This document shows, in pieces, positions 1 through 64,000 of a DNA stretch of 64,000 nucleotides. A model generated the notes under the pieces. The model had not been told where the DNA came from. It did not search any database and worked only from the letters and a program-made list of their open reading frames with translations. The position numbers were made by a program, and so were the translations under genes. Position 1 is the first letter of the stretch, and each line of letters opens with the position of its first letter. The stretch is from an uncultured Gammaproteobacteria bacterium (lineage in GTDB: Bacteria; Patescibacteriota; Patescibacteriia; Buchananbacterales; UBA6539). The stretch is from NCBI GenBank assembly GCA_964535715.1, contig CAZHUO010000001.1, forward strand, positions 31,696 to 95,695, in the 5' to 3' direction.

Positions 1-1
1 A

Positions 2-3000
2 GGAGATTCTGAAAGCGATTCAAGTGATAGGTTTTCACTGCCCGATTTGCCGGGATTTAATTTCGGCTCAACCGGCGAAAATGAAATATATACCGGAGAT
101 ACCGGGCTTGGATTTTACGGCGGCAGGCAGGGTGCTCAAAGCCGGTTTATTGATTTTTTAAACGCCGGCATCAGCGAAGTCGGCCAATATGATATTTTAA
201 CGAAATTTACCAGCTGTCCGGATTCAGCCAATCCCGGCCCGGATGAATGCGTAATTTTGTCCGGATTCAGGCAGGCGATAGAAAAGGAAATTACGCTTTC
301 TCAGGCGATTGAATCTGGCTACATTGCCGGCGACAAGCCTTTTGGCTCAATGCAATTTAACGGCCAGGAATCTTTGAGAAGCGGCTTTCCTTACAGAAGC
401 TTGCTGATTTTAAGATCGCACCGAGTTATTCCGGTGACTTGGGAAATTGCGGCGGCGGCAATTAATAAATTTGAAAAAGGCGGCTCAAGAAGCTTGAATG
501 AATTAATCGGTTCTTTTAATGATAAAAGTAGTATTTATTATGGATTAATTGATCCCGACTGGGTATTAAAGCTTCCTGAACATTATTGCAAGGCTCAGGG
601 ATACGGGGAAAAGATACTTTATGAAGAAGTGACTGAAGGAATTGACAACAACGCCGATGGCGATTTTAATGACGATTCAGATGTTCCGCCGATAAGGATG
701 GTCGGCCGAAGCCAATACTGCGCTGATTTTCAATCTTGCTTAAAAGAGACGGAAGATGGTGCCTGCATGTGGGGCTATTGTGTTGAAGAAAGGCGGATTT
801 GGGATTTGGATGCTTCTTCCTGTCCAAAAGAATTCAATACCTGCCAGACATTCCAGGGCCGAAGCGGCAATGTTTTCAGCGCTTTGCAGAATACTCTGGA
901 TTTCAATGGCTGTAATATTAATAATGTCGGCTGCCGCTGGTATTGCCAGCATTATAATCCAATCAGCAAAGTTTGGGATTGTACAAGCGAAAGCGAAAGA
1001 ACTTTAAATGTTTGCGTCGAATCAACTGTCGACAGCAACGGAGTAGCCGGTTGTGCGGTAGCGGCTAACTGTGATATTAATGAAGGCCAAAATAGATGTT
1101 TTGACCAAGGAAACGGGATTGAAGTAAAAATTAGCGAACCCTGCAGTTCAAGTTCGAAATGGTGGAATACTGCAACTGAAAAATGCAGCATTTTAAGCAG
1201 CGAGGCTGCTTGCACAATTCCCCGCAGCGGCATCCAGTGCTATACTAGCGGCTGTGAAAAGTTTGATAATTTATTATCTAATCCCAGCTTTGAAGTGCCG
1301 CCTCAGCCGAGAATTCCCGGAGTTTTGACTTTTGATATTGCCCAGAATTGGAAAATCAATGAAGCCTATATTAATTATTTTATTTTAGCCGGCGGCGACA
1401 GGGAGCAGGTTTATGACGGTTCAAACAGCTTAAGATTTTATAATAGCGGCACGAATGTTACTGCTGAAATCAATTCGGATGGAATCAATCTTGTTCCAGG
1501 AAAGCAATATACATTTTCAGGAAAAATTTATAACAATTTGGTTTCCGGCAAAGCCACAATAACCATAAACGGAACATCAAAGGAAATTACTGAAAGAAAA
1601 GAAGGCTGGCAATCTTTAGATTTTGAATTTCTTGGTGCAATTAATACAAGTATTAATATTCAAATTGGCGGGACAATTTCAAGCGGAGGACAGGTTGCCG
1701 GCAGTATTTGGTTTGATAATTTCAAAATTACCGAAAGCTGTTCGGTGAATCCGATTAAGCTCACATTAATCGGAACTATGGAAACTGATCAAAGCAAGCT
1801 TCATCTTGACCGCAATGCATCTGAATGTCCTTCAGATAAAGCCGGCTGTTCGGAGTTTATCAGGACAAAAGTCGGTTTGGGAACCAATTTATATAGAAAT
1901 TCCAGCTTTGAAATATGGCCAGAAGGCCAGCTTTTTCCGCCGGGCATGACTTATGGCGATCAATGGGAAACAAGCAATAGAATTGAAAAAATTTACAGCG
2001 GCCTTGAAGGTTCTTTAAGCGTTAAACTGATTAATGGCGGCGCAGTGGGCAAAGAGCATGATTTCCAGTCAGAAAGCATTATCGGCATGAAGCCGAATAC
2101 CGCTTATCGGATTTCCCTTTGGGCTAAATCGGATGAAAAGGTTGATTCAAAATGGTCTGTTGGAGTTCTTTATAAAAGATCTAACGGATCGATTAATCAT
2201 GACGATTTAACCATCAATGATAAAAAAGAGTTAAGCCTTAATTCGAATTGGCAGCACTATATTTTTAATGCTTATGGAACAGATATCGGCGGTTCTGAAT
2301 TTAAGATCAGTTTTAATAACGCAAGCACCGATCCGAATGTTCCAATTTATCTGGATGCCATTCAGATAGAAGAAGTGCCGTCAAGCAATTCATATTTTTC
2401 TGAATATAAAGATTACGGCAAGGTTAATTTGTCTTATATTAAAAAAGCTCCGGAATCCCTAGGCTGTAAAGGCTATACCAAAGAGCGGCCAAGCCCTTAT
2501 GTTATTGACGGCATAGTAGCTAAAGAACAATGCCAAGGTGAAAATTTAGTTTGGAAAAAAGCCTGTCTTGGCGGCGAAAATAACGGAAAAAATTGCAATA
2601 GTATTTCGGATTGTCCCAGCGGTTCATGCGTTCCACGGGGTTGCGAGGGAGACAAATGCTGCCATGAAATTGATCCGGCGGAATGCTATAGTTATTCCCC
2701 GTATTGTTTCGCTGATGAAGTCGGCTGCAATTCGTATAACCCGACTGAAGGAAATATATCAATCCAGTCGGTTGTTGCAAGAGATGATTATTGCCCGGCG
2801 GAGTGTATCGGCTATGATTCATATAAGCAATCGGCAACATATTTTGAAAGCAAAGAGGCTTTAGACTTCTTTATTCCTTCAACTGCCGTTTCTTGTACCG
2901 CGGCAGACGCCGGCTGCGATGAATTCACCAATTTGGATGAAATTTCTCAAGGCGGCGAAGCCAAGGAATATTATAAATATCTCCGGTTGTGCAAAAAACC

Positions 3001-6000
3001 CCAGGATGCTGATGCTTATTGCAAGACTTTTTATGCCTGGCAGGGTTCAAGTGAAACCGGCTATCAATTAAAGACTTATGTTTTATCAACCGCCAATGCC
3101 TTAAGTAATGAGCCAAAAAGTACAATCACTGATTTAGAAGATTGGCCAAGCGAGTGGTGCAGCGATAAAACGTTAGATGCAAACGGCCTGCCTAATTGCT
3201 GCAATGGTCCCGATGATTTGGAAAAAAATCCATTTTGCCGGGAATTTTATGATATTAATGGAACAATTTACTATAAAATTTATCAAAATACAATCAGCTG
3301 TTCAGACAACTGCCATCCTTTCCGCAAGACCCGCCTGGGAGAAAACGATTCGGATGCGGAGACAAATTGCAAAGCAAGCAACGGAAGCTGGGATTCTGCT
3401 AACTTAGTTTGCATTTATCAGGCCATACCCGGCCAGGGAATTGCCTGTTCCAGCCGCGCGATCGGCTGCCGGGAATACCGCGGAAATGCCGGTGCAAACA
3501 TTTTTACCGCGTTTTTTGAAGACTTTGAAAGCGGAACGGAAAGCGGCTGGAAAATCGGACAAATCCAAAGCGAAGCTTTGTCAATTGCCGGCCATTCAAT
3601 TATGAGCCAGTCTCTAAAATTAAAAACGTCGATAGGTGTTTTGACGGATTCTGCAGGTAATCCAATAAATTGCAATGATTTGACTTTACGGTCATGCGAT
3701 GCAAATAATCCGCAAGACTATAATTGTTATGATAGGGCGGCAAATGCCTGCAAGGCTAAAGATAGTGACCGGTCGGATATTTGCTTGGTGCAAGTAGGCG
3801 AACAATATTGCAGTGTTTTAGGCAATACGATAAAGCCGAAAAAGACCTATTTGATTTCTTTTTGGGCGAAGAGCGCTTCCGCCAATATTGTACAGGATTT
3901 GGAAATTAAATTTATAAATAATAACGATGTTTCAGATGTTCTAACTCCGCAAAAAATAAATATCCAGCCGGATTGGGATTATTATCTGTTTGGTCCGTAT
4001 AAGGCGGAAAATATTATCAGAGCCGACGGCGCCATTGATCCGTCAATCGCCATAGATTTTGCTTCAAGAACAGGAGAATTTTATGTTGATAACTTAAGGA
4101 TTCAGGAAGTTAAAAATTATGTTTATGTAAATAAGGGCACCTGGGCAACTCCGCAGAGCTGCGACCAAAATCCGTTTGTTGAAAACGGCCCGATTAGGGC
4201 GCCTCAATTCATGCTTGGCTGCAAGCAGTATTTGGATATTTCAAATTTAGTCCATAATTTGAGGTCGTTCAATAAATTGTGCCGGGAAATCGCCGTTGGC
4301 TGCGAAGCGATGATTGATACTAATAATTCAACCTCTCCGTTCAGCGAGACTTTCAATCAAAATGACATATATGACAATGGCACTGATTATACAACCGATG
4401 ATGATGTTGATTTTTCCCTGACTGTTCCGCAAGACAAGCTGGTATATATTGTCAACCGCCTTGCTTATCAATGCGAACAGCCGTATAAAGGCTGTCAAAT
4501 TTTGGGGCTGCCGTTAATTAATATAAATAATGAAGTTGTCGGTTATAATACGGTGAGCAAGATTAATAATCCCGATGATTATGCTAATTCATTATGCAGA
4601 AATTCCGAAGTCAGCTGCGAGGAATTTTCTTCAGGCAACAAATTTTCATATTTCAAGTCTCCGGGCCAAAAGACCTGTGAATATCGGCAGATTCCCAATC
4701 AGTCAAAATTTGCCTGGTATAAAACCGGTTCAATATCGGTTAATCCGGATTGTCCGATAAAGCAGCCGCCTTTAGGGACGGTTCATCCAAAGAGCGGCTG
4801 GGTCGGCTTATGTCCCGAACAATACAATAATTGCACCCAATTTGTCGATTCGGCGACAAAATTCGGCAAAAATTTGATCTTCAATTATGATTTTGGAATG
4901 GATATTGACAGGGATACCGGAGGAATTCCCGATGGCTGGTATCAAGAGGCCGCAGCAGCGAATGTGGAATTATTTCAAAAAATAAAAGTTCAGCAGGGAA
5001 AATTATATATTTTCGGAGTCACCAGCAATGCTGATCCAGCAACAGTTGATCCTCTTCTTGGCTATTCGCCAAATCCGCTGCTGAAAGATACTGATTTCAA
5101 ATTTGAAATCAGGGGCTGTGAATCAATCAGTTCTTTTGATCACTCTTTGATTGAAGAAAAAAATTGTGCAGATAAAACTACGGGAAATCTGGTATTGCCA
5201 AAAGCAGCATGTCAAAACGATAGTGATTGCGGCTCCAATCGCTGTGCTAAAATTTTAGCCATGCCGCCTGAAGTCTATCAAAATGATGACAGGACAAATG
5301 AAACTATTTCCGGGCTTAGGGGAGAAAGGGAATATACCGGCAGATTTTTCAGTCCTTTTGACCAGTATTGCGAAATAAGAATAATTGCCAGTCCTGAAGC
5401 CGACTTTATAGCTAAAGTAAGAAAGAATTTAAATAAAGTTTCAGCCAGAGAGGCGCTTGTCAATTATGCCTTAAGCGATACGGTTGACAAAATGAGCTGC
5501 AATGGCGTGGCTGACGAAAAAGCCGGCTGCGTGCTTTTCAACGACCGAAGCTATGTCAATTATCGGCTCGGCGAAGATGATATAAGCTACTTGGCTTTTG
5601 ATGCTGATATTTCAGGCAGATCGTCCGGCAATGAATTAATAAACAACGGCTTGCCGGTTATGGAAAGCAACACTTCGGCCTATCGGGTTGATTCAAATAT
5701 TGTTTTAAAAACAAAGCCTGACCGCGAATGCGAAGCTTGGATTTATCCAAACAGCTTTACCAATTTTTCCGAAGAGAAAGTTGAAAGGAATTTTTCCACC
5801 AGCATTATTACCTGCAACTCAATGGAAAGCGACGGCAGCTGCAGCGGTTTTGCCTTTAATAACAACAAGCTGGGTACTTGCCGGATAGATTCGTCGACAC
5901 CACCCGTGTCTTCCTGCATAAACGATTCAGACTGTTCAGCTGGATTTAAATGCTTCAGGCAGTCTTATGATTATTATAATAATCCGGAGCAAGTTAAAAA

Positions 6001-9000
6001 TCTAAGCGGTTTCAGCAAACCGGGATATTATTTCGCCAAAGGCGGAGTCTGTACCGCCGGACAAGCCGCTGGTGCAAGCTGTATAGACGATTTTCAATGC
6101 GCCCTTGTTGCCGGCAGTTGCGATAAATTCGTTTTTGGCTATTATCCTTTTTCGGAAATGAAACAGTTAGGCGGCCTTACTATATCGCAAAGCACTGATT
6201 TCGAAGCCGGAATATTAAAGCCTTATGGCTGGATTTTGGATGATCTTCTTCCTTTAAATAGTGAGCCGCCGGATTTTTCCAAGGCAGAATGGAAGCCAGG
6301 ATATGCAATGCTTATTAATAATCCGGTTAGTGCCCAGCAGCAGGGAATTGACCCGTTTGCGCCGTCTGGACGGGCTTTTGTCAGAGTTAGCGGCCCATTC
6401 AGAATAAAATCAGAAGAAATCGAGGCTTTTAGCAGTACCGAATATTTTATTTCCGGTTATCTGAATACCGTTAATTTGGCCGAAGGAAGCGGTCTTATCT
6501 CAATCAGGGAATTGGATGGAGATGGCAATAAAATCGGCAGCGACAAGCCTTTATTGAGGCTTCAAAAAGGCAATGGCTGGTCGCTTTTGACTAATAATTT
6601 TATAACCGAATCAGCTACTGCAAGGCTAGAGGTGATATTAAGCAATTGGAATGATAATGGCGGATTACATGATGGGGTTTCTGGCGATACTTATTTTGAT
6701 GATGTGAAAATCCGCCCGGTGCTGAAAGCCGCCGGCCTGGAATTCGATGATACTTATATTGTTCCAAGCTGCCGAATTTATCCGGCATCCGATTCTTTAA
6801 GCTGTGATTATTATACCGATAAAAATTACCGCTTGCGCGGCTGGCTTGGCTATTGCCTGCAGCCCGATCCGGCCAATGCAAGCCAGTGCCTGCTTTGGTG
6901 GCCGGTTGATTTGATTGAAGGCGGCTATGCTCCGGAACAGCCTTCGAATATCCCGTCGCCTTTATATTATTGCCTGGGTGCGGTTGAAGACCTTTATTAT
7001 TTGAATAAATGCTTATTTGAAAACGGAGAGCTGTGTTCTTCGGTTAATTCCAGGCCGAACAGTTCAGAAACTTTGCCAAGAATTTTCAGCTGGGAAGTGC
7101 CGCAAGATTGGAAAATTCAGGACTGGCAGATTCAAAATATTTCCGCCGGCGCCATGATAGTTGACTGCAATCCTCCGGAAAGCGGCGCTCCGTATTGCCA
7201 GACACAGACAGCTTATTCCAGGCTGGTTTTCAATCGGCATCCTTTGGAGGAAAATGCCTGGGTCAACAGAGACGGCATCAAGGCAAAATTAAATTATAGC
7301 AGCCAGGGCCTTTTGGAAAGCATTGATTTTGAAGTTTTAGGCGCTAATTGCGTTTGTAATAATATTGACATTACTTTTGTCATTAAAAATATTTGGTGCC
7401 GGTATTTGGTCCAGACAGTGACGCTATTTGGCCAAAACAAAGCCTGGTTTAATCGGATTTCCGAAGAAGGCGCCAAAAGATTTGTCATTCCCGGTCTTGG
7501 CTATCTTGAAAGCGCTGATTATTTGCTTTTTGGATCGGCAGTTCCGCCCGAGCCGGCCGGCGAACCGGAAGCCTGGAATTTGTCTGACGATTCTTGGATT
7601 CGGCCTTTGCTGGTTGCCCGGCCTTATTTTGAAATGTTTGAAGCTCCCTATCAGGCAAGGGCGGGTACTCCGTATGCCTGCGTTCAGGGTTCAGCCGCTT
7701 TTTGGGGCAAGCCTTGCAGTTATCCCGGGGAATCAGGCGTAACAAATATCATTGCTTGGAGCCAAAATTCAGATAATTCAAAAGATCCTTTAGAACATTT
7801 TATAAATTACTATGGCAAAGAAAGCTTAATGCGCTTATTTGCCAGAACCTACGGCTCATGGGAATTCCAGGGCTATGGCGTTTGCCGGCCGGATCCATCA
7901 TTGGAAACCCCGCCCGTGCCAATAGAAGCTATTTGCGCCTGTCCGGAAAGCGAATGTGCAAAACTTGATAAGGACATCACTTATAAGGCATGTGGAAAAG
8001 GAATTTGCTCTTATTTTGATGAGGGCGGGCGATTAATTCCCGACTCCAGCGATGAAGCGTTGGTTCCGGATAATATCGTCAAATGCGAAACGGATCAAGA
8101 ATGTTTGGATAGTCGCTCATGCGAAAACAATGTGTGCAAGGGAACATTGGGCGTTGGATGCACCACTCATTTGGATTGTCCGATATCGTTTTGCATCCCA
8201 ACCGGCCAGTCCTGCGAAGTCGATCTTTGGGATTGCATTTCACTGAAACAATTAATTTCAGATGCCGCCACAATGGTTATCCAAACCTTTTATACCGATA
8301 GCTATTTAACTATTGAATTGGTTATTGTCTTAATTGTTGTAAAACTAATTGGCATGATACTGCTTTCTTGCGGCCCGAAAAGTTGCAGTAATAGTAGTGG
8401 CTGCGATATAGGTGAAGGCACGTGTATTTCGTTTATTTCTTACCTTCTTTTAAATTGGGGAATCAGTGACTCAGACGATCCCAATGGGCTTGATTGGGTT
8501 ATTAATTCTTTAATTGCTCCGATTTTAGGCACGATGACCGGTGACGCCAGTGATGGTAGTGGCAATGTTATACAAAATATTTTAAATTTAATAGGCTTAG
8601 GAGAATCTAATGAAACTCTTTTTGAAAGCGATGTTGGAATTTTTGCCTTTATCGGGGATATTTTCGGCGAGCAGTTAGGCACTGTTTTGGGAAGCGTGTG
8701 CAGTAATACTCCTTTCCGTTGCTCAGGAGGTAAAAAGCAAAGATGCTGCTGGTGGAGCAACTGTAATCCTTTTACAACCAGCCAAAGCCGATGCGAAGCC
8801 GGGCCTTTTGCCGGAAAGATTTGTTCAACTGCTTCTGTGGATGAAAGCGGAGATCAATGTCCAGAAGATTATATTTGCGAGCTTAAAAGCGAAACCTCGT
8901 CTTATATTGATGTATCCGGTTTTGACTGGAAAGAGCCGATTTCATCGTGTCCAAATAATGTAAGGCCTTTGGGGTACTGTGAAGGCGGAATCTATGATAA

Positions 9001-10231
9001 GCTGCCATGCTTCAATAATGAAAGCTGCATTGGCTTTAAAGGCAAGTGCGATGAAAATCAAATATGCGTTACATCTGAAGTAAACAAATATATTCCGCAA
9101 ATCGCTTCTTTTGATACGGTATGCAGTAATGGTGCATATGCAATTTGGGTGCAAAATATCTGTAAGTATGATTTAGGGGAGTTTGATGAAACCGCTGAAT
9201 TTATTATGTCTTCAAGGCCATTTGTTAGACTTGAAGTTTGCAGTGGAGATAGTACTATGTCTTGTACAAGCGATGCTCAATGTATAGATGGTCATGGTGT
9301 CAGTCATGGATTTTGTGTCTTGGTTGCTACCTCTCCCCTCCCGACAATTGATGGAGAAACATGTACTGGTCAAATGCCTGGTTCTGCGAATGCTGGTTAT
9401 GTTGGAGAAATAAAAAATGTGCCATTAAAATTATGTTCAAATAATAAAAGTAAAACTTGTGACAATAGTAGTGATTGTGATGGTAATAGTTGTGATTTTA
9501 TAAAAGATTTAAGATTATGCGTCATTGAAGAGCAGCATTATTTATTGTATAAAGAAAATACTACTGATATTTTATGCACTGATCAAAATGTTACTGATTT
9601 AAAAAATTGCAAAGATCTTCCTGGCTATAATCCATGCAATGAGGGAGATAGTTGGGATAACAATAAATATTGTTATAAAGATTCGGTCCTGCCGGTTATT
9701 TCAGCTGACTGCAATGCTGGTTCCCCGGGAAAAGTCTGCTATTCCGAAACTAGCTGCAGTATTAGCGGCGGAGATTATTGCGCTGTTTATCCGACAATCA
9801 CTTATTTTTCAGTCAATGGAAAAGAAGGATCGTCAATTCAGATATACGGAACGGGAAGCATTGTTTTGAATTTCACCGCTGAAATCGATGAAGCCCAGCT
9901 GCCTATGACCGGTTATGCTATAAATTGGGGTGATGATACTAAAAGCTCGGTCAGCGGCCAGTTGCTTGCTGTTCATTCAAGCAAGGAAAATCCTTTTAAG
10001 GCAACTCATTTCTATTCCTACTGGGATTTATTGGCTTTAGATCAAGCCGGAAAGCTTTACTGCGGACAGGCCCCTGGTGATAAATGCTGCAAGCCCGAAG
10101 AATCAGTATGTGTTGTTGTTCCTATGGTTCGGGTTACTGATAATTGGGGCTGGTGCAGCGGGGGGCAGCACGGCTCAGCTTGCCAAAGCAGTTGGACTCG
10201 ATTCGGCGGCCAAATTGTTGTTATGCCGTAG
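2..10231 (+). CDS. Giant secreted cysteine-rich surface protein, 5'-partial. Repeated beta-sandwich CBM/galactose-binding-like modules alternate with Cys-rich linkers. One internal hydrophobic helix lies near residue 2750.
   Basis: Single open frame from the window edge (no stop from nt 2) to the stop at 10231. The tool start at 47 is TTG, so the true start is probably upstream. Very high Cys content with recurring C-x(4-8)-GC-x-E-F and AGCSEF-type motifs. At least four segments look like CBM4_9/laminin-G beta-sandwich units (e.g. SLRFYNSGTNVTAEI..., SLSVKLINGGAVGKEHDF..., HSIMSQSLKLKTSIG...KTYLISFWAKS). Hydrophobic segment LTIELVIVLIVVKLIGMILL. Confidence 0.8.
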   Translation, partial: GDSESDSSDRFSLPDLPGFNFGSTGENEIYTGDTGLGFYGGRQGAQSRFIDFLNAGISEVGQYDILTKFTSCPDSANPGPDECVILSGFRQAIEKEITLSQAIESGYIAGDKPFGSMQFNGQESLRSGFPYRSLLILRSHRVIPVTWEIAAAAINKFEKGGSRSLNELIGSFNDKSSIYYGLIDPDWVLKLPEHYCKAQGYGEKILYEEVTEGIDNNADGDFNDDSDVPPIRMVGRSQYCADFQSCLKETEDGACMWGYCVEERRIWDLDASSCPKEFNTCQTFQGRSGNVFSALQNTLDFNGCNINNVGCRWYCQHYNPISKVWDCTSESERTLNVCVESTVDSNGVAGCAVAANCDINEGQNRCFDQGNGIEVKISEPCSSSSKWWNTATEKCSILSSEAACTIPRSGIQCYTSGCEKFDNLLSNPSFEVPPQPRIPGVLTFDIAQNWKINEAYINYFILAGGDREQVYDGSNSLRFYNSGTNVTAEINSDGINLVPGKQYTFSGKIYNNLVSGKATITINGTSKEITERKEGWQSLDFEFLGAINTSINIQIGGTISSGGQVAGSIWFDNFKITESCSVNPIKLTLIGTMETDQSKLHLDRNASECPSDKAGCSEFIRTKVGLGTNLYRNSSFEIWPEGQLFPPGMTYGDQWETSNRIEKIYSGLEGSLSVKLINGGAVGKEHDFQSESIIGMKPNTAYRISLWAKSDEKVDSKWSVGVLYKRSNGSINHDDLTINDKKELSLNSNWQHYIFNAYGTDIGGSEFKISFNNASTDPNVPIYLDAIQIEEVPSSNSYFSEYKDYGKVNLSYIKKAPESLGCKGYTKERPSPYVIDGIVAKEQCQGENLVWKKACLGGENNGKNCNSISDCPSGSCVPRGCEGDKCCHEIDPAECYSYSPYCFADEVGCNSYNPTEGNISIQSVVARDDYCPAECIGYDSYKQSATYFESKEALDFFIPSTAVSCTAADAGCDEFTNLDEISQGGEAKEYYKYLRLCKKPQDADAYCKTFYAWQGSSETGYQLKTYVLSTANALSNEPKSTITDLEDWPSEWCSDKTLDANGLPNCCNGPDDLEKNPFCREFYDINGTIYYKIYQNTISCSDNCHPFRKTRLGENDSDAETNCKASNGSWDSANLVCIYQAIPGQGIACSSRAIGCREYRGNAGANIFTAFFEDFESGTESGWKIGQIQSEALSIAGHSIMSQSLKLKTSIGVLTDSAGNPINCNDLTLRSCDANNPQDYNCYDRAANACKAKDSDRSDICLVQVGEQYCSVLGNTIKPKKTYLISFWAKSASANIVQDLEIKFINNNDVSDVLTPQKINIQPDWDYYLFGPYKAENIIRADGAIDPSIAIDFASRTGEFYVDNLRIQEVKNYVYVNKGTWATPQSCDQNPFVENGPIRAPQFMLGCKQYLDISNLVHNLRSFNKLCREIAVGCEAMIDTNNSTSPFSETFNQNDIYDNGTDYTTDDDVDFSLTVPQDKLVYIVNRLAYQCEQPYKGCQILGLPLININNEVVGYNTVSKINNPDDYANSLCRNSEVSCEEFSSGNKFSYFKSPGQKTCEYRQIPNQSKFAWYKTGSISVNPDCPIKQPPLGTVHPKSGWVGLCPEQYNNCTQFVDSATKFGKNLIFNYDFGMDIDRDTGGIPDGWYQEAAAANVELFQKIKVQQGKLYIFGVTSNADPATVDPLLGYSPNPLLKDTDFKFEIRGCESISSFDHSLIEEKNCADKTTGNLVLPKAACQNDSDCGSNRCAKILAMPPEVYQNDDRTNETISGLRGEREYTGRFFSPFDQYCEIRIIASPEADFIAKVRKNLNKVSAREALVNYALSDTVDKMSCNGVADEKAGCVLFNDRSYVNYRLGEDDISYLAFDADISGRSSGNELINNGLPVMESNTSAYRVDSNIVLKTKPDRECEAWIYPNSFTNFSEEKVERNFSTSIITCNSMESDGSCSGFAFNNNKLGTCRIDSSTPPVSSCINDSDCSAGFKCFRQSYDYYNNPEQVKNLSGFSKPGYYFAKGGVCTAGQAAGASCIDDFQCALVAGSCDKFVFGYYPFSEMKQLGGLTISQSTDFEAGILKPYGWILDDLLPLNSEPPDFSKAEWKPGYAMLINNPVSAQQQGIDPFAPSGRAFVRVSGPFRIKSEEIEAFSSTEYFISGYLNTVNLAEGSGLISIRELDGDGNKIGSDKPLLRLQKGNGWSLLTNNFITESATARLEVILSNWNDNGGLHDGVSGDTYFDDVKIRPVLKAAGLEFDDTYIVPSCRIYPASDSLSCDYYTDKNYRLRGWLGYCLQPDPANASQCLLWWPVDLIEGGYAPEQPSNIPSPLYYCLGAVEDLYYLNKCLFENGELCSSVNSRPNSSETLPRIFSWEVPQDWKIQDWQIQNISAGAMIVDCNPPESGAPYCQTQTAYSRLVFNRHPLEENAWVNRDGIKAKLNYSSQGLLESIDFEVLGANCVCNNIDITFVIKNIWCRYLVQTVTLFGQNKAWFNRISEEGAKRFVIPGLGYLESADYLLFGSAVPPEPAGEPEAWNLSDDSWIRPLLVARPYFEMFEAPYQARAGTPYACVQGSAAFWGKPCSYPGESGVTNIIAWSQNSDNSKDPLEHFINYYGKESLMRLFARTYGSWEFQGYGVCRPDPSLETPPVPIEAICACPESECAKLDKDITYKACGKGICSYFDEGGRLIPDSSDEALVPDNIVKCETDQECLDSRSCENNVCKGTLGVGCTTHLDCPISFCIPTGQSCEVDLWDCISLKQLISDAATMVIQTFYTDSYLTIELVIVLIVVKLIGMILLSCGPKSCSNSSGCDIGEGTCISFISYLLLNWGISDSDDPNGLDWVINSLIAPILGTMTGDASDGSGNVIQNILNLIGLGESNETLFESDVGIFAFIGDIFGEQLGTVLGSVCSNTPFRCSGGKKQRCCWWSNCNPFTTSQSRCEAGPFAGKICSTASVDESGDQCPEDYICELKSETSSYIDVSGFDWKEPISSCPNNVRPLGYCEGGIYDKLPCFNNESCIGFKGKCDENQICVTSEVNKYIPQIASFDTVCSNGAYAIWVQNICKYDLGEFDETAEFIMSSRPFVRLEVCSGDSTMSCTSDAQCIDGHGVSHGFCVLVATSPLPTIDGETCTGQMPGSANAGYVGEIKNVPLKLCSNNKSKTCDNSSDCDGNSCDFIKDLRLCVIEEQHYLLYKENTTDILCTDQNVTDLKNCKDLPGYNPCNEGDSWDNNKYCYKDSVLPVISADCNAGSPGKVCYSETSCSISGGDYCAVYPTITYFSVNGKEGSSIQIYGTGSIVLNFTAEIDEAQLPMTGYAINWGDDTKSSVSGQLLAVHSSKENPFKATHFYSYWDLLALDQAGKLYCGQAPGDKCCKPEESVCVVVPMVRVTDNWGWCSGGQHGSACQSSWTRFGGQIVVMP

Positions 10232-10324
10232 GCTATTTTTAAAAGTTTATAAAAGCAAGTAAAAGTAAATTAGAAGTAAATTAAGAATTAAGTAACGGGC
10301 AAGCGCCTCAACAGCCAGATTAGG

Positions 10325-10409
10325 CAACGGGGTTCTTGACCCGTTGACTAACGGGTTTAACCCCGTTGATGCAAAGAGAAATTTGCCAAGTTGAGACTAA
10401 AGTCTCAAC
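10325..10409 (+). terminator. Three consecutive GC-rich stem-loops downstream of the giant gene
   Basis: caacgg..ccgttg, aacggg..cccgtt, and gttgagac-taaa-gtctcaac (perfect 8-bp stem). No clear T-tract follows. Confidence 0.4.
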
Positions 10410-10445
10410 GCCCGAATTGAAAATGATTTTAAAAAAATTAAAATA

Positions 10446-13400
10446 ATGAAAATTCTCTATAAAAAATCAAAAAGCCTCTTCAGCTTAAAACTATTTGTTT
10501 TAGCTTTTGTTTTTGCCGGCTTTGCGGCTTTTATTCCTTTCAGCCTTTCTTTGGATTATTCGGCTGTTTCTTTTGTAAATATAAAAGATTCAATTCAGGG
10601 AAGCAGTAATGATATTTTCAGCTTCGAATTAAATGAAGCTTATGCCCAGGCTACACCAGCTGCTGCCGAAGCTAATAAGGATTACACGCCGTCAACTGTC
10701 GGCCGATTTGTCAGTGATGCAATCGGAAAATTGGTTTTGCTTATTGTCAGGGCTGAAGGCTGGATAATCACCAAGCTTGCTTATATTCTAATGGCGCTAA
10801 TGCGCTATAACGGCTTTGTGACATCAGCGGCCGTTTCAAAAGGCTGGACTTTGGTTCGGGATGTGTCAAACATGTTTTTTGCCCTGATTATTTTGGCAAT
10901 TGCCTTGGGCACGATTTTGAAAGTTGAGTCATATAATATTAAAAGGCTTTTGCCGAAAGTTCTGCTTATGGCAATATTGGTTAATTTCAGCCGGACAATC
11001 TGCGGGCTGATGATTGATTTTGCCCAAGTGATAATGATTACTTTTGCCGCGGCATTTGCCGGTTCGGGCGGATCAGGCGGCTCAAATATAGTTTCAATTT
11101 TTAAGCTCCAAGACCTTCTTTTTAGTCAAACAGAAGCAGAAGCAATTACAAACAAAGATGGTATTAAAGCTGACAATGTAATTATAACCGGAATTTTAAT
11201 TGTTGTTATGCTTGCCATTGCCGTTGTTGTGCTTTTAGTAATGACAGTTGTGATTTTAATGAGGATGATAATGCTTTGGATTCTTTTGGTTCTTTCGCCT
11301 TTGCCTTTTATCCTTTCGGCTTTTCCCCAGGGTGAAAAATACGCCCAGCAGTTTTGGCAGGAATTCAGCAAATATGTGATTGTCGGTCCGATAATGGCTT
11401 TTTTCCTTTGGCTTTCTTTTGCAGTTGCCGATCCCGCTTCAAACTATGATAAAGGTTTAATGAATGATGCAAGTGAATCAGTTAATGCCTCTACAAGCGG
11501 TGATTTATCAACTGATAATAGTGTTGTCTTTACCAGTATTGGTAATATTGAGTCTTTTTTGTCATTTGTAATCGGCATCGGCATGCTGATGGCTTCCTTG
11601 ATGGTTACCCAGCAGCTGGGCGTGGCGGGGGGGAGCTTTGCGGGAGCTGCTTCGGCAAAGATTAAGCAAACCGGGATTGGGGCTTTGAGATTTGGCGCTA
11701 ATACTGTAAAATTTGGCGCCAAACTGCCTTTTAAAGGTGCAAATTTGGCGGAAAAAACCTTATTTGGGTCAACCGGAATCGGCTTGAATCCGATGCGCGC
11801 TTACCGTGGATTTAAGGAAAGATATGCGTCATGGAGCGAAAGAATGGAAAGTGAAGGTGCAAACAAAGGCTCGCAAAAGGCAAAAAATCTTATTCTCAAA
11901 GAAGGAAAACGAAATATTGCAACCAGAGCTTTCGGCTACGCCGGTTTGGCAATGACTTCACCAAAAGATTTCAGCCAGAATTATTTGGGCTGGAGAGGAA
12001 TTAAAAGGGGATTTGGTACTATTTTTAAAGGAACAAGTATTGATGAAATGAAAGACTGGGAGAAGGAAAGAACAAGAAGAAAAGAAGAAATTGCCTTGCG
12101 ACAAAAACTCGGATTTATCGGTGATGTCACCGAGGCCGGCGAAAAACAGATTGTTTCTGATGGAGCTGAAAATTTAACCCAGCTTTTAAAAAGTTCAAAT
12201 GCAGCAACTGTTTCCGGGGCGCTTCATTTGACAGTTGATTATGATGATGCAACAAAATTTAATACGGTAGCTGATGTTTTTGATAGCATGAATGAAAAAA
12301 CCTTGGGTGATTTAAGAGATTATCTGCCCGAAGGCACTGATATTGAACTTAAAAGAGATAGTACAGGGAAAGCATTAGGCGGGCTTGATGATGAAACAAC
12401 TAGCAAACAAAAAGATGCTTTACTTTCGGCAATTGCCAAGCAACAGTCAGAAAAACTTATGAAAGAACATAATGAATGGTTTGATAATAATACTGTTGCG
12501 AGTTCAGTATTGGTAGACTCTGGATTTAAGACAACAAAAGGCAAACAATATTATGCAGAGGAAGAAACAAAAAGAAGTTCTGAACTCAGTCGGGTTAAAG
12601 CTGGGGGATTGTCAAATATTCAGGCAGAAGGCCGCCAAAAGCGCCTTGAAGATATTCAGCTGCAAATTGTATCAATACTTAAAAAAATTGATAAAGATGG
12701 AGATTCTAGAGGTGAATATCGAGCCAAAATAGATGAATTAGTTAAAGAAGGAACTGATTTAGGTGGTGTTGCAGTTGAAGATGATAAAATTAAAACCCGT
12801 CTAGGTATAAGTGGTGTATTTCATTTCGGTAAAAGTAATACTGATCGCAGCAGCCAGAATATTATACCCGTGATAACAAGATCAGCTGTATTAACCAAAG
12901 AAGAAAAAGAAGAAAATACTAAGAAGGACGATGCAAACGGTTTAAGTATTTTAGACAAACTTGATCGAGATTTAGCTTATTTTAGAAAAGAAAGATCTTT
13001 TGCTGAAGCGGATCCAAATACAAGAAGAATATTGCAAAAAAATATTAATAGCAGTGTAGAAAAGGACAGTAAAAAACTTATTGTTGAAGATCAGAAAAAA
13101 ATGAGCGAGTTTAAAATGGCGCCAATTCCCTATGAAGCTTTGACTCAAGCTCGGGCGGCGGAAAGAGACCAGCTTTCCAAACTTCCTCAAGCAATGGAAT
13201 GGACGGAAATTGAAAGCGAATTAAGGACTGCCATTCAAATGGGAAATAAATCGCGTGTCCGAGCCTTAATGATGAAAGCCGCCAATGACTATAATGACAA
13301 TGAAATCTGGAATGCCTGGGGCTACGGTGCAAATGCCAAGGGAATGAGAGATTTTGGTCAAGAAGTTTTGGTAAATAAATTGAAAATGAATGAACAGGAA

Positions 13401-13868
13401 ATGTTAAGTTTCATGAATGATATAGCTTATGTAAACGAAGATCGAAATCATTTTGAAACCGCCAGAATGGTGACAATGCATGGCGGACAAGCAAGGTGGT
13501 CAACTGAAGAAGAGCATGCCGCTTCAATTTCAAATGAAAATTTAAAGCAGGCAAGCCGCGGCTTTTTACAGAATACCAACCGGCTTGGTTTTGGCGGTGA
13601 AAAAGACGGCAAGTATGAAATAGCATTGTCCGGAAAACTGACTCTTGCCGGGTTGGGCGATGTTGAGCTGCAAAATCGTATTAACCGCGGTGAATTTAAT
13701 CCGAGTCTGCTTTCAAAAATCGCCTCTGACCTTACCGGCCTGGAAGATATGGTTAAGCGCGGCTGGATAAGCCGAAGGACAATGGAGATGATTGTTTCTC
13801 GGGCAGCAACCAAAAAAATCCAAGCCGAATATACTGATTTATTAAGAAAAGCAAAACAAAAATTTTAG
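10446..13868 (+). CDS. VirB6/TrbL-like polytopic membrane protein with a long charged C-terminal extension (type IV secretion-like inner-membrane component)
   Basis: N-terminal signal/TM, then about eight hydrophobic helices in the first ~450 aa (e.g. LLPKVLLMAILVNFSRTICGLMIDFAQVIMITFAAAF, VIITGILIVVMLAIAVVVLLVMTVVILMRMIMLWILLVL). A ~650-aa K/E-rich coiled-coil-like tail follows. It lies upstream of a VirB4 ATPase. The family assignment is inference from architecture and synteny. Confidence 0.55.
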   Translation: MKILYKKSKSLFSLKLFVLAFVFAGFAAFIPFSLSLDYSAVSFVNIKDSIQGSSNDIFSFELNEAYAQATPAAAEANKDYTPSTVGRFVSDAIGKLVLLIVRAEGWIITKLAYILMALMRYNGFVTSAAVSKGWTLVRDVSNMFFALIILAIALGTILKVESYNIKRLLPKVLLMAILVNFSRTICGLMIDFAQVIMITFAAAFAGSGGSGGSNIVSIFKLQDLLFSQTEAEAITNKDGIKADNVIITGILIVVMLAIAVVVLLVMTVVILMRMIMLWILLVLSPLPFILSAFPQGEKYAQQFWQEFSKYVIVGPIMAFFLWLSFAVADPASNYDKGLMNDASESVNASTSGDLSTDNSVVFTSIGNIESFLSFVIGIGMLMASLMVTQQLGVAGGSFAGAASAKIKQTGIGALRFGANTVKFGAKLPFKGANLAEKTLFGSTGIGLNPMRAYRGFKERYASWSERMESEGANKGSQKAKNLILKEGKRNIATRAFGYAGLAMTSPKDFSQNYLGWRGIKRGFGTIFKGTSIDEMKDWEKERTRRKEEIALRQKLGFIGDVTEAGEKQIVSDGAENLTQLLKSSNAATVSGALHLTVDYDDATKFNTVADVFDSMNEKTLGDLRDYLPEGTDIELKRDSTGKALGGLDDETTSKQKDALLSAIAKQQSEKLMKEHNEWFDNNTVASSVLVDSGFKTTKGKQYYAEEETKRSSELSRVKAGGLSNIQAEGRQKRLEDIQLQIVSILKKIDKDGDSRGEYRAKIDELVKEGTDLGGVAVEDDKIKTRLGISGVFHFGKSNTDRSSQNIIPVITRSAVLTKEEKEENTKKDDANGLSILDKLDRDLAYFRKERSFAEADPNTRRILQKNINSSVEKDSKKLIVEDQKKMSEFKMAPIPYEALTQARAAERDQLSKLPQAMEWTEIESELRTAIQMGNKSRVRALMMKAANDYNDNEIWNAWGYGANAKGMRDFGQEVLVNKLKMNEQEMLSFMNDIAYVNEDRNHFETARMVTMHGGQARWSTEEEHAASISNENLKQASRGFLQNTNRLGFGGEKDGKYEIALSGKLTLAGLGDVELQNRINRGEFNPSLLSKIASDLTGLEDMVKRGWISRRTMEMIVSRAATKKIQAEYTDLLRKAKQKF

Positions 13869-13880
13869 CAAATATTAATT

Positions 13881-15215
13881 ATGCAAATTAACGAAGAATT
13901 AATCCAGGAATTTGAAGACCATACAAAGGAAGTTCTGCAATACAATTTGGTAGAGCAAGCCAGGCTTTTTGTTGAAAAAATTTGGCCGGAAATTGTTGCT
14001 GATAAAAATTTTGAAAAAAATAATCCGTCAATTTATGTCAGATTGAAAAAGATATATAATTTAAATTTGATTTTGCAGCTTGGCCGCCTGCCGGAAAAAA
14101 CCATTTTTGATTTATTTGAAAACAGCATTCAGCTGTATTATTTGGAAATGATTGACTATGCTGATCTTTGGCAGCTAATCAGAGCGAAATTAGTCACAAT
14201 GTTTGACATTGATGAGAGAAATAATTTTAAAAAACAGCTATCGAAGCTACTTTTAAGAAATAAAAATTTAATTACTAAAATCGCTTTAGAGCGTGACGGA
14301 AAAGAACATGAGCCGTCAATTGACCAGTGGCTTATTGACTACACCAGTTTTGTTGGTATTAAAAGTGTTGATGCCGTCAAAATGAATGAATATTTTACAG
14401 TGAATAATAATTTCAAAAAACTTTCCGATGAGGATAAAAATATCGTCCGTCAGCTTATTATTTTATATGAAAGACTAAAAAAATCATCGGCTGATCCGGA
14501 AGGGCTGGAAGAAAAAGTTACCATATTTGAAGACGGCAAGCTGATGGTTTTTCGCGAGGGCAGGTTTGAGGATTTAGATCCGAGAATTTCTAAATTAATG
14601 AAAGATCTGAAAAAAGACGAAAAAACCGGTTTACTTGCCGAAAAAGAAGATTCCTCCGGTCTTTTAGCTGATTCCGAAGAGCAAGAAATTGGTTTTGCTG
14701 AAACCAAACAGGATTCAGCGCCTGAAGATCAGAAAGAAGTAATCAAAGCCTACCAAGGCGATTTAAAGAAGGAAAAAGCAATTTCCAAGCTGGAAGAAAA
14801 GCTGATTAATAAAATCAATAATGATGCCGATAAATTAAGGGCTGAATTTTTTACTGCGGTTCAATCTAAGGATGCTGATAAAACAATTGCAGTTTTATAT
14901 GTTTTAGCTAAAAAAAATGATCTGACAAAATTTTTAGAGCAAGACCAAAAGCTGAATAAATTCATTTTGGCAACCTGGGAAAAAAGATACGGCAAAGAGT
15001 TTGCTGCGGATTTTTCAAAAGATCCAGGCAATGTAAAATTCATCCGCTTATTTTTAAAATATATTTTGGAAGAACGGTTAAAAATTCCGACCAATGATGC
15101 AGCCAGGGTGGGAATCAGAATAGGCAATATTCTCATTGAGTTCGGCCATAAGGATTTTAATCAGATTGCTTATTTTGACATGAAAAATAAAAAGTTTGAA
15201 TGGTTTGAGGAGTAG
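13881..15215 (+). CDS. Hypothetical soluble alpha-helical protein (444 aa)
   Basis: Long ORF tightly coupled (12 nt) to the upstream gene. No recognisable catalytic motifs. Confidence 0.6.
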   Translation: MQINEELIQEFEDHTKEVLQYNLVEQARLFVEKIWPEIVADKNFEKNNPSIYVRLKKIYNLNLILQLGRLPEKTIFDLFENSIQLYYLEMIDYADLWQLIRAKLVTMFDIDERNNFKKQLSKLLLRNKNLITKIALERDGKEHEPSIDQWLIDYTSFVGIKSVDAVKMNEYFTVNNNFKKLSDEDKNIVRQLIILYERLKKSSADPEGLEEKVTIFEDGKLMVFREGRFEDLDPRISKLMKDLKKDEKTGLLAEKEDSSGLLADSEEQEIGFAETKQDSAPEDQKEVIKAYQGDLKKEKAISKLEEKLINKINNDADKLRAEFFTAVQSKDADKTIAVLYVLAKKNDLTKFLEQDQKLNKFILATWEKRYGKEFAADFSKDPGNVKFIRLFLKYILEERLKIPTNDAARVGIRIGNILIEFGHKDFNQIAYFDMKNKKFEWFEE

Positions 15216-15311
15216 GTAATTAGGATGGTAGATCGGTAGATTGGTAGATAGTAAAGACAAATATATTCATATATAATCAACATAGCGCTGATATTTATTA
15301 ATTATATAAAT

Positions 15312-15617
15312 ATGACGCGTTATCAATATTATACCTACATAATGACTAATAAATTAAATACGACGATTTATATTGGTGTAACTAATGATATTTATAATCG
15401 AGTTTATCAGCATAAGAAAAAATTGGTCGAAGGCTTCACTAGCAGGTATAATATTAATAAGCTGGTTTATTATGAGGAATATGATTATATTGAAGATGCA
15501 ATATATCGAGAAAAACAATTAAAGAATTGGCGCCGCCAATGGAAAATTAATTTAATAAATGAATTTAATCCTGAATGGAAAGATTTAAGCGATGATTGGT
15601 ATGATGAAAAGGATTAA
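15312..15617 (+). CDS. Small stand-alone GIY-YIG nuclease-domain protein
   Basis: YIMTNKLNTTIYIGVTNDIYNRVYQHK matches the GIY-(x10-11)-YIG motif and the downstream R/H/N residues. It is 101 aa, the size typical of free-standing GIY-YIG selfish genes. Confidence 0.8.
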   Translation: MTRYQYYTYIMTNKLNTTIYIGVTNDIYNRVYQHKKKLVEGFTSRYNINKLVYYEEYDYIEDAIYREKQLKNWRRQWKINLINEFNPEWKDLSDDWYDEKD

Positions 15618-16046
15618 TTGTCATCCTGAATTCATTACCTTTTTGTCATCCTGAATTCATTTCAGGATCTCGGAAAGTCTAGAAAGCAACACTTTGTCAT
15701 CCTGAATTCATTTCAGGATCCAGCAAATCCTAGAGACTCTGAAATAAATTCAGAGTGACAAGTCTAGAAAAAAAGCGCACCCTTGTCATCCTGAACTTGC
15801 CTGCCCGCCGGAGCAAAAGTGTAGGCGGGGTTCAGGATCCAGCAAAGTCTAGAAAGCAACACTTTGTCATCCTGAATTCATTTCAGGATCCAGCAAAGTC
15901 TAGAGACTCTGAAATAAATTCAGAGTGACAAGTCTAGAAAAAAAGCGCACCCTTGTCATCCTGAATTCATTACCTTTTTGTCATCCTGAACTTGGTTCAG
16001 GATCCAGCAAAGTCTAGAGACTTTGAAATAAATTCAGAGTGACAAA
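15618..16046. repeat. Array of palindromic hairpin repeat units (REP/MITE-like). About 2.5 copies of a ~170-bp composite unit.
   Basis: Recurrent ttgtcatcctgaa-N-ttcaggatc hairpins (8-bp stem, loops of 5 nt up to a 36-nt GC-rich loop) and gagactctgaaataaattcagagtgac hairpins. Nested tgacaag...cttgtca stems. The 125-bp segments 15676-15800 and 15846-15967 are near-identical. Confidence 0.8.
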
Positions 16047-16119
16047 TGAAGAAATAAAGTAAAGACAAATCTTAAAATTAATAACTAACAACAAAACTGG
16101 GGGTTAAATTGACAAAACT

Positions 16120-17295
16120 ATGCAAAAAGACAGCGAAAAAAATTATATTTTTACTTCGGAATCGGTAACCGAAGGCCATCCTGATAAAGTCTGTGATAAA
16201 ATTTCAGACTCTATTTTAGATGAACTATTGAAGCAGGATCCGAATTCTCATGCCGGAATTGAAACATTGGTGACTACCGGCATGGTGGTTGTAGCCGGTG
16301 AAATCAGGACAAAAGGCTACGTTGATATTGCTAATATTGCCCGTCAGGCAATTAAAGAAATCGGCTACGATGATCATTCATCAGGCTTTCATTGGCAGGA
16401 CTGCGGGGTAATGGTGGCAATTGACGAACAAAGTCCGGATATTGCCCAGGGAGTTGACGCCGGAAGAGGAAAATTTAAAAAGCAGGGAGCCGGCGACCAG
16501 GGCTTGATGTTTGGCTATGCCTGCAAGGAAACTCCGGAGCTTATGCCTTTGCCCATAATTTTAGCCCATAAAATTTGCCAAAGGCTTGCCCAGGTTCGAA
16601 AAAATAAAACCTTGCCATATCTTCGGCCTGACGGAAAGTCCGAAGTGGCGGTTGAATATGTAAACGGCAAGCCGAAAAGAATAAATACGGTTGTTGTTGC
16701 GGCCAGTCATAACGAAAATGTTTCAAGCAAAAAGCTGGAAAAAGACATTCTCAAGAAAGTTGTCAAGCCGATTTGCGGCAAATATATTGACAGTAAAACC
16801 AAAATTTTCATCAACGCCACGGGACGCTTTGTGAAATGCGGACCGCCGGCTGACACCGGGCTTACCGGCCGAAAAATTATCGTTGATACTTATGGCGGAT
16901 TCGGCCGTCATGGTGGCGGCTGTTTTTCAGGCAAAGATCCGTCAAAAGTTGACCGCTCAGCTTCATATATGGCACGCTATGTCGCAAAAAATATAGTTTC
17001 TGCCGGCTTAGCCGACCGCTGCGAAGTCGAGCTTGCTTATGTAATCGGCGTTGCCGAACCTATCAGCATTTTAGTGGAAAGTTTCGGCACGGGAAAAGTT
17101 TCTGATGAAAGAATTGTTGAGCTGATCAGGAAATTTTTTGACCTTACTCCGGCGGGAATAATTAAAAAATTAAAACTGCTTCGGCCGATTTATAAAAAAA
17201 CCGCCGCATACGGCCATTTTGGCAGAAAAGAACCAGATTTTACCTGGGAGAAAACCGATTTGGCACAAACATTGAGAAAAGCCGCCGGATTTTAA
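16120..17295 (+). CDS. metK: S-adenosylmethionine synthetase
   Basis: [21 protein letters not shown]-terminal signature. GAGDQG and a full-length bacterial MetK layout. Confidence 0.95.
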
Positions 17296-17305
17296 GCAAA
17301 ATAAA

Positions 17306-17460
17306 GGGTATTAACCGCGGAGAAAGTCGCTGACGCGTCAAAGGAGCGCTTTGGGGGTATTGACACTTGATGGCTCCTCGGTTCGGAAACAAAAAATTGT
17401 TTACTTTTTGTTTCTCTCTCCCTACGCCACTGTCGATCGAGATCGACGTGGCTTACGTCG
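17306..17460 (-). mobile_element. MITE-like structured repeat, copy a (inverted orientation)
   Basis: The reverse complement matches copies b, c and d (...gagagaaacaaaaagtaaacaa..ttttgtttccga.ccgaggagccatcaa..gtcaataccc...ccgcggttaataccc). Flanked by aataaa (17300-17305) and ttaataaaa (17461-17469). Confidence 0.6.
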
Positions 17461-17534
17461 TTAATAAAATATTTATTTGTCGATTATTGATATAAATGTT
17501 AAAATAAATCTAGGTAACTTAGGCCAAAGAATGC

Positions 17535-17611
17535 ATTGAAGCACAAAAACACTAAAGCACCGGAAAAAAATGTTTTGTAATTCTAGTGTTTTAATGCTTT
17601 TGTGCTTCAAT
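17535..17611. promoter_or_regulatory. Large palindrome immediately upstream of the 17622 gene
   Basis: Perfect 14-bp inverted arms attgaagcacaaaa (17535-17548) and ttttgtgcttcaat (17598-17611), with further partial complementarity (acacta/tagtgt) in the spacer. It ends 10 nt before the ATG. Confidence 0.4.
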
Positions 17612-17621
17612 CGATATTAAT

Positions 17622-18794
17622 ATGACAAATAATCAAGTCAAAACCGATGATTTTTTTACTCTACTGAAAGACGAGCGGAAAAACAGCGATCCTTTTGCAA
17701 ACGATGAAATAATTATTCTGGATAAAAAAGGCAATCTCAGCATTTTAAAAGACGGCAAGATTACCGATTTTGGGCCATTAAAAAAGAAAATTGAAAATGA
17801 GCCTAAAAAAGTTGTGGCGGAAATAAAACAAACGCCCCAAATTGACTTTCAGGCGGAGATAGATGATATCATCGAAAAATCCGGCATTCATTTTTCTGAT
17901 CAAGAAACGGAAAGGCGTTTTCGCAGCCTGATTTTATCAAGGCTTAAAGGTGCCAGAAATCAGATTCAAACTCGTGAAATAATGCTTGATTCACCGTCAT
18001 CGGGCGGTTTGGGCTTTAAGCCGGATGAAGCCGAAAGGGTATTATCTGCAATCTCCAAGCAGGCTCAAGATATGGATAAAATGTTCAGGGACGGCATGAG
18101 TTCCGGATATTTTTCCGATTTGCAGCTGCAGGTTGATTCTATTTTAAAAAATGCGGATTCAGAGCTGAAAAAACCAAAGATTGATTTGGCCAAAGCAAAG
18201 GAAACTGATAAAATTGAAGATAAAGGAGGACTTATTTTACCGGCTGAAAATTTAATTAAGCCAAAAGCCAACATTAACATTAAGCCCAAAGAAGACGTAT
18301 CGCCTAAAACAGCTGTTAATAAAGAGAAGAAAAATTATTTAAAACCCGGCGATTTTTTGGCAAAAAAATCTGAGTCCAAGCCATTGTTTAAGGCTCCTGT
18401 TGATTTATCGCCTGTAAATTTTCAATCATTATCAAAGCCCAAGATTGAAGATGTTAAATTTCGCTCAAGGCTTACAGGTCCGATTGAAGAAATCAGGTCA
18501 ATGACTTTAGTTGATTTTAGGAGATTGGGAAAAGACGCCAAAGATGCAATAGGAAAAATTGTGGAAAAAATACAAATTTTGGAGGACGAATCATTTCCAA
18601 AAAGAATTCAGGCAATCAGGGCTTGGAAAGAAAGCCCGGTAAATCAGCTTTATTTGGAACTTGGCGCTGAAAGTATGGAAAAGAAAATGCCGATTTTGGA
18701 AGTAATCAGCCAAAGGCAGAAAAATGGCATTGATACTTTAACCGAACAGGAAATTGAAGAAATCATGGAATTTAATAAAAAATTAAGATACTAG
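17622..18794 (+). CDS. Hypothetical K/E-rich protein (390 aa) inside the T4SS-like cluster
   Basis: Long ORF in the same orientation as, and directly upstream of, the VirB3-like and VirB4 genes. No recognisable motifs. Confidence 0.6.
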   Translation: MTNNQVKTDDFFTLLKDERKNSDPFANDEIIILDKKGNLSILKDGKITDFGPLKKKIENEPKKVVAEIKQTPQIDFQAEIDDIIEKSGIHFSDQETERRFRSLILSRLKGARNQIQTREIMLDSPSSGGLGFKPDEAERVLSAISKQAQDMDKMFRDGMSSGYFSDLQLQVDSILKNADSELKKPKIDLAKAKETDKIEDKGGLILPAENLIKPKANINIKPKEDVSPKTAVNKEKKNYLKPGDFLAKKSESKPLFKAPVDLSPVNFQSLSKPKIEDVKFRSRLTGPIEEIRSMTLVDFRRLGKDAKDAIGKIVEKIQILEDESFPKRIQAIRAWKESPVNQLYLELGAESMEKKMPILEVISQRQKNGIDTLTEQEIEEIMEFNKKLRY

Positions 18795-18820
18795 CCTGAC
18801 AGTTAAATGTTAACTGTTAA

Positions 18821-19294
18821 ATGTTAACTGTTATATTAATGCAACAATTTGTAATTCCACAATTTATCGATGTTGAGGACAAAGTAATAGGACCGATTAC
18901 CGTTCGGCAGTTTGTAATATTGCTTATCGGAGGCGGACTTTGTTTTATTGAATATAAGCTGACTGATCTGGCATTATTTCTTGTAGAGGCGGCATTTACC
19001 GCACTTATTGCATGTGTTTTGGCGTTTGTAAAAATCAACGGCCGGCCGATTCATTATTTTATTCTTAATGCTTTCCAGACTTTGTTTCGGCCGAAACTGC
19101 GCGTTTGGCAGAAGAAATTTACAGCAACGGAGCTAAAAAGTTATTGGAAAGAAGAAAAAAGCATGCTGCCGCCGGAGATAAGAACAAAAAATAAAGTTAG
19201 GGCTTCAAGGCTGGCTGAAATGGCTCTTATTGTTGATACCGGCGGCGTATATCAAGGGGAAGATCTGCCTGGCGTAAAACAGGAATTATATTAA
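18821..19294 (+). CDS. Small two-TM membrane protein, VirB3-like by position
   Basis: Two hydrophobic helices (FVILLIGGGLCFIEY; LALFLVEAAFTALIACVLAFV). It sits directly upstream of the VirB4 region, as virB3 does. An alternative start is the ATG at 18838 (MQQFVIPQF...). Confidence 0.5.
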   Translation: MLTVILMQQFVIPQFIDVEDKVIGPITVRQFVILLIGGGLCFIEYKLTDLALFLVEAAFTALIACVLAFVKINGRPIHYFILNAFQTLFRPKLRVWQKKFTATELKSYWKEEKSMLPPEIRTKNKVRASRLAEMALIVDTGGVYQGEDLPGVKQELY

Positions 19295-19307
19295 AATATA
19301 AATTTGA

Positions 19308-19988
19308 ATGAAATCAAAAAAATTAGCCAACAAAAAAGTAAGTGCTTCAACCAGGGAACAGATTGATATTGCGGAAATTAAGGAAGATGTTGTAATAATG
19401 AAAGATGGCACATTAAGAGCGGTACTTTTAGTTTCGAGCATTAATTTTGCCTTAAAATCAGAAGATGAGCAAAATGCGATAATTTCCGCATACGTTAGTT
19501 TTTTAAATTATTTGGAATTTCCGGTTCAAATCGTGATTCAGTCGCGTAAATTGGATATTGACGGCTATTTGGATCGTCTGAAAAAAATTGAAAAAGAGCA
19601 AACCAATGAACTTTTAAGGATGCAAATTGCGGAATATTATCAATATATAAAAGAGCTTGTTGAAATCGGGGATATCATGAGTAAAAGATTTTATGTTGTT
19701 GTGCCGTATAATCCAATGTCGGACAAGCAGGAATCATGGATTAAAAAATTTTTGAGCATATTTTCTGCCGCTAAGGAAGTCAAGCTAAACCAGGAAAGTT
19801 TTCAAAAAAAACGGCATGTTTTGTTTCAGAGAGTTGAAGGAATCGTCACAAGTTTGGCCAGCATGAGCATAAAGTCGGTTGTGCTTGATACCCAAAGCCT
19901 GATTGAACTTTATTATAATACATATAATCCCGACATTTATACAAAAGAAAAAATGGTTGAAATTAATAAGCTTAGAGTAGAAGGATAA
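19308..19988 (+). CDS. Hypothetical 226-aa protein adjacent to VirB4. Possibly a separated VirB4 N-terminal-like module.
   Basis: ORF ending 8 nt before the VirB4 start, in a different frame. DGTLRAVLLVSSINFALKSEDEQNAIISAYVSFLNYL loosely resembles VirB4/TrbE N-terminal segments. Confidence 0.55.
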   Translation: MKSKKLANKKVSASTREQIDIAEIKEDVVIMKDGTLRAVLLVSSINFALKSEDEQNAIISAYVSFLNYLEFPVQIVIQSRKLDIDGYLDRLKKIEKEQTNELLRMQIAEYYQYIKELVEIGDIMSKRFYVVVPYNPMSDKQESWIKKFLSIFSAAKEVKLNQESFQKKRHVLFQRVEGIVTSLASMSIKSVVLDTQSLIELYYNTYNPDIYTKEKMVEINKLRVEG

Positions 19989-19996
19989 AATAATTT

Positions 19997-21892
19997 ATGG
20001 CAATTTCTCCGCAAGAAATAATTAAAGAGGAAAAACTTAAAGCCCTCAAAGAAAAAGGCCTGATTGATTCTGTAAAAACCAAAAAGGAAGAAGTGGCAGA
20101 TGTAAAAGAGCAAAAAGTTCTGCTCGAAGAGGAAAGAATCTACCGGGAAGGGATAGTTTCAATTAAGGATTTAATTGCTCCATCATCGATGGAAGTTACC
20201 CCGACTTTCATAAAGCTCGGTACCCAGTTTGTCAGGACTATTTTTGCAGTCAGTTATCCGCGCTATATTGCCGTTGGCTGGTTTGCGCCGATTATCAATG
20301 TCAGTGCAGTTTTGGATATAGCAATGTTTTTTTATCCCTTAAGCGCCCATATAATTTTAAAACAATTAAGGAATAAGGTCGGCGCCTTGGAAGCGCAAAT
20401 TATTGCCGACCGGGAAAAAGGAGCGCCGCGCGACCCAATCAGGGAAACAGCTCTCAGAGACATAGAAAAATTAAGAGATGACCTTACTCAGGGAATTGAA
20501 CATTTTTTTCAATTTGGACTTTATGTGACAATATATACGGAATCCAAAGAAAAATTGGAAAATTTAACCAATGATATAGAGGCGATGTTTGGCATGCGTT
20601 TGGTTATTTCAAAAAAAGTTTTATATCAATCCGAGCAGGGATTCAATTCGACTCTGCCTTTGGGCAATGACGAGCTGATGATCAGCTTTAATATGAATTC
20701 TTCGCCAATTGCATCTTCGTTTCCTTTCATATCTTCAGAGCTTACTTCGGATGAAGGAATTTTATACGGGATAAACCGCCACAACAACAGCTTGATTTTA
20801 TTTAATCGATTTTCTTTGCAAAATGCCAATACGGTTGTATTTGCGACATCCGGCGCCGGAAAAAGCTATGCAATTAAGCTTGAAGTTTTAAGGACTATGA
20901 TGTTTGGAACGGACATTATTGTCATTGATCCGGAGCGGGAATACAAGCATCTTTGCGATGCTGTCGGCGGAGCTTATGTCAATATTTCATTAAGTTCTGA
21001 GGCAAAAGTAAATCCTTTTGATCTGCCCAGGGCGATTGGAGAGCAAAAAACTTCCGATGTCATCCGCGGAGCGGTCATATCGCTTAAGGGTTTGATGAGG
21101 CTGATGCTTGGCCAGTTAAGCCATCAGGAAGATTCTTTAGTTGACCGGGCGCTTTTGGAAACTTATGCTAAAAAAGACATTACCGGAGATTCTGACTTGT
21201 CAAAAGTTGAATCGCCGATAATGCAGGATTTTCAAGATATTCTTGAGGGAATGGAAGGCGGATCAGATTTGGCTTTACGGCTTAAAAAATATACAAAAGG
21301 AACTTTTTCGGGTCTTTTTAATAATCCGACAAATGTTGATATGAAAAATCAGCTGGTTATTTTTTCGGTACGCGACCTGGAAGATGAGCTTCGGCCGATT
21401 GCAATTTATAATATTGTCAATTATATTTGGAATGTGGTTCGTTCCGAACTTAAAAAGAGGATTTTAATAATTGATGAGGCATGGTGGCTGATGCAGAATG
21501 AAGATTCGGCAAAATTCATATATGCATTGGTTAAGCGCTGCAGAAAATATTATCTTGGAGTCACCAATATTACTCAGGACGTTAATGACTTTTTGCTTTC
21601 TCCGTACGGCCAGGCAATTGTCAATAATTCGGCATTGCAGCTTCTAATGCGCCAGTCTTCGGCATCTATTGATCTTGTTCAAAAAACTTTTTTACTGACC
21701 GAAGGAGAAAAATATCTGCTTTTGGAATGCGGAGTTGGGGAGGGCATATTTTTTGCCGGTGACAAGCATGCGGCCATTAAAGTAGTTTCTTCTTATACCG
21801 AAGACCAGCTGATTACTTCCGACCCCAGGCAAATTTTGGAAATTGAACAGTCTAAAAGAGAATTTGAAGAATCAAGATCTGAAAGAGAATAG
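19997..21892 (+). CDS. virB4: VirB4/TrbE/CagE-family type IV secretion ATPase
   Basis: Walker A FATSGAGKSY and Walker B LIIDEAWWLM. N-terminal motif RTIFAVSYPRYIAVGWFAPI...SAHI typical of the CagE_TrbE_VirB domain. At 631 aa it is the size of Gram-positive-type VirB4. Confidence 0.85.
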   Translation: MAISPQEIIKEEKLKALKEKGLIDSVKTKKEEVADVKEQKVLLEEERIYREGIVSIKDLIAPSSMEVTPTFIKLGTQFVRTIFAVSYPRYIAVGWFAPIINVSAVLDIAMFFYPLSAHIILKQLRNKVGALEAQIIADREKGAPRDPIRETALRDIEKLRDDLTQGIEHFFQFGLYVTIYTESKEKLENLTNDIEAMFGMRLVISKKVLYQSEQGFNSTLPLGNDELMISFNMNSSPIASSFPFISSELTSDEGILYGINRHNNSLILFNRFSLQNANTVVFATSGAGKSYAIKLEVLRTMMFGTDIIVIDPEREYKHLCDAVGGAYVNISLSSEAKVNPFDLPRAIGEQKTSDVIRGAVISLKGLMRLMLGQLSHQEDSLVDRALLETYAKKDITGDSDLSKVESPIMQDFQDILEGMEGGSDLALRLKKYTKGTFSGLFNNPTNVDMKNQLVIFSVRDLEDELRPIAIYNIVNYIWNVVRSELKKRILIIDEAWWLMQNEDSAKFIYALVKRCRKYYLGVTNITQDVNDFLLSPYGQAIVNNSALQLLMRQSSASIDLVQKTFLLTEGEKYLLLECGVGEGIFFAGDKHAAIKVVSSYTEDQLITSDPRQILEIEQSKREFEESRSERE

Positions 21893-21918
21893 ATATTAAA
21901 AAATTAATAATAAAAAAT

Positions 21919-22530
21919 ATGAATATTAATTTTGGAGAGATTTCAAAAAGAAACAAAATAATTATTTTGGTTTCAGTGGCAGTAATTATTTTGATTATTG
22001 CCTTATTGATTTGGTTTTTTTCAAAAAGTAAGTCTGAGCCGCCAATAGCCGGTTTGGTAAATACTAATCAAGGAGTGAGCGGCCCTTCAGAATTGCCCAG
22101 CGCTTCTTTGGTTATTCCTGAATATGATGCTTCTTTGGTAAAAGATAAAGAACTTGATGCCGGCCTAAGGGCGATTGCCTTTACATTTTCCGAACGCTTT
22201 GGCAGCTATTCAAATGAAGGAAATTTTAACAACGTCGAGTCGGTAAACAGCATTATGACGGCTAGAATGAGGGCGTGGGTGACTAACTATCTCATACAAC
22301 AGGGTGAAAGGCAATCAGACGCCGTTTATTACGGCATTACTACCAAGGCTCTTTCAGTAAATATAAGTAAATTCGATGAAAATTCCGGGCGAGCCGAAGT
22401 AATTGTTACGACTCAAAGACAAGAAAATCTGGGCAGCACGGAAAATGCCAAAGTCTATTATCAAGATTTAAAATTAGATTTGGTAAACAGCGAACAAGGC
22501 TGGAAGGTTGATTCGGCTTCGTGGCTTTAG
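21919..22530 (+). CDS. Bitopic membrane protein (N-terminal TM plus ~170-aa extracytoplasmic domain). VirB8-like by architecture.
   Basis: IIILVSVAVIILIIALLIWFF anchor followed by a soluble domain. It is immediately downstream of virB4. Confidence 0.45.
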   Translation: MNINFGEISKRNKIIILVSVAVIILIIALLIWFFSKSKSEPPIAGLVNTNQGVSGPSELPSASLVIPEYDASLVKDKELDAGLRAIAFTFSERFGSYSNEGNFNNVESVNSIMTARMRAWVTNYLIQQGERQSDAVYYGITTKALSVNISKFDENSGRAEVIVTTQRQENLGSTENAKVYYQDLKLDLVNSEQGWKVDSASWL

Positions 22531-22603
22531 GGTTTATAGGCATAGTAAATCAACATAGCGTATCTAAAGTTGGCAAATTTAAAGCCGACAAACATTAGCT
22601 GCT

Positions 22604-23269
22604 ATGTTTGATTTTAAAAATTACATTATTGATTTGCTTTTTCCTATCGAATGCATTGGCTGCAATAAAGAAGGCAGATGGATTTGTGATAATTGCATAA
22701 ACGAAATAAAAATTAACTCGGAAATTATTGAGCTGAAAGGAAAAAATAATTATCTTTCCGGCTTACTGGTCGCATCAGACTATAATCAGAAATTGATATG
22801 CAATGCATTGCATTTATTCAAATATAATTTTGCTTATTCTTTAGGAAATGATTTGGCGGAAATATTATTAAAGTATTTAAAATCAATTTTAATAAGAGAA
22901 AATTTTGATAAATTCGACATGGTAATTCCAGTTCCTTTGTCAAAAAAAAGAAGGCTTTGGAGAGGTTTCAATCAGTCAGAAATTTTAGCAGTCAAAGTCT
23001 GTCACGAATTCGGCTGGTTGCTTTCATCGGATACATTGGGCCGCAAGATTAATAATGTTCCCCAAGTCGGCCTAAACGCCAAAGAAAGACGCGAAAATGT
23101 CAGGGATATATTTTATTTAAAAAGCGATAATTTGCTGTATAATCGAAATATACTATTGATAGATGATGTTTTTACAACCGGGGCGACAATGCAGGAATGT
23201 GCCAAAATATTAAAAATGGGAGGGGCAAATTCCGTTTGGGGTCTGGCATTGGCAAAAAACCAGGCTTGA
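22604..23269 (+). CDS. comFC: Competence protein ComFC (double zinc-ribbon plus phosphoribosyltransferase fold)
   Basis: N-terminal CxxC...CxxC (CIGCNKEGRWICDNC) and a C-terminal PRTase motif LLIDDVFTTGATM. Confidence 0.8.
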   Translation: MFDFKNYIIDLLFPIECIGCNKEGRWICDNCINEIKINSEIIELKGKNNYLSGLLVASDYNQKLICNALHLFKYNFAYSLGNDLAEILLKYLKSILIRENFDKFDMVIPVPLSKKRRLWRGFNQSEILAVKVCHEFGWLLSSDTLGRKINNVPQVGLNAKERRENVRDIFYLKSDNLLYNRNILLIDDVFTTGATMQECAKILKMGGANSVWGLALAKNQA

Positions 23270-23487
23270 TAATTTAATGGCTTTATGCTAAGATTTACTA
23301 GTTAAAATAATCAGGATTAATCGTTAACTGCTCATTTTAAATTGTAAATTGTTAACTTGCCTATAAGCAAGCTGTTAATTGTTAACCTGCCTACCGTCTT
23401 GTTGCCGAGTGCCGGCAGGCAGTTAACTGTTAATTGTTTCAGCCAGAGGCTGATTCGCCTATGGCGAAAACTGTCAACTGTTATTAT

Positions 23488-23963
<476 letters not shown>

Positions 23964-23980
23964 TCCCACCCTCTCCGCCA
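23964..23980 (+). repeat. Duplicated tRNA-Ser 3' end (tcccaccctctccgcca), att-like junction between the two element copies
   Basis: Exact 17-nt copy of tRNA positions 23561-23577. A degenerate third copy (atccaccctctc) lies at 24549-24560. Confidence 0.8.
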
Positions 23981-24065
23981 GACTACGCTCCTCACTTTGT
24001 TCGGAGCTTCGTCTGACAGGCTAGATAATATCAACATAGCGCGCTTAATAAATAATTTTTGCGCT

Positions 24066-24499
24066 ATGTACTATGTTTATTTTTTGAAAAGTAAGAAAGC
24101 AGAAAATTGGATATATACAGGTTCAACAGTTAATTTAAAAAAAAGATTTTTAGATCACAGTTTAGGAAAATCATTATCGACAAAACCATATTTACCAGTT
24201 TATTGGCGACGTAGGGCGAGAGAAACAAAAAGTAAACAACTTTTGTTTCCGAGCCGAGGAGCCATCAAAGGGTCAATACCCGAAAGCGCTCCGTCGCCAA
24301 AGCTTTAATTATTCAGCTTTGGAGCGTCGGCGACTTGCTGCGGAAGAAGTGGGCGGAGCTTGCTCCGCGGTTTAATACCCTTTATTTAGCAGCTTATATA
24401 GCAGTTAAAACAGAAAGAAAGGCAAGAGATTTAGAAAAATATTTTAAGGCTGGGTCAGGCAAAGCAATATTAAAAAAAAGAATTTTAACTAACGAAGTG
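24066..24499 (+). pseudogene. GIY-YIG gene, copy 2, disrupted by MITE-like insertion after codon ~46
   Basis: The reading frame is identical to 23663..23917 up to ...KPYLPVY. It then runs into the insert (182 bp including the duplication, not a multiple of 3). Confidence 0.6.
24205..24380 (+). mobile_element. MITE-like structured repeat, copy b, with 6-bp TTTATT target duplication
   Basis: Empty site in copy 1 is ccagTTTATTtagcagc. Filled site in copy 2 is ccagTTTATT[ggcgacgtagggcgag...ggtttaataccc]TTTATTtagcagc. Internal stems ggcgacg/cgtcgcc, gaaacaaaa/ttttgtttc and gcggagc/gctccgc. Confidence 0.75.
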
Positions 24500-24596
24500 T
24501 AAACGTAATCAGTTTTAAGCGACGAAGCCCTTTAAAGGGCGTAGTCGCATCCACCCTCTCAATTTGAATATATATAAAAATAAATAAAATAAATTT

Positions 24597-25094
24597 ATGT
24601 CAAAAGAAATAATTGAAGGTGAAGATTTGGGAAAAATTTTATTCAAATGGCAGTTTCCTGAATTTCCGAAATATGACAGGAAAAGGGGCTGGTATATTTG
24701 GGGCGGTATTATCATTTTTGTGTTTATAATTTATTCCATCATTACATCTAATTTTCTTTTTGCCTTAATTACGGTAATTTTTACCCTGACAATCATGCTT
24801 TTTCGCCAAAGTGAAAATACCGTTGATTTCAAAATTACCGAGGATGGCATTGTTGTTAACAGTAAGTTCTATGAATATAAAGAAATTAAGAATTTTTATA
24901 TAATATATGAGCCGCCGGAAGTAAAAAATCTTTATTTTGAACCAAAAAGCCTTCTTAGTCCGAGAATTCCAATAAATTTAGAGGATCAGAATCCGGTGCT
25001 TATCAGAAAAACCTTACTGCAATATTTGGACGAGGATTTGGATCGAGAAAATGAGCCGACTTCTGACCAGTTTTCCCGATTGTTTAAATTATAA
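24597..25094 (+). CDS. Hypothetical two-TM membrane protein (165 aa)
   Basis: Hydrophobic pair WYIWGGIIIFVFIIYSIITSNFLFALITVIFTLTIMLF followed by a soluble domain. Confidence 0.6.
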   Translation: MSKEIIEGEDLGKILFKWQFPEFPKYDRKRGWYIWGGIIIFVFIIYSIITSNFLFALITVIFTLTIMLFRQSENTVDFKITEDGIVVNSKFYEYKEIKNFYIIYEPPEVKNLYFEPKSLLSPRIPINLEDQNPVLIRKTLLQYLDEDLDRENEPTSDQFSRLFKL

Positions 25095-25137
25095 ATCCCA
25101 GGAATTTTTTGATGAAAATCAGATAGTTTACGGTTAT

Positions 25138-25211
25138 GTCCCAGTAGCTCAGCTGGATAGAGCGCAAGCTTGCGGAGCTTGAGGCCGCAGGTTCGATTCC
25201 TGCCTGGGACG
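25138..25211 (+). tRNA. tRNA-Arg (anticodon GCG)
   Basis: GTCCCAG acceptor stem pairing with CTGGGAC. D-arm AGCTCAGCTGGATAGAGC. Anticodon stem CAAGC/GCTTG with loop uuGCGga. T-arm GCAGGTTCGATTCCTGC. CCA is not encoded. Confidence 0.7.
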
Positions 25212-25236
25212 CTACCATTATTTGTAAATATCGGAA

Positions 25237-27306
25237 ATGAAATTTGATTTAAAAACTTCCGTAGATAAAATTACTCGGGTCGGCAAAGCAACTGCCGGCC
25301 GTTTGAGAAAGCTTGATATTGAGACCGTTTTGGATCTCATTTTTTATTATCCTTTCCGCTGGCAGGACTTTAGCCAAATTGTTGATATTTCTGATTTAAA
25401 ACCAACCGATGCAATTACCATTAAAGCCAAAATCCAGTTGATCAACAGCCGCCGAAGCTTTGCCAAAAAGAAAATTTTAACCGAAGCGTTAGTTTCTGAC
25501 AAAACCGGGACCATAAAAGTAATTTGGTTTAATCAGCCATTTTTAACAAAAGTTTTAAAGCCGGGTGATGAAATATATCTTTCAGGCAAAGTTGATTTTG
25601 ACCGCTATTCATTGCAATTTATCAATCCAATATACGAAAAAGTTGCCCTAAGCCAAACGACAACCCATACTGCCAGGCTAGTGCCGATTTATTCTGTGAC
25701 CAGCAACCTTACCGGAAAGCAACTGCGTTTTCTGATTAAGTCTGTAATGCCGGCGATTAATCTGGTAGAAGACTGGCTGCCCAAGGAAATTATAAAAAAT
25801 TACGGCTTGGTTGATTTGCATTTTGCTTTAAGTCAAATCCATTTTCCCAAAAATAAAAAATGCCTAGATCAGGCAGTTAAAAGGCTTAAGTTCGACGAGC
25901 TTTTTTTATTTCAGCTGCAAGTCCAGCTGACCAAAAAAGAAATCAGTCTAAGCCAAGCTAAAAGCATCAAATTCAAGGAAAAAGAAACTAAGGATTTCGT
26001 TTCAGCGCTGCCTTTTAGGCTTACTGATGACCAGCGCAAAGCCGCTTGGCAGATAATTTCTGATGTTCAAAAAAGCAGGCCGATGAATCGGCTTTTGGAA
26101 GGCGAAGTCGGTAGTGGCAAAACTTTAGTGGCGATAATTGCCATGCTTAATACGGCATTAAATTGTAAGCAAGCCGTTTTGCTTGCACCGACCGAAATTT
26201 TAGCCAGCCAACATTACAAAAGCATTTTTGATCTTTTACGGGGTAATGGCATTAAAACTGCGCTTTTGAGCCGTTCTTATCATATGCTGGACGGCAAAGA
26301 AGCCGGAAAAAAAGAAATTTTGAATTGTTTAAAGACCGGTTTAGCAGAAATTATTGTGGGAACACATTCATTAATCCAGGAAAACGTCACATTTAAAGAT
26401 TTGGCATTGGCAATAATAGACGAACAGCATCGGTTCGGCGTAAACCAAAGAAAACATTTGTGCAACCTTTCCGGCAATTTGGAAACTTTTCCTCATTTTC
26501 TTTCAATGACGGCAACGCCGATTCCGCGATCACTTGCTTTGACTCTGTATGGCGATTTGGAAATTTCAATTATCAAGCAGCTGCCCAAGGATCGAAAAAA
26601 AATAATTACTAAAATTATAGATTATTCATCCAAAAAAAAGACTTATGAATTTATGAGAAAACAGATACGGTCGGGCAGGCAGGCTTTTGTAATCTGCCCA
26701 TTGATTGATCCATCGGATAAGCTTGGAGTTAAATCAGTCAGTGAAGAATATGAAAAATTGAGCAAAGAAATATTTCCGGATTTGAAAATTAAAATGCTTC
26801 ACGGCAGGCTGAAATCAGTTGAAAAAGAAAAAATAATGGTTGATTTTTTGGCTGAAAAAAGCGATATTTTGGTTGCAACCTCTGTTATTGAAGTCGGTGT
26901 TGATGTGCCTAATGCTTCAATAATGCTGATAGAGGGTGCTGACCGGTTCGGACTGGCTCAGCTTCATCAGTTCCGCGGCCGTGTCGGGCGTGGCCAGCAC
27001 CAGTCATACTGTTTTTTGTTCAGTGAGAATAAAAATCCAAAGACTTGTCAAAGACTTTTGGCTTTAACTACTGCCAAAGACGGCTTTGAGCTGGCCGAAC
27101 TGGATTTGCAGCTTAGAGGTCCAGGTGAAATATACGGCACAATCCAATCCGGTTTTCCGGAATTCAAAATTGCTAAATTTTCCGATGTTGAGATTATTAA
27201 CCAAGCAAAAGAAGCGGCAGAAAAAATTGTTTTAGAAGGGATAGAAAAGCATTCCTTGCTTAAAGAAAAAATGGCTCAACTGTCAAAGTCAGTCCATTTG
27301 GAATAG
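25237..27306 (+). CDS. recG: ATP-dependent DNA helicase RecG
   Basis: Wedge/OB N-terminal region. Helicase motif I GEVGSGKTLVA, motif II IIDEQHRFGV, motif VI QFRGRVGRG. 689 aa. Confidence 0.9.
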   Translation: MKFDLKTSVDKITRVGKATAGRLRKLDIETVLDLIFYYPFRWQDFSQIVDISDLKPTDAITIKAKIQLINSRRSFAKKKILTEALVSDKTGTIKVIWFNQPFLTKVLKPGDEIYLSGKVDFDRYSLQFINPIYEKVALSQTTTHTARLVPIYSVTSNLTGKQLRFLIKSVMPAINLVEDWLPKEIIKNYGLVDLHFALSQIHFPKNKKCLDQAVKRLKFDELFLFQLQVQLTKKEISLSQAKSIKFKEKETKDFVSALPFRLTDDQRKAAWQIISDVQKSRPMNRLLEGEVGSGKTLVAIIAMLNTALNCKQAVLLAPTEILASQHYKSIFDLLRGNGIKTALLSRSYHMLDGKEAGKKEILNCLKTGLAEIIVGTHSLIQENVTFKDLALAIIDEQHRFGVNQRKHLCNLSGNLETFPHFLSMTATPIPRSLALTLYGDLEISIIKQLPKDRKKIITKIIDYSSKKKTYEFMRKQIRSGRQAFVICPLIDPSDKLGVKSVSEEYEKLSKEIFPDLKIKMLHGRLKSVEKEKIMVDFLAEKSDILVATSVIEVGVDVPNASIMLIEGADRFGLAQLHQFRGRVGRGQHQSYCFLFSENKNPKTCQRLLALTTAKDGFELAELDLQLRGPGEIYGTIQSGFPEFKIAKFSDVEIINQAKEAAEKIVLEGIEKHSLLKEKMAQLSKSVHLE

Positions 27307-27329
27307 TTTATAATTTTTTAGTATAATTT

Positions 27330-27387
27330 CTACAAGCTACAAGCTACAAGCTACAAGCTACAAGCTACAAGCTACAAGCTACAAGCT
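27330..27387. repeat. Heptanucleotide microsatellite (CTACAAG)x8
   Basis: Eight perfect tandem units between convergent recG and mpg. The reverse complement CTTGTAG supplies the TAG stop of mpg. Confidence 0.9.
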
Positions 27388-27921
27388 GATATAAAACCGC
27401 CAAAGCTTGTCTTTGTATTCACCGGCATAATCAACATTGACTCGCGGTGCTTTTTTTATATCTGTTGGTTTTATTTTCACACCCCGCTCTTCAATCCAAA
27501 GCTGGCAGCTTTTGCCAAAAGCCGGGCTGGAATTTATTGATTTGTCAATTTTAAAAGCTTTGCAGAGCTTGCCCGGTCCATCAGTTTTAGTTTTTAAGTT
27601 AATTCCTAAAATAGGTTTAACCCCGCGGATCAAAACAGCAGCTGGATAATTTTTGTGTTCAGTCACCACATTAAGGCAATTATACATTCCATAGATTAAA
27701 TAGACATACCAAAAACCTGGTGATCCAAACATTATTTCATTTCTTTTGGTTTTTCCGCGGCTGGCGTGTGAAGCTTTGTCAGATAGTCCAACGTATGCTT
27801 CAGTTTCAGTGATCATGCCAACTATTATTTTTTTACCAATTTTTCTAATTAAAAATTTTCCCAGCAATTGCTGGGCAGTTTTAATAGTTGGCTGATTGTA
27901 AAAATTTTTGTTCAGTTTCAT
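27379..27921 (-). CDS. mpg: DNA-3-methyladenine glycosylase (Mpg/AAG family)
   Basis: ETEAYVGLSDKASHASRGKTKRNEIMFGSPGFWYVYLIYGMYNCLNVV matches the AAG/Mpg fold signature. Confidence 0.85.
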   Translation of the reverse strand: MKLNKNFYNQPTIKTAQQLLGKFLIRKIGKKIIVGMITETEAYVGLSDKASHASRGKTKRNEIMFGSPGFWYVYLIYGMYNCLNVVTEHKNYPAAVLIRGVKPILGINLKTKTDGPGKLCKAFKIDKSINSSPAFGKSCQLWIEERGVKIKPTDIKKAPRVNVDYAGEYKDKLWRFYISL

Positions 27922-27945
27922 TACCCTCAGAGTGAGTATTTATGG

Positions 27946-29286
27946 TCAATCAATTATTTTTACCGCTTCCGCCAAGCTTTTGACTTGGTAGATTTTTGCT
28001 TTAGAAGAAATTATTTCTTTGGTATTGGGAATTATTATATTTTTAAAGCCCAATTTTTCCGCTTCAGCAATTCTTTTTGCCGTCTGATTTACAGCTCTGA
28101 CTTCACCGCCCAAACCGACCTCACCGAAAGCCAACATGTCTGACGGGATAATTTTGTTTTTTAAGGCGGAATAAATCGCTAAACATACCGCCAGATCGAT
28201 TGCCGGTTCGCTGACTTTCAGTCCGCCGACTAAATTGAGATAAATATCATTATTTGCCAGCTTCAAGCCCAGGCGGCGTGACAAAGTGGCAATTAAAAGT
28301 AAAAGCCGGTTTAAATCAAAGCCTTGGCTTTTGCGTTGGGGATAGCCAAAATTAGTTAAATTTTCCAGAATTTGCACTTCTATTAAAAATACTCTTGAGC
28401 CTTCCAGTGCGGCGGTAATTATTGTTCCGGCAGTTGGATTTTTTTCAGTTAAAAATATTGCTCCCGGATTTTTAACTTCAACCAAGCCTTTTGTCTGCAT
28501 TTCAAATATTCCAACCTCAAATGTCGAGCCAAAACGATTTTTAACCGTTCGAAGGATTCTGAAGGAATGGAATTGGTCGCCTTCAAGGTATAAAACAGTG
28601 TCAACCAGATGTTCAAGCGTCTTGGGTCCGGCAACTTCGCCAAATTTTGTTACGTGGCCGATTATTAAAATACAAATATTATTTTTTTTCGCCATATCCA
28701 GCAGCTTCGTGGCGCAGATTCTGACCTGGTTTATGCTACCGGCGCCTGACGCCGTTTCATCAGAGTAGACAGTTTGAATAGAATCAATTATTGCAAGCTT
28801 CGGTTTTTGATCTAGTATTGTTGAAATTATCGTCTCAACATTGGTTTCGCCGAGAAAACTCAGGTTGCCGGTTTTTATTTCAAGCCGATCGATTCTGGTT
28901 TTAATTTGTTCAGCCGATTCCTCGCCTGATACATAAAGGATTGATTCTTTTATTTTATGGCAAATCTGCAAAACCAGCGTTGATTTGCCTATCCCTGGTT
29001 CGCCGCCAAGCAAGATTACTGATCCGCTTACAATCCCGCCGCCTAAGACGCGGTCAAATTCTTCAATGCCGGTTTGAAGCCTTTTAAAATTATTAATCTT
29101 TATATTATCAAAAGATACCACTTTTGCAGGCGTTATTTTGTTTTTAGTTGTTTGGGATTTTGAATTTTTTATTTCTGATTTATCCAATGTTCCCCACTGT
29201 CCGCATTCCGTGCATCTTCCTTGCCATTTGGGAAATTGGGCATCACAGTTTTGGCAGATATAGATTTCTGAGATTGGTTTGGGCAT
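27946..29286 (-). CDS. radA: DNA repair protein RadA/Sms
   Basis: N-terminal zinc ribbon CQNCDAQFPKWQGRCTECGQW. Walker A GGEPGIGKSTL. KNRFG motif and a Lon-like C-terminal domain. Confidence 0.9.
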   Translation of the reverse strand: MPKPISEIYICQNCDAQFPKWQGRCTECGQWGTLDKSEIKNSKSQTTKNKITPAKVVSFDNIKINNFKRLQTGIEEFDRVLGGGIVSGSVILLGGEPGIGKSTLVLQICHKIKESILYVSGEESAEQIKTRIDRLEIKTGNLSFLGETNVETIISTILDQKPKLAIIDSIQTVYSDETASGAGSINQVRICATKLLDMAKKNNICILIIGHVTKFGEVAGPKTLEHLVDTVLYLEGDQFHSFRILRTVKNRFGSTFEVGIFEMQTKGLVEVKNPGAIFLTEKNPTAGTIITAALEGSRVFLIEVQILENLTNFGYPQRKSQGFDLNRLLLLIATLSRRLGLKLANNDIYLNLVGGLKVSEPAIDLAVCLAIYSALKNKIIPSDMLAFGEVGLGGEVRAVNQTAKRIAEAEKLGFKNIIIPNTKEIISSKAKIYQVKSLAEAVKIID

Positions 29287-29310
29287 ATATAGGTAAATTT
29301 AGCCAGACCA

Positions 29311-29338
29311 GTAAATCCAGCCGGTCAACTGGATTTAC
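29311..29338. terminator. Perfect 10-bp stem-loop between the TolB-like gene and radA
   Basis: gtaaatccag-ccggtcaa-ctggatttac. Confidence 0.4.
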
Positions 29339-29360
29339 TAAATTTACTGAAATTGTTAAT

Positions 29361-30617
29361 TTATTTTAGATTAATTTTATAAAGCTTGCCGTCGGTCTTG
29401 CTGGTGAAATAAAGGTAGCTGCTGTCCTTTGAAGCCATTACACTTTCAATATTATGATTGCCTTGAGGAATTGCAATTTTGGTTTTTGCCCCGGTTTTCA
29501 AATCAATTTTATAAAGGTCGCAGGCGGAGTTGTCCAATTCATTGGGAAATATTCCGGCTCCTCTGTCTAATTGTCTGGGCACAGCACAATAAATTGTGTC
29601 ATTATCGGCAAAGCCGCATTTGTCTACCCAAGTTTGCAGCTGGAGATTTATTCTGTTTTTTCCGATTGTGTCGCCGCTTGCCTGAACTATCCAAAGCGTC
29701 GGCTTATAATCGTTATTGCTTGAATATACGCTGTAAAGAAGCTTGTCGCCGCTGGTTGACCATTCTCCTTCAAAGCCTCTGCCCTCAACAACCGTTGATT
29801 TGAAATTTTCATTGTTTTGTCCCAAAAAATATAAATCTTCACGATCAAATGATTTTGATTTTCTAAACATCGCAATAATTTGGCCTTGCGGCGACCAATT
29901 AACGTCGACTTTTTCATCTTCATATCCCAAGTGCTCAATTTTTACGGCATTTGAGCCGTCAGAGCTGGAAACTGCAATCCAGCGGCTTTCTTCGGTTTCT
30001 CCCATGCTTTTAAAGATGACTCGGTCGTTATTAGGAGAAAAGCTGAATTCTTTCCAATGCTGAGGTAAAGTGATTTGCTCCTTTTTTACAAAATCATAAA
30101 CTATATTTGATCCGTCGGGATATTCCAAAACCGCTTTTTGCCTGTTTGGCGACCAGGTAATATTGTCGACGCTATAAAATATCTGGTCGCTGTAAGCTTT
30201 CTGCCTGCCATCTCCGCTTATTTGGTATATTAGTCCGGAATTTCTATCATAGTATAAAATAGTGTTGCCGTCGGAATTTAAAGTTGAATAATATGCCTGG
30301 CTGGAAGTTAGGGGACTGGTTTGAGTCAGACCGCCGGCGGCAACTTGAGAAACGGCTTGGCCGGCAGGGATTTCTTCGGGCGGTACGGCCAAATTTGCAT
30401 TTATTTGTCCGGGCAATGCACCGTTTAGATTGGCTGTCGGTATATTAGCATTGCCTCCGCTGGGCGGTAAGATTCCCGGCTCGCCGTTTACATTCACATT
30501 AGGGCCGACTGGCGGAATAGTCGGCTTTAAAAAAAATAAGTATAATAGATAGCCGATTGCTATTACTCCCAAAATAAAGGCGATTATTAATAAAATTTTT
30601 TTCCAGTCTAAATTCAT
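29361..30617 (-). CDS. Membrane-anchored TolB-like beta-propeller (PD40/WD40-like) protein
   Basis: N-terminal TM ILLIIAFILGVIAIGYLLYLFF, a Pro/Gly-rich linker, then repeated beta-propeller blades (ILYYDRNSG..., DNITWSPNRQ..., NWSPQGQ...). Confidence 0.7.
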   Translation of the reverse strand: MNLDWKKILLIIAFILGVIAIGYLLYLFFLKPTIPPVGPNVNVNGEPGILPPSGGNANIPTANLNGALPGQINANLAVPPEEIPAGQAVSQVAAGGLTQTSPLTSSQAYYSTLNSDGNTILYYDRNSGLIYQISGDGRQKAYSDQIFYSVDNITWSPNRQKAVLEYPDGSNIVYDFVKKEQITLPQHWKEFSFSPNNDRVIFKSMGETEESRWIAVSSSDGSNAVKIEHLGYEDEKVDVNWSPQGQIIAMFRKSKSFDREDLYFLGQNNENFKSTVVEGRGFEGEWSTSGDKLLYSVYSSNNDYKPTLWIVQASGDTIGKNRINLQLQTWVDKCGFADNDTIYCAVPRQLDRGAGIFPNELDNSACDLYKIDLKTGAKTKIAIPQGNHNIESVMASKDSSYLYFTSKTDGKLYKINLK

Positions 30618-30633
30618 ATATTTGAATTATTTT

Positions 30634-31908
30634 TTAACCAAATAGTAAAAATCCCAATATTGAGATAACCGATTTTGATATTTCCATTGCCACAATTAAT
30701 ATTACAAAAATCGTAAGAATAATCAGCGCAAAAAATGATCCAATAAAAATGCAGCCTAAAATTTCAAATATTCCCAAGCAGCCTTCAAGATTTTTTTTCG
30801 GATCTGTCGTATCTTCGTTTTCATTATTTGGTCCCAAAGCGCCTAATGACGGAATCCATTCACTGCCGAATTTGGCAAAAAATTGCCCCCAGGGCGTAAA
30901 ATAACGGTTTAAAAAATGAAAAGGAATATAACAATAAAAGCAGCCCCAACTGGGTATTATATTAAGCCAAGCCATTTTTAAAGCGCCGCCCGTTGCTTTG
31001 CTAGTTGCCTGCTGAGCTTTATTTTTCAATTTTTGCACTCTTCCTTTCAGTCCTTTTTCTTCTTTATCCTTTTTTTTATCAGAAGACAATTCTCTTTTTG
31101 TTTCTTGTTCATTCGGCTGATTTTGAGCTTCATCATTTTCTTGCGGCTGCTTTTCTTTTTTGTTTTTATCATCAGTTGGATTTTTTAATGGAGTTTCTTG
31201 TCCGGTTTTGTAGTCTGATTTTTTTTCATTATCGTTTTCTTCTTGGCCACTTGGTTTGTTTTGATCAGCTTTTGGCGATTCTTTTTTTTCTTCCTCATCC
31301 ACTTTTTTTTGTTCTTCTGTCTTTTTTGATTCTTCATCTTTAGCAGTTTCACTTCCTTTTTTCTGATTATTATCCTCTGATTCTTTTTCTTCTGATTTTT
31401 TACTTTGGTTCTGATCGGGCTGGCTTTCAGGATTTTCCTGATTTTGCTGCGTCTGATTTTCCGGTTCATTTGCCCCTGAATCAGGCTGGCTTTGATCCTG
31501 ATTGGGCTGGCTTTCAGGATTTTCCTGATTTTGCTGCGTCTGATTTTCCGGTTCATTTGCCCCTGAATCAGGCTGGCTTTGATCCTGATTAGGCTGGCTT
31601 TCAGGATTTTTTTGATTTTGATTTTTTGATTGGTTTTCTTTTTGGTTGTTTTGGCTCTTAGGGCTTGCTTGGCCGGCATTTTTGCTATCCGGCGATCTTT
31701 TCGATTTTTCCGTTTTTTGTTTTTGATTTTGCGCTCCGACTTTTTTTAAAGCCTCTTGTTCGGCATTTATTTGCTCAATTATAGTTTTTCTTATCTCATC
31801 ATTTAAGGCTCTTTTCAGCTTCTGCTGTTCAGAAGGCGCCATATTGCCTATTTGAGCAATTGGCTTTGATATTTCTTCATCTGATATTTTAATGTCTGGC
31901 TCAGCCAT
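30634..31908 (-). CDS. Low-complexity Q/N/E/K/P-rich disordered protein with a C-terminal TM anchor and a tandem 28-aa repeat
   Basis: NPESQPNQDQSQPDSGANEPENQTQQNQE occurs twice (DNA repeat ~31420-31600). C-terminal hydrophobic FIGSFFALIILTIFVILIVAM. Confidence 0.6.
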   Translation of the reverse strand: MAEPDIKISDEEISKPIAQIGNMAPSEQQKLKRALNDEIRKTIIEQINAEQEALKKVGAQNQKQKTEKSKRSPDSKNAGQASPKSQNNQKENQSKNQNQKNPESQPNQDQSQPDSGANEPENQTQQNQENPESQPNQDQSQPDSGANEPENQTQQNQENPESQPDQNQSKKSEEKESEDNNQKKGSETAKDEESKKTEEQKKVDEEEKKESPKADQNKPSGQEENDNEKKSDYKTGQETPLKNPTDDKNKKEKQPQENDEAQNQPNEQETKRELSSDKKKDKEEKGLKGRVQKLKNKAQQATSKATGGALKMAWLNIIPSWGCFYCYIPFHFLNRYFTPWGQFFAKFGSEWIPSLGALGPNNENEDTTDPKKNLEGCLGIFEILGCIFIGSFFALIILTIFVILIVAMEISKSVISILGFLLFG

Positions 31909-31923
31909 TTATTTTACTGTTAT

Positions 31924-34398
31924 TTATCTATTAATGCTTTCAATTTTTATTTTTTCCACTTTTCCTTTGCTTGAAAGAATTTGTTTGGCAATCATATTTT
32001 CCAAAAGATTTTGGATATTTTTTCTGATTGCCCTTGCTCCGCTTTCCGGAGAATAGCTGATGCTGGTTATTTCCTTTGCTATCTTTGGCATTAATTCTAT
32101 TGTAAATCCTTGATTTTCAAGCCGTTCTTTCAATTCATTCAGCTGCAGCTTAGCAATTTTTTCCAGGCTTTTTTTATCCAGCGGCTTGAAAACGATAGTC
32201 TTGTCCAATCTGTCTAAAAATTCTGGCGGAAATTTGTCTTTTAGCTGTTTTAAAACTTCTCGTTCGATTTGCTCCAGGTTTTTTTCCAGCGTAGTGTTTT
32301 CAATTTCTGCCTGAAAGCCTAAAGCCGCCTGCTGATTGAATTTGTTCGAACCTAAGTTTGAGGTCATTATGATTATTGTATTTTTAAAATCTATTTTTTT
32401 GCCAGAACCGTCGGTTAAATATCCGTCTTCCAATATTTGGAGCATTAAATTGAATATCTGCGGATGAGCTTTTTCTATTTCATCAAACAAGACAACGGAA
32501 TACGGCTTTCTTTTTACCTCGTCGGTCAGTTTTGTTCCGTCTTTGTAGCCGATATAGCCGGCCGGCGCTCCGATCAGCTTTGAGGCATTAAAGCTTTCGG
32601 CGAATTCGGACATATCAATTTTTATTAAAGCATGGGGGTCACTGAAAACAGTTTCAGCAAGGACTTTTGCCAGCTCAGTTTTGCCTACGCCGGAAGGCCC
32701 CAAAAACATAAAAGATCCAATCGGCCTGTTGGCATTTGTCACTCCGGCTCTTGATCGACGGATAAATTCCGCCAAGCTTTTTAAGGCGTTGTCTTGGCCG
32801 ATAATTTTTTTGCTTAGCATTTTTTCCAGATTAAGCAATTTTTTCTTTTCGCTTAAGATCAATTCGTTGGTTGGAATGCCGGTTATTTTTGAAACTATTA
32901 AGGCAATATCTTTTTCGGTAATTACGCTTGTTTTTTTGGGATGGGTTTTTTCCAGCGATTCTTTTAAAACATTTATCTGCTTTTTGATTTCCTGGCTTGC
33001 TTGTTTGAATCTGAGGGCGATATTAAATCTTTCCTGTTCAATTGCTTCTATCTTTTTTTGTTCTATTTCCGAAAGTTCATTTTCAAAATATTCAATTTCT
33101 TTAGTTTGAGGTAAAGCGGTTTTTTTAATTTTTATCGCTGAAGATGCCTCATCAATAAGATCAATGGCTTTATCGGGTAAAAATCGGTCGGTAATATATT
33201 TTTGTGAAAGCTGAGCCGCGGTGATTATCGCTTTGTCGTCTATTTTTACCTGATGAAAAATTTCATAATTATGCCTGATGCCTTTGAGTATTTCAATTGT
33301 TTTATTTAAATCAGGCTGGCTGATATTGATTGTCTGAAATCGCCGTTCTAATGCCGGATCGCTTTCAATATGTTTTTTGTAGTCCAAAGGCGTTGTTGCG
33401 CCAATGCAGCGGATTTCACCTCTGGCCAAAGCCGGCTTTAGGATATTTGCCGCATCCATTGAGCCATTGGCTGATCCGGCGCCGATGATATTGTGGATTT
33501 CATCAATAAAAAGAATGATATTGTCATTTTGCTTGACTTCATTAAGAATTTGCTTTATTCGATTTTCAAATTCACCCCTGAAGCTTGTGCCGGCGACAAC
33601 AAGGCTTAGATCAAGCGAGTAGATTGATTTTTTTAGAAGAATTTCAGGTACTTCTTTTTCATTGATTTTTTTTGCGAGCCCTTCGACGATTGCTGTTTTT
33701 CCGACTCCCGGATCGCCCAAAAGCAGGGGATTATTTTTATTCCGGCGGGAAAGGATTTGAATAAGTCGATTGATTTCTTCTTCTCTTCCGATAACCGGAT
33801 CAATATTTATTTGAATTTTTTTGTCTGTTAAATTTGTGGCAAAAAGATCCAGGGCTGAACGCAAAGCGGTGTTTTGCTGGTTGATTTCTCCGAGGTAGCC
33901 TTCGCCATGGCTTTGATTTTCGAAGTAGTTCAGGCTGCCGGTTAAATCGGGAAATTTTGAAGTGCTGTTTATTACCATATCGGTTTGCTTTTTAATTTCC
34001 ATCGCATTTATATTTTTCTGCCTGAAAAAATCAATAATTGATTCATCTTTTGACACAATTAATGATGCCAGCAGATGTTCTGTTCCGATATAGCGATGCT
34101 TATTAAGGCCGGAAATTAAAAACGCCCTTTCCAATATTTTTTTAGTATTTTGGTCAAGGCCGATTTGATCCAATGTTTTTTTTCTTTTGAGGGCATTTTG
34201 CAGATCATCTTTTATTTCTTGGCCTTTGATTTTTGCCTTATCTAAAATTTGGAAGGCAATGCTTCCTTTCTGCTCGGAAAGGCCATAAAGGACATGTTTT
34301 GGGGTAATGCTTTTATGGCCGGAATTTAACGCCAAATTAAAAGCACTTTTTAAGGCATCTTTTGAGTGATTGCTGAATTTTTCAAAAATTGAAATCAT
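31924..34398 (-). CDS. clpC: Clp/Hsp100 AAA+ chaperone, ClpC-like (two AAA modules, short middle domain)
   Basis: Clp_N start [23 protein letters not shown]1 [21 protein letters not shown]2 [20 protein letters not shown] ~75-aa middle region favours ClpC over ClpB. Confidence 0.85.
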
Positions 34399-34406
34399 GT
34401 TTTATT

Positions 34407-34439
34407 AAATTACAATTCCAAAATCTCAAATCCCAAACC
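34407..34439. promoter_or_regulatory. A/C-rich motif upstream of clpC, shared with the htpX upstream region
   Basis: aaattacaattccaaaatctcaaatcccaaacc. Near-identical copies occur at 35497-35519 and, inverted, at 35581-35617. Confidence 0.35.
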
Positions 34440-34500
34440 TCTTAGAAACATAATTTAGGATTTATTCATTAAAACTTGCAATTCGTTATTTGGTGCTTAG

Positions 34501-35394
34501 TTAGATCATCTTGCGCAAAGTGGCAATTCTTTCCTGAATTGGCGGGTGGGTCGAAAAAAGCTTTGCCAGCAAATGCTTATTTTTTCCAAAAGGGCTTGAA
34601 ATATAAAGATGGGCAGTGGCATTATTTGCTCTTTTTATGGAAATATTTTCGGCTTCAATTTTTTCAAGCGCTCTGGCTAAACCTTCCGGATAACGCGTTA
34701 AAAGAGACCCCGAAGCATCAGCTAAAAATTCTCTTTTTCTGGAAATTGCCAGCTGGATTAATTTTCCAATAAGCGGGGAAAGGATTAAAAGAATAATCCC
34801 GACAATTAAAAGAATTGCGCCAATCTGGCCGCCGGATTTGCTATCCTTTTTATTCCCGCCAAAAAAACTGATTCTTACAAACCAGTCTGAAAGCAGAGCG
34901 ACTAATCCAACCATTACTATTACTATGGTCATTACCAGTATGTCGTAATTTTTTATATGAGAAAGCTCATGAGCAATTACTCCTTCCAGCTCTTCGTTTT
35001 GGAGTTTTTCAATCGCTCCGCTGGTGACGGCTATTGAAGCATGTTTTGGGTTTCTGCCGCAGGCGAAAGCGTTTATTGACGGATCAGAAATAATATAGAC
35101 TTTTGGCATTGGCGTTCCGGCCGTAATTGCAAGATTTTCAACCATTCGGTATAAATATGAATTATCTTGATCCTTGATCGGGCCTTTGGCGCCGGCACTC
35201 ATTAATGCGACCTTGTCGCCTTCAAAGTAGCTTATTAGGGATATTACTATTGAAAAAATGGACGCGACAAACAATCCGTTATAGCCGGTGTTAGTTGATT
35301 GCGAAAAAGCCCAGCCGGCCAAAAGGATTATTATAATGAATGATGCGATTAAAATTACGGTTTTTCTTTTATTGCTGTCAATTTGGTTGTACAT
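34501..35394 (-). CDS. htpX: Zinc metalloprotease HtpX (M48)
   Basis: HELSHIKNYD HExxH motif with N-terminal TM helices. Confidence 0.85.
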   Translation of the reverse strand: MYNQIDSNKRKTVILIASFIIIILLAGWAFSQSTNTGYNGLFVASIFSIVISLISYFEGDKVALMSAGAKGPIKDQDNSYLYRMVENLAITAGTPMPKVYIISDPSINAFACGRNPKHASIAVTSGAIEKLQNEELEGVIAHELSHIKNYDILVMTIVIVMVGLVALLSDWFVRISFFGGNKKDSKSGGQIGAILLIVGIILLILSPLIGKLIQLAISRKREFLADASGSLLTRYPEGLARALEKIEAENISIKRANNATAHLYISSPFGKNKHLLAKLFSTHPPIQERIATLRKMI

Positions 35395-35480
35395 ATTTAA
35401 GCAAGATAAGTTTTAAGCAAGATAAGTGAGATAAGTGGTATTAGAAAAATCTTAATATTTAGTTAGATTGTAAACAAATT

Positions 35481-35640
35481 CCGGAATATAAGCACCAAAT
35501 TACAAATCCCAAACAAATGACAAAACACAAAACTCAAATTTCAAACGCTAAGTTTAGACGTTTGGAAATTGATATTTGAAATTTGTTTGGATCTTGAGAT
35601 TTGGAATTTGTAATTTATTTAGGATTTTCAGCCATAGGCG
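35481..35640. promoter_or_regulatory. Imperfect ~140-bp palindrome built from the same A/C-rich motif, between lemA and htpX
   Basis: caaattacaaatcccaaacaaatg ... atttgtttggatcttgagatttggaatttgtaattt. The arms are mutual reverse complements of the clpC-upstream motif. Confidence 0.35.
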
Positions 35641-35711
35641 CTTGCCCGCCAATGGTAGGGATCAGCCTTTAGCCGAAGAAATTAATAGGTTTATTTTGCT
35701 TGTTTAGTCGG

Positions 35712-36269
35712 CTAAAACTTTACTTGGACATTTGCCTTTTCAGCTTCTTCGGTTTGGAAGAATTCGAAATTTTTGAAGCCAAGCATTCCGGCCATTAGAT
35801 TATTTGGGAAAGTTTCAGTTTTAGTGTTGAAATCCCTGACATTGCCGTTATAAAATCTTCTAGCAGCCTGTATTTTGTTTTCAGTGTCAGAAAGTTCATC
35901 TTGCAGCTTTAGAAAGTTTTGCGACGCTTTAAGGTCAGGATAGTTTTCGGCTACAGCGAATACCGACTTTAAAGCTTCAGAAAGCATATTTTCTGTCTGG
36001 CCTTTTTCTGCCGTACCTTTGGCATTAATTGCATCAGCTCTGGCTTTTGTCACTTTTTCAAAAAGCTCTTTTTCGTGAGTCGCATAGCCCTTTACGGTTT
36101 CAATCAGATTTGGGATTAAGTCATGGCGTCTTTTTAGCTGGACGTCGATGTCAGAAAATGCCTCTTGGGTTCTATTTTTTAGCCTAATTAGGCTATTAAA
36201 TAATAAAATTAGCCAGCCAACAAGCGCGATGGCAATGACTAACACCACTAAACCGATAGTTCCTTCCAT
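35712..36269 (-). CDS. lemA: LemA family membrane protein
   Basis: N-terminal TM, then FNSLIRLKNRTQEAFSDIDVQLKRRHDLIPNLIETVKGYA, typical of the LemA family. It lies next to htpX, as is common. Confidence 0.85.
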   Translation of the reverse strand: MEGTIGLVVLVIAIALVGWLILLFNSLIRLKNRTQEAFSDIDVQLKRRHDLIPNLIETVKGYATHEKELFEKVTKARADAINAKGTAEKGQTENMLSEALKSVFAVAENYPDLKASQNFLKLQDELSDTENKIQAARRFYNGNVRDFNTKTETFPNNLMAGMLGFKNFEFFQTEEAEKANVQVKF

Positions 36270-36444
36270 AATTTTTTCTCCTTAATTTAGCCGGGCTTTT
36301 GTTTATTGCCCGAAATTAATTTTTATGGTAAAATATATTTAAGAAGTTGCTTTTAACGTTATTATTATATAATTAAAAAGAGGTTTAGTCAAAGAGTTAT
36401 TTAAAGTTATAAATTTTTTTTAACAAAAGTAACATAATTTATAT

Positions 36445-38733
36445 TTGGAAATTAAAATTATGAAAAAGTATTCTAAATCAACCAATTTATTTACTTTTTT
36501 GCCGATTTTAGCGGTGGCAGTTTTTGCCACTTTTTTTGTTGGCGGTATTTGCGTTTTTGCCCAAACCTGGGTTGGTCCGACAGCTGATCCGCCGGGAAAT
36601 AACGTTTCCGGCTTAATTCAAAATAGAAATCCGATTGATAATAATCCCCAAGCGGCCTCAATTGATATTTCCGGCCAGTTAAGGGTTGGAAATAAAGCGG
36701 AAGTTGATAATTTAGTAATGACAAATTCCGGCTGGATTACGGTTGTCGGCGGTTCGATTTGCCTTGGTTCGACTAATCCGGAGGATTGCATAAGTGTCTG
36801 GCCGGGTAGCGGAAATGAGAGCATATGGGTTTTGAAAGATAATAATGACATTTATTATAATGCTGGCAATGTAGGTATTGGCACTAGTAATCCTAGTGCG
36901 GATATTAGGTTGATAGTTGGAGATGGCACTCCCATCGGCAATATTATCGGTATTAGCGGTGCCAGCAGCGAATATATAGGCACCCGCCTGGATGTTTTGG
37001 GTGCGGAAAAATGGTTTTCCGGAATAAATAATCAGGAAGATTATGTAATTAGAAAAGACAGCTCTTCTAATCCTTTTTTAATTGATTATGATACCAGCAA
37101 TGTCGGGATTGGTACAGGTGTGCCTGATAATAAATTAACAGTGAACGGCGACATTAATATTATTAACGGCAATAAATACAGAATTAACAATGAAATTATG
37201 GTTCAAGCTGATACTTCTAAGAAAAACTATTTTTTTGCCAATGCCGGAAATTTAACAATGACAGGTGATTTTAATAGTGTCTTGGGTAGAAATTCTTTGA
37301 AAAATAATGTTGAAGGTTCAGGAAATGTTGCTTTTGGCGAGCAAGCCCTAACTAATACAATTTCCGGTAATTATAATACGGCATTGGGATTTAAATCACT
37401 CTTTAATCATTTGTCCAGTTTTACCAATACGGCCATAGGAAGTTTGTCGGGAGGGAATCTAATTAATGGCAATGGAAACACTTTTTTAGGAACTTATTCA
37501 GGCGGCAATATAGAAGAAGGCAATTATAATACTTTTGTCGGTTATGGTTCCGGCGGCTACCTTTCAAATATACTGAAAGTTGGTTCAAATAATATTTTAA
37601 TTGGCTATAATGCCGGCGCAATAGAAAATATATCTAATTTTTTAAATATTGGAAATACGATATATGGCGATTTATCTGCCAAAAGTGTTGGCATTGGAGT
37701 AGTCAGCCCTTCGCAGAAGCTTGATGTTGGCGGCAGCTTGAAAGTTGCCGAAGATGTTTATTTAGAAAATGATAAAGCTGTGAGAGTTGACGGTTCAGGC
37801 TTAACAAATCTATATATTGGAAATTGGGGAGTGGGAGCATCAGGCGTTAATTTAAATATAAATAACGGCGGCATATTAGCAGCCGGCAGTAACAGCTGGG
37901 ACGGCGGAACTTTAGGAGCGGGTAAAAGAATGATGTGGATACCGGCAAAATCAGCTTTTAGAGCCGGTATGGTCGAAGGTGATGAGTGGAATTCTGTAAA
38001 TATTGGAAATTATAGTTTTGCCGTCGGTTTTAATACAAAAGCATCGGGTGGAAGTTCAGTAGCAATGGGTTCCAAAACAACCGCTTCAGGTCAATCTTCA
38101 TTAGCTTTAGGTACTGATACTATGGCTTCAGGACATTGGTCAATGGCAACTGGTTGGGGAACTCAGGCATTGGGAATCATGTCAACGGCGATGGGTGAAG
38201 GATCAATTGCCTTGGGAGATTTTTCGACGGCAATTGGATTGCATTCAAGAGCGGGAAGATATTCAGTGGCAATAGGAAAAGATACAATAGCTTCAGGCCA
38301 AGGTTCGGTTGCATTTGGTAATACCTCAGAAGCATCAGGCAATTATTCAGTAGCAATTGGTTCTTTAACTACCGCTTCAGGTCAATCTTCATTTGCTTTA
38401 GGTTCGAGTATAGTAGCATCGGGTGGAAGTTCAGTAGCAATGGGGCAAAGAATTAGCGTTTCCGGAAATAATAGTTTTGGAATAGGGCTTGATTATTATT
38501 CAAGGGAATTAACTCAGCCAAATACCATGGCAGTAATGGGCGGAAAAGTCGGAATTGGGATACTTAATCCTGTTGAAGTATTGGAAGTTAACGGAAACAT
38601 TAAGGCAAGCGGGGGCTATTTAGCTGGTAGCCAGCAAGGTTTAACCAAGAATATTACAGTCAAAGGTTCTGACGGGAATAATTGCAGCATTAATGTGGTT
38701 GGCGGAATAATTGTATCCACCACCTGTCCTTAA
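36445..38733 (+). CDS. Secreted repeat protein with YadA-head/Hep_Hag-like or tail-fibre-like Ser/Gly/Ala 14-residue repeats
   Basis: Signal/[27 protein letters not shown]. More than 12 tandem degenerate repeats of the form xxSxAxGxxTxASGxxS (e.g. [34 protein letters not shown]...). Confidence 0.7.
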
Positions 38734-38792
38734 TTAATACTTATTGGAAAATCGGATAATGTGACTTTTAATGAAATTTATTTAAGTATTTA

Positions 38793-40610
38793 ATGGCTAA
38801 AAAACTATTAACAATATTTATTGGCGACGTAAGGCGAGGGAAACAAAAAATATTAAATTTTTTGTTTTCGAGCCGAGGAGCCATCAAAGGGTCAATACCC
38901 GAAAGCGCTCCGTCGCCAAAGCTGCACTTTTTCCAGCTTTGGAGCGTCGGCGACTTGCTGCGGAAGAAGTGGGCGGAGCGCGTCGTCGCCAAAGCGGCTT
39001 TGACGCGTCGGCGACTTGCTCCGCGGTTAATACCCTTTATTCTATCGATAGTTTTAATTGTAAGTTCTTTGATTTTATTAAAAACTAACGCCCAGGAATT
39101 GCCGGCCGCCATGCTTTGCGGAGACGGAATTGTCCAGTCGCCAAACAGCGAAGGTTTTTATGAAAAATGCGATGAAGTCGGAGAAACCAAAAGCTGCACC
39201 AGCCAGTGCGGCCAAAAACTGCTTGGCTGGGCCTGGTCGGACAATATCGGCTGGATTTCTTTAAGTAATGAAAATTGTGATTTTTTGGCTGAAGGGACTT
39301 GCCAAAATCAGAATTATAATTATTATGTCCAGGCTAAAGCCGCTGAAATGGCCGATGGCGAGGTTAAAGGGGAAATTATAGGCTGGGGCTGGTCGGACAA
39401 TATCGGCTGGGTTTGCTTTGGCCAAACTTGCCAAGGTTATTCCGACCTTACTCCGCCTGATGGCTGGCAGACTTATGCAAAGCAGGCAGGCACTAATGAT
39501 CCGTTGGTTTTCGGCTGGGCTTGGAATGAATCAATCGGCTTAATTTCTTTAAATTGCGGCCTTAATTCAATTCCATGCGAGACTTCTGACTATCAGTTAA
39601 AACTTATTAAAAGTGATTTTGGATCTGTCCAACGCCTTACATTGTTAGGCTGGGCCTGGTCTGATATTTCCGGCTGGACTTCTTTTACTCCTGAAATCAG
39701 CGATACTCTGCCTTGGCTTCAGACAAAATATGGCGATATTTATGCCAGAAAGGGAATTTTGGGAAATGAGCCGCCTGATTATGGCTATAATGCCACTTAT
39801 CAGATAATTTCCGGAGACATTATCACTAATTTCCGCTCGGCAAGAGGTGAAGACTGGATTAAACAGGGATTTCAGGAAATCGGTTTTCCCAGGCCTAGCA
39901 CCCGCTATTCCAACGTTTTAGGGAAGATAAATATTTCGGATTTACTCTGTGATCTTTCAGTCCAAAATACCTGCATAAACAAGTTTGGAAAAATTGTTGA
40001 AAAGATTATTGATGAAAACAATTCAGGCAATATTGATCTTTCGGGCAAAATATATTACCGGGACGGTAATTTAGTCATCGACAATCCTATAAATTTTATG
40101 AATGCAGTCGGTTTTGATGACGGAAGCGGGACGATTATCGTTAATGGTGATTTGGTTATAAATAGTGACGTCAAATATGATAACTCCACTAGTCCGATAA
40201 TATTTAAAAATTTAGCTTCCGCCGCCTTTATTGTCCTGGGAGATTTGAAAATCAGCCCAAATGTCTCGAATTTGGCCGGAAATTTCATTATTATCGGCAA
40301 CGGAAATGATTGCAATCCAAATCAGGAAAGTGAAGTGACCGGCTGCGGCCAAATATATACTTGCTGCGTTTTAAGCGGCGAAAGCTGCGCTTTTGACGAA
40401 AGAGTCTGCCAACAGAATCCTTTAATAGTTTCCGGCTTGATGATGGCTAAAAAGTTTTATTTAAAACGTATATTCATCACCGACTCGCAAGATGTTCAGG
40501 GTTCGGAAATCATTATTTACGATGGGAGGCTTTTGGCCAATACGCCTCCGGGGTTGGGCGACTTTGCCAAATCAATGCCGATTTGGCATTTGGATTTTTT
40601 GTCTCAATAA
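38793..40610 (+). CDS. Secreted protein with five GWAWSDNIGW(I/V) repeats. The signal-peptide region is interrupted in frame by MITE-like copy c.
   Basis: After conceptual excision of 38823-39041 the N-terminus reads MAKKLLTIFILSIVLIVSSLILLKTNAQE, a canonical signal peptide. Repeats LLGWAWSDNIGWISL, IIGWGWSDNIGWVCF, VFGWAWNESIGLISL, LLGWAWSDISGWTSF. Confidence 0.65.
   Translation: MAKKLLTIFIGDVRRGKQKILNFLFSSRGAIKGSIPESAPSPKLHFFQLWSVGDLLRKKWAERVVAKAALTRRRLAPRLIPFILSIVLIVSSLILLKTNAQELPAAMLCGDGIVQSPNSEGFYEKCDEVGETKSCTSQCGQKLLGWAWSDNIGWISLSNENCDFLAEGTCQNQNYNYYVQAKAAEMADGEVKGEIIGWGWSDNIGWVCFGQTCQGYSDLTPPDGWQTYAKQAGTNDPLVFGWAWNESIGLISLNCGLNSIPCETSDYQLKLIKSDFGSVQRLTLLGWAWSDISGWTSFTPEISDTLPWLQTKYGDIYARKGILGNEPPDYGYNATYQIISGDIITNFRSARGEDWIKQGFQEIGFPRPSTRYSNVLGKINISDLLCDLSVQNTCINKFGKIVEKIIDENNSGNIDLSGKIYYRDGNLVIDNPINFMNAVGFDDGSGTIIVNGDLVINSDVKYDNSTSPIIFKNLASAAFIVLGDLKISPNVSNLAGNFIIIGNGNDCNPNQESEVTGCGQIYTCCVLSGESCAFDERVCQQNPLIVSGLMMAKKFYLKRIFITDSQDVQGSEIIIYDGRLLANTPPGLGDFAKSMPIWHLDFLSQ
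38823..39035 (+). mobile_element. MITE-like structured repeat, copy c (213 bp), flanked by TTTATT at 38817-38822 and 39036-39041
   Basis: Same family as 24205-24380, with an internal duplication (gcggagcgcgtcgtcgccaaagcggctttgacgcgtcggcgacttgctccgcgg). Insert plus duplicated flank is 219 bp (73 codons), so the host ORF stays in frame. Confidence 0.75.
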
Positions 40611-40625
40611 TGTTAAAATTAAGTT

Positions 40626-41801
40626 ATGCCACTATTTTCAAAATCTAAAAATTATATTGGAATCGATTTTGATTCCAATAGTGTAAAGATAGTTGAATTG
40701 AAAAACGAAGGCGGCCGGCCAAGGCTTGCCACTTATGGCTATATTGACAAAGAAATTAATGGTTTATTAAGCAGTGAAAACAAGGGAGATGCAAACGAAA
40801 TTGGAAAATTAATCAAGCAAGTCGGTAAAAAAGCTAAAGTGACGACAAATCAAGCGGTTGCCGCTCTTCCTTCTTTTTCGGTTTTTAGCTCGATTTTAAG
40901 CCTGCCGGAAATGTCAAAGAAAGATTTAGCTTCAGCAATCAAGTGGGAAGCAAAAAAAGTAATTCCTCTTCCGGCCGAAGAAATGATTTTGGATTGGAAG
41001 GTTCTTGATAGTGATGAAAAAAACAAGGCCGGCGAAAAACCGAAAGAAAAAAAAGAAAGCAATGACGCAAAAAAAGATGAAAGCGTCCAAGAAGATGAAA
41101 ACAGCGAAGATGATGAAAAAGACGATGGATTTTTAAAGATTAGCCAAAAAACTAAAAATAAAAGCACTAAAGTTTTGCTGACAGCGGCGCCAAAAGACCT
41201 GGTTAAGCGTTATATGGAAATTTTTAAAGCCTCAGGTTTCGCCTTATTAAGCCTTGATACTGAACCTTTGGCTTTAATCCGCTCTTTGGCTTCAAATGAC
41301 AAATCGCCTTTAATGATTGTTGATATCGGATCGGTTGTCACAAATATTTCGATTTCGGTCAATGCTGTTCCGATTTTAAGCAGAAGCCTGGATGTCGGCG
41401 GAATGACAATAACAAAATCAATTGCAAACAGCCTAAACGTAAGTTTATCTAGAGCCGAACAGTTTAAATATGATATCGGAATGAACCCGATGCGCGCCGG
41501 CCAGGGAAGTGTTCCAAAAACGATTGAAAACGCCTTGGTGCCGATAATTGATGAGTTAAAATACAGTATAAATTTATATCGAAATCAAGGTAAGAATAAT
41601 ATTGAAAAAATAATTCTAACCGGCGGATCTTCCTTGCTGCTTAATTTGCCAGAGTACTTGTCTAATGTTTTAGGCATTAGATCGTTTTTAGGCGATCCCT
41701 GGGCAAGAGTGATATATCCGGAAGAATTAAGGCCGGTTTTAGATGAAATTGGCTGTCGTTTTTCCATAGCTGTCGGCTTAGCGATGAGAAATATTGAATA
41801 A
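40626..41801 (+). CDS. pilM: Type IV pilus assembly protein PilM (actin-like ATPase fold) with an acidic low-complexity insert
   Basis: YIGIDFDSNSVKIVEL N-terminal motif and overall PilM layout. Insert KNKAGEKPKEKKESNDAKKDESVQEDENSEDDEKDD. Confidence 0.85.
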   Translation: MPLFSKSKNYIGIDFDSNSVKIVELKNEGGRPRLATYGYIDKEINGLLSSENKGDANEIGKLIKQVGKKAKVTTNQAVAALPSFSVFSSILSLPEMSKKDLASAIKWEAKKVIPLPAEEMILDWKVLDSDEKNKAGEKPKEKKESNDAKKDESVQEDENSEDDEKDDGFLKISQKTKNKSTKVLLTAAPKDLVKRYMEIFKASGFALLSLDTEPLALIRSLASNDKSPLMIVDIGSVVTNISISVNAVPILSRSLDVGGMTITKSIANSLNVSLSRAEQFKYDIGMNPMRAGQGSVPKTIENALVPIIDELKYSINLYRNQGKNNIEKIILTGGSSLLLNLPEYLSNVLGIRSFLGDPWARVIYPEELRPVLDEIGCRFSIAVGLAMRNIE

Positions 41802-41816
41802 TTAATATTAAAAATT

Positions 41817-42911
41817 GTGGCAGACATTAATTTATTGCCAGATGACTTGAATGATTCTACAAAGGACGGAAAATTTTTTGTTGGCAGAAAAAATTTAAAC
41901 AATAAAGGATCCGAACCAAGTAATCTTGGCAAAGAGCCTTTTTCGTCTGAATCGAAAAATTCAGTTTTTGGCCGTTTTTTTTCCGGGAGTCCTACGGAAA
42001 AGCCGGCACTTAAATTATCTGAGATGTCAAAGATAAAGAATAATTCAACAGATAACGATTTAATTGAAAATAGCCAAAAAAAGCCGCAAAATTCCGATTT
42101 AAGCGGTTATGAGCTTGAAGAAATAAAAAATAAAAGAAGAGAATTGAAAAATGAAAAAATCGCCATAAGAAATAGCCAGTCGGAAAGAGAAAATTTGTCA
42201 AAAATTTTTAAGCCGAAAGAAGCGGTTGACTTGCAAGTAAAACAAGCCGAGCAGGCCGAATTTAATAAGGCAGGTAAAGATGATACGGCAAAAAAGACAA
42301 AAAAAGAGGCAAAAAAAGACAAGCAAGATTTTTTGGATGTTAATTTGATGCCGCAGGAAGAGACTTTCATGCAGCCAGAGCTTGAGGTGTCAAAGAAACT
42401 TTATTTAAGCGCCATGATAATTTTTTCTTCCATTTTTATTGTAGCTGTTTTATATCTTGGCATTACCCTATATCAGCTCAGCATCGCAAAAAATATATCA
42501 GAAATCGAAAAAGAAATAAATGATTTGGGTCAAAAAATTTCAAGCGTTGAAGGTAATAAAAATGAAGCACTTGCGGTTCAAAGTCATTTTGAGGCGGCAG
42601 ATAAACTCATAAAAAAGCATATATATTGGACTAAATTTTTTGGTTTTTTGGAAAAATACACAAATAATGACGTATATTACACAAGTTTTTCAATGGCCGG
42701 CCAGGATAAGCTGGTGATATCAGCGGTTGGAAAAGACTATCAATCTGTCGCCAAGCAGTTGGTTTCTTTCCAAAAAGCCGGTGATTTTATAAAAAATGTG
42801 AGAATTGATGCCGCTTCTGCCGACATTGTTGATGAAGCGGGAAATTATCAGGTCAACTTTAACATAAACTTGGAATTTCAGCCCGCTGTTTTTTTCGAGG
42901 CAGATAAATAA
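41817..42911 (+). CDS. PilN-like bitopic pilus assembly protein with a long disordered N-terminal region
   Basis: Single TM LYLSAMIIFSSIFIVAVLYLGITLYQL followed by a coiled-coil plus periplasmic domain. Positioned between pilM and pilB. Confidence 0.6.
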   Translation: MADINLLPDDLNDSTKDGKFFVGRKNLNNKGSEPSNLGKEPFSSESKNSVFGRFFSGSPTEKPALKLSEMSKIKNNSTDNDLIENSQKKPQNSDLSGYELEEIKNKRRELKNEKIAIRNSQSERENLSKIFKPKEAVDLQVKQAEQAEFNKAGKDDTAKKTKKEAKKDKQDFLDVNLMPQEETFMQPELEVSKKLYLSAMIIFSSIFIVAVLYLGITLYQLSIAKNISEIEKEINDLGQKISSVEGNKNEALAVQSHFEAADKLIKKHIYWTKFFGFLEKYTNNDVYYTSFSMAGQDKLVISAVGKDYQSVAKQLVSFQKAGDFIKNVRIDAASADIVDEAGNYQVNFNINLEFQPAVFFEADK

Positions 42912-42912
42912 A

Positions 42913-42989
42913 GGGTATTTCACCCTTTGTCGGCTCCTCGTCTCGGAAGCAAAAAATTGTAATTTTTGTTTCACTCGACTTACGTCGCC
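42913..42989 (-). mobile_element. MITE-like repeat, short copy d (77 bp), flanked by aataaa on both sides (42907-42912, 42990-42995)
   Basis: The reverse complement ggcgacgtaagtcgagtgaaacaaaaattacaattttttgcttccgagacgaggagccgacaaagggtgaaataccc matches the 5' module of copies b and c. The insert overlaps the stop codon region of the PilN-like gene. Confidence 0.55.
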
Positions 42990-42998
42990 AATAAAAAT

Positions 42999-43619
42999 AT
43001 GGAAAAAAGAAGTAATCAAAAAATAAGAAACGATAAAAACCTTCAGCTAAAGATTTTTTTTCTTAAATATTACAAATTAATTATTTTGTTTTTTGTTGCT
43101 ACTATTATCGGCCTGAGCTATTATTTTATTTTAAACCCTAAATACCAGCAAGCAAGCATCGGCGGAAAGTATAATGTCAGCTCTTTACAGCAAGAGTTAG
43201 ACAGAAGAAGCGCCTACTTGGCTGATTTAAAATCTTTGGACAATAATTATAAGCTTATTAATCAGAAAGACATCGAAAAAATAAAAATGATTTTGCCTGA
43301 AGAAAAAGACATAGCCGGTATTTTTGTCCAGCTGGAATCATTAGCCAAGGAAAATAATCTTTTTTTGGACGGAGTGAGCATTAACGAAGCGGAAACTGAA
43401 AATATTGATTCCGCCGAAAAAAACAATGACGGAATAAAGAAACTCAGCATAAAGCTGAATCTTACAAGCACTACCGAAGACGGAGACTATAATGAAATCA
43501 AGAATTTTTTATCTTCGCTGGAATACAACTTAAGGCTTTTTGATGTCAATGCGGTTTATTTTTCTCCGGGATCACCAACCTATTCAATCAATCTTTTTAC
43601 CTATTATTATAAAAAATAA
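42999..43619 (+). CDS. PilO-like bitopic pilus assembly protein
   Basis: ATG at 42999 (MEKRSNQK...). The tool start at 42966 lies inside the MITE copy. TM LIILFFVATIIGLSYYFIL followed by a coiled coil. Confidence 0.55.
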   Translation: MEKRSNQKIRNDKNLQLKIFFLKYYKLIILFFVATIIGLSYYFILNPKYQQASIGGKYNVSSLQQELDRRSAYLADLKSLDNNYKLINQKDIEKIKMILPEEKDIAGIFVQLESLAKENNLFLDGVSINEAETENIDSAEKNNDGIKKLSIKLNLTSTTEDGDYNEIKNFLSSLEYNLRLFDVNAVYFSPGSPTYSINLFTYYYKK

Positions 43620-43626
43620 TTTTTAT

Positions 43627-43938
43627 ATGCTAGTTCAGAAAAAAATACAGGGTTTTAAAAAAATTTTTTTCGTTTTTTTTATATTAGTGCTTGCCGGCAT
43701 AATCGGCTATTTGGTTTATGTCAATTTTTTTGATGTCAACGTAAAGAAAGCAAAATTTTTCAATAATAAGATAGAAACTTTAAAAATTTCAAAAATAAAT
43801 CCCGAAATAAAAAACGATTTTTTGAATAAATCGCCTTATACCAATTTTAAGCCAGGCGCCAAACTGCCAGTTGAAGTTGAAAAGGCGGGCAGGGATAATC
43901 CTTTTAGATTTATTCCATTTTTTTTATTAAATAATTAA
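43627..43938 (+). CDS. Small N-terminally anchored protein (PilP-like by position)
   Basis: MLVQKKIQGFKKIFFVFFILVLAGIIGYLVYVNFF. The tool ORF 43540..43938 overlaps the pilO-like end, so the internal ATG is preferred. Confidence 0.4.
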   Translation: MLVQKKIQGFKKIFFVFFILVLAGIIGYLVYVNFFDVNVKKAKFFNNKIETLKISKINPEIKNDFLNKSPYTNFKPGAKLPVEVEKAGRDNPFRFIPFFLLNN

Positions 43939-43946
43939 TTTAGCCA

Positions 43947-45671
43947 ATGAATAGCCAGAAAAATCAATTACTCGGCGCATTAGTGTCAGAAAATATTTTG
44001 GATATTAATGCCGCTTCTGAAATTGAAAAAAAAGCCCTGGCTGAAAACAAAAGCATTGAAGATATTATTATCAGTAAAAATATAGTTGATGAAGAAAAAC
44101 TTACTGAAATAAGGGCAAAAATTTTGGATGTTCCCGCGGTTAACTTAAGCGGAAAGCAGATTCAAAAAAAAATTTTAAACTTGATTCCAAAAGAAGTTGC
44201 GGAAAATTATCAAATGGTTCCATTTGAAAAAATTGGAAATGAAGTTCATGTTGCCTTAATTAATCCCCAAAATTTTAAAGCGATTGAAGCGATTGAATTT
44301 TTAGCCCAAAAAGCCAATTTAAAAATTAAATATTTCATTACCTCGCCTTCAAGCTTTAATTCGGCATTCAAGCAATTCGGAGTTTTAGGTGAAGAAGTCC
44401 AAAAAGCTTTAGCCGGCATAGAGGAAGATTCAGACGAAGTTTTTGACATTGATAGGATGAAAGAAATGGAGCAGGTAATTAAGAATGCTCCGGTTTCAAA
44501 AATGGTTTTGGTGATTATTAGGCATGCAATCGACGGCCGGGCTTCCGATATTCATATCGAGCCGACAATTAAAGATACAAGAGTCCGTTATCGGATTGAT
44601 GGAATTTTAAGGACTTCCTTGGTTTTGCCAAAATATATCCATTCGGCAATCATAGGACGGATAAAAGTTTTGGCAAATTTAAAAATAGATGAAACCAGAA
44701 AACCCCAAGACGGCAGAATCAGGCTAAGTATAGAAGACCATGATGTTGATTTTCGCGTATCGACTTTGCCGTTATTTGAGGGTGAAAAAATCGTTTTGAG
44801 AATTTTAGATACGGCAACGGAAGTTCCTACCTTGGAAGACTTGGGATTTAATCCCATCCACATAAATATTATTAAAGAAGTTGTTAAAAAACCTCACGGA
44901 CTTTTGCTTTTGACCGGTCCGACCGGTTCGGGGAAAACCACTACTCTTTATACGATTTTAACAATGCTAAATCAGGAAGGGACAAATATCGTAACCCTTG
45001 AAGATCCGATCGAATATTATGTCCCGGGAGTAAATCAATCGAATATTAATCCTGATGTCGGTTATACCTTTGCTTCAGGCTTAAGATCAATATTGCGCCA
45101 GGATCCCAATGTCATAATGGTTGGCGAAATCAGGGATAAGGAAACTACCGAGCTGGTAATCCATGCAAGTTTGACCGGCCATTTGATGCTTTCGACCCTT
45201 CATACCAATAATGCTGTCGGTTCAATACCCCGGCTAATCGACCTTGGAGCTGAGCCCTTTTTGCTTTCATCTGTCCTTAATTTAGTTATTGCCCAGAGGC
45301 TTGCCAGAAGAATTTGCCCTGATTGCAAAAAAGAAATTCCAATCCCTCAGGTGATGCTTAAAAAAGTTAAAGAGCAGCTGGCAAGTACGCCTGCGGAATA
45401 TTTACAGGGGCTTAATTTTGATAAATTGGTTTTTTATAAAGGCCAAGGCTGTTCTCACTGCGGAAATTTGGGTTATAAGGGCAGAATTGCCGTGTCGGAA
45501 GCAATTATAATTAATAATGAAATAAGAGAAATAATCAGCAGGGGCGGCGATGTTAACATGGTTAAAGTTTTGAAGGATCAAAATTTTATCACTTTAACCC
45601 AGGATTGCCTGATTAAAGCATTAAAAGGGCTGACTACCATAGATGAAGTAATCAGGGTGTCGCAAATATAA
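43947..45671 (+). CDS. pilB: Type IV pilus extension ATPase PilB (GspE family)
   Basis: N-terminal GSPII_E_N-type domain. Walker A LLLTGPTGSGKTTTLYTIL, Asp box TLEDPIEYY, Walker B IMVGEIRDKET, His box SLTGHLMLSTLHTN, tetracysteine CPDC...CSHC. Confidence 0.9.
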   Translation: MNSQKNQLLGALVSENILDINAASEIEKKALAENKSIEDIIISKNIVDEEKLTEIRAKILDVPAVNLSGKQIQKKILNLIPKEVAENYQMVPFEKIGNEVHVALINPQNFKAIEAIEFLAQKANLKIKYFITSPSSFNSAFKQFGVLGEEVQKALAGIEEDSDEVFDIDRMKEMEQVIKNAPVSKMVLVIIRHAIDGRASDIHIEPTIKDTRVRYRIDGILRTSLVLPKYIHSAIIGRIKVLANLKIDETRKPQDGRIRLSIEDHDVDFRVSTLPLFEGEKIVLRILDTATEVPTLEDLGFNPIHINIIKEVVKKPHGLLLLTGPTGSGKTTTLYTILTMLNQEGTNIVTLEDPIEYYVPGVNQSNINPDVGYTFASGLRSILRQDPNVIMVGEIRDKETTELVIHASLTGHLMLSTLHTNNAVGSIPRLIDLGAEPFLLSSVLNLVIAQRLARRICPDCKKEIPIPQVMLKKVKEQLASTPAEYLQGLNFDKLVFYKGQGCSHCGNLGYKGRIAVSEAIIINNEIREIISRGGDVNMVKVLKDQNFITLTQDCLIKALKGLTTIDEVIRVSQI

Positions 45672-45706
45672 AATAATCTACAAATTAAAAATAATGAATT
45701 AAAATT

Positions 45707-46081
45707 ATGGCCAGCAAGAAAAAAATTTTATTAGTTGAGGACGATGAATTTTTAGCCGAACTTTATGCAACCAAACTGGGTTTGGAAAAATTTGAAGTAT
45801 ATTTGGCATCAGACGGCGAAAAAGGATTAAGGATAACAAAAGAAAAAAAACCCGATTTGATTTTGCTGGATATAATACTGCCTAAAATGGATGGTTTTGA
45901 AATTTTAAAAATTTTGAAAGCCGATCCTGAATTAAAGAATATCCCCGTTATTCTTTTGACGAACTTAAGCCAGAAAGATGAAGTCAAAAAAGGCCTTGAG
46001 CTGGGTGCTAACGATTATTTGATTAAGGCTCATTTTATGCCTTCGGAAGTTGTAAAAAAAATAAAAAACATTATTGGATAA
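45707..46081 (+). CDS. Stand-alone CheY-like response-regulator receiver domain (PilH/PilG-like)
   Basis: Acidic pocket DD, phospho-acceptor LLDIILPKMDG, conserved T and K (LTNLS...LIKA). 124 aa with no output domain. Confidence 0.85.
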   Translation: MASKKKILLVEDDEFLAELYATKLGLEKFEVYLASDGEKGLRITKEKKPDLILLDIILPKMDGFEILKILKADPELKNIPVILLTNLSQKDEVKKGLELGANDYLIKAHFMPSEVVKKIKNIIG

Positions 46082-46091
46082 ATAAAAAATT

Positions 46092-47162
46092 ATGGCTTCA
46101 ATAGACTCCATTATCAATAGAATTTTGATTGCCGCCGCAAAGCAAAAAGCTTCAAATATTCATTTGACTGTTGGCGCTTTGCCGGCTTTAAGAATTGATG
46201 AAAAACTTATTGAGCTTTCCGATGAAGTGGCAATAACAGATGATTTTTTAAGGCAGCTTGCCGACAGCTGGCTTGATATTTCTCAAAAGCAGGAATTGGT
46301 AAAAAATAAAGAGATAATCTTCGTCAAAGAGATTGACAATAAATTCAGATTTAAAATAAATTTTTTTTTCCAAAAAGGTTTTTTGTCGGCTTCACTGAAG
46401 GTAATTTATGACAAGATTCCATCATTGGCAAGTTTAGGACTGCCAAAGTCGGCTTACGGCTTTTCGGAAAAGAATTCCGGCCTAATTATAATTTGCGGCC
46501 CTTACGATTCCGGCCGGAGCACGACTGTTAATTCAATAATCGAAGAAATCAATAAAAAAAGAAGTGAAAATATAATTGTTATTGAAAAGCCGGTAGAATA
46601 TCTTTTTACGAACCAGAAAAGCATTATTGAACAAAGGGAAGTTGGCCGAGATACTATTTCTTTTACTGAGGCGGTTAAATCTGCCCAGCAGTCAGATGTT
46701 GATATAATTTCGGTTGGCGCTAATTCTGAATCCGAATCAATACCGCTTGTCGTTGAATTTGCCAATTCCGGCCGGCTGGCTTTTATGATCATGGATACGA
46801 TTTCCGCAATTCAAACCATTGAAGAAATTATCTCTTCTTTTCCGGTAAATGAAAGGGAAAGGGCGAATATTTTGCTTGCTGATTGTATTCTCTCGATAAT
46901 TTCTCAGCGTTTGGTTCCTCGCCGTGGCGGCGGCTTGGCTTTGGCAACGGAGATTTTAATTGCCACCGAATCAGTCCGTTCTCTTATTAGGGAGGGGAAA
47001 ATCAAGCAGCTGATGACTATTTTACAAAGTTCCAGGGAAGAAGGAATGCTTACATTAGACCAGTCATTAGCTGAATTAGTTTTATCAAACGAGGTTTCAA
47101 TTGAAAAAGCGATGGAATATGTAGGTGATAAAGAAATTTTTCGAGGAATGGCTAAGGGTTAA
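46092..47162 (+). CDS. PilT-like retraction-ATPase homologue with degenerate catalytic motifs (predicted pseudo-ATPase)
   Basis: Colinear with PilT, but Walker A is GPYDSGRST (canonical GPTGSGKST; K to R), Asp box is IEKPVE (EDPIE), Walker B is VGANSE (VGEMRD) and His box is ANSGRLAFMIMDT (AETGHLVFGTLHT). Confidence 0.8.
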   Translation: MASIDSIINRILIAAAKQKASNIHLTVGALPALRIDEKLIELSDEVAITDDFLRQLADSWLDISQKQELVKNKEIIFVKEIDNKFRFKINFFFQKGFLSASLKVIYDKIPSLASLGLPKSAYGFSEKNSGLIIICGPYDSGRSTTVNSIIEEINKKRSENIIVIEKPVEYLFTNQKSIIEQREVGRDTISFTEAVKSAQQSDVDIISVGANSESESIPLVVEFANSGRLAFMIMDTISAIQTIEEIISSFPVNERERANILLADCILSIISQRLVPRRGGGLALATEILIATESVRSLIREGKIKQLMTILQSSREEGMLTLDQSLAELVLSNEVSIEKAMEYVGDKEIFRGMAKG

Positions 47163-47175
47163 TATTTGATAATTT

Positions 47176-48381
47176 ATGCCTTATTACCGATACAAAGCAA
47201 AAGATAAAACCGGCACCACTTTGTCCGGCTTGATTCAGTCGATTTCAAGCGATTTGGCGGTCGACATGCTTTCGGAACAAGGTTTGGTGATCCTTTCTTT
47301 AAAGGAAGAGGATATTAAAAGCTGGGACAGGTCTTTAAAATTTTTCAACCGGATTAAAATTAAGGATCTTGTTGTTTTTTCCCGCCAGCTTTCAGTAATA
47401 ATTTCAGCCACCATACCTTTAGTCCAGGGTTTAAGGATAATAGTCAATCAAACCGAAAATCCCGCTTTTCAAGCAATAATTTCTGAAGTTGCCGATGATG
47501 TTGAAGGCGGAGCCAAGCTTTCCGTATCTTTAGGCCGCCATCCCCATGCTTTTTCTGATTTTTTTGTAAATATCATTAAGTCGGGCGAGACTTCCGGAAA
47601 ACTTGATGAAGTTTTGAATTATTTGGCTGATCAGCAGGAAAAGGATTATGATTTATCGTCCAAAATCAAGGGGGCAATGATTTATCCGATATTTATTCTT
47701 GCCGGTTTAGTGACCGTTGGGGCTTTAATGATGATTTTTGTCATTCCCCAGCTCACCTCGATTTTAGCTGAAACCGGCGTACAGCTGCCATTGTCAACCA
47801 GAATTTTAATAAGCGTAAGCAATTTTCTTGCCGCTTATTGGTGGGCGGTTTTGATAGCATTAATTTTTGGCATATCTTCTGTCAGAGTTTTGATTTCGAC
47901 TCCGAAAGGCAGATATTATTGGGATACTTTCAAGCTTAGGTTGCCGATTTTTGGAAAACTTTTTCAAAAAATAATATTAGTTCGCTTAACCAGAAGCCTT
48001 TGCACCCTTATTACCGGCGGAGTTTCTTTGACAAAAAGCTTGGATATTGTATCTAATGTTGTTGGAAACGAAACTTATAAAATAATCTTGAGGGAAACCA
48101 GGCTTGAAGTTGAAGACGGAAATTCAATAGCCACGATTTTTTTGAAAAGAAAAGAAGTGCCGGTAATGGTTTCGCAAATGCTTAAACTGGGAGAAAAAAC
48201 CGGTCGGATTGACGAAATTTTGGATAAACTGGCTAATTTTTACAGTCGGGAAGTAAATAATATGGTGGCGAATCTTACTACTATAATAGAGCCGTTGATT
48301 ATGGTTTTAATGGGTGCTGCTGTCGGTATTTTGGTTGCCGCGATAATTTTGCCAATGTATAATTTAGCGGCGGTTTTATAA
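47176..48381 (+). CDS. pilC: Type IV pilus inner-membrane platform protein PilC (GspF family)
   Basis: Two GspF repeats, three TM segments, 401 aa. Confidence 0.9.
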   Translation: MPYYRYKAKDKTGTTLSGLIQSISSDLAVDMLSEQGLVILSLKEEDIKSWDRSLKFFNRIKIKDLVVFSRQLSVIISATIPLVQGLRIIVNQTENPAFQAIISEVADDVEGGAKLSVSLGRHPHAFSDFFVNIIKSGETSGKLDEVLNYLADQQEKDYDLSSKIKGAMIYPIFILAGLVTVGALMMIFVIPQLTSILAETGVQLPLSTRILISVSNFLAAYWWAVLIALIFGISSVRVLISTPKGRYYWDTFKLRLPIFGKLFQKIILVRLTRSLCTLITGGVSLTKSLDIVSNVVGNETYKIILRETRLEVEDGNSIATIFLKRKEVPVMVSQMLKLGEKTGRIDEILDKLANFYSREVNNMVANLTTIIEPLIMVLMGAAVGILVAAIILPMYNLAAVL

Positions 48382-48426
48382 AAGGAATTTCCTTAAATAA
48401 TCAAGAAGTTTTAATAATTCATTCGA

Positions 48427-48456
48427 TTGCAATTGCCATTTTTTATTTTTTATATT
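48427..48456 (+). promoter_or_regulatory. Candidate sigma70-type promoter for the major pilin gene
   Basis: TTGCAA, 18 nt, TATATT. Strong RBS aaagggggtg 8 nt before the ATG. Confidence 0.4.
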
Positions 48457-48526
48457 ATAATATAATTAATATAAATAAAAATTATCTTCGTATTAATTTG
48501 ATGCGAAAAAGAAAGGGGGTGAAAAA

Positions 48527-48958
48527 ATGCAAAATAAAAAAGGTTTTACTCTTATCGAATTGCTGGTAGTTATCGCCATTATCGGATTATTGTCGACTTT
48601 GGCGGTTGTCGCTTTAAATTCTGCCAGATCAAAAGCCCGCGATGCTAAAAGAATTGCCGATATCAAACAAATCCAAACCAGCCTGGAGCTTTATTTTAAT
48701 GATCAATCCGGTTATCCTGCCGCTACCGCTACTTTGGGCCTTTCAGGAGCTGCTTGTTTAGGAACTGCCGGCTTTGGAATTGCCGGTTGCGCTGATCCGT
48801 ATATGGGATTGGTTCCTTCTAATCCGACTCCGCAAGGAGCGGCCTATGTCTATACTTCTGCCGGTGCTGATACTTATACAATTTCATTTAATTTAGAAGG
48901 TACAACCGGCGGTCTTGCTTCAGGAGCTCATACTGCCAACCAAGACGGAATGCAGTAA
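48527..48958 (+). CDS. pilA: Type IV pilin (class III signal peptide), likely major pilin
   Basis: MQNKKGFTLIELLVVIAIIGLLSTLAVVAL: a G/F cleavage site, E+5, and a hydrophobic alpha1 helix. Confidence 0.85.
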   Translation: MQNKKGFTLIELLVVIAIIGLLSTLAVVALNSARSKARDAKRIADIKQIQTSLELYFNDQSGYPAATATLGLSGAACLGTAGFGIAGCADPYMGLVPSNPTPQGAAYVYTSAGADTYTISFNLEGTTGGLASGAHTANQDGMQ

Positions 48959-49059
48959 TTTTTACATAATGGAAGCTTCCTAATAATTATCTAGCCCCGA
49001 CTATATGTCGGGGCTAGATTAGTATTAAATAAATGATTTAAAAATGCTATAATTTATCC

Positions 49060-51318
49060 ATGAATTTAAAAATTAAAAAAATATTTCCGCCGATTTTTCT
49101 GCTTATTTTGATTGTAATATTTTTATCGCCTTATTTATTCAGCCAAAATATTCCTTATGTCGGTGATTTTACCGGCAGTGATTTAACCGAACTTAATTTG
49201 CCGTTTCGTTATCTTTCATCATTGGCCTTAAAAAACGGTGAGATTCCTCATTTGACAGGGCTTTTGGCCAATGGCTTGCCGATTTTAGCCGAAGGCCAGG
49301 CAGGCGTTTTTTATCCGCTAAATTTTTTGTATATTTTTTTGCCGTTTTTTCTGGCAGTTAATTTGGCCCTGCTTTTGAATTTTTTTCTGGCCGGATTTTT
49401 CAGCTATATTTATTTCCGCATTTTGAAAATAAGCCAGATGGGTTCGCTTTTGGCCGCCGTCTCATTTTGTTTCAGCGGCTTTTTTATTTTCCGGCTCAAA
49501 CATTTGAATATGATTAATTCGGCAATTTGGCTACCGCTTGAGCTTTATCTTGTGGAGAGATATTTTTCCGAAAAAAAATCAAAGGCGATAAATTTGATTC
49601 TTTTAGCTTTGGTTTTTGCGCTTCAGTTTTTTGCCGGCCATCCCCAGATTTTTTATATATCTTTTTTGTCGGTATTTTTATATTTTTGCCTTAAGATTAT
49701 TTTTGCCAGCAAGGAAAAATTTTTCAGCAAATTAAAAGAAATTATTTTATTCTGGGTATTTGTGACAATTATTTTTTGTTCTGTTTCGGCAATCCAGCTG
49801 GTGCCCACATTTTTTTATGCCAAAGATTCTAGCCGTGGATTTGTGATGGATTATCTGCATACAAAGGAATTTCCTTATTTGGTCTCAAGCCTTCAATATT
49901 TTGTTTCCCCTTATTTTTTAGGAAATCCCTCAATAAACACTTATCCATCGGACAGGATAAAGGAATTCGGAGTTTTTTGGGAAAATAATTTTTATTTTGG
50001 CCTGCTGCCTCTTTTATTGGCTATTTATGCTTTATTATTCTTGTTTTTTAAAAAATTACAGGTAAGGATCTTATTTTTCCTGATTTTTTTGTCGCTACTT
50101 TTAAGCTTCGGGGCTTCTAATCCTCTTTTTCTTATTTTTTGGGAGCTTATTCCCGGATTTAAAATTTTCAGATTTCCGCAGAGGTTTATGATATTAGGCC
50201 TTGTCTGCCTGGCAGCATTAGCGGGTTTTGGTTTTGATTTTTTTTGGGACAAAATAAAAAAAAGCGCGGAAAAATTTAATTTTCTAAAAAATTCTAAATT
50301 ACTGTTTAATTCACTTCTGCCGCTTGTAATAATAATTATTATTGCCGCCGACTTGTTTTTAGTTGCCTATTCCTATCTTGGAGTTTTGGATTATAAGAAA
50401 TATTTCATTGACGAACCCAAAAGCGTAGAATTTTTAAAACAGGATAAGGATCATTATAAAATTTACAGTCTTGGCTGGCCTGAAGCTTGGAATCATATAA
50501 ATAATATTTCCGGAGGCTGGCAGAATAATTTTTCACTTTTTATTTCCGGCCGAGAGCTTTTACCGCCAAATTTAAATGTTTTTTGGGGAATTTCTTCAAT
50601 TCAAGATCGGGCATCTTTGGAAGGCGGAATGATTTCCAATGAATTATTCAATTTATCTTATTTATTGGATCAAAGTTTTAAAAAAAACGGGGAAGTAATT
50701 TTTGTTTCAGAGCAAACGCTTAAAATTTTGGGAATGCAAAATGTTAAATATCTGCTATCTTTTAGAGTTGTTAATTCGAATAATTTGATTTTAGTAAAAG
50801 AGATAAAAAATGATTTTTTGCCTTCTTTAAAAATTTACAAAAATAATTATTTTTTGCCTTTTGCTTTCGATGTTTTTAAAACAAGACGGGTCGAAGAAAA
50901 AAAGGAAATAGTCAAAGAATTATTTGATTTGAATTTTAATCCAAGTAATGAAATTATTTTGGATGAAGATTCACTTAATTATGAAAAAGATGGCCAAAAA
51001 GCTATTTTGGATTTTTATGAAAGAAGCAATAGCCGCTATGCCATTAATGTAGATTTCAGCCATGATGGCTACCTCTTTTTAAGCCAGTCTTTTGATAAAT
51101 TTTGGCAGGCTGAAATCGATGGGATCAAGTCTAATTTATTAAGAGCAAATTATGCCTTTATCGCCTTAAAAATATCTGCCGGTAGACACAATATTGTTTT
51201 TACTTACAAGCCTTTATATTACACGATAGGCAAATGGATAACTATTGTTTCTCTGATTTTTTTGGTTTTATTTCTATTTTATCATTATTTATTTAAGGAA
51301 AAAATAAATGAAAAATAA
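49060..51318 (+). CDS. Large polytopic membrane protein (~13 TM plus C-terminal soluble domain), GT-C-like glycosyltransferase architecture (YfhO-like)
   Basis: 752 aa. The first ~450 aa are almost entirely hydrophobic helices. A ~300-aa C-terminal domain follows. Confidence 0.6.
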   Translation: MNLKIKKIFPPIFLLILIVIFLSPYLFSQNIPYVGDFTGSDLTELNLPFRYLSSLALKNGEIPHLTGLLANGLPILAEGQAGVFYPLNFLYIFLPFFLAVNLALLLNFFLAGFFSYIYFRILKISQMGSLLAAVSFCFSGFFIFRLKHLNMINSAIWLPLELYLVERYFSEKKSKAINLILLALVFALQFFAGHPQIFYISFLSVFLYFCLKIIFASKEKFFSKLKEIILFWVFVTIIFCSVSAIQLVPTFFYAKDSSRGFVMDYLHTKEFPYLVSSLQYFVSPYFLGNPSINTYPSDRIKEFGVFWENNFYFGLLPLLLAIYALLFLFFKKLQVRILFFLIFLSLLLSFGASNPLFLIFWELIPGFKIFRFPQRFMILGLVCLAALAGFGFDFFWDKIKKSAEKFNFLKNSKLLFNSLLPLVIIIIIAADLFLVAYSYLGVLDYKKYFIDEPKSVEFLKQDKDHYKIYSLGWPEAWNHINNISGGWQNNFSLFISGRELLPPNLNVFWGISSIQDRASLEGGMISNELFNLSYLLDQSFKKNGEVIFVSEQTLKILGMQNVKYLLSFRVVNSNNLILVKEIKNDFLPSLKIYKNNYFLPFAFDVFKTRRVEEKKEIVKELFDLNFNPSNEIILDEDSLNYEKDGQKAILDFYERSNSRYAINVDFSHDGYLFLSQSFDKFWQAEIDGIKSNLLRANYAFIALKISAGRHNIVFTYKPLYYTIGKWITIVSLIFLVLFLFYHYLFKEKINEK

Positions 51319-53116
51319 ATTAATAAGAAATAATTTTTTATATTTTTGCTTGGCTTTTTTTGTTCCAATGTCAATATATCTTTTAACCTTGGCCCCAACA
51401 GTTACTGTTGAAGACAGCGGTGAATTAATCACCGCCGCCTATACTCTTGGCATTCCTCATCCTTCTGGCTATCCGTTATATGCAATTTTAGGAAAAATTT
51501 TTACCTATATTCCTTTTGGCACGATTGCTTGGCGGGTCAATCTGATGTCTGCATTTTTTGGTGCACTGTCCGTAGCGTTGCTTTATTTAGTTATTGAAAG
51601 GTTAACCAAAAATAAGCTGATTTCATTTTTTTCATCTTTGATTTTTGCTTTTTCTCCGATTTTTTGGTCGCAATGCGTTATTGCCGAAGTATATACAATA
51701 AATACTTTTTTCACTGCTCTGCTGATTTTTATTCTTTTATGCTGGGCGGAAAAACAAGATAAAAAATATCTTCTTTGGTTTTCATTCTTATTCGGATTAA
51801 GCCTGACTAACCATACGGCAATGATTCTTTTTGCGCCGGTATTTGCCATATTTATAGTTTCTCATAGAATGGAAATCATTAAGGAATGGAGATTAATTGT
51901 TTATATGCTTGCATTATTTTTAGCCGGACTTTTGCTTTATTTTTATATTCCTCTTCGAGCTTGGCAAAGAGCGGATTTCAACTGGGGACCGATTACAAAT
52001 TGGATTGACGTATTGGCTCATATCAGCCGTCAGCAATATAATGATTTTTCACCCCTTAAAAGCATGTATAGCAAGCTTGGGATAATGATTTATTTTTTTG
52101 TTGAAATAGCCAATCAGTTTTACATTCCTTCCTTGATTTTAGCGTTAATTGGCGCTGCGGCTCTTTGGCTTAAAGATAAAAAAACCGCCTGGCTTACGAC
52201 CGGAATTTTTTTAGGCAGCAGCATCGTTATAATCTATTTAAGGAAATTCGGCTTTGTTTTGGGAATAGAATACACCTATAGAGTATATTACCTGCCGGCA
52301 TTTCTAATTGTGGTTGTCTGGCTTGGGATAATTATTAATTATCTTTATGTGTTTTTGCCGGAAATTTTAAAAAACAAAGCGCTTGTAAATTTAACCAAAG
52401 GCCTTTTTTGGCTGGTTTTAATTTCATTGCCCCTAAGCTTTCTTGTTGGCAATTATAAAAAAGCGGATATGAGCTCTTTTTGGCTGGTTTATGATTATTC
52501 TAAAAATCTATTAGACAGTATGGAACCAAACAGCGTTTACTATTTTTCCAATGACGGCAGCCTGTCGGGCGATACCGAAATATTCAGCCTCGTCTATTTA
52601 AAAATGGTTGAAAATTATCGTAGCGACATTGACATCGTCTCCGAACATAGGTTTTTTTATAAAGATATAAATTTAACTCTGCCAAAAAGCTTTTTTAAGC
52701 TTGATTTTGACGAAAAAAGAAAAAATTTTTTTAATCTTTTGGCCGAAATAAAAGATAGGCCTTTATATACGACTTTTGCGATTACTGAAAAAGAAAGCGA
52801 TTTGGGCTTATTCAGCCTTTCAAACGGGTATGTTCATCGAATTTACAGAAGCTTAGAAGAAGCCAAAAAGGCTGAGCTGAAAGTAATTTTACCGCCGATA
52901 AGAAATATTTCGGAGATTGACGGCCAAAGCGATTATTCGCTTACCGGGATCGCTTCGCGCTACAATTATAATTTAGCATATTTATATTTAGCGCTTGGCC
53001 AAAAAGAAGAATCGCAAAGGCGTTTGATAAATGCTTTTAATTTTGATATTGCTCCGTTTAATCATGAATACCGCCGATTTATTGATTATCGGTCTGAATG
53101 GCTTGGCGATAATTAA
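51308..53116 (+). CDS. DUF2723/TMEM260-like GT-C membrane glycosyltransferase-like protein
   Basis: N-terminal signature LTLAPTVTVEDSGELITAAYTLGIPHPSGYPLYAILGKIF characteristic of DUF2723. Multiple TM segments and a C-terminal soluble domain. Confidence 0.7.
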   Translation: MKNKLIRNNFLYFCLAFFVPMSIYLLTLAPTVTVEDSGELITAAYTLGIPHPSGYPLYAILGKIFTYIPFGTIAWRVNLMSAFFGALSVALLYLVIERLTKNKLISFFSSLIFAFSPIFWSQCVIAEVYTINTFFTALLIFILLCWAEKQDKKYLLWFSFLFGLSLTNHTAMILFAPVFAIFIVSHRMEIIKEWRLIVYMLALFLAGLLLYFYIPLRAWQRADFNWGPITNWIDVLAHISRQQYNDFSPLKSMYSKLGIMIYFFVEIANQFYIPSLILALIGAAALWLKDKKTAWLTTGIFLGSSIVIIYLRKFGFVLGIEYTYRVYYLPAFLIVVVWLGIIINYLYVFLPEILKNKALVNLTKGLFWLVLISLPLSFLVGNYKKADMSSFWLVYDYSKNLLDSMEPNSVYYFSNDGSLSGDTEIFSLVYLKMVENYRSDIDIVSEHRFFYKDINLTLPKSFFKLDFDEKRKNFFNLLAEIKDRPLYTTFAITEKESDLGLFSLSNGYVHRIYRSLEEAKKAELKVILPPIRNISEIDGQSDYSLTGIASRYNYNLAYLYLALGQKEESQRRLINAFNFDIAPFNHEYRRFIDYRSEWLGDN

Positions 53117-53219
53117 AGAAGAAAATTAAAATAGTACTCCTATTTTTACTCAATATCTGTTTTTTGATTTTTAAATATGCTATGATTAAATTAAGTGTTT
53201 TTACTTTTTTTGCAAAGAA

Positions 53220-53720
53220 ATGAAAAAAAATATATCAGACAAAAATGGATTTACCCTTATGGAGCTGATAGTGGTAGTTGCCATTATCGGAATTTTATCA
53301 ACTGCAGGCATTATTGCTTTTGGCATGACCAGGCAAAAATCCAGAGATGCAAAAAGGCTAGCCGACATTAAACAGATTCAGAATTCTTTGGGACTTTATT
53401 ATGCCGATAAAAATCAATATCCGCCCCAGGGAATAGGAGGCTATGTTTTGGGAAGCGACGTTTTATGTCTTGACTCCGCTGGTTTTAGTTCAGAATGTTT
53501 TAGTAATATTTATATGAAGTCAGTTCCTTCAAACCCTTTGCCTAAAGGCCAGGGCTATCTATATAATTCATATGCTGCTGACGGCAGCCAATGCAGCAAC
53601 GGTTTAAACCAGCTATGCATTAATTACAGCATTATTTTTGCTCTGGAGGGTAAGACTCAAGAGCTAGGGGATCCTGGCATTTTTATTGCCAACCAAAATG
53701 GGATTAAAGCTCAGCAATGA
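53220..53720 (+). CDS. Second type IV pilin
   Basis: MKKNISDKNGFTLMELIVVVAIIGILSTAGIIAF prepilin leader. Confidence 0.8.
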   Translation: MKKNISDKNGFTLMELIVVVAIIGILSTAGIIAFGMTRQKSRDAKRLADIKQIQNSLGLYYADKNQYPPQGIGGYVLGSDVLCLDSAGFSSECFSNIYMKSVPSNPLPKGQGYLYNSYAADGSQCSNGLNQLCINYSIIFALEGKTQELGDPGIFIANQNGIKAQQ

Positions 53721-53848
53721 GTTTTACAATTTTGCCTGTAAAATACCGAAAATCCAGCTTAATATTGCTTTAAAAAATCCGCTTTCAAGTCGGTTTTTTT
53801 TAAAAAAAGTAGTTTGCTAAATTTGGAGTATCGGGGTAAAATTATTCT

Positions 53849-54595
53849 ATGGAAGGCTTATTCATTTTCATATTTGGTTTGATGATCGGCAGTTTTTTAA
53901 ATGTCGTAATTTTTCGTCTGGAAAAAAACAAGTCTTTTATTTTCGGGCGTTCGGCTTGTCGAAGCTGCGGCGGTAAAATTCTTTGGTACGATAATATTCC
54001 TGTTTTAAGCTTTATTTTTTTGCGGGGAAAATGCCGCAATTGCAAAAAATCGATTTCTTGGCAATATCCTTTGGTTGAGCTTGCGTGCGGGATTATCTTT
54101 TTTTGGCTTTATTCTTATTTTGGGATAAGTTTCAAATTTTTCAGCTTTTTGGTTTTCAGCTGCTTTCTTTTGGTTATATTTGTTTATGACCTCAAGCACT
54201 ATTTGATTTTGGATAAAGTCAGCATTTTGGCGATGGCTGCCGCTTTGGCATTAAATTTATTTTCCGACATTGGTTTTTTGAATTTAATTTTTGCCGCAAT
54301 TGCCGGCGGCGGTTTTTTTGCTTTTCAGTTTTTTGTTTCAAAGGGAAAATGGGTAGGTGACGGCGATATAAGGCTTGGCATTTTAATGGGCTTGATGCTT
54401 GGACTAAAGATGCTTTTAGTCGCTTTATTTTTAGCTTATATAATAGGATCTTTTGTTGGCATTTTTTTGATAATGTTTAAGCGGAAAAAAATGTCTTCCC
54501 AGGTTCCTTTTGGGCCATTTTTAGCATTAGCCACTTTTATTGTCTTAATTTACGGAGAAGAAATTTTAAACTGGTATATTAATTTATTGCATTAA
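53849..54595 (+). CDS. pilD: Prepilin peptidase PilD (A24 family)
   Basis: N-terminal tetracysteine CRSCGGKILWYDNIPVLSFIFLRGKCRNC and a multi-TM DUF/A24 core. Confidence 0.9.
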   Translation: MEGLFIFIFGLMIGSFLNVVIFRLEKNKSFIFGRSACRSCGGKILWYDNIPVLSFIFLRGKCRNCKKSISWQYPLVELACGIIFFWLYSYFGISFKFFSFLVFSCFLLVIFVYDLKHYLILDKVSILAMAAALALNLFSDIGFLNLIFAAIAGGGFFAFQFFVSKGKWVGDGDIRLGILMGLMLGLKMLLVALFLAYIIGSFVGIFLIMFKRKKMSSQVPFGPFLALATFIVLIYGEEILNWYINLLH

Positions 54596-55209
54596 TGAAT
54601 CATTTAAAAAAAAATGAAGGATTTACAATGATTGAGCTGATTATTTCAGCGTCAGTTATTGTTATAATTTTTTCGTTTATTTTGGCAAATTTTAAAATCA
54701 GCCAAACAAAAGCCGGATTGGATTTTTCATTAAAACAGATAATAAACGGAATAGAGACTGCCCGCGGATTTACGCTGGGCGGAAAAATATTGGCTTTAGG
54801 TTTTTTTCCGGCGGGCGGCTATGGCATTGAGTTTAGAGCCAATCCTTCAAGCTATCAAATTTTTGCAATTCCTTCATTAGGTGGCGAAAATTATCCTTTA
54901 AGCAATGAGCATAAGGAATTTTCACAGATTGATTTTATTTCGCCTATTCCTTCTACTCCGCAATTCGGATTTATTGCTACGGCTGATATTGATCAAAATC
55001 CATGTTATATAGGAAATTATTTTCGAATAGTTTTTCAAAGCCCGCAATTAATTTATGCCGAATGGGACAAAGAAAATTATCCTTGTAATGAAATACCGGA
55101 AATAAAATATGTTGCCGGCATGCTCAAAGATAAAACAAACGGCAGGCAATCTTATTTTTTTGTTTCGCTGGTCTCCGGTTCTGTCTTCGGCAGTTTAAAT
55201 TATGATTAA
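54595..55209 (+). CDS. Minor pilin / pseudopilin
   Basis: GFTMIELIISASVIVIIFSFILA class III leader. Confidence 0.7.
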   Translation: MNHLKKNEGFTMIELIISASVIVIIFSFILANFKISQTKAGLDFSLKQIINGIETARGFTLGGKILALGFFPAGGYGIEFRANPSSYQIFAIPSLGGENYPLSNEHKEFSQIDFISPIPSTPQFGFIATADIDQNPCYIGNYFRIVFQSPQLIYAEWDKENYPCNEIPEIKYVAGMLKDKTNGRQSYFFVSLVSGSVFGSLNYD

Positions 55210-55774
55210 TTATAAAAAAAATAGAGGTCAAAGTTTAGTTGAAGTAGTCGCCGCTATCGGGATTTTTTTAATGGTTGTGTCGGTGATTTTGGCTTTAACG
55301 GCCACAAATATTGCCGGACAAAAAACAAGCGAATTTCAGATAATTGCAAATAATTTAGCCAGAGAAGGAATAGAGGTTGTAAGGAATATCAGAGACAGTA
55401 ACTGGCTCATAGGAAATGATTGGGATTTGGGGCTTAAGGGGTCGGTATTAAATCAGAATAATGAGGCAGTAGCAGTTTTTAAAGATGGCAATTGGGTGCT
55501 TGACTTGCCGAACAATGATTCGCTTTATCTTTCGGAATCTGGAATTTACAGCCATGAAAGTGATGGCGGAACATTAACTGTTTTTTCCCGCCGACTTACT
55601 TTGGATAATATCTGCATAAATGATGCAACTGGCGAGGAAGGCATAACAAAGCAGCTGTGCAGCGATCAGGGAAAAAGAAAAATCGGCATAAAAATAAGTT
55701 CTGAAGTAAGATGGTTTGAAAGGGGCAGTGAAAAAAAATTAGTTTTGGAAAATTTAATTTATGATTGGAAATAG
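55202..55774 (+). CDS. Minor pilin / pseudopilin
   Basis: RGQSLVEVVAAIGIFLMVVSVILAL leader-like N-terminus. Confidence 0.7.
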   Translation: MINYKKNRGQSLVEVVAAIGIFLMVVSVILALTATNIAGQKTSEFQIIANNLAREGIEVVRNIRDSNWLIGNDWDLGLKGSVLNQNNEAVAVFKDGNWVLDLPNNDSLYLSESGIYSHESDGGTLTVFSRRLTLDNICINDATGEEGITKQLCSDQGKRKIGIKISSEVRWFERGSEKKLVLENLIYDWK

Positions 55775-56621
55775 AATTACAAGAAAACCCGTCTCGCCTT
55801 CGGCTCGCCGAGGCGGACAAAAAAACAATAAATCCCGCCTACGCCCTATGGTCTTCGGCGGACAGGCAAAAAAACAAGCTGGATTTACTTTGGTTGAAAT
55901 TTTAGTAGTAATGGCCGTTTTTGCCGTCTTGGGAGTTTTATTGGTGAATATTTTTATTATGGCTTTACAGTCGCAACGGCAAACTTCAAGCCGGCAAAAA
56001 GCTTTGGGCGCGATTCGCTATGTGGCTGAAAATATTTCTCGGCAGATCAGAACTTCAGAAATAAATTATGATTATTACCAAGCAAATCAGGGAATTATTA
56101 ATCCGCAAGAATCTTTAGCTTTGATAAACCAGCAGGGTGAAACTTATGTTTACCAAAAGTTTCAAGATGAAAATGGAAAAAATTATATCGGCGCGGCAAT
56201 TACAAAAAATGGGTATACCGATTATGCTCTTTTGACAAATCCGAGAGAAATTGATGTAAAAAGATTTGATTTCTATATTAATCCGATTTCTAATCCATTT
56301 TTACAGGAAAGGTGCAATCAGCCGTCAGATTGCATTAGAAACAGCTGTACGATCGATGATTCAATCGGTGATAAGTCCGGTTTTTGTTGCTGCATTCAAG
56401 ATAGCGATTGTTTAAGCAAAAATTGCGATTTAAGCGAGGAATCTCAAAATCTATTTAATCAGTATTGCGGACAAAATGGTTTTGGCGGAACATGTTTGGA
56501 GATTAATGCCCAGCCTAAAGTAACGATAGTCTTAGAATTTGAATCTGTCAGTTTAAAAATTAATGAGCGGAAAACAATAAATTTTCAAACGACGGTTTCC
56601 AGCCGAGTTTATAAAAGATAA
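55761..56621 (+). CDS. Minor pilin with a Cys-rich C-terminal domain. The true start is probably the internal Met near 55848.
   Basis: AGFTLVEILVVMAVFAVLGVLLVNIF leader. The upstream 29 codons overlap the previous gene. Confidence 0.65.
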   Translation: MIGNRITRKPVSPSARRGGQKNNKSRLRPMVFGGQAKKQAGFTLVEILVVMAVFAVLGVLLVNIFIMALQSQRQTSSRQKALGAIRYVAENISRQIRTSEINYDYYQANQGIINPQESLALINQQGETYVYQKFQDENGKNYIGAAITKNGYTDYALLTNPREIDVKRFDFYINPISNPFLQERCNQPSDCIRNSCTIDDSIGDKSGFCCCIQDSDCLSKNCDLSEESQNLFNQYCGQNGFGGTCLEINAQPKVTIVLEFESVSLKINERKTINFQTTVSSRVYKR

Positions 56622-56623
56622 TT

Positions 56624-59604
<2,981 letters not shown>

Positions 59605-59639
59605 GATTAGTATTTTTAAAATATTGCTATAAGCCGCAG

Positions 59640-60335
59640 GATAGTCTGCTTGCCGTTTTCAAAATTAAGATATTCGAAATTGAATCTGCGCCAAAGGCGC
59701 ATCCTAAGCCACATCCCCGCCATAGGCGGACAAGCGCCTCTGGCGGAAAAATTTAAAATTCAAAATTTTTTTGTCCAGGGTTAAAACCCTGGTCTAATAT
59801 TACAAAATCCCCTAAAGGGGATTAATTATATCAACCCACTTTTCCGCCGAAGGCGGATACGCCTCTGGCGTAAGTGGGTTTTAAAAATTAGCCATAGATT
59901 TCAATCTATGGCGTTTGGTTAAATAAAAAAAGAGCCCCTGGCATAAGTAATCGGTGGCTCGGGGGCAAAGCGCGATTAGAGAAACTTAAATGCCAGGGGC
60001 AAAAATTGAACAGGGCGGCTGAAAGAAACATTTTTGGTCGGCTCTTGGGCGTACAGCAAGACTAGCTGTTGTAGAACCGGCCTGTCAATTTAGGCAGCCG
60101 CCCTGAAAAAAAATAAGGAGCAGAGTGCCTCTGGCATTTAGGTTTGTGAGGGGGGGGCGGAAGGGGAGGAAAGGGAAAAAAACCTAGAATGCCAGAGGCA
60201 AAAAATTGGTCGGAGCGGCTAAATGCCACGCCATCGCAAGCAAAAAATATTTATTCACGGCGGACGCGCTTCAGCAATGACTCATCATTGCCATATTGCT
60301 TGTGCAGGAGGCTAAATTTTAGCCGCTCCGATATT
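59640..60335. repeat. Hairpin-dense noncoding island with two tandem paralogous ~190-nt structured units. Possible ncRNA genes.
   Basis: No ORF. Short perfect hairpins (gcgcc-aaa-ggcgc, ccgcc-ata-ggcgg, ccaggg-ttaaaa-ccctgg, cccc-taaa-gggg, ccgcc-gaa-ggcgg). Unit 1 is 59930-60105 and unit 2 is 60120-60330. Each has stem A (gcccctggcat...atgccaggggc; gtgcctctggcat...atgccagaggca) and stem B (gggcggctg...cagccgccc; ggagcggctaaa...tttagccgctcc). The 9-mer GCCTCTGGC or its complement occurs at least six times. Confidence 0.6.
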
Positions 60336-60347
60336 GTGTTTTAGGAA

Positions 60348-60425
60348 TGGTGTGACCGGCAGGATTTGAACCCGCAACCTCTTTCATAATAAGAAAGCAT
60401 TCTAGTTCAGCTGAGCTGCGGCCAC
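60348..60425 (-). tRNA. tRNA-like gene, probably degenerate. Anticodon-loop triplet AUU; D-stem mismatch; G18G19 lost.
   Basis: Acceptor GTGGCCG pairing with CGGTCAC, then A and CCA. Good T-arm GCGGGTTCAAATCCTGC. Anticodon stem CTTTC/GAAAG with loop TTATTAT. D-arm GCTC-AGCTGAACTA-GAAT. Confidence 0.45.
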
Positions 60426-60676
60426 ACTTAAAGGAGTAGGAACGATTTTATTCGTTTCCAGGAAACAGCCCTGTTCCTGCTCAAATATGAGCTACTCCAA
60501 CCCCAACCGAAATGATAAAGATAAGATATTATATTACGAATGTTTTGTCAAGTATTTTAAGAAAAAAGCGAGCAGATGTCTTTTTGACAAACAACTCGCC
60601 CGTCTGCTGATTAGTTTGAATCAGCTGCTCATTTCCTTGAAATTGACAAGCATCATAGGCGTCTAATATTAAAGAA

Positions 60677-61927
60677 CTAGATTTTTTTCATTGCACCCCC
60701 GATATGCATGCCTTTTGGAACGACAATTATGTTATTTTCTTTAAGGACAATACCGGGGTATTGCTCGGCTTCAGCTTCGGGATTTTGACCAAGTATGACG
60801 CCGTCGCCAAACGAGGCTGATTTGTCAGCAATAACCCGGTGCAGACTTACTCCTATTCCAACTTGAACTTTGTCAAAAAGGACTGAATCATTAATTAGAC
60901 TGTATTGAGCCACTTTGGTGCGAGTTGAAAGAACCGAGGAGGATACACTGCCGGCAATAATGCTGCCTGAGCATATTACGGCATCATGAATACTGCAACC
61001 GTTTATGCCTTTAAGCGGGGCAAAGTCGCGTGACAGATGATATATCGGCCATTTTTCGTTATACATGTTAAATGCCGGCTTTGGACCCACTAAGTCCATA
61101 TTGCCTTTCCAAAGAGTATCAATAGTTCCAACATCAAGCCAGTAATCGTCATGTTCGAATAGCGCGACTGAATAATCTGAACTGGCAATGACATGGGGAA
61201 TGACATGCTTGCCAAAATCATCGCCCGGATAGTCAGCCAAAAGATTTTTTAGCCTGTCAATGCTCACTATATAAATGCCAAGATTTGCCAGGGCATAGTT
61301 AGTGCCGGGAACCAGGGGCGGATCTGACGGCTTTTCAACAAAGTCAATAGTTTTACCTTGACTGTCCACAATAAAGACTCCAAGTTCCTTGGCATCTTCA
61401 GCCGGTATTTTTTTGACAACCACTGTCATTGCCGCGCCTTGTCTTTTGTGAAGTTCAATTAAAGGACCGTAATCCATCTGATATATGTGATCGCCGGATG
61501 CAACCAGCATATATTTATAACCTTTTTCGAGTAGATAGGCGCTTTTTTTTATTGCATCAAAGGTGCCGGAGAAAAGTCCATCCTCGCCATGATGAAGCAG
61601 CGGAGTGATTTGGCCATCAATTGCCGTACCAAGGTCATGGCGCATGAATGTTTTATTCAAATGATGGTTGATTTTATTTGAGTGGATCTGAAGCAAAACA
61701 TCGATTTTGCGAATCGATGGCGTATTGATGCCATTACTGACAACAATATCGATTAAGCAGCGATCCATAAAAGGAACCAGTGGTTTGGGGCGATCTTCCG
61801 CATTTTCTCCGGTTAAAGGATTTAACCTGGTACCTAAGCCGCCAGCTAAAATTACCATTCTTGTGTCGGAAAGCATTTTATATCCTCCATTTTGTATTTG
61901 GTTTTCATTGAACAAAAAATTCAGCAA
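60677..61927 (-). CDS. glgC: Glucose-1-phosphate adenylyltransferase
   Basis: VILAGGLGTRLNPLT nucleotidyl-transferase motif, PKPLVPF, and a left-handed beta-helix C-terminal domain. 416 aa. Confidence 0.8.
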   Translation of the reverse strand: MLNFLFNENQIQNGGYKMLSDTRMVILAGGLGTRLNPLTGENAEDRPKPLVPFMDRCLIDIVVSNGINTPSIRKIDVLLQIHSNKINHHLNKTFMRHDLGTAIDGQITPLLHHGEDGLFSGTFDAIKKSAYLLEKGYKYMLVASGDHIYQMDYGPLIELHKRQGAAMTVVVKKIPAEDAKELGVFIVDSQGKTIDFVEKPSDPPLVPGTNYALANLGIYIVSIDRLKNLLADYPGDDFGKHVIPHVIASSDYSVALFEHDDYWLDVGTIDTLWKGNMDLVGPKPAFNMYNEKWPIYHLSRDFAPLKGINGCSIHDAVICSGSIIAGSVSSSVLSTRTKVAQYSLINDSVLFDKVQVGIGVSLHRVIADKSASFGDGVILGQNPEAEAEQYPGIVLKENNIIVVPKGMHIGGAMKKI

Positions 61928-62303
61928 AATGAATAATGCTGAATAATATATGCTAAGCTATTTTGTTGGATTTGTCAAGACTTTTGGTAAAAAAGTGGGC
62001 GCGACAAATCATGTGGATTGTGTCGCGCCCTGAAATTAGACTTCTAAAGCGGGGTAAGGTTCGTCAATTTGACGAATAGAAAGAAAGCTTTCAGAAGTCA
62101 TAGAATGGGTAATTATTGGGCGCAGCCTGGCTGTCGTCGGTAAAGTGTGCCAGGCTGCGCTATGTGGCACGTTTGCGTGCCAACGCGAAAGGAGCAAAAT
62201 GGTGGGGGCGGACTCAACCGGTTTTGTAGGGGAGAAAAGCAAAAAACCTACATATCCAGGAATCAACGCCCCCATAATAAAAAAGAGCCGAATAAAGATC
62301 TAG

Positions 62304-62375
62304 GAGTGAGGGCGGGAATCGAACCCGCGACTTAGGTAATGGCTTTTCCTTGCTCTACCGCTGAGCTACCTCACT
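62304..62375 (-). tRNA. tRNA-Gly (anticodon GCC) with atypical A33 and one anticodon-stem mismatch
   Basis: Acceptor AGTGAGG pairing with CCTCACT. D-arm TAGCTCAGCGGTAGAGC. Anticodon loop aaGCCat. T-arm GCGGGTTCGATTCCCGC. Confidence 0.6.
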
Positions 62376-62547
62376 CCAGGGCCAAGGCAGGCCAAAAAAT
62401 TTTGTATTTAAAATATAATAGATTATTTATTAATAGTCAAGTTTAACGGGTAATGTAATTAAAAAAGGCGGATTCTTTGATTTCATTTAGGGAGTGGGAG
62501 GGATTTGGTGTAAATCAAAGATTGCGCCGTGGCTTGGATAAAAATGT

Positions 62548-62610
62548 GGCGTAGCCCGGTTTTTTTCTGTTTGTTGGTGTCTGTCTATGTTTTGTCTGTC
62601 GGGCTACGCC
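62548..62610. other. 11-bp-stem hairpin with a T-rich 40-nt loop, upstream of gatC
   Basis: ggcgtagcccgg ... cgggctacgcc. Confidence 0.3.
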
Positions 62611-62684
62611 TATTGGCACCATTGCGGTGCCAGGAGAAAAGGAACAAATCTATGTATTATGTAAAATATCAAACTATTTTAGTC

Positions 62685-62713
62685 TTGTCAAATATAAAAA
62701 AAATCTGTATAAT
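62685..62713 (+). promoter_or_regulatory. Near-consensus sigma70 promoter for gatCA
   Basis: TTGTCA (62685-62690), 17-nt spacer, TATAAT (62708-62713). The ATG lies 15 nt downstream, with an aaagg RBS. Confidence 0.55.
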
Positions 62714-62727
62714 GTAAAGGTGTATTT

Positions 62728-63018
62728 ATGAAGTTATCAAAAGAAGAAGTAAAACATATTGCCCTTTTGGCCAGATTAGGGCTGACTGAAGAGGAAATAG
62801 AAAGATATGCAAACCAAATTTCTTCGATTTTGGATTATGTTGAAATACTTAAAGAAGTAAACACCGATGGCATTGAGCCAACCGCTCAAGTGACCGGGCT
62901 GGAAAATGTTATGCGCGAAGATGTAATGAATAAATCAGATAATGAGACAATGAAAAAATTAATTGAAATGGCTCCGGAACAAGAAGATAATTTGGTTAAG
63001 ACGCGTTCTGTTTTTTAG
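62728..63018 (+). CDS. gatC: Glu/Asp-tRNA amidotransferase subunit C
   Basis: MKLSKEEVKHIALLARLGLTEEEIERYANQISSILDYVEILKEVNTDGIEP is the canonical GatC. Confidence 0.85.
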   Translation: MKLSKEEVKHIALLARLGLTEEEIERYANQISSILDYVEILKEVNTDGIEPTAQVTGLENVMREDVMNKSDNETMKKLIEMAPEQEDNLVKTRSVF

Positions 63019-63077
63019 ATTAATCACTTAATATAAAGTATTGAACACATAACAAATTGTTCGATGCTCCATGTTTC

Positions 63078-64000
63078 ATGAACTTAAACGAACTCACAAT
63101 TAAACAAGCCAATGAAGGTTTAAAGAAAAAAGACTTTAGTTCAGTTGAGCTGACTAAGGTATGTTTAGATAGAATAAAAAAAATTGACAATATTATCGAA
63201 GCTTTCATTACTGTCACTGAAGATGTAGCAATTAAACAGGCTGAAGCTGCCGACAAGCAAGGCGACTTTTCGAATCCCTTGGCCGGAATTCCACATGCGC
63301 CTAAAGATGTTTTTTGTACTAAAGGAATCAGATCAACCGGCGCTTCTAGAATTTTAGAAAATTATATACCGCCCTATGATGCAACGGCAGTAAAAAAAAT
63401 AAACGAAGTCAAGGGAATAACTTTGGGAAAAGTCAATTGCGATGAATTTGCAATGGGCGGTTCCGGCGAGAATTCCGGCTATTTTATTACTAAAAATCCT
63501 TGGGATTTACAGAGAGTCCCGGGCGGAAGCTGCAGCGGATCAGCTGCGGCGGTTTCTTCTGATATGTGCTTTTATTCTTTAGGTACTGATACTGGCGGTT
63601 CAATCCGCCAGCCGGCAGGTTTTTGCGGAATTACCGGATTAAAAGTTACATATGGAAGAGTTTCCCGTTTTGGTGTTATGGCCATGGCGTCTTCGTTGGA
63701 CACAATTGGCCCGATTACCAAAAGCGTTGAAGATGCGGCTATTGTCCTTAAAGCCATTGCTGGAAAAGATAAGTTGGATTCAACCACTCCTGATGTGAAA
63801 GTTGATGATTATGAAATGGAAATGAAAAAGGATATTAAAGGATTGAAAGTCGGCTTGCCAAAAGAATATTTTGTCGACGGCATGGACAAAGAGGTTAAAG
63901 AGATAGTAATGGCTGCCGTTAAAAAATTGGAAGGCCTTGGGGCAAAAATTGTTGATATCAGCTTGCCTTATACCGACAAAGCGGTGGCGGTTTATTATAT
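63078..64000 (+). CDS. gatA: Glu/Asp-tRNA amidotransferase subunit A, 3'-partial (runs off the window)
   Basis: Manual translation MNLNELTIKQANEGL...GIPHAPKDVFCTKGIRSTGASRIL...GGSCSGSAAAVSS...GTDTGGSIRQPA gives the amidase signature with the Ser-cisSer-Lys triad. The frame is open from 63078 to the window end. Confidence 0.9.
   Translation, partial: MNLNELTIKQANEGLKKKDFSSVELTKVCLDRIKKIDNIIEAFITVTEDVAIKQAEAADKQGDFSNPLAGIPHAPKDVFCTKGIRSTGASRILENYIPPYDATAVKKINEVKGITLGKVNCDEFAMGGSGENSGYFITKNPWDLQRVPGGSCSGSAAAVSSDMCFYSLGTDTGGSIRQPAGFCGITGLKVTYGRVSRFGVMAMASSLDTIGPITKSVEDAAIVLKAIAGKDKLDSTTPDVKVDDYEMEMKKDIKGLKVGLPKEYFVDGMDKEVKEIVMAAVKKLEGLGAKIVDISLPYTDKAVAVYY

Follow-up and report, generated by a model that had tools for sequence, protein, structure and literature searches.

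The window (the whole 64-kb stretch of DNA analysed here) carries a cluster of type IV secretion system (T4SS) genes in which the VirB6, VirB3, VirB4, VirB8-like and ComFC genes named in the preliminary description were all recovered, each at its given coordinates on the + strand. Profile searches and topology upheld these identifications (VirB6/TrbL, PrgI, VirB4, VirB8-fold and ComFC), and Pfam likewise confirmed the metK and GIY-YIG genes. The features of the locus and its surroundings are as follows.

47..10231, + strand: giant Cys-rich protein, more than 3,394 aa long; Pfam CBM_4_9; ORF open at the window's left edge
10446..13868, + strand: extended VirB6/TrbL-like polytopic membrane protein, 1140 aa; Pfam TrbL, transmembrane-like segments
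13881..15215, + strand: orphan soluble protein o444, encoded immediately after VirB6 in most relatives
15250..16090, + strand: inserted GIY-YIG cassette, not part of the T4SS; Pfam GIY-YIG (E = 6e-17), direct and palindromic repeats
16120..17295, + strand: metK, housekeeping S-adenosylmethionine synthetase; three MetK Pfam domains
17622..18794, + strand: orphan soluble protein o390, a conserved T4SS-associated family; two helical domains and a disordered linker
18821..19294, + strand: PrgI/VirB3-like protein, 157 aa; Pfam PrgI, 38.2 bits
19308..19988, + strand: TrsD-like protein (N-terminal part of VirB4, encoded separately); NCBIfam, Pfam PF26593, hhalign
19997..21892, + strand: VirB4 ATPase of CD1110/MPF-FATA type, 631 aa; P-loop_TraG, NCBIfam, Walker motifs
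21919..22530, + strand: bitopic VirB8-like protein; transmembrane helix, linker, NTF2-like domain
22604..23269, + strand: ComFC, ComF-family phosphoribosyltransferase-like competence protein; TIGR00201 comF, full length, E = 3e-32
25237..29286: RecG (+), methylpurine glycosylase (-) and RadA (-), by Pfam; the recombination/repair neighbourhood of ABY1 T4SSs
40626-57496: type IV pilus locus with PilM, N, O, B, T, C, pilins and PilD

Components of the cluster

The VirB4 ATPase scored 101 bits against P-loop_TraG and 350 bits against the NCBIfam CD1110 VirB4-like family (cut-off 325), and both Walker motifs reported earlier are present (Walker A, TSGAGKS; Walker B, ILIIDEAWW). This ORF covers positions 258-889 of the NCBIfam VirB4_plasma model, i.e., the remainder after the ORF at 19308-19988, which matches positions 91-268 of 894 (E = 1.5e-9) as well as TrsD (E = 1.9e-7) and carries a precomputed Pfam PF26593 (TraC-like) assignment. 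Three internal genes, at 13881, 17622 and 19308, had been set down as hypotheticals of unknown role; the first two remain conserved orphans, while the third is now identified by NCBIfam, PF26593 and hhalign as a TrsD-like detached VirB4 N-terminal domain. The PrgI/VirB3 ORF has two predicted transmembrane segments (aa 22-41 and 47-73).

The likeness of the ORF at 10446..13868 to TrbL/VirB6, on which the preliminary description had staked its reading, came out as a Pfam TrbL/VirB6 match just above the cut-off (26.7 bits against 25.9, aa 145-330), and the putative VirB6 assignment rests on this marginal score together with topology and position. The protein has about six hydrophobic segments and, after them, a C-terminal tail of ~750 aa that is hydrophilic, charged and coiled-coil-like; in the PDB this tail matched coiled-coil proteins only. 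TrbL was the sole recurrent Pfam family among its homologues (10/38), which range from 790 to 1570 aa. Overall, the encoded parts constitute a minimal single-membrane translocon, with a VirB6 channel, PrgI/VirB3, a split VirB4 motor and a VirB8-fold scaffold.

Two further genes of the block, o444 and o390, encode lineage-specific soluble proteins. For o444, neither Pfam, NCBIfam nor PDB yielded a match, even with a 28-sequence profile. The helical domains of o390 (aa 76-178 and 287-389) are joined by the disordered linker, and the family is large, with ~3,000 clusters at 50% identity. It has a conserved motif, GGLG(L/F)xxxxA, that is loosely helix-hairpin-helix-like, and a weak RuvA_C match (E = 0.001); a fold search returned no DNA-binding fold.

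The giant gene upstream of VirB6 encodes CBM_4_9 domains and, near aa 2750, a single hydrophobic segment, and no in-frame stop precedes it within the window. Its C-terminal part matched sequences upstream of VirB6 in 17 loci, and in ~26 of 41 relatives the ORF immediately before VirB6 is long and Cys-rich and reaches the edge of the locus. We infer that this protein is a candidate T4SS accessory, either a surface adhesin or a substrate.

Conservation and genomic context

We searched 80 ABY1 genomes with the window's proteins by tblastn. The same gene order recurred in these 80 independent genomes, far beyond chance. VirB4 was present in 80/80 loci, the TrsD-like protein in 79 (nearly always as a gene of its own, 221-251 aa in length), PrgI/VirB3 in 77, o390 in 74, the VirB8-like protein in 71 and o444 in 40, the last with a median gap to VirB6 of 15 nt. 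Median gaps between core T4SS genes were 10-42 nt, and the core ORFs were mostly complete and of near-constant length. Across 28 matched loci, median identity was 76% for VirB4, 59% for the TrsD-like protein and 53% for RecG and RadA, indicating that the T4SS core is under stronger purifying selection than its RecG/RadA neighbours.

The nearest VirB4 homologues were all from Patescibacteria (Buchananbacteria, Falkowbacteria, Kerfeldbacteria and Magasanikbacteria), at 70-90% identity, and across ABY1 genomes VirB4 is 74-90% identical; the best plasmid-borne VirB4 proteins, from Bacillota and Actinomycetota, reached at most 34.5%. The source organism thus appears, from its VirB4 homologues, to be Buchananbacteria-like and of class ABY1, so that the earlier attribution to a CPR/Saccharibacteria-type genome was right as to CPR and wrong as to Saccharibacteria. 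Chromosomal housekeeping genes surround the cluster, and no base-composition anomaly was seen at it.

The cluster had also been described as recently rearranged, given its interruption by metK and a GIY-YIG cassette. This applies to the cassette only. In 15 relatives, with VirB4 identities as low as 74%, metK is found at this very position, indicating an old, lineage-wide arrangement rather than a recent insertion. The cassette, with its gene at 15312-15617 and tandem palindromic repeats of families D1 and D2 at 15618-16080, is bounded by a direct repeat of 13 nt (AGTAAAGACAAAT; copies at 15250 and 16058); it was found at the same site in only 2 of the 80 relatives, and such sporadic occurrence looks recent.

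ComFC lies directly 3' of the VirB8-like gene in 35 loci (median gap 41 nt) and is missing from that slot in 29 others with enough downstream sequence. A promoter-like leader motif, ATCAACATAGCG, is found 55 nt upstream of ComFC and also at the GIY-YIG genes; since these genes are unrelated, the shared motif suggests that ComFC is transcribed separately and may have a promoter of its own. Of the 42 loci having the full flank, 37 have RecG or RadA no more than 10 kb downstream of VirB4.

The preliminary description had reported the lack of a relaxase, a VirD4-type coupling ATPase, an integrase and a VirB2 pilin, and for the 64-kb window this was borne out: ORFs of at least 100 aa gave no match to relaxase, VirD4/TcpA-type coupling protein or integrase families, the intergenic gaps held no small hydrophobic VirB2-like ORF, and the pilin-domain proteins of relatives had no match in the window. 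Among the 80 relatives, a Walker-A screen of the unassigned ORFs lying up to 10 kb from virB4 revealed no coupling-protein-like ATPase (Walker-A ORFs of at least 400 aa in the ±10 kb flanks were only Clp and one KAP NTPase), and the recurrent neighbour families scanned included no relaxase. In 25/80 relatives, proteins with a T4SS_pilin domain fused to a cell-wall hydrolase are encoded within 10 kb. The genome beyond the window could still encode a relaxase, a coupling protein, VirB2-like pilins or a VirB1-like hydrolase. With the window and the relatives' flanks alike in these respects and the context one of chromosomal housekeeping genes, the earlier view that this is not an ordinary conjugative element stands. 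The type IV pilus locus described 17 kb downstream is also there, beginning at 40626.

Relation to known systems

The locus is a well-preserved copy, in the class ABY1 layout, of the relaxase-less chromosomal T4SS of ultra-small CPR/Patescibacteria. The system is real but largely known already. Quinonero-Coronel et al. (2025, Microb Genom, PMC12102498) describe a Patescibacteria-clade T4SS with TrsD, PrgI and VirB6 and without relaxases, set in ABY1 beside comF, recG and radA, so that this combination is not new; the CPR system has also been reviewed as a T4SS with novel function (PMC12857230). With the systems of that study and of Wang et al. (2023, Cell, PMC10633639; genes SEML1_0006-0019 in Southlakia epibionticum), the window shares a chromosomal location without a relaxase, VirB4 with an adjoining TrsD-like gene, PrgI/VirB3, VirB6 and a monoderm-type set lacking VirB7, VirB9 and VirB10; the ABY1-specific comF/recG/radA and the VirB8 homologue are both in PMC12102498. 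Several differences were evident. The Saccharibacteria cluster contains a VirB2-like pilin array and peptidase and lysozyme genes, which the window lacks, whereas metK and the GIY-YIG cassette lie inside the window's cluster. The VirB8-fold was found here in 71 of 80 ABY1 loci, compared with ~50 in total by HMM in PMC12102498, and the conserved o390, o444 and giant Cys-rich upstream gene were not found described in the sections consulted of PMC12102498 and PMC10633639.

Of the monoderm conjugative MPF-FATA T4SSs (pCF10 Prg, pIP501 Tra, pGO1 Trs and CTn2/CD1110), it is the CD1110 family to which the window's VirB4 belongs, but the window has no relaxase, PcfC/TcpA coupling protein, VirB1-like hydrolase, PrgB-type adhesin or mobile-element context, and no plasmid-borne VirB4 exceeds 34.5% identity to its own. 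Within the plasmid collection, the nearest VirB4 from outside CPR, at that identity, belongs to a relaxase-less cluster on the 898-kb replicon of Pontibacillus sp. ALD_SL1 (NZ_CP062975), non-mobilizable by MOB-suite. There too a TrsD-like gene (hhalign probability 99.7%) is followed by a ~620-aa VirB4; this cluster differs in having a pilin-like gene (Mbov_0395 family), a 1,050-aa DD-metalloendopeptidase and adjoining flagellar genes, and its VirB6-like protein is weakly related to the window's (hhalign probability 61%). With H. pylori ComB and crenarchaeal Ced, the window shares a VirB4-family ATPase with a polytopic membrane partner, the absence of relaxase and coupling protein, genomically associated DNA-processing genes and, as for Ced, possible cooperation with type IV pili. 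ComB differs in its diderm VirB7/VirB9/VirB10 core and VirB2 pilin, and Ced in CedA, CedA1 and CedA2; the CedB model scored 47 bits here (cut-off 700). This is a likeness without sequence-level membership.

Possible roles of the system

We favor, with a probability of roughly 0.6, the interpretation that this is a vertically inherited, chromosomal "Patescibacteria-clade" T4SS that arose from monoderm MPF-FATA conjugation machinery and now performs non-conjugative translocation upon host contact. Type IV pili from the downstream locus would make contact with the host cell, and a VirB4 hexamer docked on VirB3, VirB6 and VirB8 would power the passage of a non-conjugative substrate through the envelope where the two cells meet, carrying either protein effectors out or host macromolecules in. 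Because they are predicted to be cytoplasmic and are tightly linked, o390 and o444 would be the foremost candidates for a regulatory or substrate-recruiting role in place of the missing coupling protein. The T4SS would thereby serve a host-dependent lifestyle, as the homologous system does in Saccharibacteria. To our knowledge, no ABY1 organism has been cultured, and the epibiotic lifestyle itself is therefore extrapolated from Saccharibacteria. In S. epibionticum, the one relative amenable to genetics, Wang et al. (PMC10633639) report that the T4SS is essential for epibiotic growth and that comEC, comF and dprA are dispensable. A protein-secretion model leaves the conserved ComFC/RecG/RadA neighbourhood unexplained.

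This neighbourhood is real and conserved, but the DNA uptake suggested earlier is itself conjectural. Under that reading, a Ced- or ComB-like channel of VirB4, VirB6, VirB3 and VirB8 would, after pilus contact, pull in DNA from the medium or an adjacent cell; in the cytoplasm, ComFC, RadA and RecG would process the single strand that arrives, for use in recombination or nucleotide salvage. We regard this as unlikely, albeit with several observations in its favor. Such systems need neither relaxase nor coupling protein; a complete type IV pilus locus lies in the same window, and Ced import requires pili (PMC12102498, whose authors propose "functional coordination"). RecG/RadA stay close even when the block is inverted, and the gap before ComFC resembles those within the T4SS, but short gaps weigh little in compact CPR genomes, among ABY1 loci with a long enough downstream flank about half have no ComFC there, and its leader motif points to separate transcription. 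Similarly, the o390 motif and RuvA_C match are set against the fold-search result, and the likeness to Ced against the CedB score. The Saccharibacteria genetics, in which transformation depends on the dispensable ComEC (PMC10633639), argue against an essential role that is ComF-dependent.

A working conjugation or mobilisation system whose relaxase, coupling protein and oriT lie in another part of the genome, or have diverged beyond recognition, seems very improbable to us. The VirB4 scores above the threshold for a family named "conjugal transfer ATPase", our search covered 64 kb of the genome, and coupling-protein homologues in Patescibacteria (5,713 in 2,918 genomes) are encoded far from virB4. 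Yet the same survey (PMC12102498) found relaxases in just 103 Patescibacteria genomes, seldom near virB4, and reports that the coupling-protein homologue of S. epibionticum is non-essential while other T4SS genes are essential. Furthermore, the cluster is chromosomally fixed, with housekeeping synteny kept over class-level diversity and with neither an integrase nor att-like boundaries seen, and its conservation above that of RecG/RadA is atypical for mobile-element genes. Finally, the possibility that the cluster is what is left of an integrated conjugative element, now decaying and functionless, to which the relaxase, coupling protein, hydrolase and pilin absent from the window and the selfish GIY-YIG cassette and housekeeping gene within the cluster might point, is effectively refuted by conservation: the core ORFs occur in nearly all 80 genomes, mostly complete, the catalytic motifs of the window's VirB4 are intact, VirB4 is 71-91% identical class-wide, and the homologous Saccharibacteria system is essential (PMC10633639).

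Components of the secretion locus

The window encodes single-membrane VirB3, VirB4, VirB6 and VirB8 translocon components. Such a cluster, linked to ComFC, had been proposed in a preliminary description of this DNA, and Pfam and NCBIfam matches confirmed its assignments of VirB6, VirB3, VirB4 and ComFC.

Genes of the locus assigned by domain models
10446-23269, + strand: single-strand run of open reading frames (ORF listing)
10446-13868, + strand: TrbL/VirB6 (Pfam, marginal at 26.7 bits against a cut-off of 25.9; amino acids 145-330 covered)
15312-15617, + strand: GIY-YIG protein (Pfam)
16120-17295, + strand: MetK (Pfam)
18821-19294, + strand: PrgI, the monoderm VirB3 (Pfam, 38 bits)
19997-21892, + strand: VirB4-type ATPase (Pfam P-loop_TraG, AAA_10 and DUF87; 101 bits)
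22604-23269, + strand: ComF (NCBIfam TIGR00201, full-length match, E 3e-32)

The combined matches to P-loop_TraG, AAA_10 and DUF87 identify the ATPase as VirB4-type. It also exceeds the curated NCBIfam cut-off of the “VirB4-like conjugal transfer ATPase, CD1110 family” (350 vs 325 bits), and both Walker motifs that had been read from the sequence are present (Walker A TSGAGKS, Walker B ILIIDEAWW). Two hydrophobic segments are present in PrgI and about six in VirB6, which then continues as a hydrophilic tail of ~750 aa. The Pfam TrbL model was detected in 10 of 38 VirB6 homologues, and the VirB6 family profile returned only coiled-coil noise against PDB sequences.

The gene preceding the ATPase (19308-19988), originally listed as being of unknown role, could be assigned. 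It aligns to positions 91-268 of the 894-position NCBIfam VirB4 model (E 1.5e-9), of which the ATPase gene covers positions 258-889, and it additionally matches the NCBIfam TrsD family (E 1.9e-7) and, in a precomputed Pfam match, a TraC-like domain. Given these complementary positions and family matches, its product is, as judged from sequence models, the detached N-terminal portion of VirB4; its family profile recovered nothing useful from PDB sequences. We ruled out a broken or frameshifted virB4, since the split is kept in 79 of 80 genomes and the TrsD-like gene stands alone (221-251 aa) in almost every one of 79 relatives, adjoining a VirB4 of 621-690 aa. The closest VirB4 of Bacillota is likewise preceded by such a gene (hhalign probability 99.7%).

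Downstream of the ATPase, the product of 21919-22530 is bitopic, and its C-terminal part has an NTF2-like fold with VirB8 or DotI as its nearest match. Pfam gave no match at sequence level, and the VirB8 assignment is therefore structural and contextual; topology, fold and position inside the T4SS cluster all bear out the initial recognition of a bitopic VirB8-like gene.

Two further genes of the run encode orphan proteins, o444 (13881-15215) and o390 (17622-18794), in neither of which we detected transmembrane segments. Structure prediction for o390 yielded two helical domains of high confidence with a disordered linker between them, and fold searches gave no significant structural neighbour. 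Its family is large: a threshold of E <= 0.001 gives 3,008 representative clusters and one of E <= 1e-30 gives 2,007, and a Pfam scan of 42 long homologues revealed no recurrent domain. A GGLG motif in o390 was considered as a helix-hairpin-helix DNA-binding motif and stays a lead, because the RuvA_C match is sub-threshold and has no accompanying fold match. For o444, searches of Pfam, NCBIfam and PDB sequences, the last with a 28-sequence profile, gave no match at all, and a Pfam scan of its 28 homologues likewise revealed no recurrent domain. The two families are unrelated to each other (hhalign probability 1.9%). Between metK and o390 lies a near-perfect long hairpin (17530-17612; RNA dG -32 kcal/mol, z -4.6), 3' of metK and ending 10 nt before the o390 start codon, which could act in termination or attenuation, or be a repeat element.

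Conservation of the locus among ABY1 relatives

Homologues of the window's VirB4 number in the thousands. The best 120 are 74-100% identical to it, and those with a source name all come from Patescibacteria, Buchananbacteria or Parcubacteria MAGs or from unclassified “bacterium” MAGs; identity to plasmid VirB4 proteins is at most 34.5%. A genome scan yielded 80 loci from Buchanan-, Falkow-, Kerfeld- and Magasanik-bacteria, which we take to constitute class ABY1, and we mapped synteny by tblastn of the window's proteins onto them.

Window genes matched by tblastn in the relative loci
VirB4: 80/80
TrsD-like: 79/80
PrgI: 77/80
o390: 74/80
VirB8-like: 71/80
VirB6: 47/80
o444: 40/80
ComFC: 40/80
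RecG: 40/80
RadA: 31/80
metK: 15/80
GIY-YIG at the window's site: 2/80

The order kept across these loci is a giant cysteine-rich protein, VirB6, o444, metK (in some lineages), o390, PrgI, TrsD-like, VirB4 and VirB8-like, followed by ComFC (in some lineages), tRNA-Ser, DUF5673, tRNA-Arg, RecG, MPG and RadA. Core intergenic gaps are short, with medians of 10-42 nt. Compared with the window across the 28 loci carrying all genes, VirB4 has a median identity of 76%, the TrsD-like protein of 59% and both RecG and RadA of 53%, so that the VirB4 motor evolves more slowly than the neighbouring housekeeping repair genes. The remainder of the window is chromosomal, encoding RecG, MPG, RadA, Clp, HtpX, LemA, a complete type IV pilus locus (40626-57496) and LigA, and its base composition reveals no island. 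The presence of tRNA genes at 23488 and 25138 raised the possibility of an integrated mobile element, which we dropped in view of the conserved synteny and of the lack of any integrase among the window's ORFs of at least 100 aa.

The interruption of the cluster by metK and a GIY-YIG cassette had been taken as a sign of recent rearrangement, a claim that probably holds for the cassette but is not supported for metK. In 15 relatives, with VirB4 identities as low as 74%, the latter lies in the same slot, and by this distribution it is an old feature of the lineage. A search for a SAM riboswitch upstream of metK and for other RNA families found tRNAs alone. The cassette (15250-16090) is flanked by a 13-nt direct repeat, AGTAAAGACAAAT, and its GIY-YIG gene is followed by 3-4 tandem units of ~66-135 nt holding the palindrome TTGTCATCCTGAATTCATTTCAGGATC. 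Since the repeat brackets the cassette and only two relatives among the 80 loci (L001 and L003) have the site occupied, it has the appearance of a true insertion of comparatively recent date.

Two more GIY-YIG genes, or fragments of such genes, lie between tRNA-Ser and DUF5673 (23357-23917 and the 23997-24308 region). The listed ORF 23357-23917 overlaps tRNA-Ser(GCT) (23488-23577), so that its N-terminus is spurious and the real gene starts near 23660; tRNA-Arg(GCG) follows at 25138-25212. The 12-mer ATCAACATAGCG occurs in four exact copies on the + strand (15276, 22549, 23627 and 24030; 0.18 expected), each 35-55 nt 5' of the start codon of one of three GIY-YIG genes or of ComFC and preceded by an A/T-rich box resembling a -10 element. 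The 12-mer is probably a promoter or leader that these genes share, or else a sequence associated with GIY-YIG genes, and its occurrence upstream of ComFC, in common with the three GIY-YIG genes, suggests that ComFC has its own promoter. A scan for promoters and terminators carried little information: it counted 51 promoter-like sites (43 expected) and 23 terminator-like sites (14 expected).

Missing components and comparison with known systems

Conservation of the system is very strong, and no conjugative DNA-processing genes lie nearby. A Pfam scan of all ORFs of at least 100 aa in the 64 kb matched no relaxase (MOB) family, no coupling protein (VirD4/PcfC or TcpA/FtsK-like), no T4SS_pilin/TrbC domain and no VirB7, VirB9, VirB10 or comEC homologue, and no intergenic gap holds a small hydrophobic ORF that could encode a VirB2 pilin. 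The early observation that relaxase, VirD4-type ATPase, integrase and VirB2 are lacking in the window was thus accurate.

We also clustered the unassigned ORFs found up to 10 kb on either side of virB4 in the 80 relatives into recurrent families and scanned some of these, which included a DsbA-like thioredoxin (22 loci), a 23S-IVP protein, PPDK_N, Clp and a pilin-hydrolase family; no relaxase was among the scanned families. The only unassigned flank ORFs of at least 400 aa with a Walker A motif were Clp and a KAP NTPase, and hence we found no coupling-protein-like ATPase near virB4 in the relatives. The main caveat to the absence of VirB2 is the pilin-hydrolase family, which comprises 37 genes, often paired, within 10 kb of virB4 in 25 of the 80 loci (for example, L052:16237-17451 and L076:18224-19279). 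Its two scanned representatives combine a VirB2-like T4SS_pilin/TrbC domain with a VanY/M15 peptidase or a phage-type lysozyme domain. These proteins have no counterpart in the window, and in this genome they are either encoded outside it or missing.

PMC12102498 (Quinonero-Coronel et al. 2025) describes a monophyletic Patescibacteria VirB4 clade related to MPF-FATA, with TrsD-like, PrgI and VirB6 genes as virB4 neighbours, relaxases nearly absent and coupling proteins seldom near virB4; VirB8 homologues occur rarely and hardly outside ABY1, whose T4SS locus contains comF, recG and radA. The window shares the signature VirB4, with its Patescibacteria homologues and a CD1110 score above the cut-off, and the TrsD-like gene beside it; VirB3/PrgI and VirB6 homologues (the latter of marginal score) lie near virB4, and the locus is chromosomal with no associated relaxase within the 64 kb. 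The ABY1 features, a VirB8 homologue and comF, recG and radA neighbours, are all present. As these features match that description, we identify the locus with the published system, which a 2025 review (PMC12857230) calls a T4SS of novel function, noting “extended VirB6” proteins. The preliminary interpretation is supported in part, in its view of a non-conjugative, known CPR system, and not in that of a recent rearrangement by metK.

The Saccharibacteria layout includes a VirB2-like pilin array and peptidase/lysozyme genes in the cluster, none of which occur in the window, though they could be elsewhere in the genome. Conjugative MPF-FATA systems are borne on plasmids or ICEs and have a relaxase and a coupling protein, whereas the window matched neither in 64 kb and offers a housekeeping context with synteny kept in 80 genomes and no integrase. 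ComB-type uptake systems comprise VirB2, B3, B4 and B6-B10 and act upstream of ComEC; the window lacks VirB2, VirB7, VirB9, VirB10 and comEC. The closest non-CPR VirB4 in the plasmid collection belongs to a relaxase-less cluster of Pontibacillus sp. ALD_SL1 (L083; NZ_CP062975, 344316-370073), located next to flagellar genes; the 898-kb replicon that carries it is typed as non-mobilizable. Also encoded in this cluster are a pilin-like protein, a membrane protein of 779 aa, a protein of 116 aa, a TrsD-like protein and a DD-metalloendopeptidase of 1,050 aa, and the cluster may represent a non-conjugative monoderm T4SS outside CPR.

Because the system and the ABY1 comF, recG and radA neighbourhood were published in 2025, the window adds little to the concept. 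It does provide a clean, complete ABY1 example and a sharper parts list, with a VirB8 that has structural support, a VirB4 whose split is stable, a giant Cys-rich protein that is usually adjacent, and two conserved soluble components without annotation, one of them with ~3,000 sequence clusters. The available portions of PMC12102498, PMC10633639 and PMC12857230 contain no mention of the near-universal ABY1 VirB8-fold protein, o390, o444 or the giant Cys-rich ORF. The VirB8-fold protein, the split VirB4, o390, o444 and the giant protein are candidates for the missing substrate-recognition and adhesion functions.

Possible substrates and surface proteins

Among T4SSs, that of Patescibacteria alone is known to be essential for the growth of the cell that carries it. 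The VirB4-driven channel would be used at host-cell contact. Its conserved link to ComFC, RecG and RadA leads to a testable hypothesis of import versus export. In one reading, the ABY1 T4SS would have been repurposed as a contact-dependent DNA-import channel like Ced. Single strands of host DNA would pass to the neighbouring ComFC, RadA and RecG proteins, to be recombined or salvaged as nucleotides, with o390 as a cytoplasmic DNA or substrate receptor replacing the coupling protein. We consider this unlikely, although DNA import as such has real support: ComFC adjoins the VirB8-like gene in 35 loci, 37 of 42 loci have RecG or RadA within 10 kb, and the window has a type IV pilus locus nearby. 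The idea is weakened by the 29 loci in which the slot is without ComFC and by the separate promoter that ATCAACATAGCG suggests. Ced pairs the CedB ATPase with the membrane proteins CedA, CedA1 and CedA2; likeness to Ced components is limited to the P-loop, the CedB model scoring 47 bits against a cut-off of 700 and the CedD model 18 bits on a window protein. Saccharibacteria genetics (PMC10633639, Wang et al. 2023) speak against a ComF-dependent essential role: the T4SS homologue is essential for epibiotic growth, comEC, comF and dprA are not, and transformation is mediated by ComEC.

The giant Cys-rich ORF (47-10231), which usually precedes VirB6 in relatives, encodes CBM_4_9 domains and one hydrophobic segment near aa 2750. 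Its reading frame has no stop upstream and runs off the window, which makes the protein longer than 3,394 aa; a search against PDB sequences gave no match. The DsbA-like thioredoxin is membrane-anchored and lies near the T4SS in 22 relatives (L028:12549-13280 and 21 other loci), with none seen in the window's cluster; it fits a need for oxidation of the Cys-rich giant surface protein. On the - strand, 30634-31908 encodes a 424-aa protein, kept after RadA in the closest relatives, with a long repetitive low-complexity N-terminus (Q, N, E, K) and a C-terminal membrane domain with Cys. Directly 5' of the type IV pilus locus (36445-40610) lie two possible adhesins, a 762-aa protein with YadA head repeats and a Cys-rich protein of 605 aa that Pfam did not match.

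Follow-up and report, generated by a model that had tools for sequence, protein, structure and literature searches.

A small GIY-YIG nuclease gene and its hairpin array ahead of metK in a Patescibacteria genome, probably an Ssn-SRM cassette

A gene for a small predicted nuclease, an array of short hairpins and a 30-nt leader together form a discrete insert of 764 bp (positions 15282-16045) ahead of metK in a Patescibacteria genome. Here, we present an analysis of this locus within the window, which is the whole 64-kb stretch of DNA under study, and of related loci in other genomes. Judging from its sequence, the locus is very probably an Ssn-SRM cassette and a new member of a gene-hairpin pairing that has already been described. 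Chenal et al. (2025, Nat Commun, PMC11893778) established Ssn as a large family of single-domain GIY-YIG site-specific endonucleases of single-stranded DNA (ssDNA), ~94 aa in length and without an extra DNA-binding domain. Their SsnA of Neisseria meningitidis binds such hairpins when they are ssDNA but not RNA; binding requires the C that follows the stem, and cleavage requires the GTC tag (PMC11893778).

The ssn gene (15312-15617, + strand) encodes a 101-aa predicted nuclease of the Ssn family, in which Pfam recognises a GIY-YIG domain over residues 5-80 (PF01541, E=6e-17) and no other domain, and it is the only open reading frame supported between the insert junctions. The protein is 51-66% identical to homologs of ~95-105 aa in more than 15 phyla, and 5281 cluster representatives match it at E<=1e-10. 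AlphaFold models it as a single compact domain and predicts the GIY-YIG fold with confidence (pLDDT 91). A search of the PDB at the sequence level gave no match, and the closest solved folds are the UPF0213 protein BH0048 (1ZG2, Foldseek E=3.7e-4), Slx1 (TM-score about 0.55-0.59) and the N-terminal domain of UvrC; sequence identity to UPF0213/COG2827 (1ZG2) and the Slx1 nuclease domain is, however, 18-25%, and we know of no hairpin association for either of these. The predicted catalytic residues are Y9, Y20, R30 and E67, with Y20 and E67 being invariant and Y9 at least 90% conserved in an alignment of 42 sequences. The spacings between Y9, Y20 and E67 (11 and 47 residues) equal those of Y6, Y17 and E64 in SsnA, residues at which mutation inactivates the enzyme (PMC11893778). 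The window protein thus resembles SsnA in its size of ~100 aa, its single GIY-YIG domain and its Tyr-Tyr-Glu spacing. An earlier note on this DNA had set it apart from another GIY-YIG protein linked to tRNA-Ser, and rightly so, as the latter belongs to a different subfamily with no detectable pairwise similarity to the 101-aa protein.

Such a protein could also be a free-standing homing endonuclease of the I-TevI type, to which the hairpins would be unrelated or serve as target. It does match the TIGR01453 model of group I intron endonucleases (16.8 bits against a cut-off of 56) and a homing-endonuclease model in PADLOC (E=0.003, PADLOC giving weak sub-threshold matches only, E=0.003-0.009), but both fall far short of the thresholds and are limited to the catalytic core that these proteins share. 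The protein is a single domain without a DNA-binding domain, has no intron or intein context and has no match in PHROGs, and we consider this explanation extremely improbable.

On its + strand, the SRM hairpin array (15618-16045, 428 bp) has five complete A units plus two half-units of the same kind, and on its - strand three B units. All ten complete or partial units come right after the stop codon, each keeping GTC and C in frame. The layout of the motif is an unpaired GTC tag, a palindrome of 8-9 bp starting from AT (A units) or AC (B units), a short loop and then C. The + strand of the array has seven copies of TTGTCATCCTGAA and its - strand three of TTGTCACTCTGAA, words that are absent from the rest of the 64 kb. 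A unit 1 (15645-15669, +) reads GTC-ATCCTGAA-ttcat-TTCAGGAT-C and folds as ssDNA at -6.2 kcal/mol (z=-4.3); folding as ssDNA also holds for the hairpins of the array more generally. A unit 2 (15696-15720, +) has the tail CCAG and B unit 1 (15735-15759, -) reads GTC-ACTCTGAA-tttat-TTCAGAGT-C on the - strand, while A unit 3 (15785-15839, +) features a 33-nt loop including a nested G+C-rich hairpin (CCCGCC...GGCGGG). A unit 4 (15866-15890, +) and B unit 2 (15905-15929, -) come next, A unit 5 (15980-16004, +) has a 9-bp stem and a 3-nt loop, and the terminal B unit 3 (16019-16045, -) has one T.G mismatch in its stem. Additionally, a half-unit consisting of only the tag and left arm (TTGTCATCCTGAATTCATTACCTT) is located at 15618-15641 (+), and a second, identical one at 15953-15976 (+). 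The first of these is missing from a strain-level contig, and a higher-order repeat of 135 nt (15661-15795 and 15831-15965) is 96% identical between its two copies. The array is unstable, with a tandemly amplified segment and with near-identical strains differing by a 25-nt half-unit. Short-read contigs from several sequencing runs confirmed both edges of the array, and the interior copy number is that of the source assembly only, since these contigs break inside the array.

Upstream of the gene, the window lacks the clean hairpin that is present in two related loci (L091 and L093). A possible weak SRM-like hairpin on the ssn start codon (15291-15317, -; GTC-ATATTTAT-ataatta-ATAAATAT-C) was set aside as probably due to chance, its stem being all A/T, its folding energy -3.2 kcal/mol (z=-2.0) and its sequence not conserved in L095 and L100, two further genomes with closely related ssn genes.

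The earlier note had also held that the array is neither CRISPR nor an integron attC array, and this stands. CRISPR arrays feature identical repeats and unique spacers of similar length, usually accompanied by cas genes; here, the stretches that separate the hairpins are also repeats, the units are found on both strands, the neighbours are metK and type-IV-secretion-like genes, and no cas gene was found. Integron attC sites are ~57-141 bp long and reside between promoterless cassettes adjoining an intI integrase gene; the hairpins in the window are ~25-30 nt long, with no open reading frames between them, no integrase gene nearby and no Rfam match. At gathering thresholds, Rfam recognised only tRNAs in the window, and a permissive search over the array returned only sub-threshold chance matches to eukaryotic miRNAs and snoRNAs, with no match for six related loci.

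The units share the frame of the NTS in Neisseria, CGTC-ATTCCCGC..GCGGGAAT-CYRG (PMC11893778), namely GTC, a palindrome from AT and then C(YRG). Further, the hairpins gather around the gene and their tags point outward, as in the Ssn systems described. There are also differences, as the host belongs to the Patescibacteria (CPR), a group that the 2025 paper does not mention (PMC11893778), the stems are AT-rich (ATCCTGAA and ACTCTGAA), and all ten hairpins form a partly tandem-amplified array on the 3' side with no dispersed copies in the 64 kb. For a restriction of incoming DNA in the Neisseria style, with dispersed copies, no substrate is visible in the 64 kb besides the locus itself. The published SRM search string, HGTCWYN(0-2)YYVSBRHN(0-5)WNVSBRGN(0-2)RNCYNB (PMC11893778), has no strict match in the window, and the A and B units need at least four substitutions to fit it, whereas the NTS needs none. 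The mismatches fall in the inner AT-rich half of the stem, and the string serves as a heuristic for searching and does not define the motif.

The A units additionally agree with a class of repetitive elements, the REPs tagged with CGTC or TGTC, which include dRS3 of Neisseria and RPE-4 and RPE-6 of Rickettsia (Di Nocera et al. 2013, PMC3733652). These are defined by an unpaired CGTC/TGTC tag, a stem of 8-9 bp with A-T at positions 1-2, a loop of 4-5 nt and a CCA tail, and no dedicated protein was found for the class in that study (PMC3733652). With TGTC-ATCCTGAA-ttcat-TTCAGGAT-CCAG, an 8-bp stem from AT and a 5-nt loop, the A units conform to this definition, and neighbouring units are opposite in orientation as in these REPs. 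The B units, however, start with AC and have the tail CTCT, and whereas the REPs are dispersed in high copy number, the copies in the window are found at one locus within the 64 kb.

The association of such hairpins with the gene extends well beyond the window. Across 80 genome loci, the density of the published SRM pattern was 0.63 per kb up to 400 nt from the homolog and 0.038 per kb farther off, and that of a generic hairpin (GTC, a stem of at least 7 bp, then C) was 1.88 and 0.14 per kb, respectively. The generic hairpin was present in 50 of the 80 loci, and the published string matched next to the homolog in 23. In a set of 162 homolog loci, the hairpins are concentrated at distances of up to ~400 nt from the gene and point their tags outward, the latter being the case in 55 of the 73 loci with hairpins on both sides. 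The commonest hairpins near the homologs have a stem of the ATCCTG class and the tail CCAG. Exact copies of the NTS consensus flank homologs in three loci (L048, L068 and L086), and these homologs are 57-59% identical to the 101-aa protein. The evidence for its membership in the Ssn family is transitive.

These association data also bear on whether the hairpins could be ordinary REP-like RNA elements, i.e. terminators or mRNA stabilisers that reside beside a small nuclease gene by chance. The hairpins are indeed located downstream of the gene and would also fold as RNA, and an earlier view assigned CGTC-type REPs a role as RNA elements (PMC3733652). Yet they are 14- to 17-fold enriched beside homologs in many phyla, and both orientations occur while retaining the asymmetric flanks, GTC and C, a pattern that argues for strand-specific recognition at the DNA level. 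A scan also found no terminator-like site in the array and no T-run after the hairpins, and the biochemistry of SsnA points to binding of ssDNA rather than RNA (PMC11893778). In light of this, we regard a chance neighbourhood of RNA elements as very improbable.

The cassette occupies the spacer between a 444-aa gene and metK, within a conserved type-IV-secretion-like cluster with the gene order TrbL-like, 444-aa gene, metK, PrgI, TraC-like and VirB4-like. This order is kept in relatives that have no GIY-YIG gene in the spacer, which bears out the earlier view of the gene and array as extra DNA. The same note had placed the insert between VirB6-like genes and metK; of these genes, only the 1140-aa one (10446-13868) matches TrbL/VirB6, while the 444-aa gene adjoining the insert has no Pfam match.

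The ends of the insert were placed by comparing the filled window with the empty spacer of a relative, L182, in which the flanks 15224-15281 and 16046-16070 are contiguous and the insert is absent. The left flank aligns with the L182 spacer up to 15281, including the left copy of the 13-bp repeat discussed below and the next 19 nt, and its local alignment score was reached by none of 300 shuffles. The following bases in L182 continue as window positions 16046-16070 (17 matches in 24), a colinear alignment agrees, and the best of 96 offsets of L182 against the right flank of the window joins exactly junction to junction. We thus place the junctions at 15281/15282 and 16045/16046. L182 is a distant relative, with its homolog of the 444-aa protein being 38% identical, and the comparison of filled and empty sites uses ~120 aligned intergenic bases; MetK is ~61% identical in the four comparable relatives measured. 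At the right end, the GTC tag of the last hairpin (16041-16043 on the + strand) is 2 nt from the junction and faces outward. At the left end, the sequence ATAGCGC and the leader have counterparts elsewhere, as they also precede ssn genes 82-83% identical to that of the window in a different genomic context (L095 and L100).

Other genomes also have the module of ssn followed by A(+) and then B(-). It occupies the same spacer in L093 and L094 (72% identical), adjoins a LytR_C gene in L091 (78%) and, in L095 and L100 (82-83%), is placed between a HIT gene and one for a membrane protein. Among these copies, the differences in the stems are compensatory. A candidate junction word, AAAGTAAAG, found by the cassette in L095 and partly in L093, was rejected, as in L095 it belongs to the neighbouring gene, whose coding sequence ends there, and the orthologous L100 has AGGATTAAA. 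Orthologs of the genes neighbouring the cassette in L091 and L100, with which empty sites could be seen for these contexts, were not found in the window.

From these comparisons it could also be argued that the cassette is ancestral at the spacer and was lost in relatives, precisely or with remnants, so that the match in L182 would reflect a clean deletion. The presence of a 72% identical ssn gene with A(+) and B(-) units in the same spacer of L093 and L094 is consistent with this, as are the inverted hairpin pair without the gene in the spacer of L005, the hairpins without the gene in L008 and L009, and the approximately equal distance of the measured lineages from the window organism (MetK 61-62% identical). 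However, the nearest ssn relatives (82-83% and 78%) are located in unrelated contexts, the seamless junction in L182 would need an exact excision, and while the A unit is identical in 28 of 30 nt between the window and L093, the surrounding spacer is unalignable. We therefore consider ancestry with loss rather unlikely, while granting it an appreciable chance.

The earlier note had reported a 13-bp direct repeat, AGTAAAGACAAAT, at the site and read it as the target duplication of an insertion of ~800 bp. Both copies are exact, the left at 15250-15262 (+) as given there and the right at 16058-16070 (+), one base from the 16057-16069 reported, and they do bracket the 101-aa GIY-YIG reading frame and the array. 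According to the L182 alignment, both copies are located inside the native flanks, the left one in spacer DNA, with 19 nt between it and the left junction of the insert, and the right one in the DNA upstream of metK, 12 nt beyond the right junction. The 13-mers are therefore not a target duplication, and where the note had suggested looking for an uninterrupted site with a single 13-mer in relatives, the flanks of the empty site in L182 are joined at 15281/16046 and not at the 13-mer.

The statistics of the repeat depend on what is being counted. The chance expectation for this word was said to be far below 1, which is correct (0.22 even with one mismatch allowed), but chance pairs of 13-mers are common at the scale of the window as a whole. 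Its dinucleotide shuffles contained ~190 exact direct pairs, of which 7.4 +/- 2.5 were 200-1500 nt apart, and besides the present pair, four unrelated ones with such a spacing were counted in the real window. The present pair is unusual only for the two short flanks (96 and 74 nt), as none of 5000 dinucleotide shuffles and one of 2000 mononucleotide shuffles gave a 13-nt word common to both. The word is not a common one in the window, where it has no further exact copy, a single copy with one mismatch (36714, within a coding region), and 50 copies with at most three mismatches compared with 45 expected, i.e. no enrichment. The two stretches that begin with the 13-mers are 73% identical over 33 nt, and without the insert the copies would be 44 nt apart. 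The repeat is native spacer, and from its sequence context it is best read as belonging to a short promoter-like stretch that was duplicated long ago; a -10-like hexamer is found after each copy. The 13-mer itself was discarded as a promoter, as a consensus scan gave no convincing sigma-70 site at either copy and the relaxed copies are not enriched.

For a transposition-like insertion, with the 13-mers duplicating the target and marking the ends of an element of ~800 bp, direct repeats should abut the ends of the insert, and native sequence separates both copies from the junctions. The rarity of a shared word in such short flanks, its uniqueness to the locus and the absence of the gene and array from the same spacer in several relatives would suit this explanation. 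But L182-like native DNA runs 19 nt past the left copy and starts 12 nt before the right one, ~7 pairs are expected by chance per window at such spacing, and the 73% identity fits an older local duplication. In addition, the sister cassettes in L093, L095 and L100 have no flanking direct repeat, and no target-duplication signal was found family-wide, the long direct repeats around the gene being copies of the hairpin motif; with hairpin-motif words excepted, the longest word shared was about the same for matched and mismatched flanks, and target duplication was rejected as a trait of the family. GIY-YIG enzymes are, to our knowledge, not known to make staggered target duplications. Taken together, we consider a target-duplicating insertion improbable, and this locus illustrates that local improbability does not by itself make a 13-bp repeat a target duplication.

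With regard to how the cassette may function, we infer the nuclease activity, strand specificity and cut position of the window protein by analogy with SsnA. In this scheme, a hairpin would extrude once the DNA becomes single-stranded, and the protein would bind the extruded hairpin, with binding dependent on the C next to the stem and cutting on the GTC tag; the nick would probably be placed a few nt 5' of the tag. Either strand could be cut because the A and B units point in opposite directions.

The locus also bears resemblance to REP/BIME-RAYT and IS200/IS605 systems, which likewise feature a small gene flanked by oriented hairpins that are recognised as ssDNA, and mosaic hairpin clusters of alternating orientation. 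As in such systems, the insertion lacks a target duplication and the end of the insert is a few nt from a subterminal hairpin. However, the window protein is a predicted hydrolytic GIY-YIG enzyme and not a Y1 HUH protein, and neither a covalent intermediate nor strand transfer would be expected; no HUH Y1 transposase (Pfam Y1_Tnp) is encoded between the window junctions, where the GIY-YIG gene is the sole gene. Three lines point to mobile Ssn cassettes as a hypothesis: the mapped junctions, the near-identical modules that turn up in unrelated surroundings, and the rule of outward tags. More specifically, Ssn-SRM cassettes might be mobile units whose ends are set by the outward tags, where their own nuclease is expected to nick, and which insert without target duplication, a proposal that we make quite tentatively and hold to be on the unlikely side. 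In this view, the tandem 5' half-units, which we observed in many phyla, would have arisen as side products when hairpins were nicked and repaired time and again.

The locus extends the Ssn/SRM pairing to Patescibacteria and contributes two new candidate recognition sequences, the GTC-ATCCTGAA and GTC-ACTCTGAA hairpins, to a nuclease family of interest as ssDNA tools. As the SRM string misses the AT-rich ATCCTG class, the commonest around homologs in our sample, the reported rates of association may be underestimates. The mobility of Ssn cassettes is still only a hypothesis in the literature, with the 2025 paper raising only a resemblance to insertion sequences and showing no junctions (PMC11893778). 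If the cassettes are indeed mobile units, the filled site in the window and the empty site in L182 would represent the first such pair for the family.

The cassette between the gene for a 444-aa protein and metK carries an ORF of 101 aa with an ATG start (15312-15617), here called ssn, whose product matches Pfam PF01541 (GIY-YIG, E=6e-17) and for which no second homolog was found in the 64-kb window. The Ssn nuclease family of Chenal et al. (2025, PMC11893778) comprises single-domain GIY-YIG proteins (CDD cd10448), about 94 aa long, whose cutting is confined to single-stranded DNA beside hairpin repeats clustered round their own genes. Relatives of the window protein, of similar length and 51-66% identical, number in the thousands and span Patescibacteria, Bacteroidota, Proteobacteria, Firmicutes, Cyanobacteria, Chloroflexota and other phyla, with 5281 cluster representatives matching at E<=1e-10. 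Among 42 aligned sequences, Y20, R30 and E67 are invariant and Y9 is almost so, and the spacings of Y9, Y20 and E67 are those of Y6, Y17 and E64 in SsnA, the N. meningitidis member, where mutation of these residues abolishes cutting (PMC11893778). Structure prediction yields a GIY-YIG fold of high confidence (pLDDT 91), with UPF0213 BH0048, Slx1 and the UvrC N-terminal domain as nearest solved structures. Judged from its homologs and its hairpin frame, the locus can be assigned to the loci that pair an Ssn gene with Ssn-related motif (SRM) hairpins.

A further small GIY-YIG ORF (Pfam E=4e-10) follows tRNA-Ser (23488-23574). No similarity of its product to the ssn protein was found and it represents an unrelated subfamily, in agreement with the two lineages of small GIY-YIG elements proposed in the earlier note. 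Two duplications surround this ORF, one of 241 nt (23561-23801 = 23964-24204, 100% identical) and one of 180 nt (23796-23975 vs 24381-24560, 98%), and the region 23488-24560 looks as if integration or duplication had occurred repeatedly at the 3' end of the tRNA.

The hairpin array (15618-16045, 428 bp, both strands) starts directly after the ssn stop codon and consists of two related hairpin types. Unit A, TT-GTC-ATCCTGAA-ttcat-TTCAGGAT-CCAG, lies on the + strand in five complete copies and two 5' halves holding tag and left arm only, and unit B, TT-GTC-ACTCTGAA-tttat-TTCAGAGT-CTCT, lies on the - strand in three copies. One A unit has a nested G+C-rich hairpin inside its 33-nt loop, a 135-nt segment within the array is repeated at 96% identity, and a 25-nt half-unit present in the window is missing from the 99-100% identical strain contig L003. 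As single-stranded DNA the units fold at about -6 to -7 kcal/mol (z about -4), bearing out the hairpins described in the earlier note, and we share its verdict that the array is neither CRISPR nor attC. A word search of the 64-kb window found no copy of the A and B hairpin words outside the array.

Runs of 5' half-units (period 18-25 nt) directly before a complete hairpin recur in distant phyla (window 15618-15641 and 15953-15976; homolog loci L018 3384-3448, L040 2860-2938, L047 2653-2716 and L072 2709-2790), and may be traces that nicking and repair at the hairpin have left. Additionally, SRM loops often hold a nested second hairpin (window 15798-15830; L005 6200-6240; L091 1855-1964), in L015 even a complete second SRM (2749-2821), and because such nesting is frequent the loops seem to be preferred sites for further hairpin insertion. 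The L091 array has the C-terminal part of a second ssn gene downstream of it (1990-2050, ending in KEWKDLSEEWHD), and after that come more GTCATTGCGAG-class hairpins; these are a remnant of another cassette adjoining the intact one.

In the Neisseria version of the repeat (NTS), CGTCATTCCCGCGMAVGCGGGAATCYRG, cleavage is governed by GTC, the three bases before the palindrome, and binding depends most on the C that follows it (PMC11893778). The window A unit (GTC, then ATCCTGAA...TTCAGGAT, then C-CAG) and the NTS (GTC, then ATTCCCGC...GCGGGAAT, then C-YRG) have this frame in common. The window units carry the defining frame; with the published degenerate SRM string, which is a search heuristic, they disagree at 4 or more positions, since their stems are A/T in the inner half. 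The A units also fit the CGTC/TGTC-tagged REPs (stem of 8-9 bp starting A-T, loop of 4-5 nt, CCA tail), a class for which a dedicated protein was not known in 2013 (PMC3733652).

Gene and hairpins are statistically coupled across the family. In 80 genome loci carrying ssn homologs, the published SRM string has 52 matches within 400 nt of the gene vs 13 in the four-fold larger remainder (0.63 vs 0.038 per kb), and a generic hairpin, with GTC before and C after a perfect stem of at least 7 bp, reaches 1.88 vs 0.14 per kb and adjoins the gene in 50 of the 80. In three loci (L048, L068, L086), homologs 57-59% identical to the window protein are flanked by exact copies of the Neisseria NTS consensus. 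Of 163 adjoining hairpins, 145 have a stem that starts with AT; ATCCTG, the class of the window, is the most frequent, ATTCCC, that of Neisseria, comes second, and CCAG is the tail seen most often. When 162 loci are compared, 69 of 85 outermost hairpins upstream of the gene share its strand and 75 of 97 outermost hairpins downstream of it have the opposite strand, so that the tags face outward; both ends do so in 55 of the 73 loci with hairpins on both sides.

The metK gene is embedded in a type-IV-secretion-like cluster (window 10446-19300; relatives L005-L010, L093, L180-L182) that is conserved across Patescibacteria at only about 61% MetK identity. The order TrbL/VirB6-like (1140 aa), 444-aa protein, metK, protein of about 370-420 aa, PrgI, TraC-like and VirB4-like ATPase is kept in Patescibacteria relatives (444-aa homologs 38-49% identical), the 444-aa and 370-420-aa products being unknown proteins; in L010 and L182 a 23S_rRNA_IVP-family gene directly follows metK. 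Between the 444-aa gene and metK, these relatives have a spacer that is a hot spot for small accessory DNA. In the window it spans 904 nt (15216-16119) and holds the ssn cassette; in L093/L094 it holds an ssn of 72% identity, a hairpin upstream of it and two A(+)/B(-) pairs, in L005 (6163-6544) an inverted pair of SRM-type hairpins without a gene, in L008/L009 (L008 6339-6705) several hairpins without a gene, and in L181 (3878-5228) an unrelated nucleotidyltransferase gene and a 128-aa gene. It is empty in L180 (109 nt), L182 (198 nt) and L010 (209 nt). Just upstream of the metK start codon, all relatives conserve a purine-rich motif (..CTTGGGGACAGG..GAAAGG..; L005 6480-6545, L008 6645-6705, L010 5130-5189, L093 3700-3727, L182 4085-4110), shorter in the window (ACTGGGGGTT, about 16090-16119). 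No Rfam family matches, and it may be only a ribosome-binding region or a small leader element.

The junctions could be mapped with L182, whose spacer lacks the insert and has contiguous flanks. The first part of this spacer aligns with window 15224-15281, a stretch that contains the left 13-mer and ATATTCATATATAATCAAC after it (local score 36, reached by 0 of 300 shuffles). Beyond AATCAAC, 17 of 24 positions in L182 agree with window 16046-16070, and among 96 offsets tested the best is exactly junction to junction (per-offset frequency 3e-5). Joined, the two window flanks are colinear with the L182 spacer across the join, and the insert is therefore a discrete 764 bp (15282-16045). Its left end (ATAGCGC...) and 30-nt leader recur before 82-83% identical ssn genes in L095 and L100, which have a membrane-protein gene on one side and a HIT gene on the other. 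On the right the insert (...TTCAGAGTGACAA) stops at the tag of the last B unit, with the junction 2 nt from GTC, close to the position at which SsnA-type enzymes cut; the L095 and L100 cassettes have the same right-end type, just before the next gene's ribosome-binding site.

The direct repeat AGTAAAGACAAAT was taken in the earlier note for a target duplication. It occurs exactly twice in the window, at 15250-15262 and 16058-16070 (the second copy one base higher than first placed). Both copies belong to the native flanks, 19 nt from the left junction and 12 nt from the right one, so a transposon with a 13-bp target duplication was rejected. For this exact word the chance expectation is below 1, but shuffles yield 7.4 +/- 2.5 pairs of any exact 13-mer at 200-1500 nt, and the AT-rich window has four other unrelated exact pairs at this spacing; only in a test limited to the two short flanks does the repeat stand out (a shared 13-mer in 0 of 5000 dinucleotide and in 1 of 2000 mononucleotide shuffles). 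The word is not a common one. It is absent from all 179 loci searched, same-strain contigs excepted. No flanking repeats were found around sister cassettes, and the long repeats that surround the gene elsewhere in the family are copies of the hairpin motif. If the insert were removed, the spacing of the two copies would be 44 nt; the 33-nt stretches that they begin are 73% identical, and -10-like hexamers follow after about 9 nt (TATAAT 15272-15277; TAATAA 16079-16084). An older, short duplication of a promoter-like segment upstream of metK would account most simply for this. Exactly 49 nt separate the end of each copy from a start codon (ssn 15312; metK 16120).

A homing endonuclease gene was rejected for this locus. 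REP/RAYT and IS200/IS605 elements work similarly, but the locus is not a member of either because an HUH transposase is absent. From the described Ssn/SRM cases it differs in its host group (Patescibacteria), in an AT-rich stem class that escapes the published search pattern, in its one-sided, partly tandem-amplified array with half-units, and in having no dispersed copies nearby (64 kb). Extrapolating from the published biochemistry of four homologs, hairpins would extrude when the region becomes single-stranded during replication, transformation or conjugative entry; the nuclease would bind them via the stem and the 3' C and nick the DNA a few bases 5' of GTC, with A units directing cuts to one strand and B units to the other.

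In Neisseria, Ssn activity limits the integration of incoming repeat-carrying DNA (PMC11893778). As dispersed repeats are not visible in the 64 kb, a self-directed role, which could lie in maintaining, spreading or rearranging the cassette, is no less likely here. In favour of such a role, the module of ssn, A(+) and B(-) recurs in three unrelated contexts with compensatory stem changes (arm pairs ATCCTGAA/TTCAGGAT, ATGCCGAA/TTCGGCAT, ACTCTGAA/TTCAGAGT, ATTCCGAA/TTCGGAAT and ACCCTGAA/TTCAGGGT), gene-less hairpin pairs occupy the same spacer in relatives, tags face outward, the insert ends at a tag without target duplication, and strains differ by a half-unit. To our knowledge, a GIY-YIG hydrolase cannot rejoin DNA by itself, and host repair or recombination would therefore be needed. 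All measured lineages are about equally distant (MetK 61-62% identical), and the difference between sites may reflect a gain in the window lineage or a loss elsewhere. The part worth following is the junction evidence for mobility of the cassette.

Follow-up and report, generated by a model that had tools for sequence, protein, structure and literature searches.

Is a short, structured repeat that recurs within 64 kb of DNA a mobile element or a conserved fixture of its host genome and, if mobile, by what route does it move? Exactly four copies occur in the window (the whole 64-kb stretch analysed here), where the original prediction had placed them except that copy a ends at 17462 rather than 17460; a covariance-model search of the window recovered none further. 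The motif CGAGGAGCCNNCAAN{4,8}AATACCC matched the four copy sites only (shuffles expected 0), and AATACCCTTTATT gave four matches against 0.26 expected. All four copies carry TTTATT on both sides, as originally claimed, against a background in the window of 231 matches in 128,000 strand positions. Copy a (minus strand; element 17306-17462, or 17300..17468 with TTTATT at 17463-17468 and 17300-17305) was identified by motif searches and a covariance-model score of 57.5 bits; it has a variant 5′ end, AACGACGTA followed by a ~31-nt insert ahead of GGCGTAGGG, and it lies antisense to both metK (16120..17295) on one side and an ORF (17622..18794) on the other. Copy b (plus strand, 77.6 bits) spans 24199..24386, with a 176-nt element (24205-24380) between TTTATT motifs at 24199-24204 and 24381-24386. 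Copy c (plus strand, 74.1 bits) spans 38817..39041, and within its 213-nt element (38823-39035) the GACGCGTCGGCGACTTGCT module is duplicated. Copy d is the minimal form, of 77 nt (minus strand; element 42913-42989, or 42907..42995 with both TTTATT; 67.9 bits), antisense to both a pilN-like gene (41817..42911) and a pilO-like gene whose start ATG lies on its other side. The TAA stop of the pilN-like gene overlaps the AATAAA of copy d; AATAAA includes a TAA, which is why intergenic copies often lie on stop codons.

Copy b provides a genuine pair of empty and filled sites, as had been proposed. It lies in the second unit of a 403-bp GIY-YIG tandem repeat, in which 23561-23801 matches 23964-24204 at 100% and 23796-23975 matches 24381-24560 at 98%. 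The first, intact unit (23561-23963) contains a single TTTATT (23796..23801, plus strand), reads ccagTTTATTtagc and aligns at that motif with both TTTATT copies of the second unit, which reads ccagTTTATT, the element, then TTTATTtagc and is broken out of frame (182 nt). The host gene of copy c (38793..40610, plus strand) encodes a secreted cysteine-rich repeat protein; the copy sits in its signal peptide, between MAKKLLTIFI and LSIVLIVSS, and, as described earlier, leaves the ORF open: its 213 nt plus 6 make 219 nt, or 73 codons, in frame and stop-free. Homologues of this protein are mostly 513–560 aa, with a few longer ones aligning over no more of the query; each of the 15 N-termini that were read lacks the 73-aa insert and starts with an ordinary signal peptide of 25–30 aa, and the remaining listed homologues cover ≤89% of the query. 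Breaks in same-strain assemblies fall inside copy c.

Comparison with a 66%-identity relative, GCA_964497245.1, revealed reciprocal presence and absence at syntenic sites: copies c and d are missing from the relative, which carries an element of its own at a site that is empty in the window. That element, short and complete, lies between LemA and YadA-head genes (L061, 6287-6374), and the orthologous empty site in the window (36350..36366, plus strand) has only cttttaacgttatt. Two copies at unrelated loci of one metagenome (L059a and L060) are identical at 152 of 155 positions, with identity stopping just outside TTTATT on both sides. Insertions occur in either orientation, most in intergenic DNA and others in genes; most gene insertions that survive keep the reading frame, contain no stop and lie in the N-terminal signal or leader region. 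Syntenic presence and absence, insert-free homologue N-termini, the L059a/L060 identity and the mostly in-frame gene insertions together support the original reading of a mobile element family rather than a syntenic conserved gene. Strong sequence conservation of the core across distant Patescibacteria would suit a regulatory or non-coding RNA locus, or part of a larger gene, passed on vertically without changing position, but the empty and filled pair, the reciprocal differences from the relative, the insert-free N-termini, the unrelated host contexts and the near-identical copies at unrelated loci make that explanation scarcely credible.

The repeats are a family of small non-autonomous mobile elements across Patescibacteria (CPR). 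Beyond the window, about 30 further copies were found on Patescibacteria contigs: one came from a Patescibacteria MAG in GTDB, a pattern search that specified no flank gave about 25 on contigs from groundwater metagenomes, and translated-element and homologue look-ups gave five. The pattern partly fixed GGCGACGTA and CGAGGAGCC..CAA, such that invariance of these among the metagenome matches is partly built in. No description of such elements emerged from literature searches, and Rfam 15 returned no family match, including to any self-cleaving ribozyme or intron; this family of ~75–220 base, hairpin-forming mobile DNA elements, which insert at TTTAT-like sites, is apparently undescribed. The element, only 77 nt in its minimal form, has no coding capacity of its own. 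No transposase, Y1/HUH protein, TnpB, reverse transcriptase or recombinase was found among the 20 window ORFs tested, nor did any of these recur among 117 neighbour ORFs of 22 loci; the neighbours are housekeeping genes. The prediction of a structured, non-autonomous repeat family without terminal inverted repeats was borne out; the PATE label that it suggested is not established, since neither TnpA nor TnpB was found in either set.

Read on the strand starting GGCGACG, with junctions marked ^, the left part of the element is (T)TTAY^T-GGCGACGUAGAGCGAGnG-(H1, a variable hairpin)-CCGAGCCGAGGAGCC-ARC-AAAGGnu, and the right part continues from AAAGGnu through 0 to ~140 nt of optional hairpins, the last often a CTTG-loop hairpin (24353-24368 in copy b), to anCCUUUAY^N. 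Domain I (core 17367-17431 in copy a; 24205-24268 in b; 38823-38887 in c; 42927-42989 in d) is a single long, irregular, conserved hairpin that includes H1 (17386-17414, 24222-24249 and 38840-38869 in copies a, b and c) and whose Watson–Crick pairs covary. In domain I, 93.7% of cells are paired and 14 of 20 pairs have changed on both sides (0 of 500 shuffles as high; slid controls 27–54% paired), and with flank and stem II added the values are 91.3% and 10 of 18 (again 0 of 500 shuffles), although these counts are not independent events because the copies are related. The G1-C70 pair, for instance, becomes A1-U70 in L059/L060. Two of the stems in the original prediction, gaaacaaaa/ttttgtttc (H1) and gcggagc/gctccgc (the CTTG-loop hairpin), are conserved and covary family-wide, but ggcgacg/cgtcgcc is confined to window copies b and c; in the family, bases G1-C3 pair with the GCC of GGAGCC.

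The basal helix of domain I extends into the flank, where bases −1 and −2 pair with nt 71 and nt 72, respectively, and change in a compensatory way: the −2:72 pair is UA in 17 copies, CG in seven and UG in one, A72 never facing C and G72 facing C or T. The second hairpin is variable, and its AAA/TTT base holds the 3′ TTTAY end. This stem II (AAAGGGT 24267-24273 with ACCCTTT 24377-24383 in copy b; 38896-38902 with 39032-39038 in c; 42910-42928 in d) takes the forms AAAGGGU/ACCCUUU, AAAGGUU/AACCUUU, AAGGGG/CCCCUU, AAACCGGC/GCCGGUUU and AAAUCC/GGGUUU; as it always opens with AAA/UUU, the element's own structure takes in the first three bases of the right TTTAY. One A.C excepted, segment A71-R72-C73-A74-A75-A76 complements TTTAYT at the left junction, and its AAA is also the partner of the right-end TTT. 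Terminal inverted repeats are lacking, the 5′ (T)GGCGACG and 3′ ..ANCC having only GG in common, and the sequences of H1 on the left and of stem II and the CTTG hairpin on the right are unrelated.

A rival reading is that RNA is the functional form: a structured non-coding RNA module that either spreads through RNA, by reverse splicing or retro-mobility, or is removed or skipped at the RNA level, in an intron-like way or by translational bypass between the matched TTTATT take-off and landing sites. Invariant junction bases beside covarying stems recall ribozymes and riboswitches; the invariant mismatches of domain I are compatible with two tandem G.A pairs and with a GUA/GA loop, as in a bulged-G motif; loops of CUUG and GNRA type occur; and pairing of the flank with an internal segment resembles a P1 or IBS-EBS helix. 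Exact removal would also restore the frame of the two sense insertions that break it, in GIY-YIG unit 2 and the TauE gene of L060. We nevertheless consider an RNA route improbable. Besides the lack of any Rfam match, and of a reverse transcriptase among the ORFs and neighbours searched, 77 nt is too small for a group I/II core and the ends lack the corresponding splice-site signatures. About 40% of copies are antisense to every neighbouring gene, and the L042 element lies antisense inside a NUDIX gene, yet is read through in frame. In-ORF copies that are stop-free and a multiple of three in length are a sign of translation through the insert, not of its removal. Counts of G.U versus A.C cells (14 versus 12; 16 versus 10) single out neither strand; RNA and DNA are indistinguishable.

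The junctions bear on how DNA might move. The original prediction offered a 6-bp target duplication or IS200/IS605-style insertion, and the family-wide data lean against plain duplication. The left pentamer drifts at its first bases (CTTAT, GTTAT, CCTAT), whereas the right stays TTTAY and base-paired; in L035, with stem II AAGGGG/CCCCTT, the right TTT position covaries. Nearly all copies have T directly ahead of GGCGACG, and this base covaries with nt 71, whereas the one following the right TTTAY varies freely, an asymmetry unexpected of duplication. The Y of left and right motifs tends to agree, with TTTAC/TTTAC in L028 and L056 and C at both positions in L034, L049 and L026. A MITE moved by cut-and-paste or copy-paste, through a DDE transposase encoded elsewhere that makes staggered cuts at TTTAT(T) and leaves a true 5–6 bp duplication, with hairpins incidental or regulatory, would account for this agreement, for one TTTATT in the empty site and two in the filled, and for the L059a/L060 identity taking in both motifs. 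The size and the AT-rich target would be usual for a MITE, and dispersion, lack of coding capacity, stable structure and occasional in-frame insertions are shared with bacterial MITEs (Correia/NEMIS, ERIC, RUP, BOX). These, however, have terminal inverted repeats and duplications matching a parent IS, and here there is neither an inverted repeat nor a recognisable parent; with the junction asymmetries, and no transposase in the ORFs and neighbours searched, a MITE seems unlikely.

Somewhat less probable still is site-specific recombination, in which the element, excised as a circle and perhaps folded as a single strand in the way of integron attC or CTX phage attP, recombines with TTTAY sites by means of a tyrosine or other recombinase, with the 5–6 bp TTTAY(T) as the common crossover core and hence found on both sides. 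The same short core at both junctions, the right one within a hairpin stem like R′ in attC, fits this scheme, as do agreement of the two Y in most copies and hairpins kept while stem sequence varies. Against it, attC is conserved in structure and recombines at attI/attC, whereas here domain I is conserved in sequence and targets are many, dispersed and of low information (TTAY), which is unusual for tyrosine recombinases; a 77-nt circle would be very small, and no integrase or other recombinase gene was seen among the window ORFs tested or near the 22 loci.

Our preferred, if tentative, explanation is a non-autonomous Patescibacteria family mobilised in trans as a single strand in the manner of IS200/IS605, without true duplication. 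The moving form would be a folded single strand, most probably DNA, and a putative trans-encoded strand transferase of HUH/Y1 type (‘peel and paste’) would cut and join it 3′ of TTAY at each junction; ARCAAA pairing with the target may help target choice. The right TTTAY would then be part of the element, nothing being truly duplicated, and the excised RE-LE junction would read ..CCTTTAY^TGGCGACG..; the same motif at right end and target is also what a 5–6 bp duplication or a recombinase core would give. Like PATEs and IS608, these tiny, non-coding elements have subterminal hairpins and no terminal inverted repeats, and must be mobilised in trans. IS608 targets TTAC, and its left junction lies 19 nt from the hairpin foot (PMC3201880); here the T-rich motif is TTAY, the distance to the foot of H1 is 18 nt, and internal bases likewise pair with junction motifs. 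Unlike in IS608, the two end hairpins do not resemble each other in sequence, the right motif equals the target (TTAY-type, as against TCAA versus TTAC) and sits in or next to a stem rather than 10 nt away, and the partner of the left junction is 3′ of the hairpin, not 5′. The core is also conserved across very distant hosts, unlike that of IS200/IS605 elements. The mixed orientation relative to neighbouring genes (about 15 copies the same way, 12 the other), which differs from the lagging-strand bias of IS200/IS605, also counts against an IS200/IS605-like view.

REP/BIME repeats, mobilised by RAYT (TnpA-REP) Y1 enzymes, are likewise short and structured and carry a conserved GTAG ahead of a hairpin, and HUH-type single-strand recognition is proposed for both; here, GTAG lies 8–9 nt from the hairpin inside a longer helix, and the elements are much larger, two-domain and found inside ORFs, with no inverted pairs and no RAYT seen. 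Rickettsia RPEs, also short hairpin repeats without a transposase, recur in frame and stop-free inside protein genes, adding a peptide to the host protein (PMC10969869), as do copy c, L014, L042 and the L026 pilins. They differ in their unrelated sequence and host phylum, and the family described here has a defined target motif, a defined empty site, mostly intergenic copies and a strong bias to N-terminal signal or leader regions.

The four copies of the repeat in the window, at 17306-17462 (-) (copy a), 24205-24380 (+) (copy b), 38823-39035 (+) (copy c) and 42913-42989 (-) (copy d), form one family, whose alignment gives the common order TTTATT, GGCGACGTA, GAAACAAAA-loop-TTTTGTTTC, CGAGGAGCC..CAA, AATACCC and TTTATT, with AACGACGTA in place of GGCGACGTA at the 5' end of copy a. 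Sequence reading and alignment placed copies b, c and d where the original prediction had put them, and alignment of the four copies extended the end of copy a to 17462. A motif free of the flanks matched the window exactly four times, at copies a-d, and never in shuffles; AATACCCTTTATT also had four window matches against 0.26 expected, and a repeat finder paired the same copies (D10, D15, D18, I1-I7). R1, a covariance model built on the first ~64 nt, found just these four in the window and no fifth. TTTATT is frequent in this AT-rich window (231 sites), yet it is present at 8/8 copy junctions, far above chance, so the claim that it flanks every copy holds. The long copies (24267-24380, 38896-39035 and 17306-17372) hold AATACCC twice: the first closes a local GGGT/ACCC mini-hairpin, the same as the end of the short form, and an extra module placed directly ahead of TTTAT ends in the same AATACCC, so that the long forms look like the short form with a tail added by capture or duplication. 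An additional internal duplication is present in copy c (38936-38962 = 38997-39023).

Folding copy by copy and comparing pairs across copies, as had been suggested for this repeat, gave a common two-domain structure with covarying pairs. Domain I is a single long irregular hairpin capped by H1, a cap whose sequence changes between genomes while its pairing is retained. In the numbering of alignment A2 (23 copies), G1G2C3 pairs with the GCC of GGAGCC, C6 with G65, and G10, G12, C13, G16 and G18 with the CCGAGCC strand; standard pairs make up 93.7% of cells, 14/20 pairs have changed on both sides, none of 500 shuffles reached as high a value and slid registers gave 27-54%. Single compensatory changes can be picked out by eye: G12-C61 to U-A in window copy d, and, at loci outside the window, C13-G60 to U-A in L046 and G1-C70 to A-U in L059/L060. 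The mismatches G4A5 against G66A67, G14A15 against G58A59 and G7U8A9 against G63A64 are fixed and, since these positions never vary, lie beyond the support of covariation. By comparison with motifs familiar from RNA and DNA, these mismatches may be interpreted as a pair of tandem sheared G.A motifs plus a bulged-G (loop-E-like) module. The counts of G.U and A.C cells are about equal and discriminate neither the folded strand nor RNA from DNA. Inspected by eye, the conserved strands fitted no HDV-like, hammerhead, K-turn or integron R'/R'' reading.

Stem II follows a linker of 2-3 nt and always begins with AAA paired to the TTT of the terminal TTTAY; its onward pairs covary freely (GGGU/ACCC, GGUU/AACC, GGGG/CCCC, CCGGC/GCCGG, UCC/GGG). 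Its loop has room for optional hairpins, which span 0 to ~140 nt, and the minimal form, exemplified by window copy d, is 77 nt long. The last of these hairpins is often CYCGNGG-CTTG-CCNCGRG, which in the window copies is the gcggagc/gctccgc stem that the original prediction had assigned to the core; it is a hairpin of the family, often present and optional, and the ggcgacg/cgtcgcc stem proposed alongside it is specific to the window and no feature of the family. The reported lack of terminal inverted repeats was borne out, the 5' end (T)GGCGACGTAG and the reverse complement of the 3' end (GGGTAT.. or GGTTCC..) sharing only GG; the element differs from a classical MITE in this respect and in that no parent IS was found.

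Outside the window, a first scan of GTDB species representatives (the source genome not included) with an AATACCC-specific pattern gave one true locus among 11, a copy (L009) between rpoB and rpoC in a Patescibacteria MAG. A metagenome scan with GGCGACGTAN{30,55}CGAGGAGCCNNCAA, the flanks left unspecified on purpose, returned 38 loci from groundwater-type samples, 28 of them true and 21 distinct, and R1 found further copies on the metagenome contigs. Comparison of the translated element with proteins added loci, with the variant 5' end TTTATT|AGCGACGTAG; a profile of the translated element had only seven matches among 5.8 billion proteins, which supplied new loci and no census. About 34 copies were examined overall. 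Among the metagenome matches, the invariance of the two pattern segments is partly built in by the scan pattern; copies found independently of that pattern (L026a-c, L032b, L056, L059a/b, L060, L061 and window copy a) keep both segments, with informative changes. The hosts are Patescibacteria, judged by the source names of homologues and of contigs L009 and L056, and viral contigs gave one chance match in the first scan and zero in the next. With Rfam 15, only tRNAs rose above gathering thresholds in the window, and long and short copies at E<=10 drew chance snoRNA or miRNA matches only. Literature searches by exact sequence and on CPR MITE, REP and TnpB topics left the core sequence unmatched and returned no paper on CPR small repeats.

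Five independent lines of evidence support the mobility of the element. Within the window, the small GIY-YIG gene beside tRNA-Ser lies in a 403-bp tandem duplication (98-100% identical; D1, D3), in which unit 1, the empty site, reads ccagTTTATTtagc and unit 2, the filled site, reads ccagTTTATT[176 nt]TTTATTtagc; the 'natural control' seen here by the original prediction is real. Two copies from one metagenome, L059a and L060, are identical at 152/155 positions, with identity ending exactly outside TTTATT on each side, and L060 interrupts a TauE gene, which regains its frame once the 155 nt are taken out. Copy c with its flank occupies, as had been noted, 219 nt or 73 stop-free codons between MAKKLLTIFI and LSIVLIVSSLILL of ORF 38793..40610, which stays open. 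A homologue search with this ORF listed 119 relatives (Falkowbacteria, Buchananbacteria and other Patescibacteria), none of which aligns over >89% of the query, and the 73-aa insert is absent from 15/15 homologue N-termini read, which have ordinary signal peptides of 25-30 aa. Comparison of orthologous loci revealed reciprocal presence and absence between the window and its relative GCA_964497245.1 (66% identity for the host protein): the pilN-pilO spacer of the relative reads TAAattaatATG, lacking the element where the window has copy d, and the relative has a complete short element, missing from the window, between the genes for LemA and the YadA-head protein. The relative also bears a 14-nt solo 3' end, TTAATACCCTTTAT (L061 9975-9989), overlapping the YadA-head stop 11 nt upstream of the orthologous start codon (P0009), at a spot that reads TTAATTAATACTTATT (38730-38745) in the window; this solo end may be either an old remnant or a footprint. 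In every independent assembly of the same strain the sequence stops inside copy c, as repeats make assemblers break.

At the left junction of the 34 copies, the hexamer before GGCGACG is TTTATT in 20 and a close variant in the rest (CTTATT, GTTATT, CCTATT, TTTACT, CTTACT and others), TTTATT stands on both sides in 20/34, the left and right motifs of the other copies differing at 1-3 positions, and the left flank reads (T)TTAY with few exceptions. Immediately 5' of G1, nearly all copies have a T, which pairs with nt 71 (A); L026b has G opposite C at this place and L026c has C opposite G. Base -2 pairs with nt 72 (T-A 17, C-G 7, T.G 1; alignment A6), where A72 is never opposite C and G72 is opposite C or T, matching wobble rules. 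At the right end, TTTAY has its first bases locked in stem II and its next base variable, and the copies with TTTAC there are those with C at -2 and G at 72. Given this junction pairing and right-end pattern, the simplest reading is a target (T)TTAY|N and an element T-GGCG...CCTTTAY. The string A71-R72-C73-A74-A75-A76 is complementary to TTTAYT except for one A.C, and on the modelled pairing its partner can be either the left junction or, by way of AAA, the 3' end of the element itself.

A true duplication of 5-6 bp by a DDE enzyme fits much of the same evidence: because the right end bears the same motif as the target, the single empty/filled pair is compatible with such a duplication and with none alike, and it is the asymmetry of the junctions across the family that leans towards no duplication. 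Much of the evidence is likewise accommodated by a recombinase acting on a TTTAY core; in Pfam comparisons, transposases, reverse transcriptases and recombinases were not seen in the 20 window ORFs tested and none recurred among 117 neighbour ORFs. The cognate transposase that had been suggested as a target of genome-wide searching was sought in these two sets of ORFs, where Y1 TnpA and TnpB were both absent.

The element is non-coding, structured and devoid of terminal inverted repeats, inserts at TTAY-like sites and has internal bases that covary with the junction, placing the family among the small non-autonomous bacterial repeats. The element is inferred to be moved in trans as a folded single strand, for which the nearest known logic is the 'peel and paste' of IS200/IS605. 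Members of that family insert 3' of a specific tetra- or pentanucleotide, with target bases neither gained nor lost. Their Y1 HUH enzyme cuts 3' of a tetranucleotide read by pairing to element bases, and the two ends have similar imperfect subterminal palindromes that one TnpA dimer binds, the cuts lying 19 nt 5' of the left hairpin foot and, on the right, 10 nt 3' of the hairpin (PMC3201880). The likenesses are the missing terminal inverted repeats and a left spacing from H1 that, at 18 nt, would correspond to the 19 nt of peel and paste. The differences are that H1 and the stem II/CTTG hairpin are unrelated in sequence, that the right motif overlaps its stem (0-2 nt), a hairpin 10 nt from the end occurring only in the AACC subfamily, that the right site equals the target and that no orientation bias was seen here. 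The guide-like pairing (-2 with nt 72 and -1 with nt 71, which covary, and AAA(74-76) with the right-end TTT) has a geometry unlike GL/GR, and membership of the element in IS200/IS605 is not established. It is conceivable, though we consider it improbable, that the family is the visible part of an undescribed mobility system specific to Patescibacteria, in which domain I, a deeply conserved hairpin with non-canonical pairs, serves as a scaffold for a strand transferase and the short internal A-R-C-A-A-A recognises by base pairing the 3' end of the element as well as the TTTAY of the target, the scaffold perhaps being RNA; if so, the element would amount to a minimal insertion module guided by nucleic acid, tolerating and decorating signal peptides and the leaders of pilins.

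The element was also compared with other known systems. In REP/RAYT, GTAG stands immediately 5' of a short palindrome, and the repeats are extragenic with an adjacent RAYT gene; the GTAG of the element is at nt 7-10, 8 nt ahead of H1, copies lie inside ORFs and a Y1 gene was not seen among neighbour ORFs. Group I and II introns have a catalytic core, splice-site signatures (omega-G; GUGYG..AY) and a sense orientation; both were rejected on the 77-nt minimal form, on permitted boundaries of which none ends in G or starts with GUGYG, and on antisense and intergenic copies. TIGR/Tas systems were considered because they are found in parasitic bacteria; they comprise dual repeats of 8-12 nt, arrayed in tandem with spacers of 9 nt beside a Nop-domain gene (PMC12045711), and were set aside as copies of the element are single and dispersed, with no arrays.

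The neighbours of the copies are housekeeping genes, some of them core genes (for example rpoB/rpoC, metK and those for aminoacyl-tRNA synthetases), and no protein family recurs among the 117 neighbour ORFs. Orientation relative to adjoining genes is mixed, without bias, and several copies abut the stops of opposite-strand genes because AATAAA contains TAA. Copies surviving within genes are mostly in frame, stop-free and N-terminal: in frame are copy c in its signal peptide, a 132-nt insert in a ZnuA signal peptide (L014), a 177-nt antisense insert near the start of a NUDIX protein (L042) and inserts in the leaders of three type IV pilin-like genes (L026), in which the 3' GGGTTTAC of the element at the same time encodes the G-F-T of the motif for prepilin cleavage. 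The three L026 genes are neighbours (539-4852; ..GDVER..SRGA..G-F-T-L-I-E); a duplicated (E)AGFT segment flanks the insert on both sides, an extra partial 5' fragment lies at 2797-2822, and the stems still covary inside the ORFs. Another copy (L017) replaces the C-terminal tail of MnmA, and frame is broken in GIY-YIG unit 2 and in the TauE gene. In-frame, stop-free insertion into unrelated genes (copy c, L014, L042 and three times in L026) is shared with the Rickettsia palindromic elements (PMC10969869), from which the element differs in having Patescibacteria as hosts. Four of the six reading frames are frequently open, and stop-free frames number 53/174 against 30.7 +/- 4.8 in shuffles, an excess that is suggestive only, because the copies are related rather than independent. 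Insert lengths are multiples of three in 11/29 cases, no different from chance, so it is only the survivors within ORFs that are 3n. An RNA route of movement is the least likely of the explanations, since antisense and intergenic copies are common, copies in ORFs look translated through, and ribozyme, intron and RT signals are lacking.

The tiny genomes of Patescibacteria are regarded as poor in mobile DNA. What is unusual about this family is a non-canonically paired core conserved across distant hosts, guide-like pairing at the junction, and recurrent, tolerated insertion in signal and leader peptides. It breaks assemblies and reshapes the N-termini of secreted proteins and pilins; the covariation-backed pairing between an internal segment and the junction is a testable handle on how an element without a transposase chooses TTAY, and the family is a lead towards a putative mobilising enzyme. 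In practice, these repeats can be annotated with the covariance model, which can also flag repeat-caused contig breaks in CPR MAGs.

Several other repeats occur in the window. The tandem unit at 23488-24562, at the 3' end of tRNA-Ser(GCT), carries an 84-aa GIY-YIG gene, and the start of each unit repeats the 3' end of the tRNA, tcccaccctctccgcca (23561 and 23964; a third partial copy at ~24548-24562), so that the unit looks like a small integrative element whose attachment site is the tRNA end. In the region 15312-16079, a third small GIY-YIG ORF (15312-15617; Pfam E=6e-17) is followed downstream by a different repeat family, with 3-4 copies of a ~66-135 nt unit (D2, D5) that holds the hairpin ATCCTGAA-TTCA-TTTCAGGAT, and a contig of a same-strain assembly (L055) ends at this repeat. 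A perfect (CTACAAG)n heptanucleotide tandem repeat lies at 27330-27385, between recG (25237..27306) and a methylpurine glycosylase gene (27379..27921), and an 87-nt unit (29 codons) is repeated in tandem two and a half times at 31403-31620 within ORF 30634..31908(-), which had no Pfam match. Short repeats of the TAAGCAAGATAAG type stand as inverted copies at two distant intergenic spots, 35396-35436 and 57494-57581 (I5, I10, I23). The window opens with a single 3394-aa ORF (47-10231). After it come a TrbL-like protein of 1140 aa and other genes of type IV secretion-like character, with a TraG P-loop ATPase at 19997..21892, and this region may be a conjugation- or competence-like island.

Follow-up and report, generated by a model that had tools for sequence, protein, structure and literature searches.

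In-frame insertion of repeats into open reading frames (ORFs) is already known from Rickettsia and enterobacteria, as with the Rickettsia RPE and other bacterial intragenic repeats (PMC10969869). RPE, ERIC/RU, QMITE and BOX are short, structured, multi-copy and non-coding, and some of their copies lie within ORFs, in frame and stop-free, where they add a peptide (PMC10969869). The repeat family analysed here, found in a 64,000-nt stretch of DNA (hereafter, the window), is like them in these respects, with frame-open copies in ORFs at window positions 38823-39041 and at two loci outside it (L007, 4924-5058; L016, 192-326), orthologues of the window protein and of the L016 protein being devoid of the segment. 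It differs from RPE-like repeats in that its sequence family and host phylum are unrelated to theirs, it lacks terminal inverted repeats and an overall palindromic layout, both its target hexamer and its orientation to TTTATT are fixed, and the signal peptide that it meets here already existed and was split, not created. A description of this family appears to be lacking.

With classical MITEs the element shares small size, the absence of coding sequence, many copies, a TTTATT direct repeat on both sides, and insertion polymorphism both between paralogues and between related genomes. However, its ends are unrelated (GGCGACGTAG... versus ...GGTTAATACCC), its orientation to a non-palindromic target is invariant, and the window, 18 loci and the viral contigs scanned yielded no autonomous IS with matching ends that could be its parent. 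For want of terminal inverted repeats it falls outside the classical MITEs, and the term MITE, applied to it in an earlier reading made from the letters of the window (hereafter, the sequence-only reading), was loosely used. The palindrome-associated transposable elements (PATEs) derived from IS200/IS605 and the REP/RAYT elements also have asymmetric ends, subterminal hairpins and a short A/T-rich target used in one orientation, but in the present element the target hexamer stands on both sides and no guide-target complementarity was seen 5' of the hairpins. Relative to the IS200/IS605 PATEs, moreover, its copies occur in both orientations on one replichore (two on each strand within 26 kb, with GC skew positive nearly throughout; a weak point with n = 4), and no IS200-type or Y1 transposase motif was found in the 182 kb of sequence scanned.

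The repeat in the signal peptide

The sequence-only reading had placed a multi-copy mobile element, inserted in frame, in the signal peptide of the gene directly upstream of pilM, and each part of that description was borne out. The host gene precedes a pilM-pilN-pilO...pilB-pilT-pilC-pilin cluster, and its ORF (38793-40610; Table 1) is interrupted in frame by an inserted repeat that is stop-free in the host frame and has a GC content of 54%, compared with 38.5% for the window. P0001, a protein recorded from an NCBI contig of 121,697 nt, matches these 605 aa exactly. The leader at ATG 38793 is A/T-rich and weakly structured, as is typical for the genome, the 60 nt around this ATG folding at -6.0 kcal/mol as compared with -4.9 +/- 3.4 kcal/mol for 42 gene starts; a Shine-Dalgarno-like motif was seen at 4 of 43 gene starts.

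Removal of 38823-39041 in silico yields MAKKLLTIFILSIVLIVSSLILLKTNA followed by QE, a normal signal peptide, as the same reading had anticipated; the repaired protein has 532 aa. The 73 inserted residues are basic (16 K/R, 4 D/E) and end in RRRLAPRLIPFI, the end of the element reading ...TRRRLAPRLIPFI in this host frame. The segment LIPFILSIVLIVSSLILL, at about residues 76-96, is intact and is the sole strongly hydrophobic segment within the first 110 residues; it is now preceded by the element-encoded RRRLAPR, and the cleavage site TNA/QE is unchanged. The n-region, hydrophobic core and small-residue cleavage motif are all present, with 73 residues separating the n-region from the core.

Table 1. 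Positions, in the window, of the host gene, its insert and the related features
Feature	Position	Strand	Remarks
Host ORF	38793..40610	+	605 aa as it stands; secreted protein, Patescibacteria-specific
MAKKLLTIFI	38793..38822	+	First 10 codons: original n-region and start of h-region
Left target hexamer	38817..38822	+	TTTATT, read as Phe-Ile
Inserted repeat element	38823..39041	+	219 nt = 73 codons
S1	38823-38840	+	Conserved 5' segment
H1	38841-38867	+	First hairpin
S2	38868-38882	+	Conserved segment past H1
H2	38889-38900	+	Second hairpin
Internal hairpin module 1	38904-38962	+	
Spacer	38963-38976	+	GAAGAAGTGGGCGG
Internal hairpin module 2	38977-39023	+	Inserted into H4, the 3' hairpin, at its loop
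3' module	39025-39041	+	GGTTAATACCC and TTTATT
Right TTTATT	39036..39041	+	Last 6 nt of the insert, also Phe-Ile
Remaining signal peptide	39042..39092	+	LSIVLIVSSLILLKTNA; h-region and c-region with cleavage motif
Mature protein	39093..40607	+	505 aa: Cys-rich N-terminal segment, four W-rich repeats, C-terminal right-handed beta-solenoid
W-rich repeats (n = 4)	39225-39263, 39381-39419, 39513-39551, 39648-39686 (span 39225..39686)	+	GW(A/G)W..(I/S)G(W/L).(S/C)(L/F)
pilM	40626..41801	+	PF11104 (PilM_2), E 1.1e-37; starts 15 nt past the host ORF
Second copy	24205..24386	+	182 nt; splits the second gene of a tandem GIY-YIG pair and shifts its reading frame
Empty target site	23796..23801	+	Single TTTATT, in the intact GIY-YIG paralogue
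Third copy	42907..42989	-	Short form, 83 nt, exactly between pilN and pilO
Fourth copy	17300..17462	-	163 nt; diverged 5' end with an extra hairpin; intergenic, opposite strand, 4 nt after the metK stop

Among about 50 close homologues, none carries the 73-aa segment, and all begin with a plain signal peptide, after which comes AQ..CGDG(I/V)VQSPN. The syntenic orthologue P0002 (locus L015; 66% identical) likewise has an uninterrupted signal peptide and an empty insertion site; at this locus, both of the pil-locus insertion sites of the window are empty, including the orthologous pilN-pilO junction. The insert was found in one protein cluster only, which has a single member, the other homologues examined being without it. 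With the signal peptide unbroken in some 50 homologues, the orthologue included, the 73 residues represent an insertion rather than a domain. The sequence-only reading had named conservation of this segment in orthologues as what would overturn it, and the outcome went in its favour.

Copies, target site and ends of the family

Beyond the four copies of the window, members of the family were found in ten metagenome contigs and two GTDB genomes, along with diverged ones; across Patescibacteria genomes and metagenomes the distinct copies number 15 or more, with sizes of 83-257 nt. For the matches to the 5' 27-mer, S1 and S2, the observed frequency was never reached in 100 shuffles. The copy that frameshifts a GIY-YIG gene can be compared directly with the intact paralogue: the flanks of the empty and the filled site agree at 100% and 98.3% identity, and the insert amounts to the element plus one extra TTTATT. 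Exact removal of the element restores both interrupted ORFs of the window. The two comparisons of empty and filled sites show that insertion took place at the DNA level. As regards the short copy at the pilN-pilO junction, the pilN stop codon falls within its terminal TTTATT and the pilO ATG lies 9 nt past its 5' end, 3 nt beyond the flanking TTTATT.

All copies lie at TTTATT in a single orientation, TTTATT/GGCGAC...ACCCTTTAT(T), with (T)TTTATT preceding each of them, while the right-hand hexamer varies in some (TTTATC, TTTCTT). The hexamer itself occurs at intragenic and intergenic sites in a ratio of 190:41. The presence of the hexamer on both sides, and of one hexamer in the empty paralogue, fits a 6-bp duplication; the second hexamer could equally belong to the element. 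Its ends are of the form S1...ACCCTTTATT. Its 5' end is GGCGACGTAGAGCGAG and the reverse complement of its 3' end is AATAAAGGGTATTAACC, and no inverted repeat joins the two. Hairpins are subterminal, H1 lying 18 nt from the 5' end and H2 or H4 6-17 nt from the 3' end. Folding of the consensus core predicted H1, H2 and a 5-bp closing helix (UUGGC/GCCAA); the near-invariance of the conserved segments leaves no covariation by which to test these. In hairpin H4 three pairs are compensated, all of them in a single sequence. Overall, the architecture is one of conserved joining segments, hairpins swapped or compensated between copies, and repeated CUUG loops, and the RNA fold of the insert is strongly structured (z = -4.7).

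Rfam 15, searched with the window using gathering thresholds and with the element using E <= 10, returned tRNAs and noise only; a tRNA-likeness of the 5' segment (GGCGACG-UA-GAGC...) was discarded, ARAGORN being negative there. There was no transposase-like ORF in the window, patterns of the 5' module and of the 3' module had zero matches in three scans of viral contigs, and inspection by eye for internal guide pairing with the target hexamer, in the style of IS608 or of group II EBS/IBS, gave no convincing complement. Between the two copies of locus L003 lie metabolic genes only. On the grounds of insertion polymorphism and copy number, we take the family to be small, hairpin-rich mobile DNA that is non-autonomous and specific to some Patescibacteria. 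The genomes of these bacteria are tiny and gene-dense, and very little is known of their mobile DNA; an element whose two ends are unrelated, which keeps one orientation to its target and for which no transposase is known poses a small question for transposition mechanisms.

Probable read-through of the element and its alternatives

Two copies outside the window are also open in frame. At L007, an Nramp-like ORF of 516 aa contains a 135-nt copy in antisense orientation that keeps the frame and has no stop. In P0122 (L016), the signal peptide of a lipoprotein is divided by a 135-nt copy, MKRLFLCWFI[45 aa]FGLSTIIAGC, which lies in the same frame as the signal-peptide copy of the window; three independent metagenome assemblies give this protein with its insert in identical form, whereas every homologue of it has a plain lipoprotein signal without the segment. 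In all, 3 of 4 intragenic copies are in frame and stop-free, a count biased by one of them having come from a protein search that is blind to out-of-frame copies. From these copies we infer that reading through the element is tolerated.

The explanation that we favour with moderate confidence, taken as a whole, is that the element inserted into the signal peptide, is read through, and plausibly leaves export in place. The element integrates at TTTATT in a single orientation, and the hexamer ends up on both sides. Read in frame, TTT-ATT gives Phe-Ile, and this dipeptide is typical of the hydrophobic cores of signal peptides in an A/T-rich genome, which explains why signal peptides are struck. 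Translation through the element is the most likely course because the 219-nt copy is open in the host frame; starting at the normal ATG, it would give a precursor with a 73-residue insert after MAKKLLTIFI. The element-encoded end rebuilds a positively charged n-region right before the intact hydrophobic core and the cleavage site, so that export is plausibly kept: the precursor may still reach Sec with its N-terminus inside, and cleavage would then release the normal mature protein. Copies such as this one would persist because selection removes disruptive insertions, those that are in frame, stop-free and at tolerant positions remaining. An N-terminal extension of 75 residues before the core is far above the usual, and targeting might be slowed or misrouted; the insertion may also be a young one that is slightly deleterious.

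A less probable reading, which we nevertheless take seriously, is that the host gene is inactivated or becoming so, the extended precursor being mis-targeted or degraded and the gene a young pseudogene with no further lesions yet. A 73-residue insert in a signal peptide is extreme, the insert is carried by one single-member protein cluster and, among the homologues examined, by this lineage only, and the element is certainly able to inactivate genes, since the same family frameshifts the GIY-YIG gene. Against this, the insert is stop-free with a length that is an exact multiple of 3, the hydrophobic core, flanking positive charge and cleavage site are preserved, a second exported protein, identical across three assemblies, has an equivalent insertion, and the gene heads an otherwise intact type IV pilus cluster. 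The 505 codons of the gene body are open and the body looks intact, although intactness is no proof of function. The statement of the sequence-only reading that the insert should block secretion was accordingly too strong, given the intact core and cleavage site, the RRRLAPR before the core and the similar insertion in P0122. That reading had also considered an outward promoter plus start within the element; there is no promoter-like site (or terminator) in it, and the TTG named for this, which lies at 39069 and not at 39073, leaves ILLKTNA only, which is not a signal peptide. A better candidate is TTG 39000, in frame, from which MTRRRLAPRLIPFILSIVLIVSSLILLKTNA would be made, the element donating a new n-region and start, and the product would have an ideal n/h/c layout and a textbook signal peptide. 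However, the 60 nt at this TTG fold at -31.8 kcal/mol with 68% GC, far from the 42 gene starts (minimum -16.6 kcal/mol; 24% GC), and no Shine-Dalgarno motif stands at a suitable distance, which makes an internal start very unlikely.

We give hardly any credence to post-transcriptional removal or skipping of the insert, whether as a tiny self-excising RNA or by ribosome bypass between the identical UUU-AUU codons, even though the element is strongly structured, with conserved joining segments and hairpins swapped or compensated between copies, its exact removal repairs both interrupted ORFs, and its flanking hexamers are identical. The Rfam ribozymes and introns gave no match at E <= 10, none of the seven boundaries allowed by TTTATT leaves a 3' G, as in group I, or fits the group II pattern GUGYG...AY, the short form is only 83 nt, and copies are found both in sense and in antisense to genes. 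In L007 the antisense copy has stayed open and in frame, something that splicing would not call for, and a group I or II self-splicing intron was rejected on this copy together with the missing Rfam core and the wrong boundaries; the predominance of in-frame, stop-free intragenic copies is, within the bias of that count, a signature of translation. In known cases of bypass the gaps are about 50 nt (T4 gene 60) or 27-55 nt (yeast mitochondrial byps), so that 182-219 nt would be about 4 times longer; there is, moreover, no stop codon after the take-off codon, the next codon being GGC, and the match of take-off and landing codons on both sides is a trivial result of the direct repeat. Equally improbable in our view is a broader RNA-level entity, excised or skipped so that coding insertions are silent, including the 182-nt out-of-frame GIY-YIG copy, or, in a milder form, an RNA-like architecture of the element that reflects RNA-guided or RNA-templated integration at TTTATT.

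Under the favoured explanation, read-through with export kept, the family would be a clean example of a selfish element funnelled by its A/T-rich target, TTT-ATT (Phe-Ile), into hydrophobic signal peptides, where the element-encoded peptide, ending R-x-I-P-F-I, may leave the export signal usable. If export is indeed kept, the extension gives a measure of what a bacterial Sec or lipoprotein signal tolerates at its N-terminus. It is also a warning for annotators, as such proteins would then be mis-scored as non-secreted.

The host protein

The mature protein has four tryptophan-rich repeats where five had been counted before. Its AlphaFold model is confident (pLDDT 85), and the C-terminal beta-solenoid resembles, weakly, those of the ComZ competence pilin of Thermus thermophilus and of the DUF3494 ice-binding proteins. 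Foldseek support for this likeness is weak (E 6.6e-3, TM 0.20), identity is only 10-14%, and the Cys-rich N-terminal and W-repeat parts have no match in those solenoids. The host protein has the parts of a Sec-type signal peptide, as against the prepilin type in the ComZ comparison.

An insertion in the signal peptide of a pilus-locus protein

The host open reading frame (ORF) carries, as the sequence-only reading had noted, an in-frame insertion within its signal peptide, a stop-free block that codes for 73 residues, starts with GGCGACGTAAGG and finishes with AATACCCTTTATT. Without this block, the ORF reads MAKKLLTIFILSIVLIVSSLILLKTNA|QELPAAMLCGDG. The gene adjoins pilM on its upstream side, as also stated earlier, pilM (PilM_2, E 1e-37) starting 15 nt 3' of it and being followed by PilN and PilO matches weaker than that of PilM_2, while the gene 5' of it encodes 762 aa with YadA-head repeats. 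As its gene heads the pilus cluster, the host protein is plausibly an extracellular pilus-associated protein; it is not called a pilin, because its signal peptide is of the Sec type and not of the prepilin type. Its tryptophan-rich repeats, previously counted as five, number four. In the mature protein (39093-40607), modelling predicts the C-terminal half to be a right-handed beta-solenoid, like Thermus ComZ and the DUF3494 ice-binding proteins.

A search of 5.8 billion proteins returned one identical 605-aa protein (P0001, encoded on an NCBI contig 121,697 nt long) and, at E <= 0.001, 181 homologues, labelled nearly all as Patescibacteria, Buchananbacteria or Falkowbacteria; Pfam and NCBIfam hold no model for this family, despite the number of its homologues, most of them from Patescibacteria. 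Among the 48 homologues with listed N-termini, about 40 start with an uninterrupted signal peptide followed by the conserved CGDG(I/V)VQSPN, and the 73-residue segment is absent from all 48. The closest homologue (P0002; 530 aa, 66% identity) lies on contig CAZCCC010000007.1 of the MAG GCA_964497245.1, amid genes arranged as in the window (LemA, YadA-head protein, P0002, pilM, pilN, pilO, pilB, response regulator, pilT, pilC, pilin), and there neither the signal-peptide site nor the pilN/pilO junction holds an element. As judged from these homologues, the 73-residue segment is an insertion, as had been proposed, and not a conserved domain.

The MAG GCA_964497245.1 is titled 'uncultured Gammaproteobacteria bacterium'; it has 35% GC, copies of the repeat family described below, a pil locus that shares synteny with that of the window and a 66%-identical orthologue, the named homologues being all of the Patescibacteria group. 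Its label is probably wrong, as gene content and homologue labels say Patescibacteria.

Table. Host ORF, element copies in the window and element copies inside genes
Feature	Position	Strand	Description
Host ORF	38793..40610	+	605 aa
TTTATT directly 5' of insert	38817-38822	+	
Insert (element copy, intragenic)	38823-39041	+	219 nt, 54% GC vs 38.5% GC in window; in frame, no stop
Element copy (intragenic)	24205-24386	+	frameshift; intact twin gene next door
Element copy	42907-42989	-	
Element copy	17300-17462	-	
Intragenic copy, 516-aa Nramp-like protein	L007	antisense	135 nt, in frame, no stop
Intragenic copy, Peptidase_C39_2 lipoprotein	P0122		135 nt, in frame, no stop

Copies, modules and target site of the element family

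By BLAST, pattern searches and an nhmmer profile, the window holds exactly four copies of the element. The pattern of its 5' module further retrieved copies in Candidatus Buchananbacteria RIFCSPHIGHO2_02_FULL_56_16 (L001, L002), in the MAG that has P0002 (L003, L004) and in ten metagenome contigs, and pattern scans found no copy in viral contigs; the profile added diverged copies in L003, L004 and L015, the P0002 locus. The short form (83-90 nt) consists, in order, of a conserved 5' segment S1 (GGCGACGTAGAGCGAGTG), hairpin H1, a conserved segment S2 (CCGAGCCGAGGAGCC), AAAAA, hairpin H2 (GGGTTAATACCC) and TTTAT(T), while long forms (111-257 nt) bear additional hairpins within the H2 loop, namely a variable hairpin H3, GCGGAAGAAGTGGGC, hairpin H4 (GGAGCTTGCTCC) and GCGGTTAATACCC. 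The joining segments are almost invariant between copies and the hairpins variable: an unrelated longer hairpin replaces the entire H1 in copies L003b and L004b, H3 differs in sequence in almost every copy with its pairing always kept, and in H4 of L001 three base pairs are compensated, the CUUG loop being retained. In a covariation test of H4, 88.9% of cells were paired and the three double changes were reached in 12 of 500 shuffles. The insert of the host ORF forms a far more stable structure than its shuffled versions do (z = -4.7 for RNA and -4.6 for DNA). Nothing resembling the element is found in Rfam, nor any paper on it in the literature searched.

Compared with the 182-nt type (24205-24386), this insert has about 37 nt of extra hairpin in the H4 loop (38977-39023), so that it totals 219 nt (73 codons), and its first internal loop lacks the TAA by which the 182-nt copy is closed in this frame; these differences may predate the insertion or have followed it. 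L004 (658-860) and L011 show a head-to-head arrangement of two halves from the 5' side, one being S1-H1-S2 and the other an inverted S1-long H1, with inverted-repeat ends and flanks TTTTATT...AATAAAA; through such a composite the asymmetric element might turn into a MITE with true inverted repeats.

A tandem duplication in the window, made of a ~403-nt cassette with the 3' end of a tRNA-Ser (last 16 nt, tRNA-Ser(GCT)), a GIY-YIG gene for 83 aa and then the hairpin GCGACGAAGCCCTTTAAAGGGCGTAGTCGC, has two units whose sequences flanking the element agree at 100% on one side and 98.3% on the other. In the first of them the site is empty, ccagTTTATTtagc, and in the second it is filled, ccagTTTATT[element...ACCC]TTTATTtagc, so that the insert comprises the element plus one extra hexamer. 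A second such comparison is given by the pil locus, whose sites are filled in the window and empty in L015; conversely, a short-form copy lies 5' of the YadA-head gene in L015, with none there in the window. In all copies GGCGAC is preceded on its own strand by TTTATT, mostly extended to TTTTATT, and never by AATAAA, and several copies are directly 3' of a tRNA or of a terminator-like hairpin with a T-run. The two ends are unrelated to each other, and the earlier designation as a MITE is not retained, there being no terminal inverted repeats. Window copies occur in both orientations, GC skew being positive nearly throughout that stretch, and the 182 kb of sequence scanned contained no transposase-like gene or motif. 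From the fixed target and orientation, the unrelated ends, the occurrence on both strands and the lack of a transposase in that scan, we conclude that this is a target-specific, non-autonomous mobile element; it may move by any of three candidate mechanisms, namely duplication of 6 bp by an enzyme that senses orientation, conservative recombination at a core of 6 nt, or a single-strand process of the HUH type.

The tandem cassette spans 23561-24560, with a third, degenerate boundary near 24545, and looks like a small GIY-YIG cassette reiterating at the tRNA-Ser 3' end; three TTTGTCATCCTGAATTCATT repeats lie 3' of another GIY-YIG gene (15312-15617), and two of these run on into ...TCAGGATC. At 42907-42998, the junction of pilN and pilO is occupied exactly by a short-form copy, whose terminal TTTATT contains the stop codon of pilN, the pilO ATG lying 3 nt past the other TTTATT; this placement leaves both genes intact, with 83 nt of structured antisense element now between them.

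Copies inside genes and the fate of the signal peptide

The window has 231 TTTATT/AATAAA sites, 190 of them within ORFs, so most random insertions would hit genes. Four intragenic copies were found (Table), and those that are in frame and open look like survivors of selection. The copy in the Nramp-like protein occupies a hydrophilic stretch between hydrophobic segments. The lipoprotein P0122, identical across three metagenome assemblies, begins MKRLFLCWFI[GDVERVKQK...LALRSIPFI]FGLSTIIAGC, most of its 15 listed homologues beginning with an ordinary lipoprotein signal, e.g. MKKVFIIAIFLAFLILGC. In P0122 and the host protein alike, the element is read in the same frame and lies at a Phe-Ile pair in the hydrophobic core; since TTT-ATT in frame encodes Phe-Ile, no function need be invoked for the preference for signal peptides.

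In this frame the element closes with Arg-x-Ile-Pro-Phe-Ile (host sequence ...TRRRLAPRLIPFI|LSIVLIVSSLILLKTNA). The first 110 residues of the host protein contain one strongly hydrophobic segment (Kyte-Doolittle up to 2.7), intact and with positive charge before it, and the remainder of the insert peptide is basic and non-hydrophobic (16 K/R, 4 D/E). From the positive-inside rule we infer that a segment of this kind would be expected to enter the membrane as before, the N-terminus staying inside, and to leave TNA|QE accessible to signal peptidase.

The ALTERNATIVES tested were internal initiation, RNA-level removal and translational bypass. Were the protein made from a start inside or just past the element, a perfect signal peptide would result from the TTG at 39000; the 60 nt around this codon, however, fold at -31.8 kcal/mol and have 68% GC, against -4.9 +/- 3.4 kcal/mol (60-nt windows) and a mean of 24% GC in the A/T-rich, weakly structured leaders of gene starts here. 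Shine-Dalgarno motifs are little used (GGAG, GAGG or AGGA upstream of 4 of 43 predicted starts in the window), and initiation seems largely independent of such pairing. The in-frame TTG giving MILLKTNA does exist, at 39069 and not at 39073 as first reported, and is accessible, yet its product lacks a signal peptide. The outward promoter suggested earlier finds no counterpart either, no promoter-like or terminator-like site having been found within the element.

That the element is removed at the RNA level, as had been envisaged, or bypassed by ribosomes appears very improbable. It gave no ribozyme or intron match, has no canonical intron boundaries and measures just 83 nt in its short form, and the antisense copy stays open in frame. 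The frame is kept in three of the four intragenic copies, a tally biased towards such copies, as the protein search behind P0122 detects in-frame copies only; this speaks against splicing, because selection demands the frame if the element is translated and not if it is spliced out. As to bypass, any direct repeat trivially yields matching codons, the take-off codon has no following stop, and the gap would be, to our knowledge, about four times the longest known.

Precedents and further observations at element copies

In-frame insertion into genes is common to this element and to other short structured repeats, among them Rickettsia palindromic elements, ERIC/RU and QMITE (PMC10969869), and in Y. 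pestis YPO1552 a repeat contributes to the predicted signal peptide (PMC2759123); with these precedents, such behaviour is already known. New are the family itself and some of its habits, namely the unrelated ends, the fixed hexamer target and orientation, the modular, RNA-like-looking architecture, and signal peptides struck twice in the same frame. Overall, the feature is real and its sequence-only interpretation was mostly right.

Two metagenome loci, L010 (5275-6643) and L013 (5781-7149), are 100% identical over a stretch that starts 11 nt 5' of the element and takes in 1.2 kb of its right flank, with unrelated left flanks that each finish in a terminator-like hairpin and T-run, a pattern reflecting either a rearrangement that took place at the element or a chimeric assembly joined at the repeat. 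In L015, a lone exact 14-mer (TTAATACCCTTTAT, 9976-9989) matching the 3' end of the element overlaps the YadA-head stop codon, 12 nt 5' of the P0002 start, where the window has TTAATAC---TTATT; it may be a remnant of the element or a chance match.
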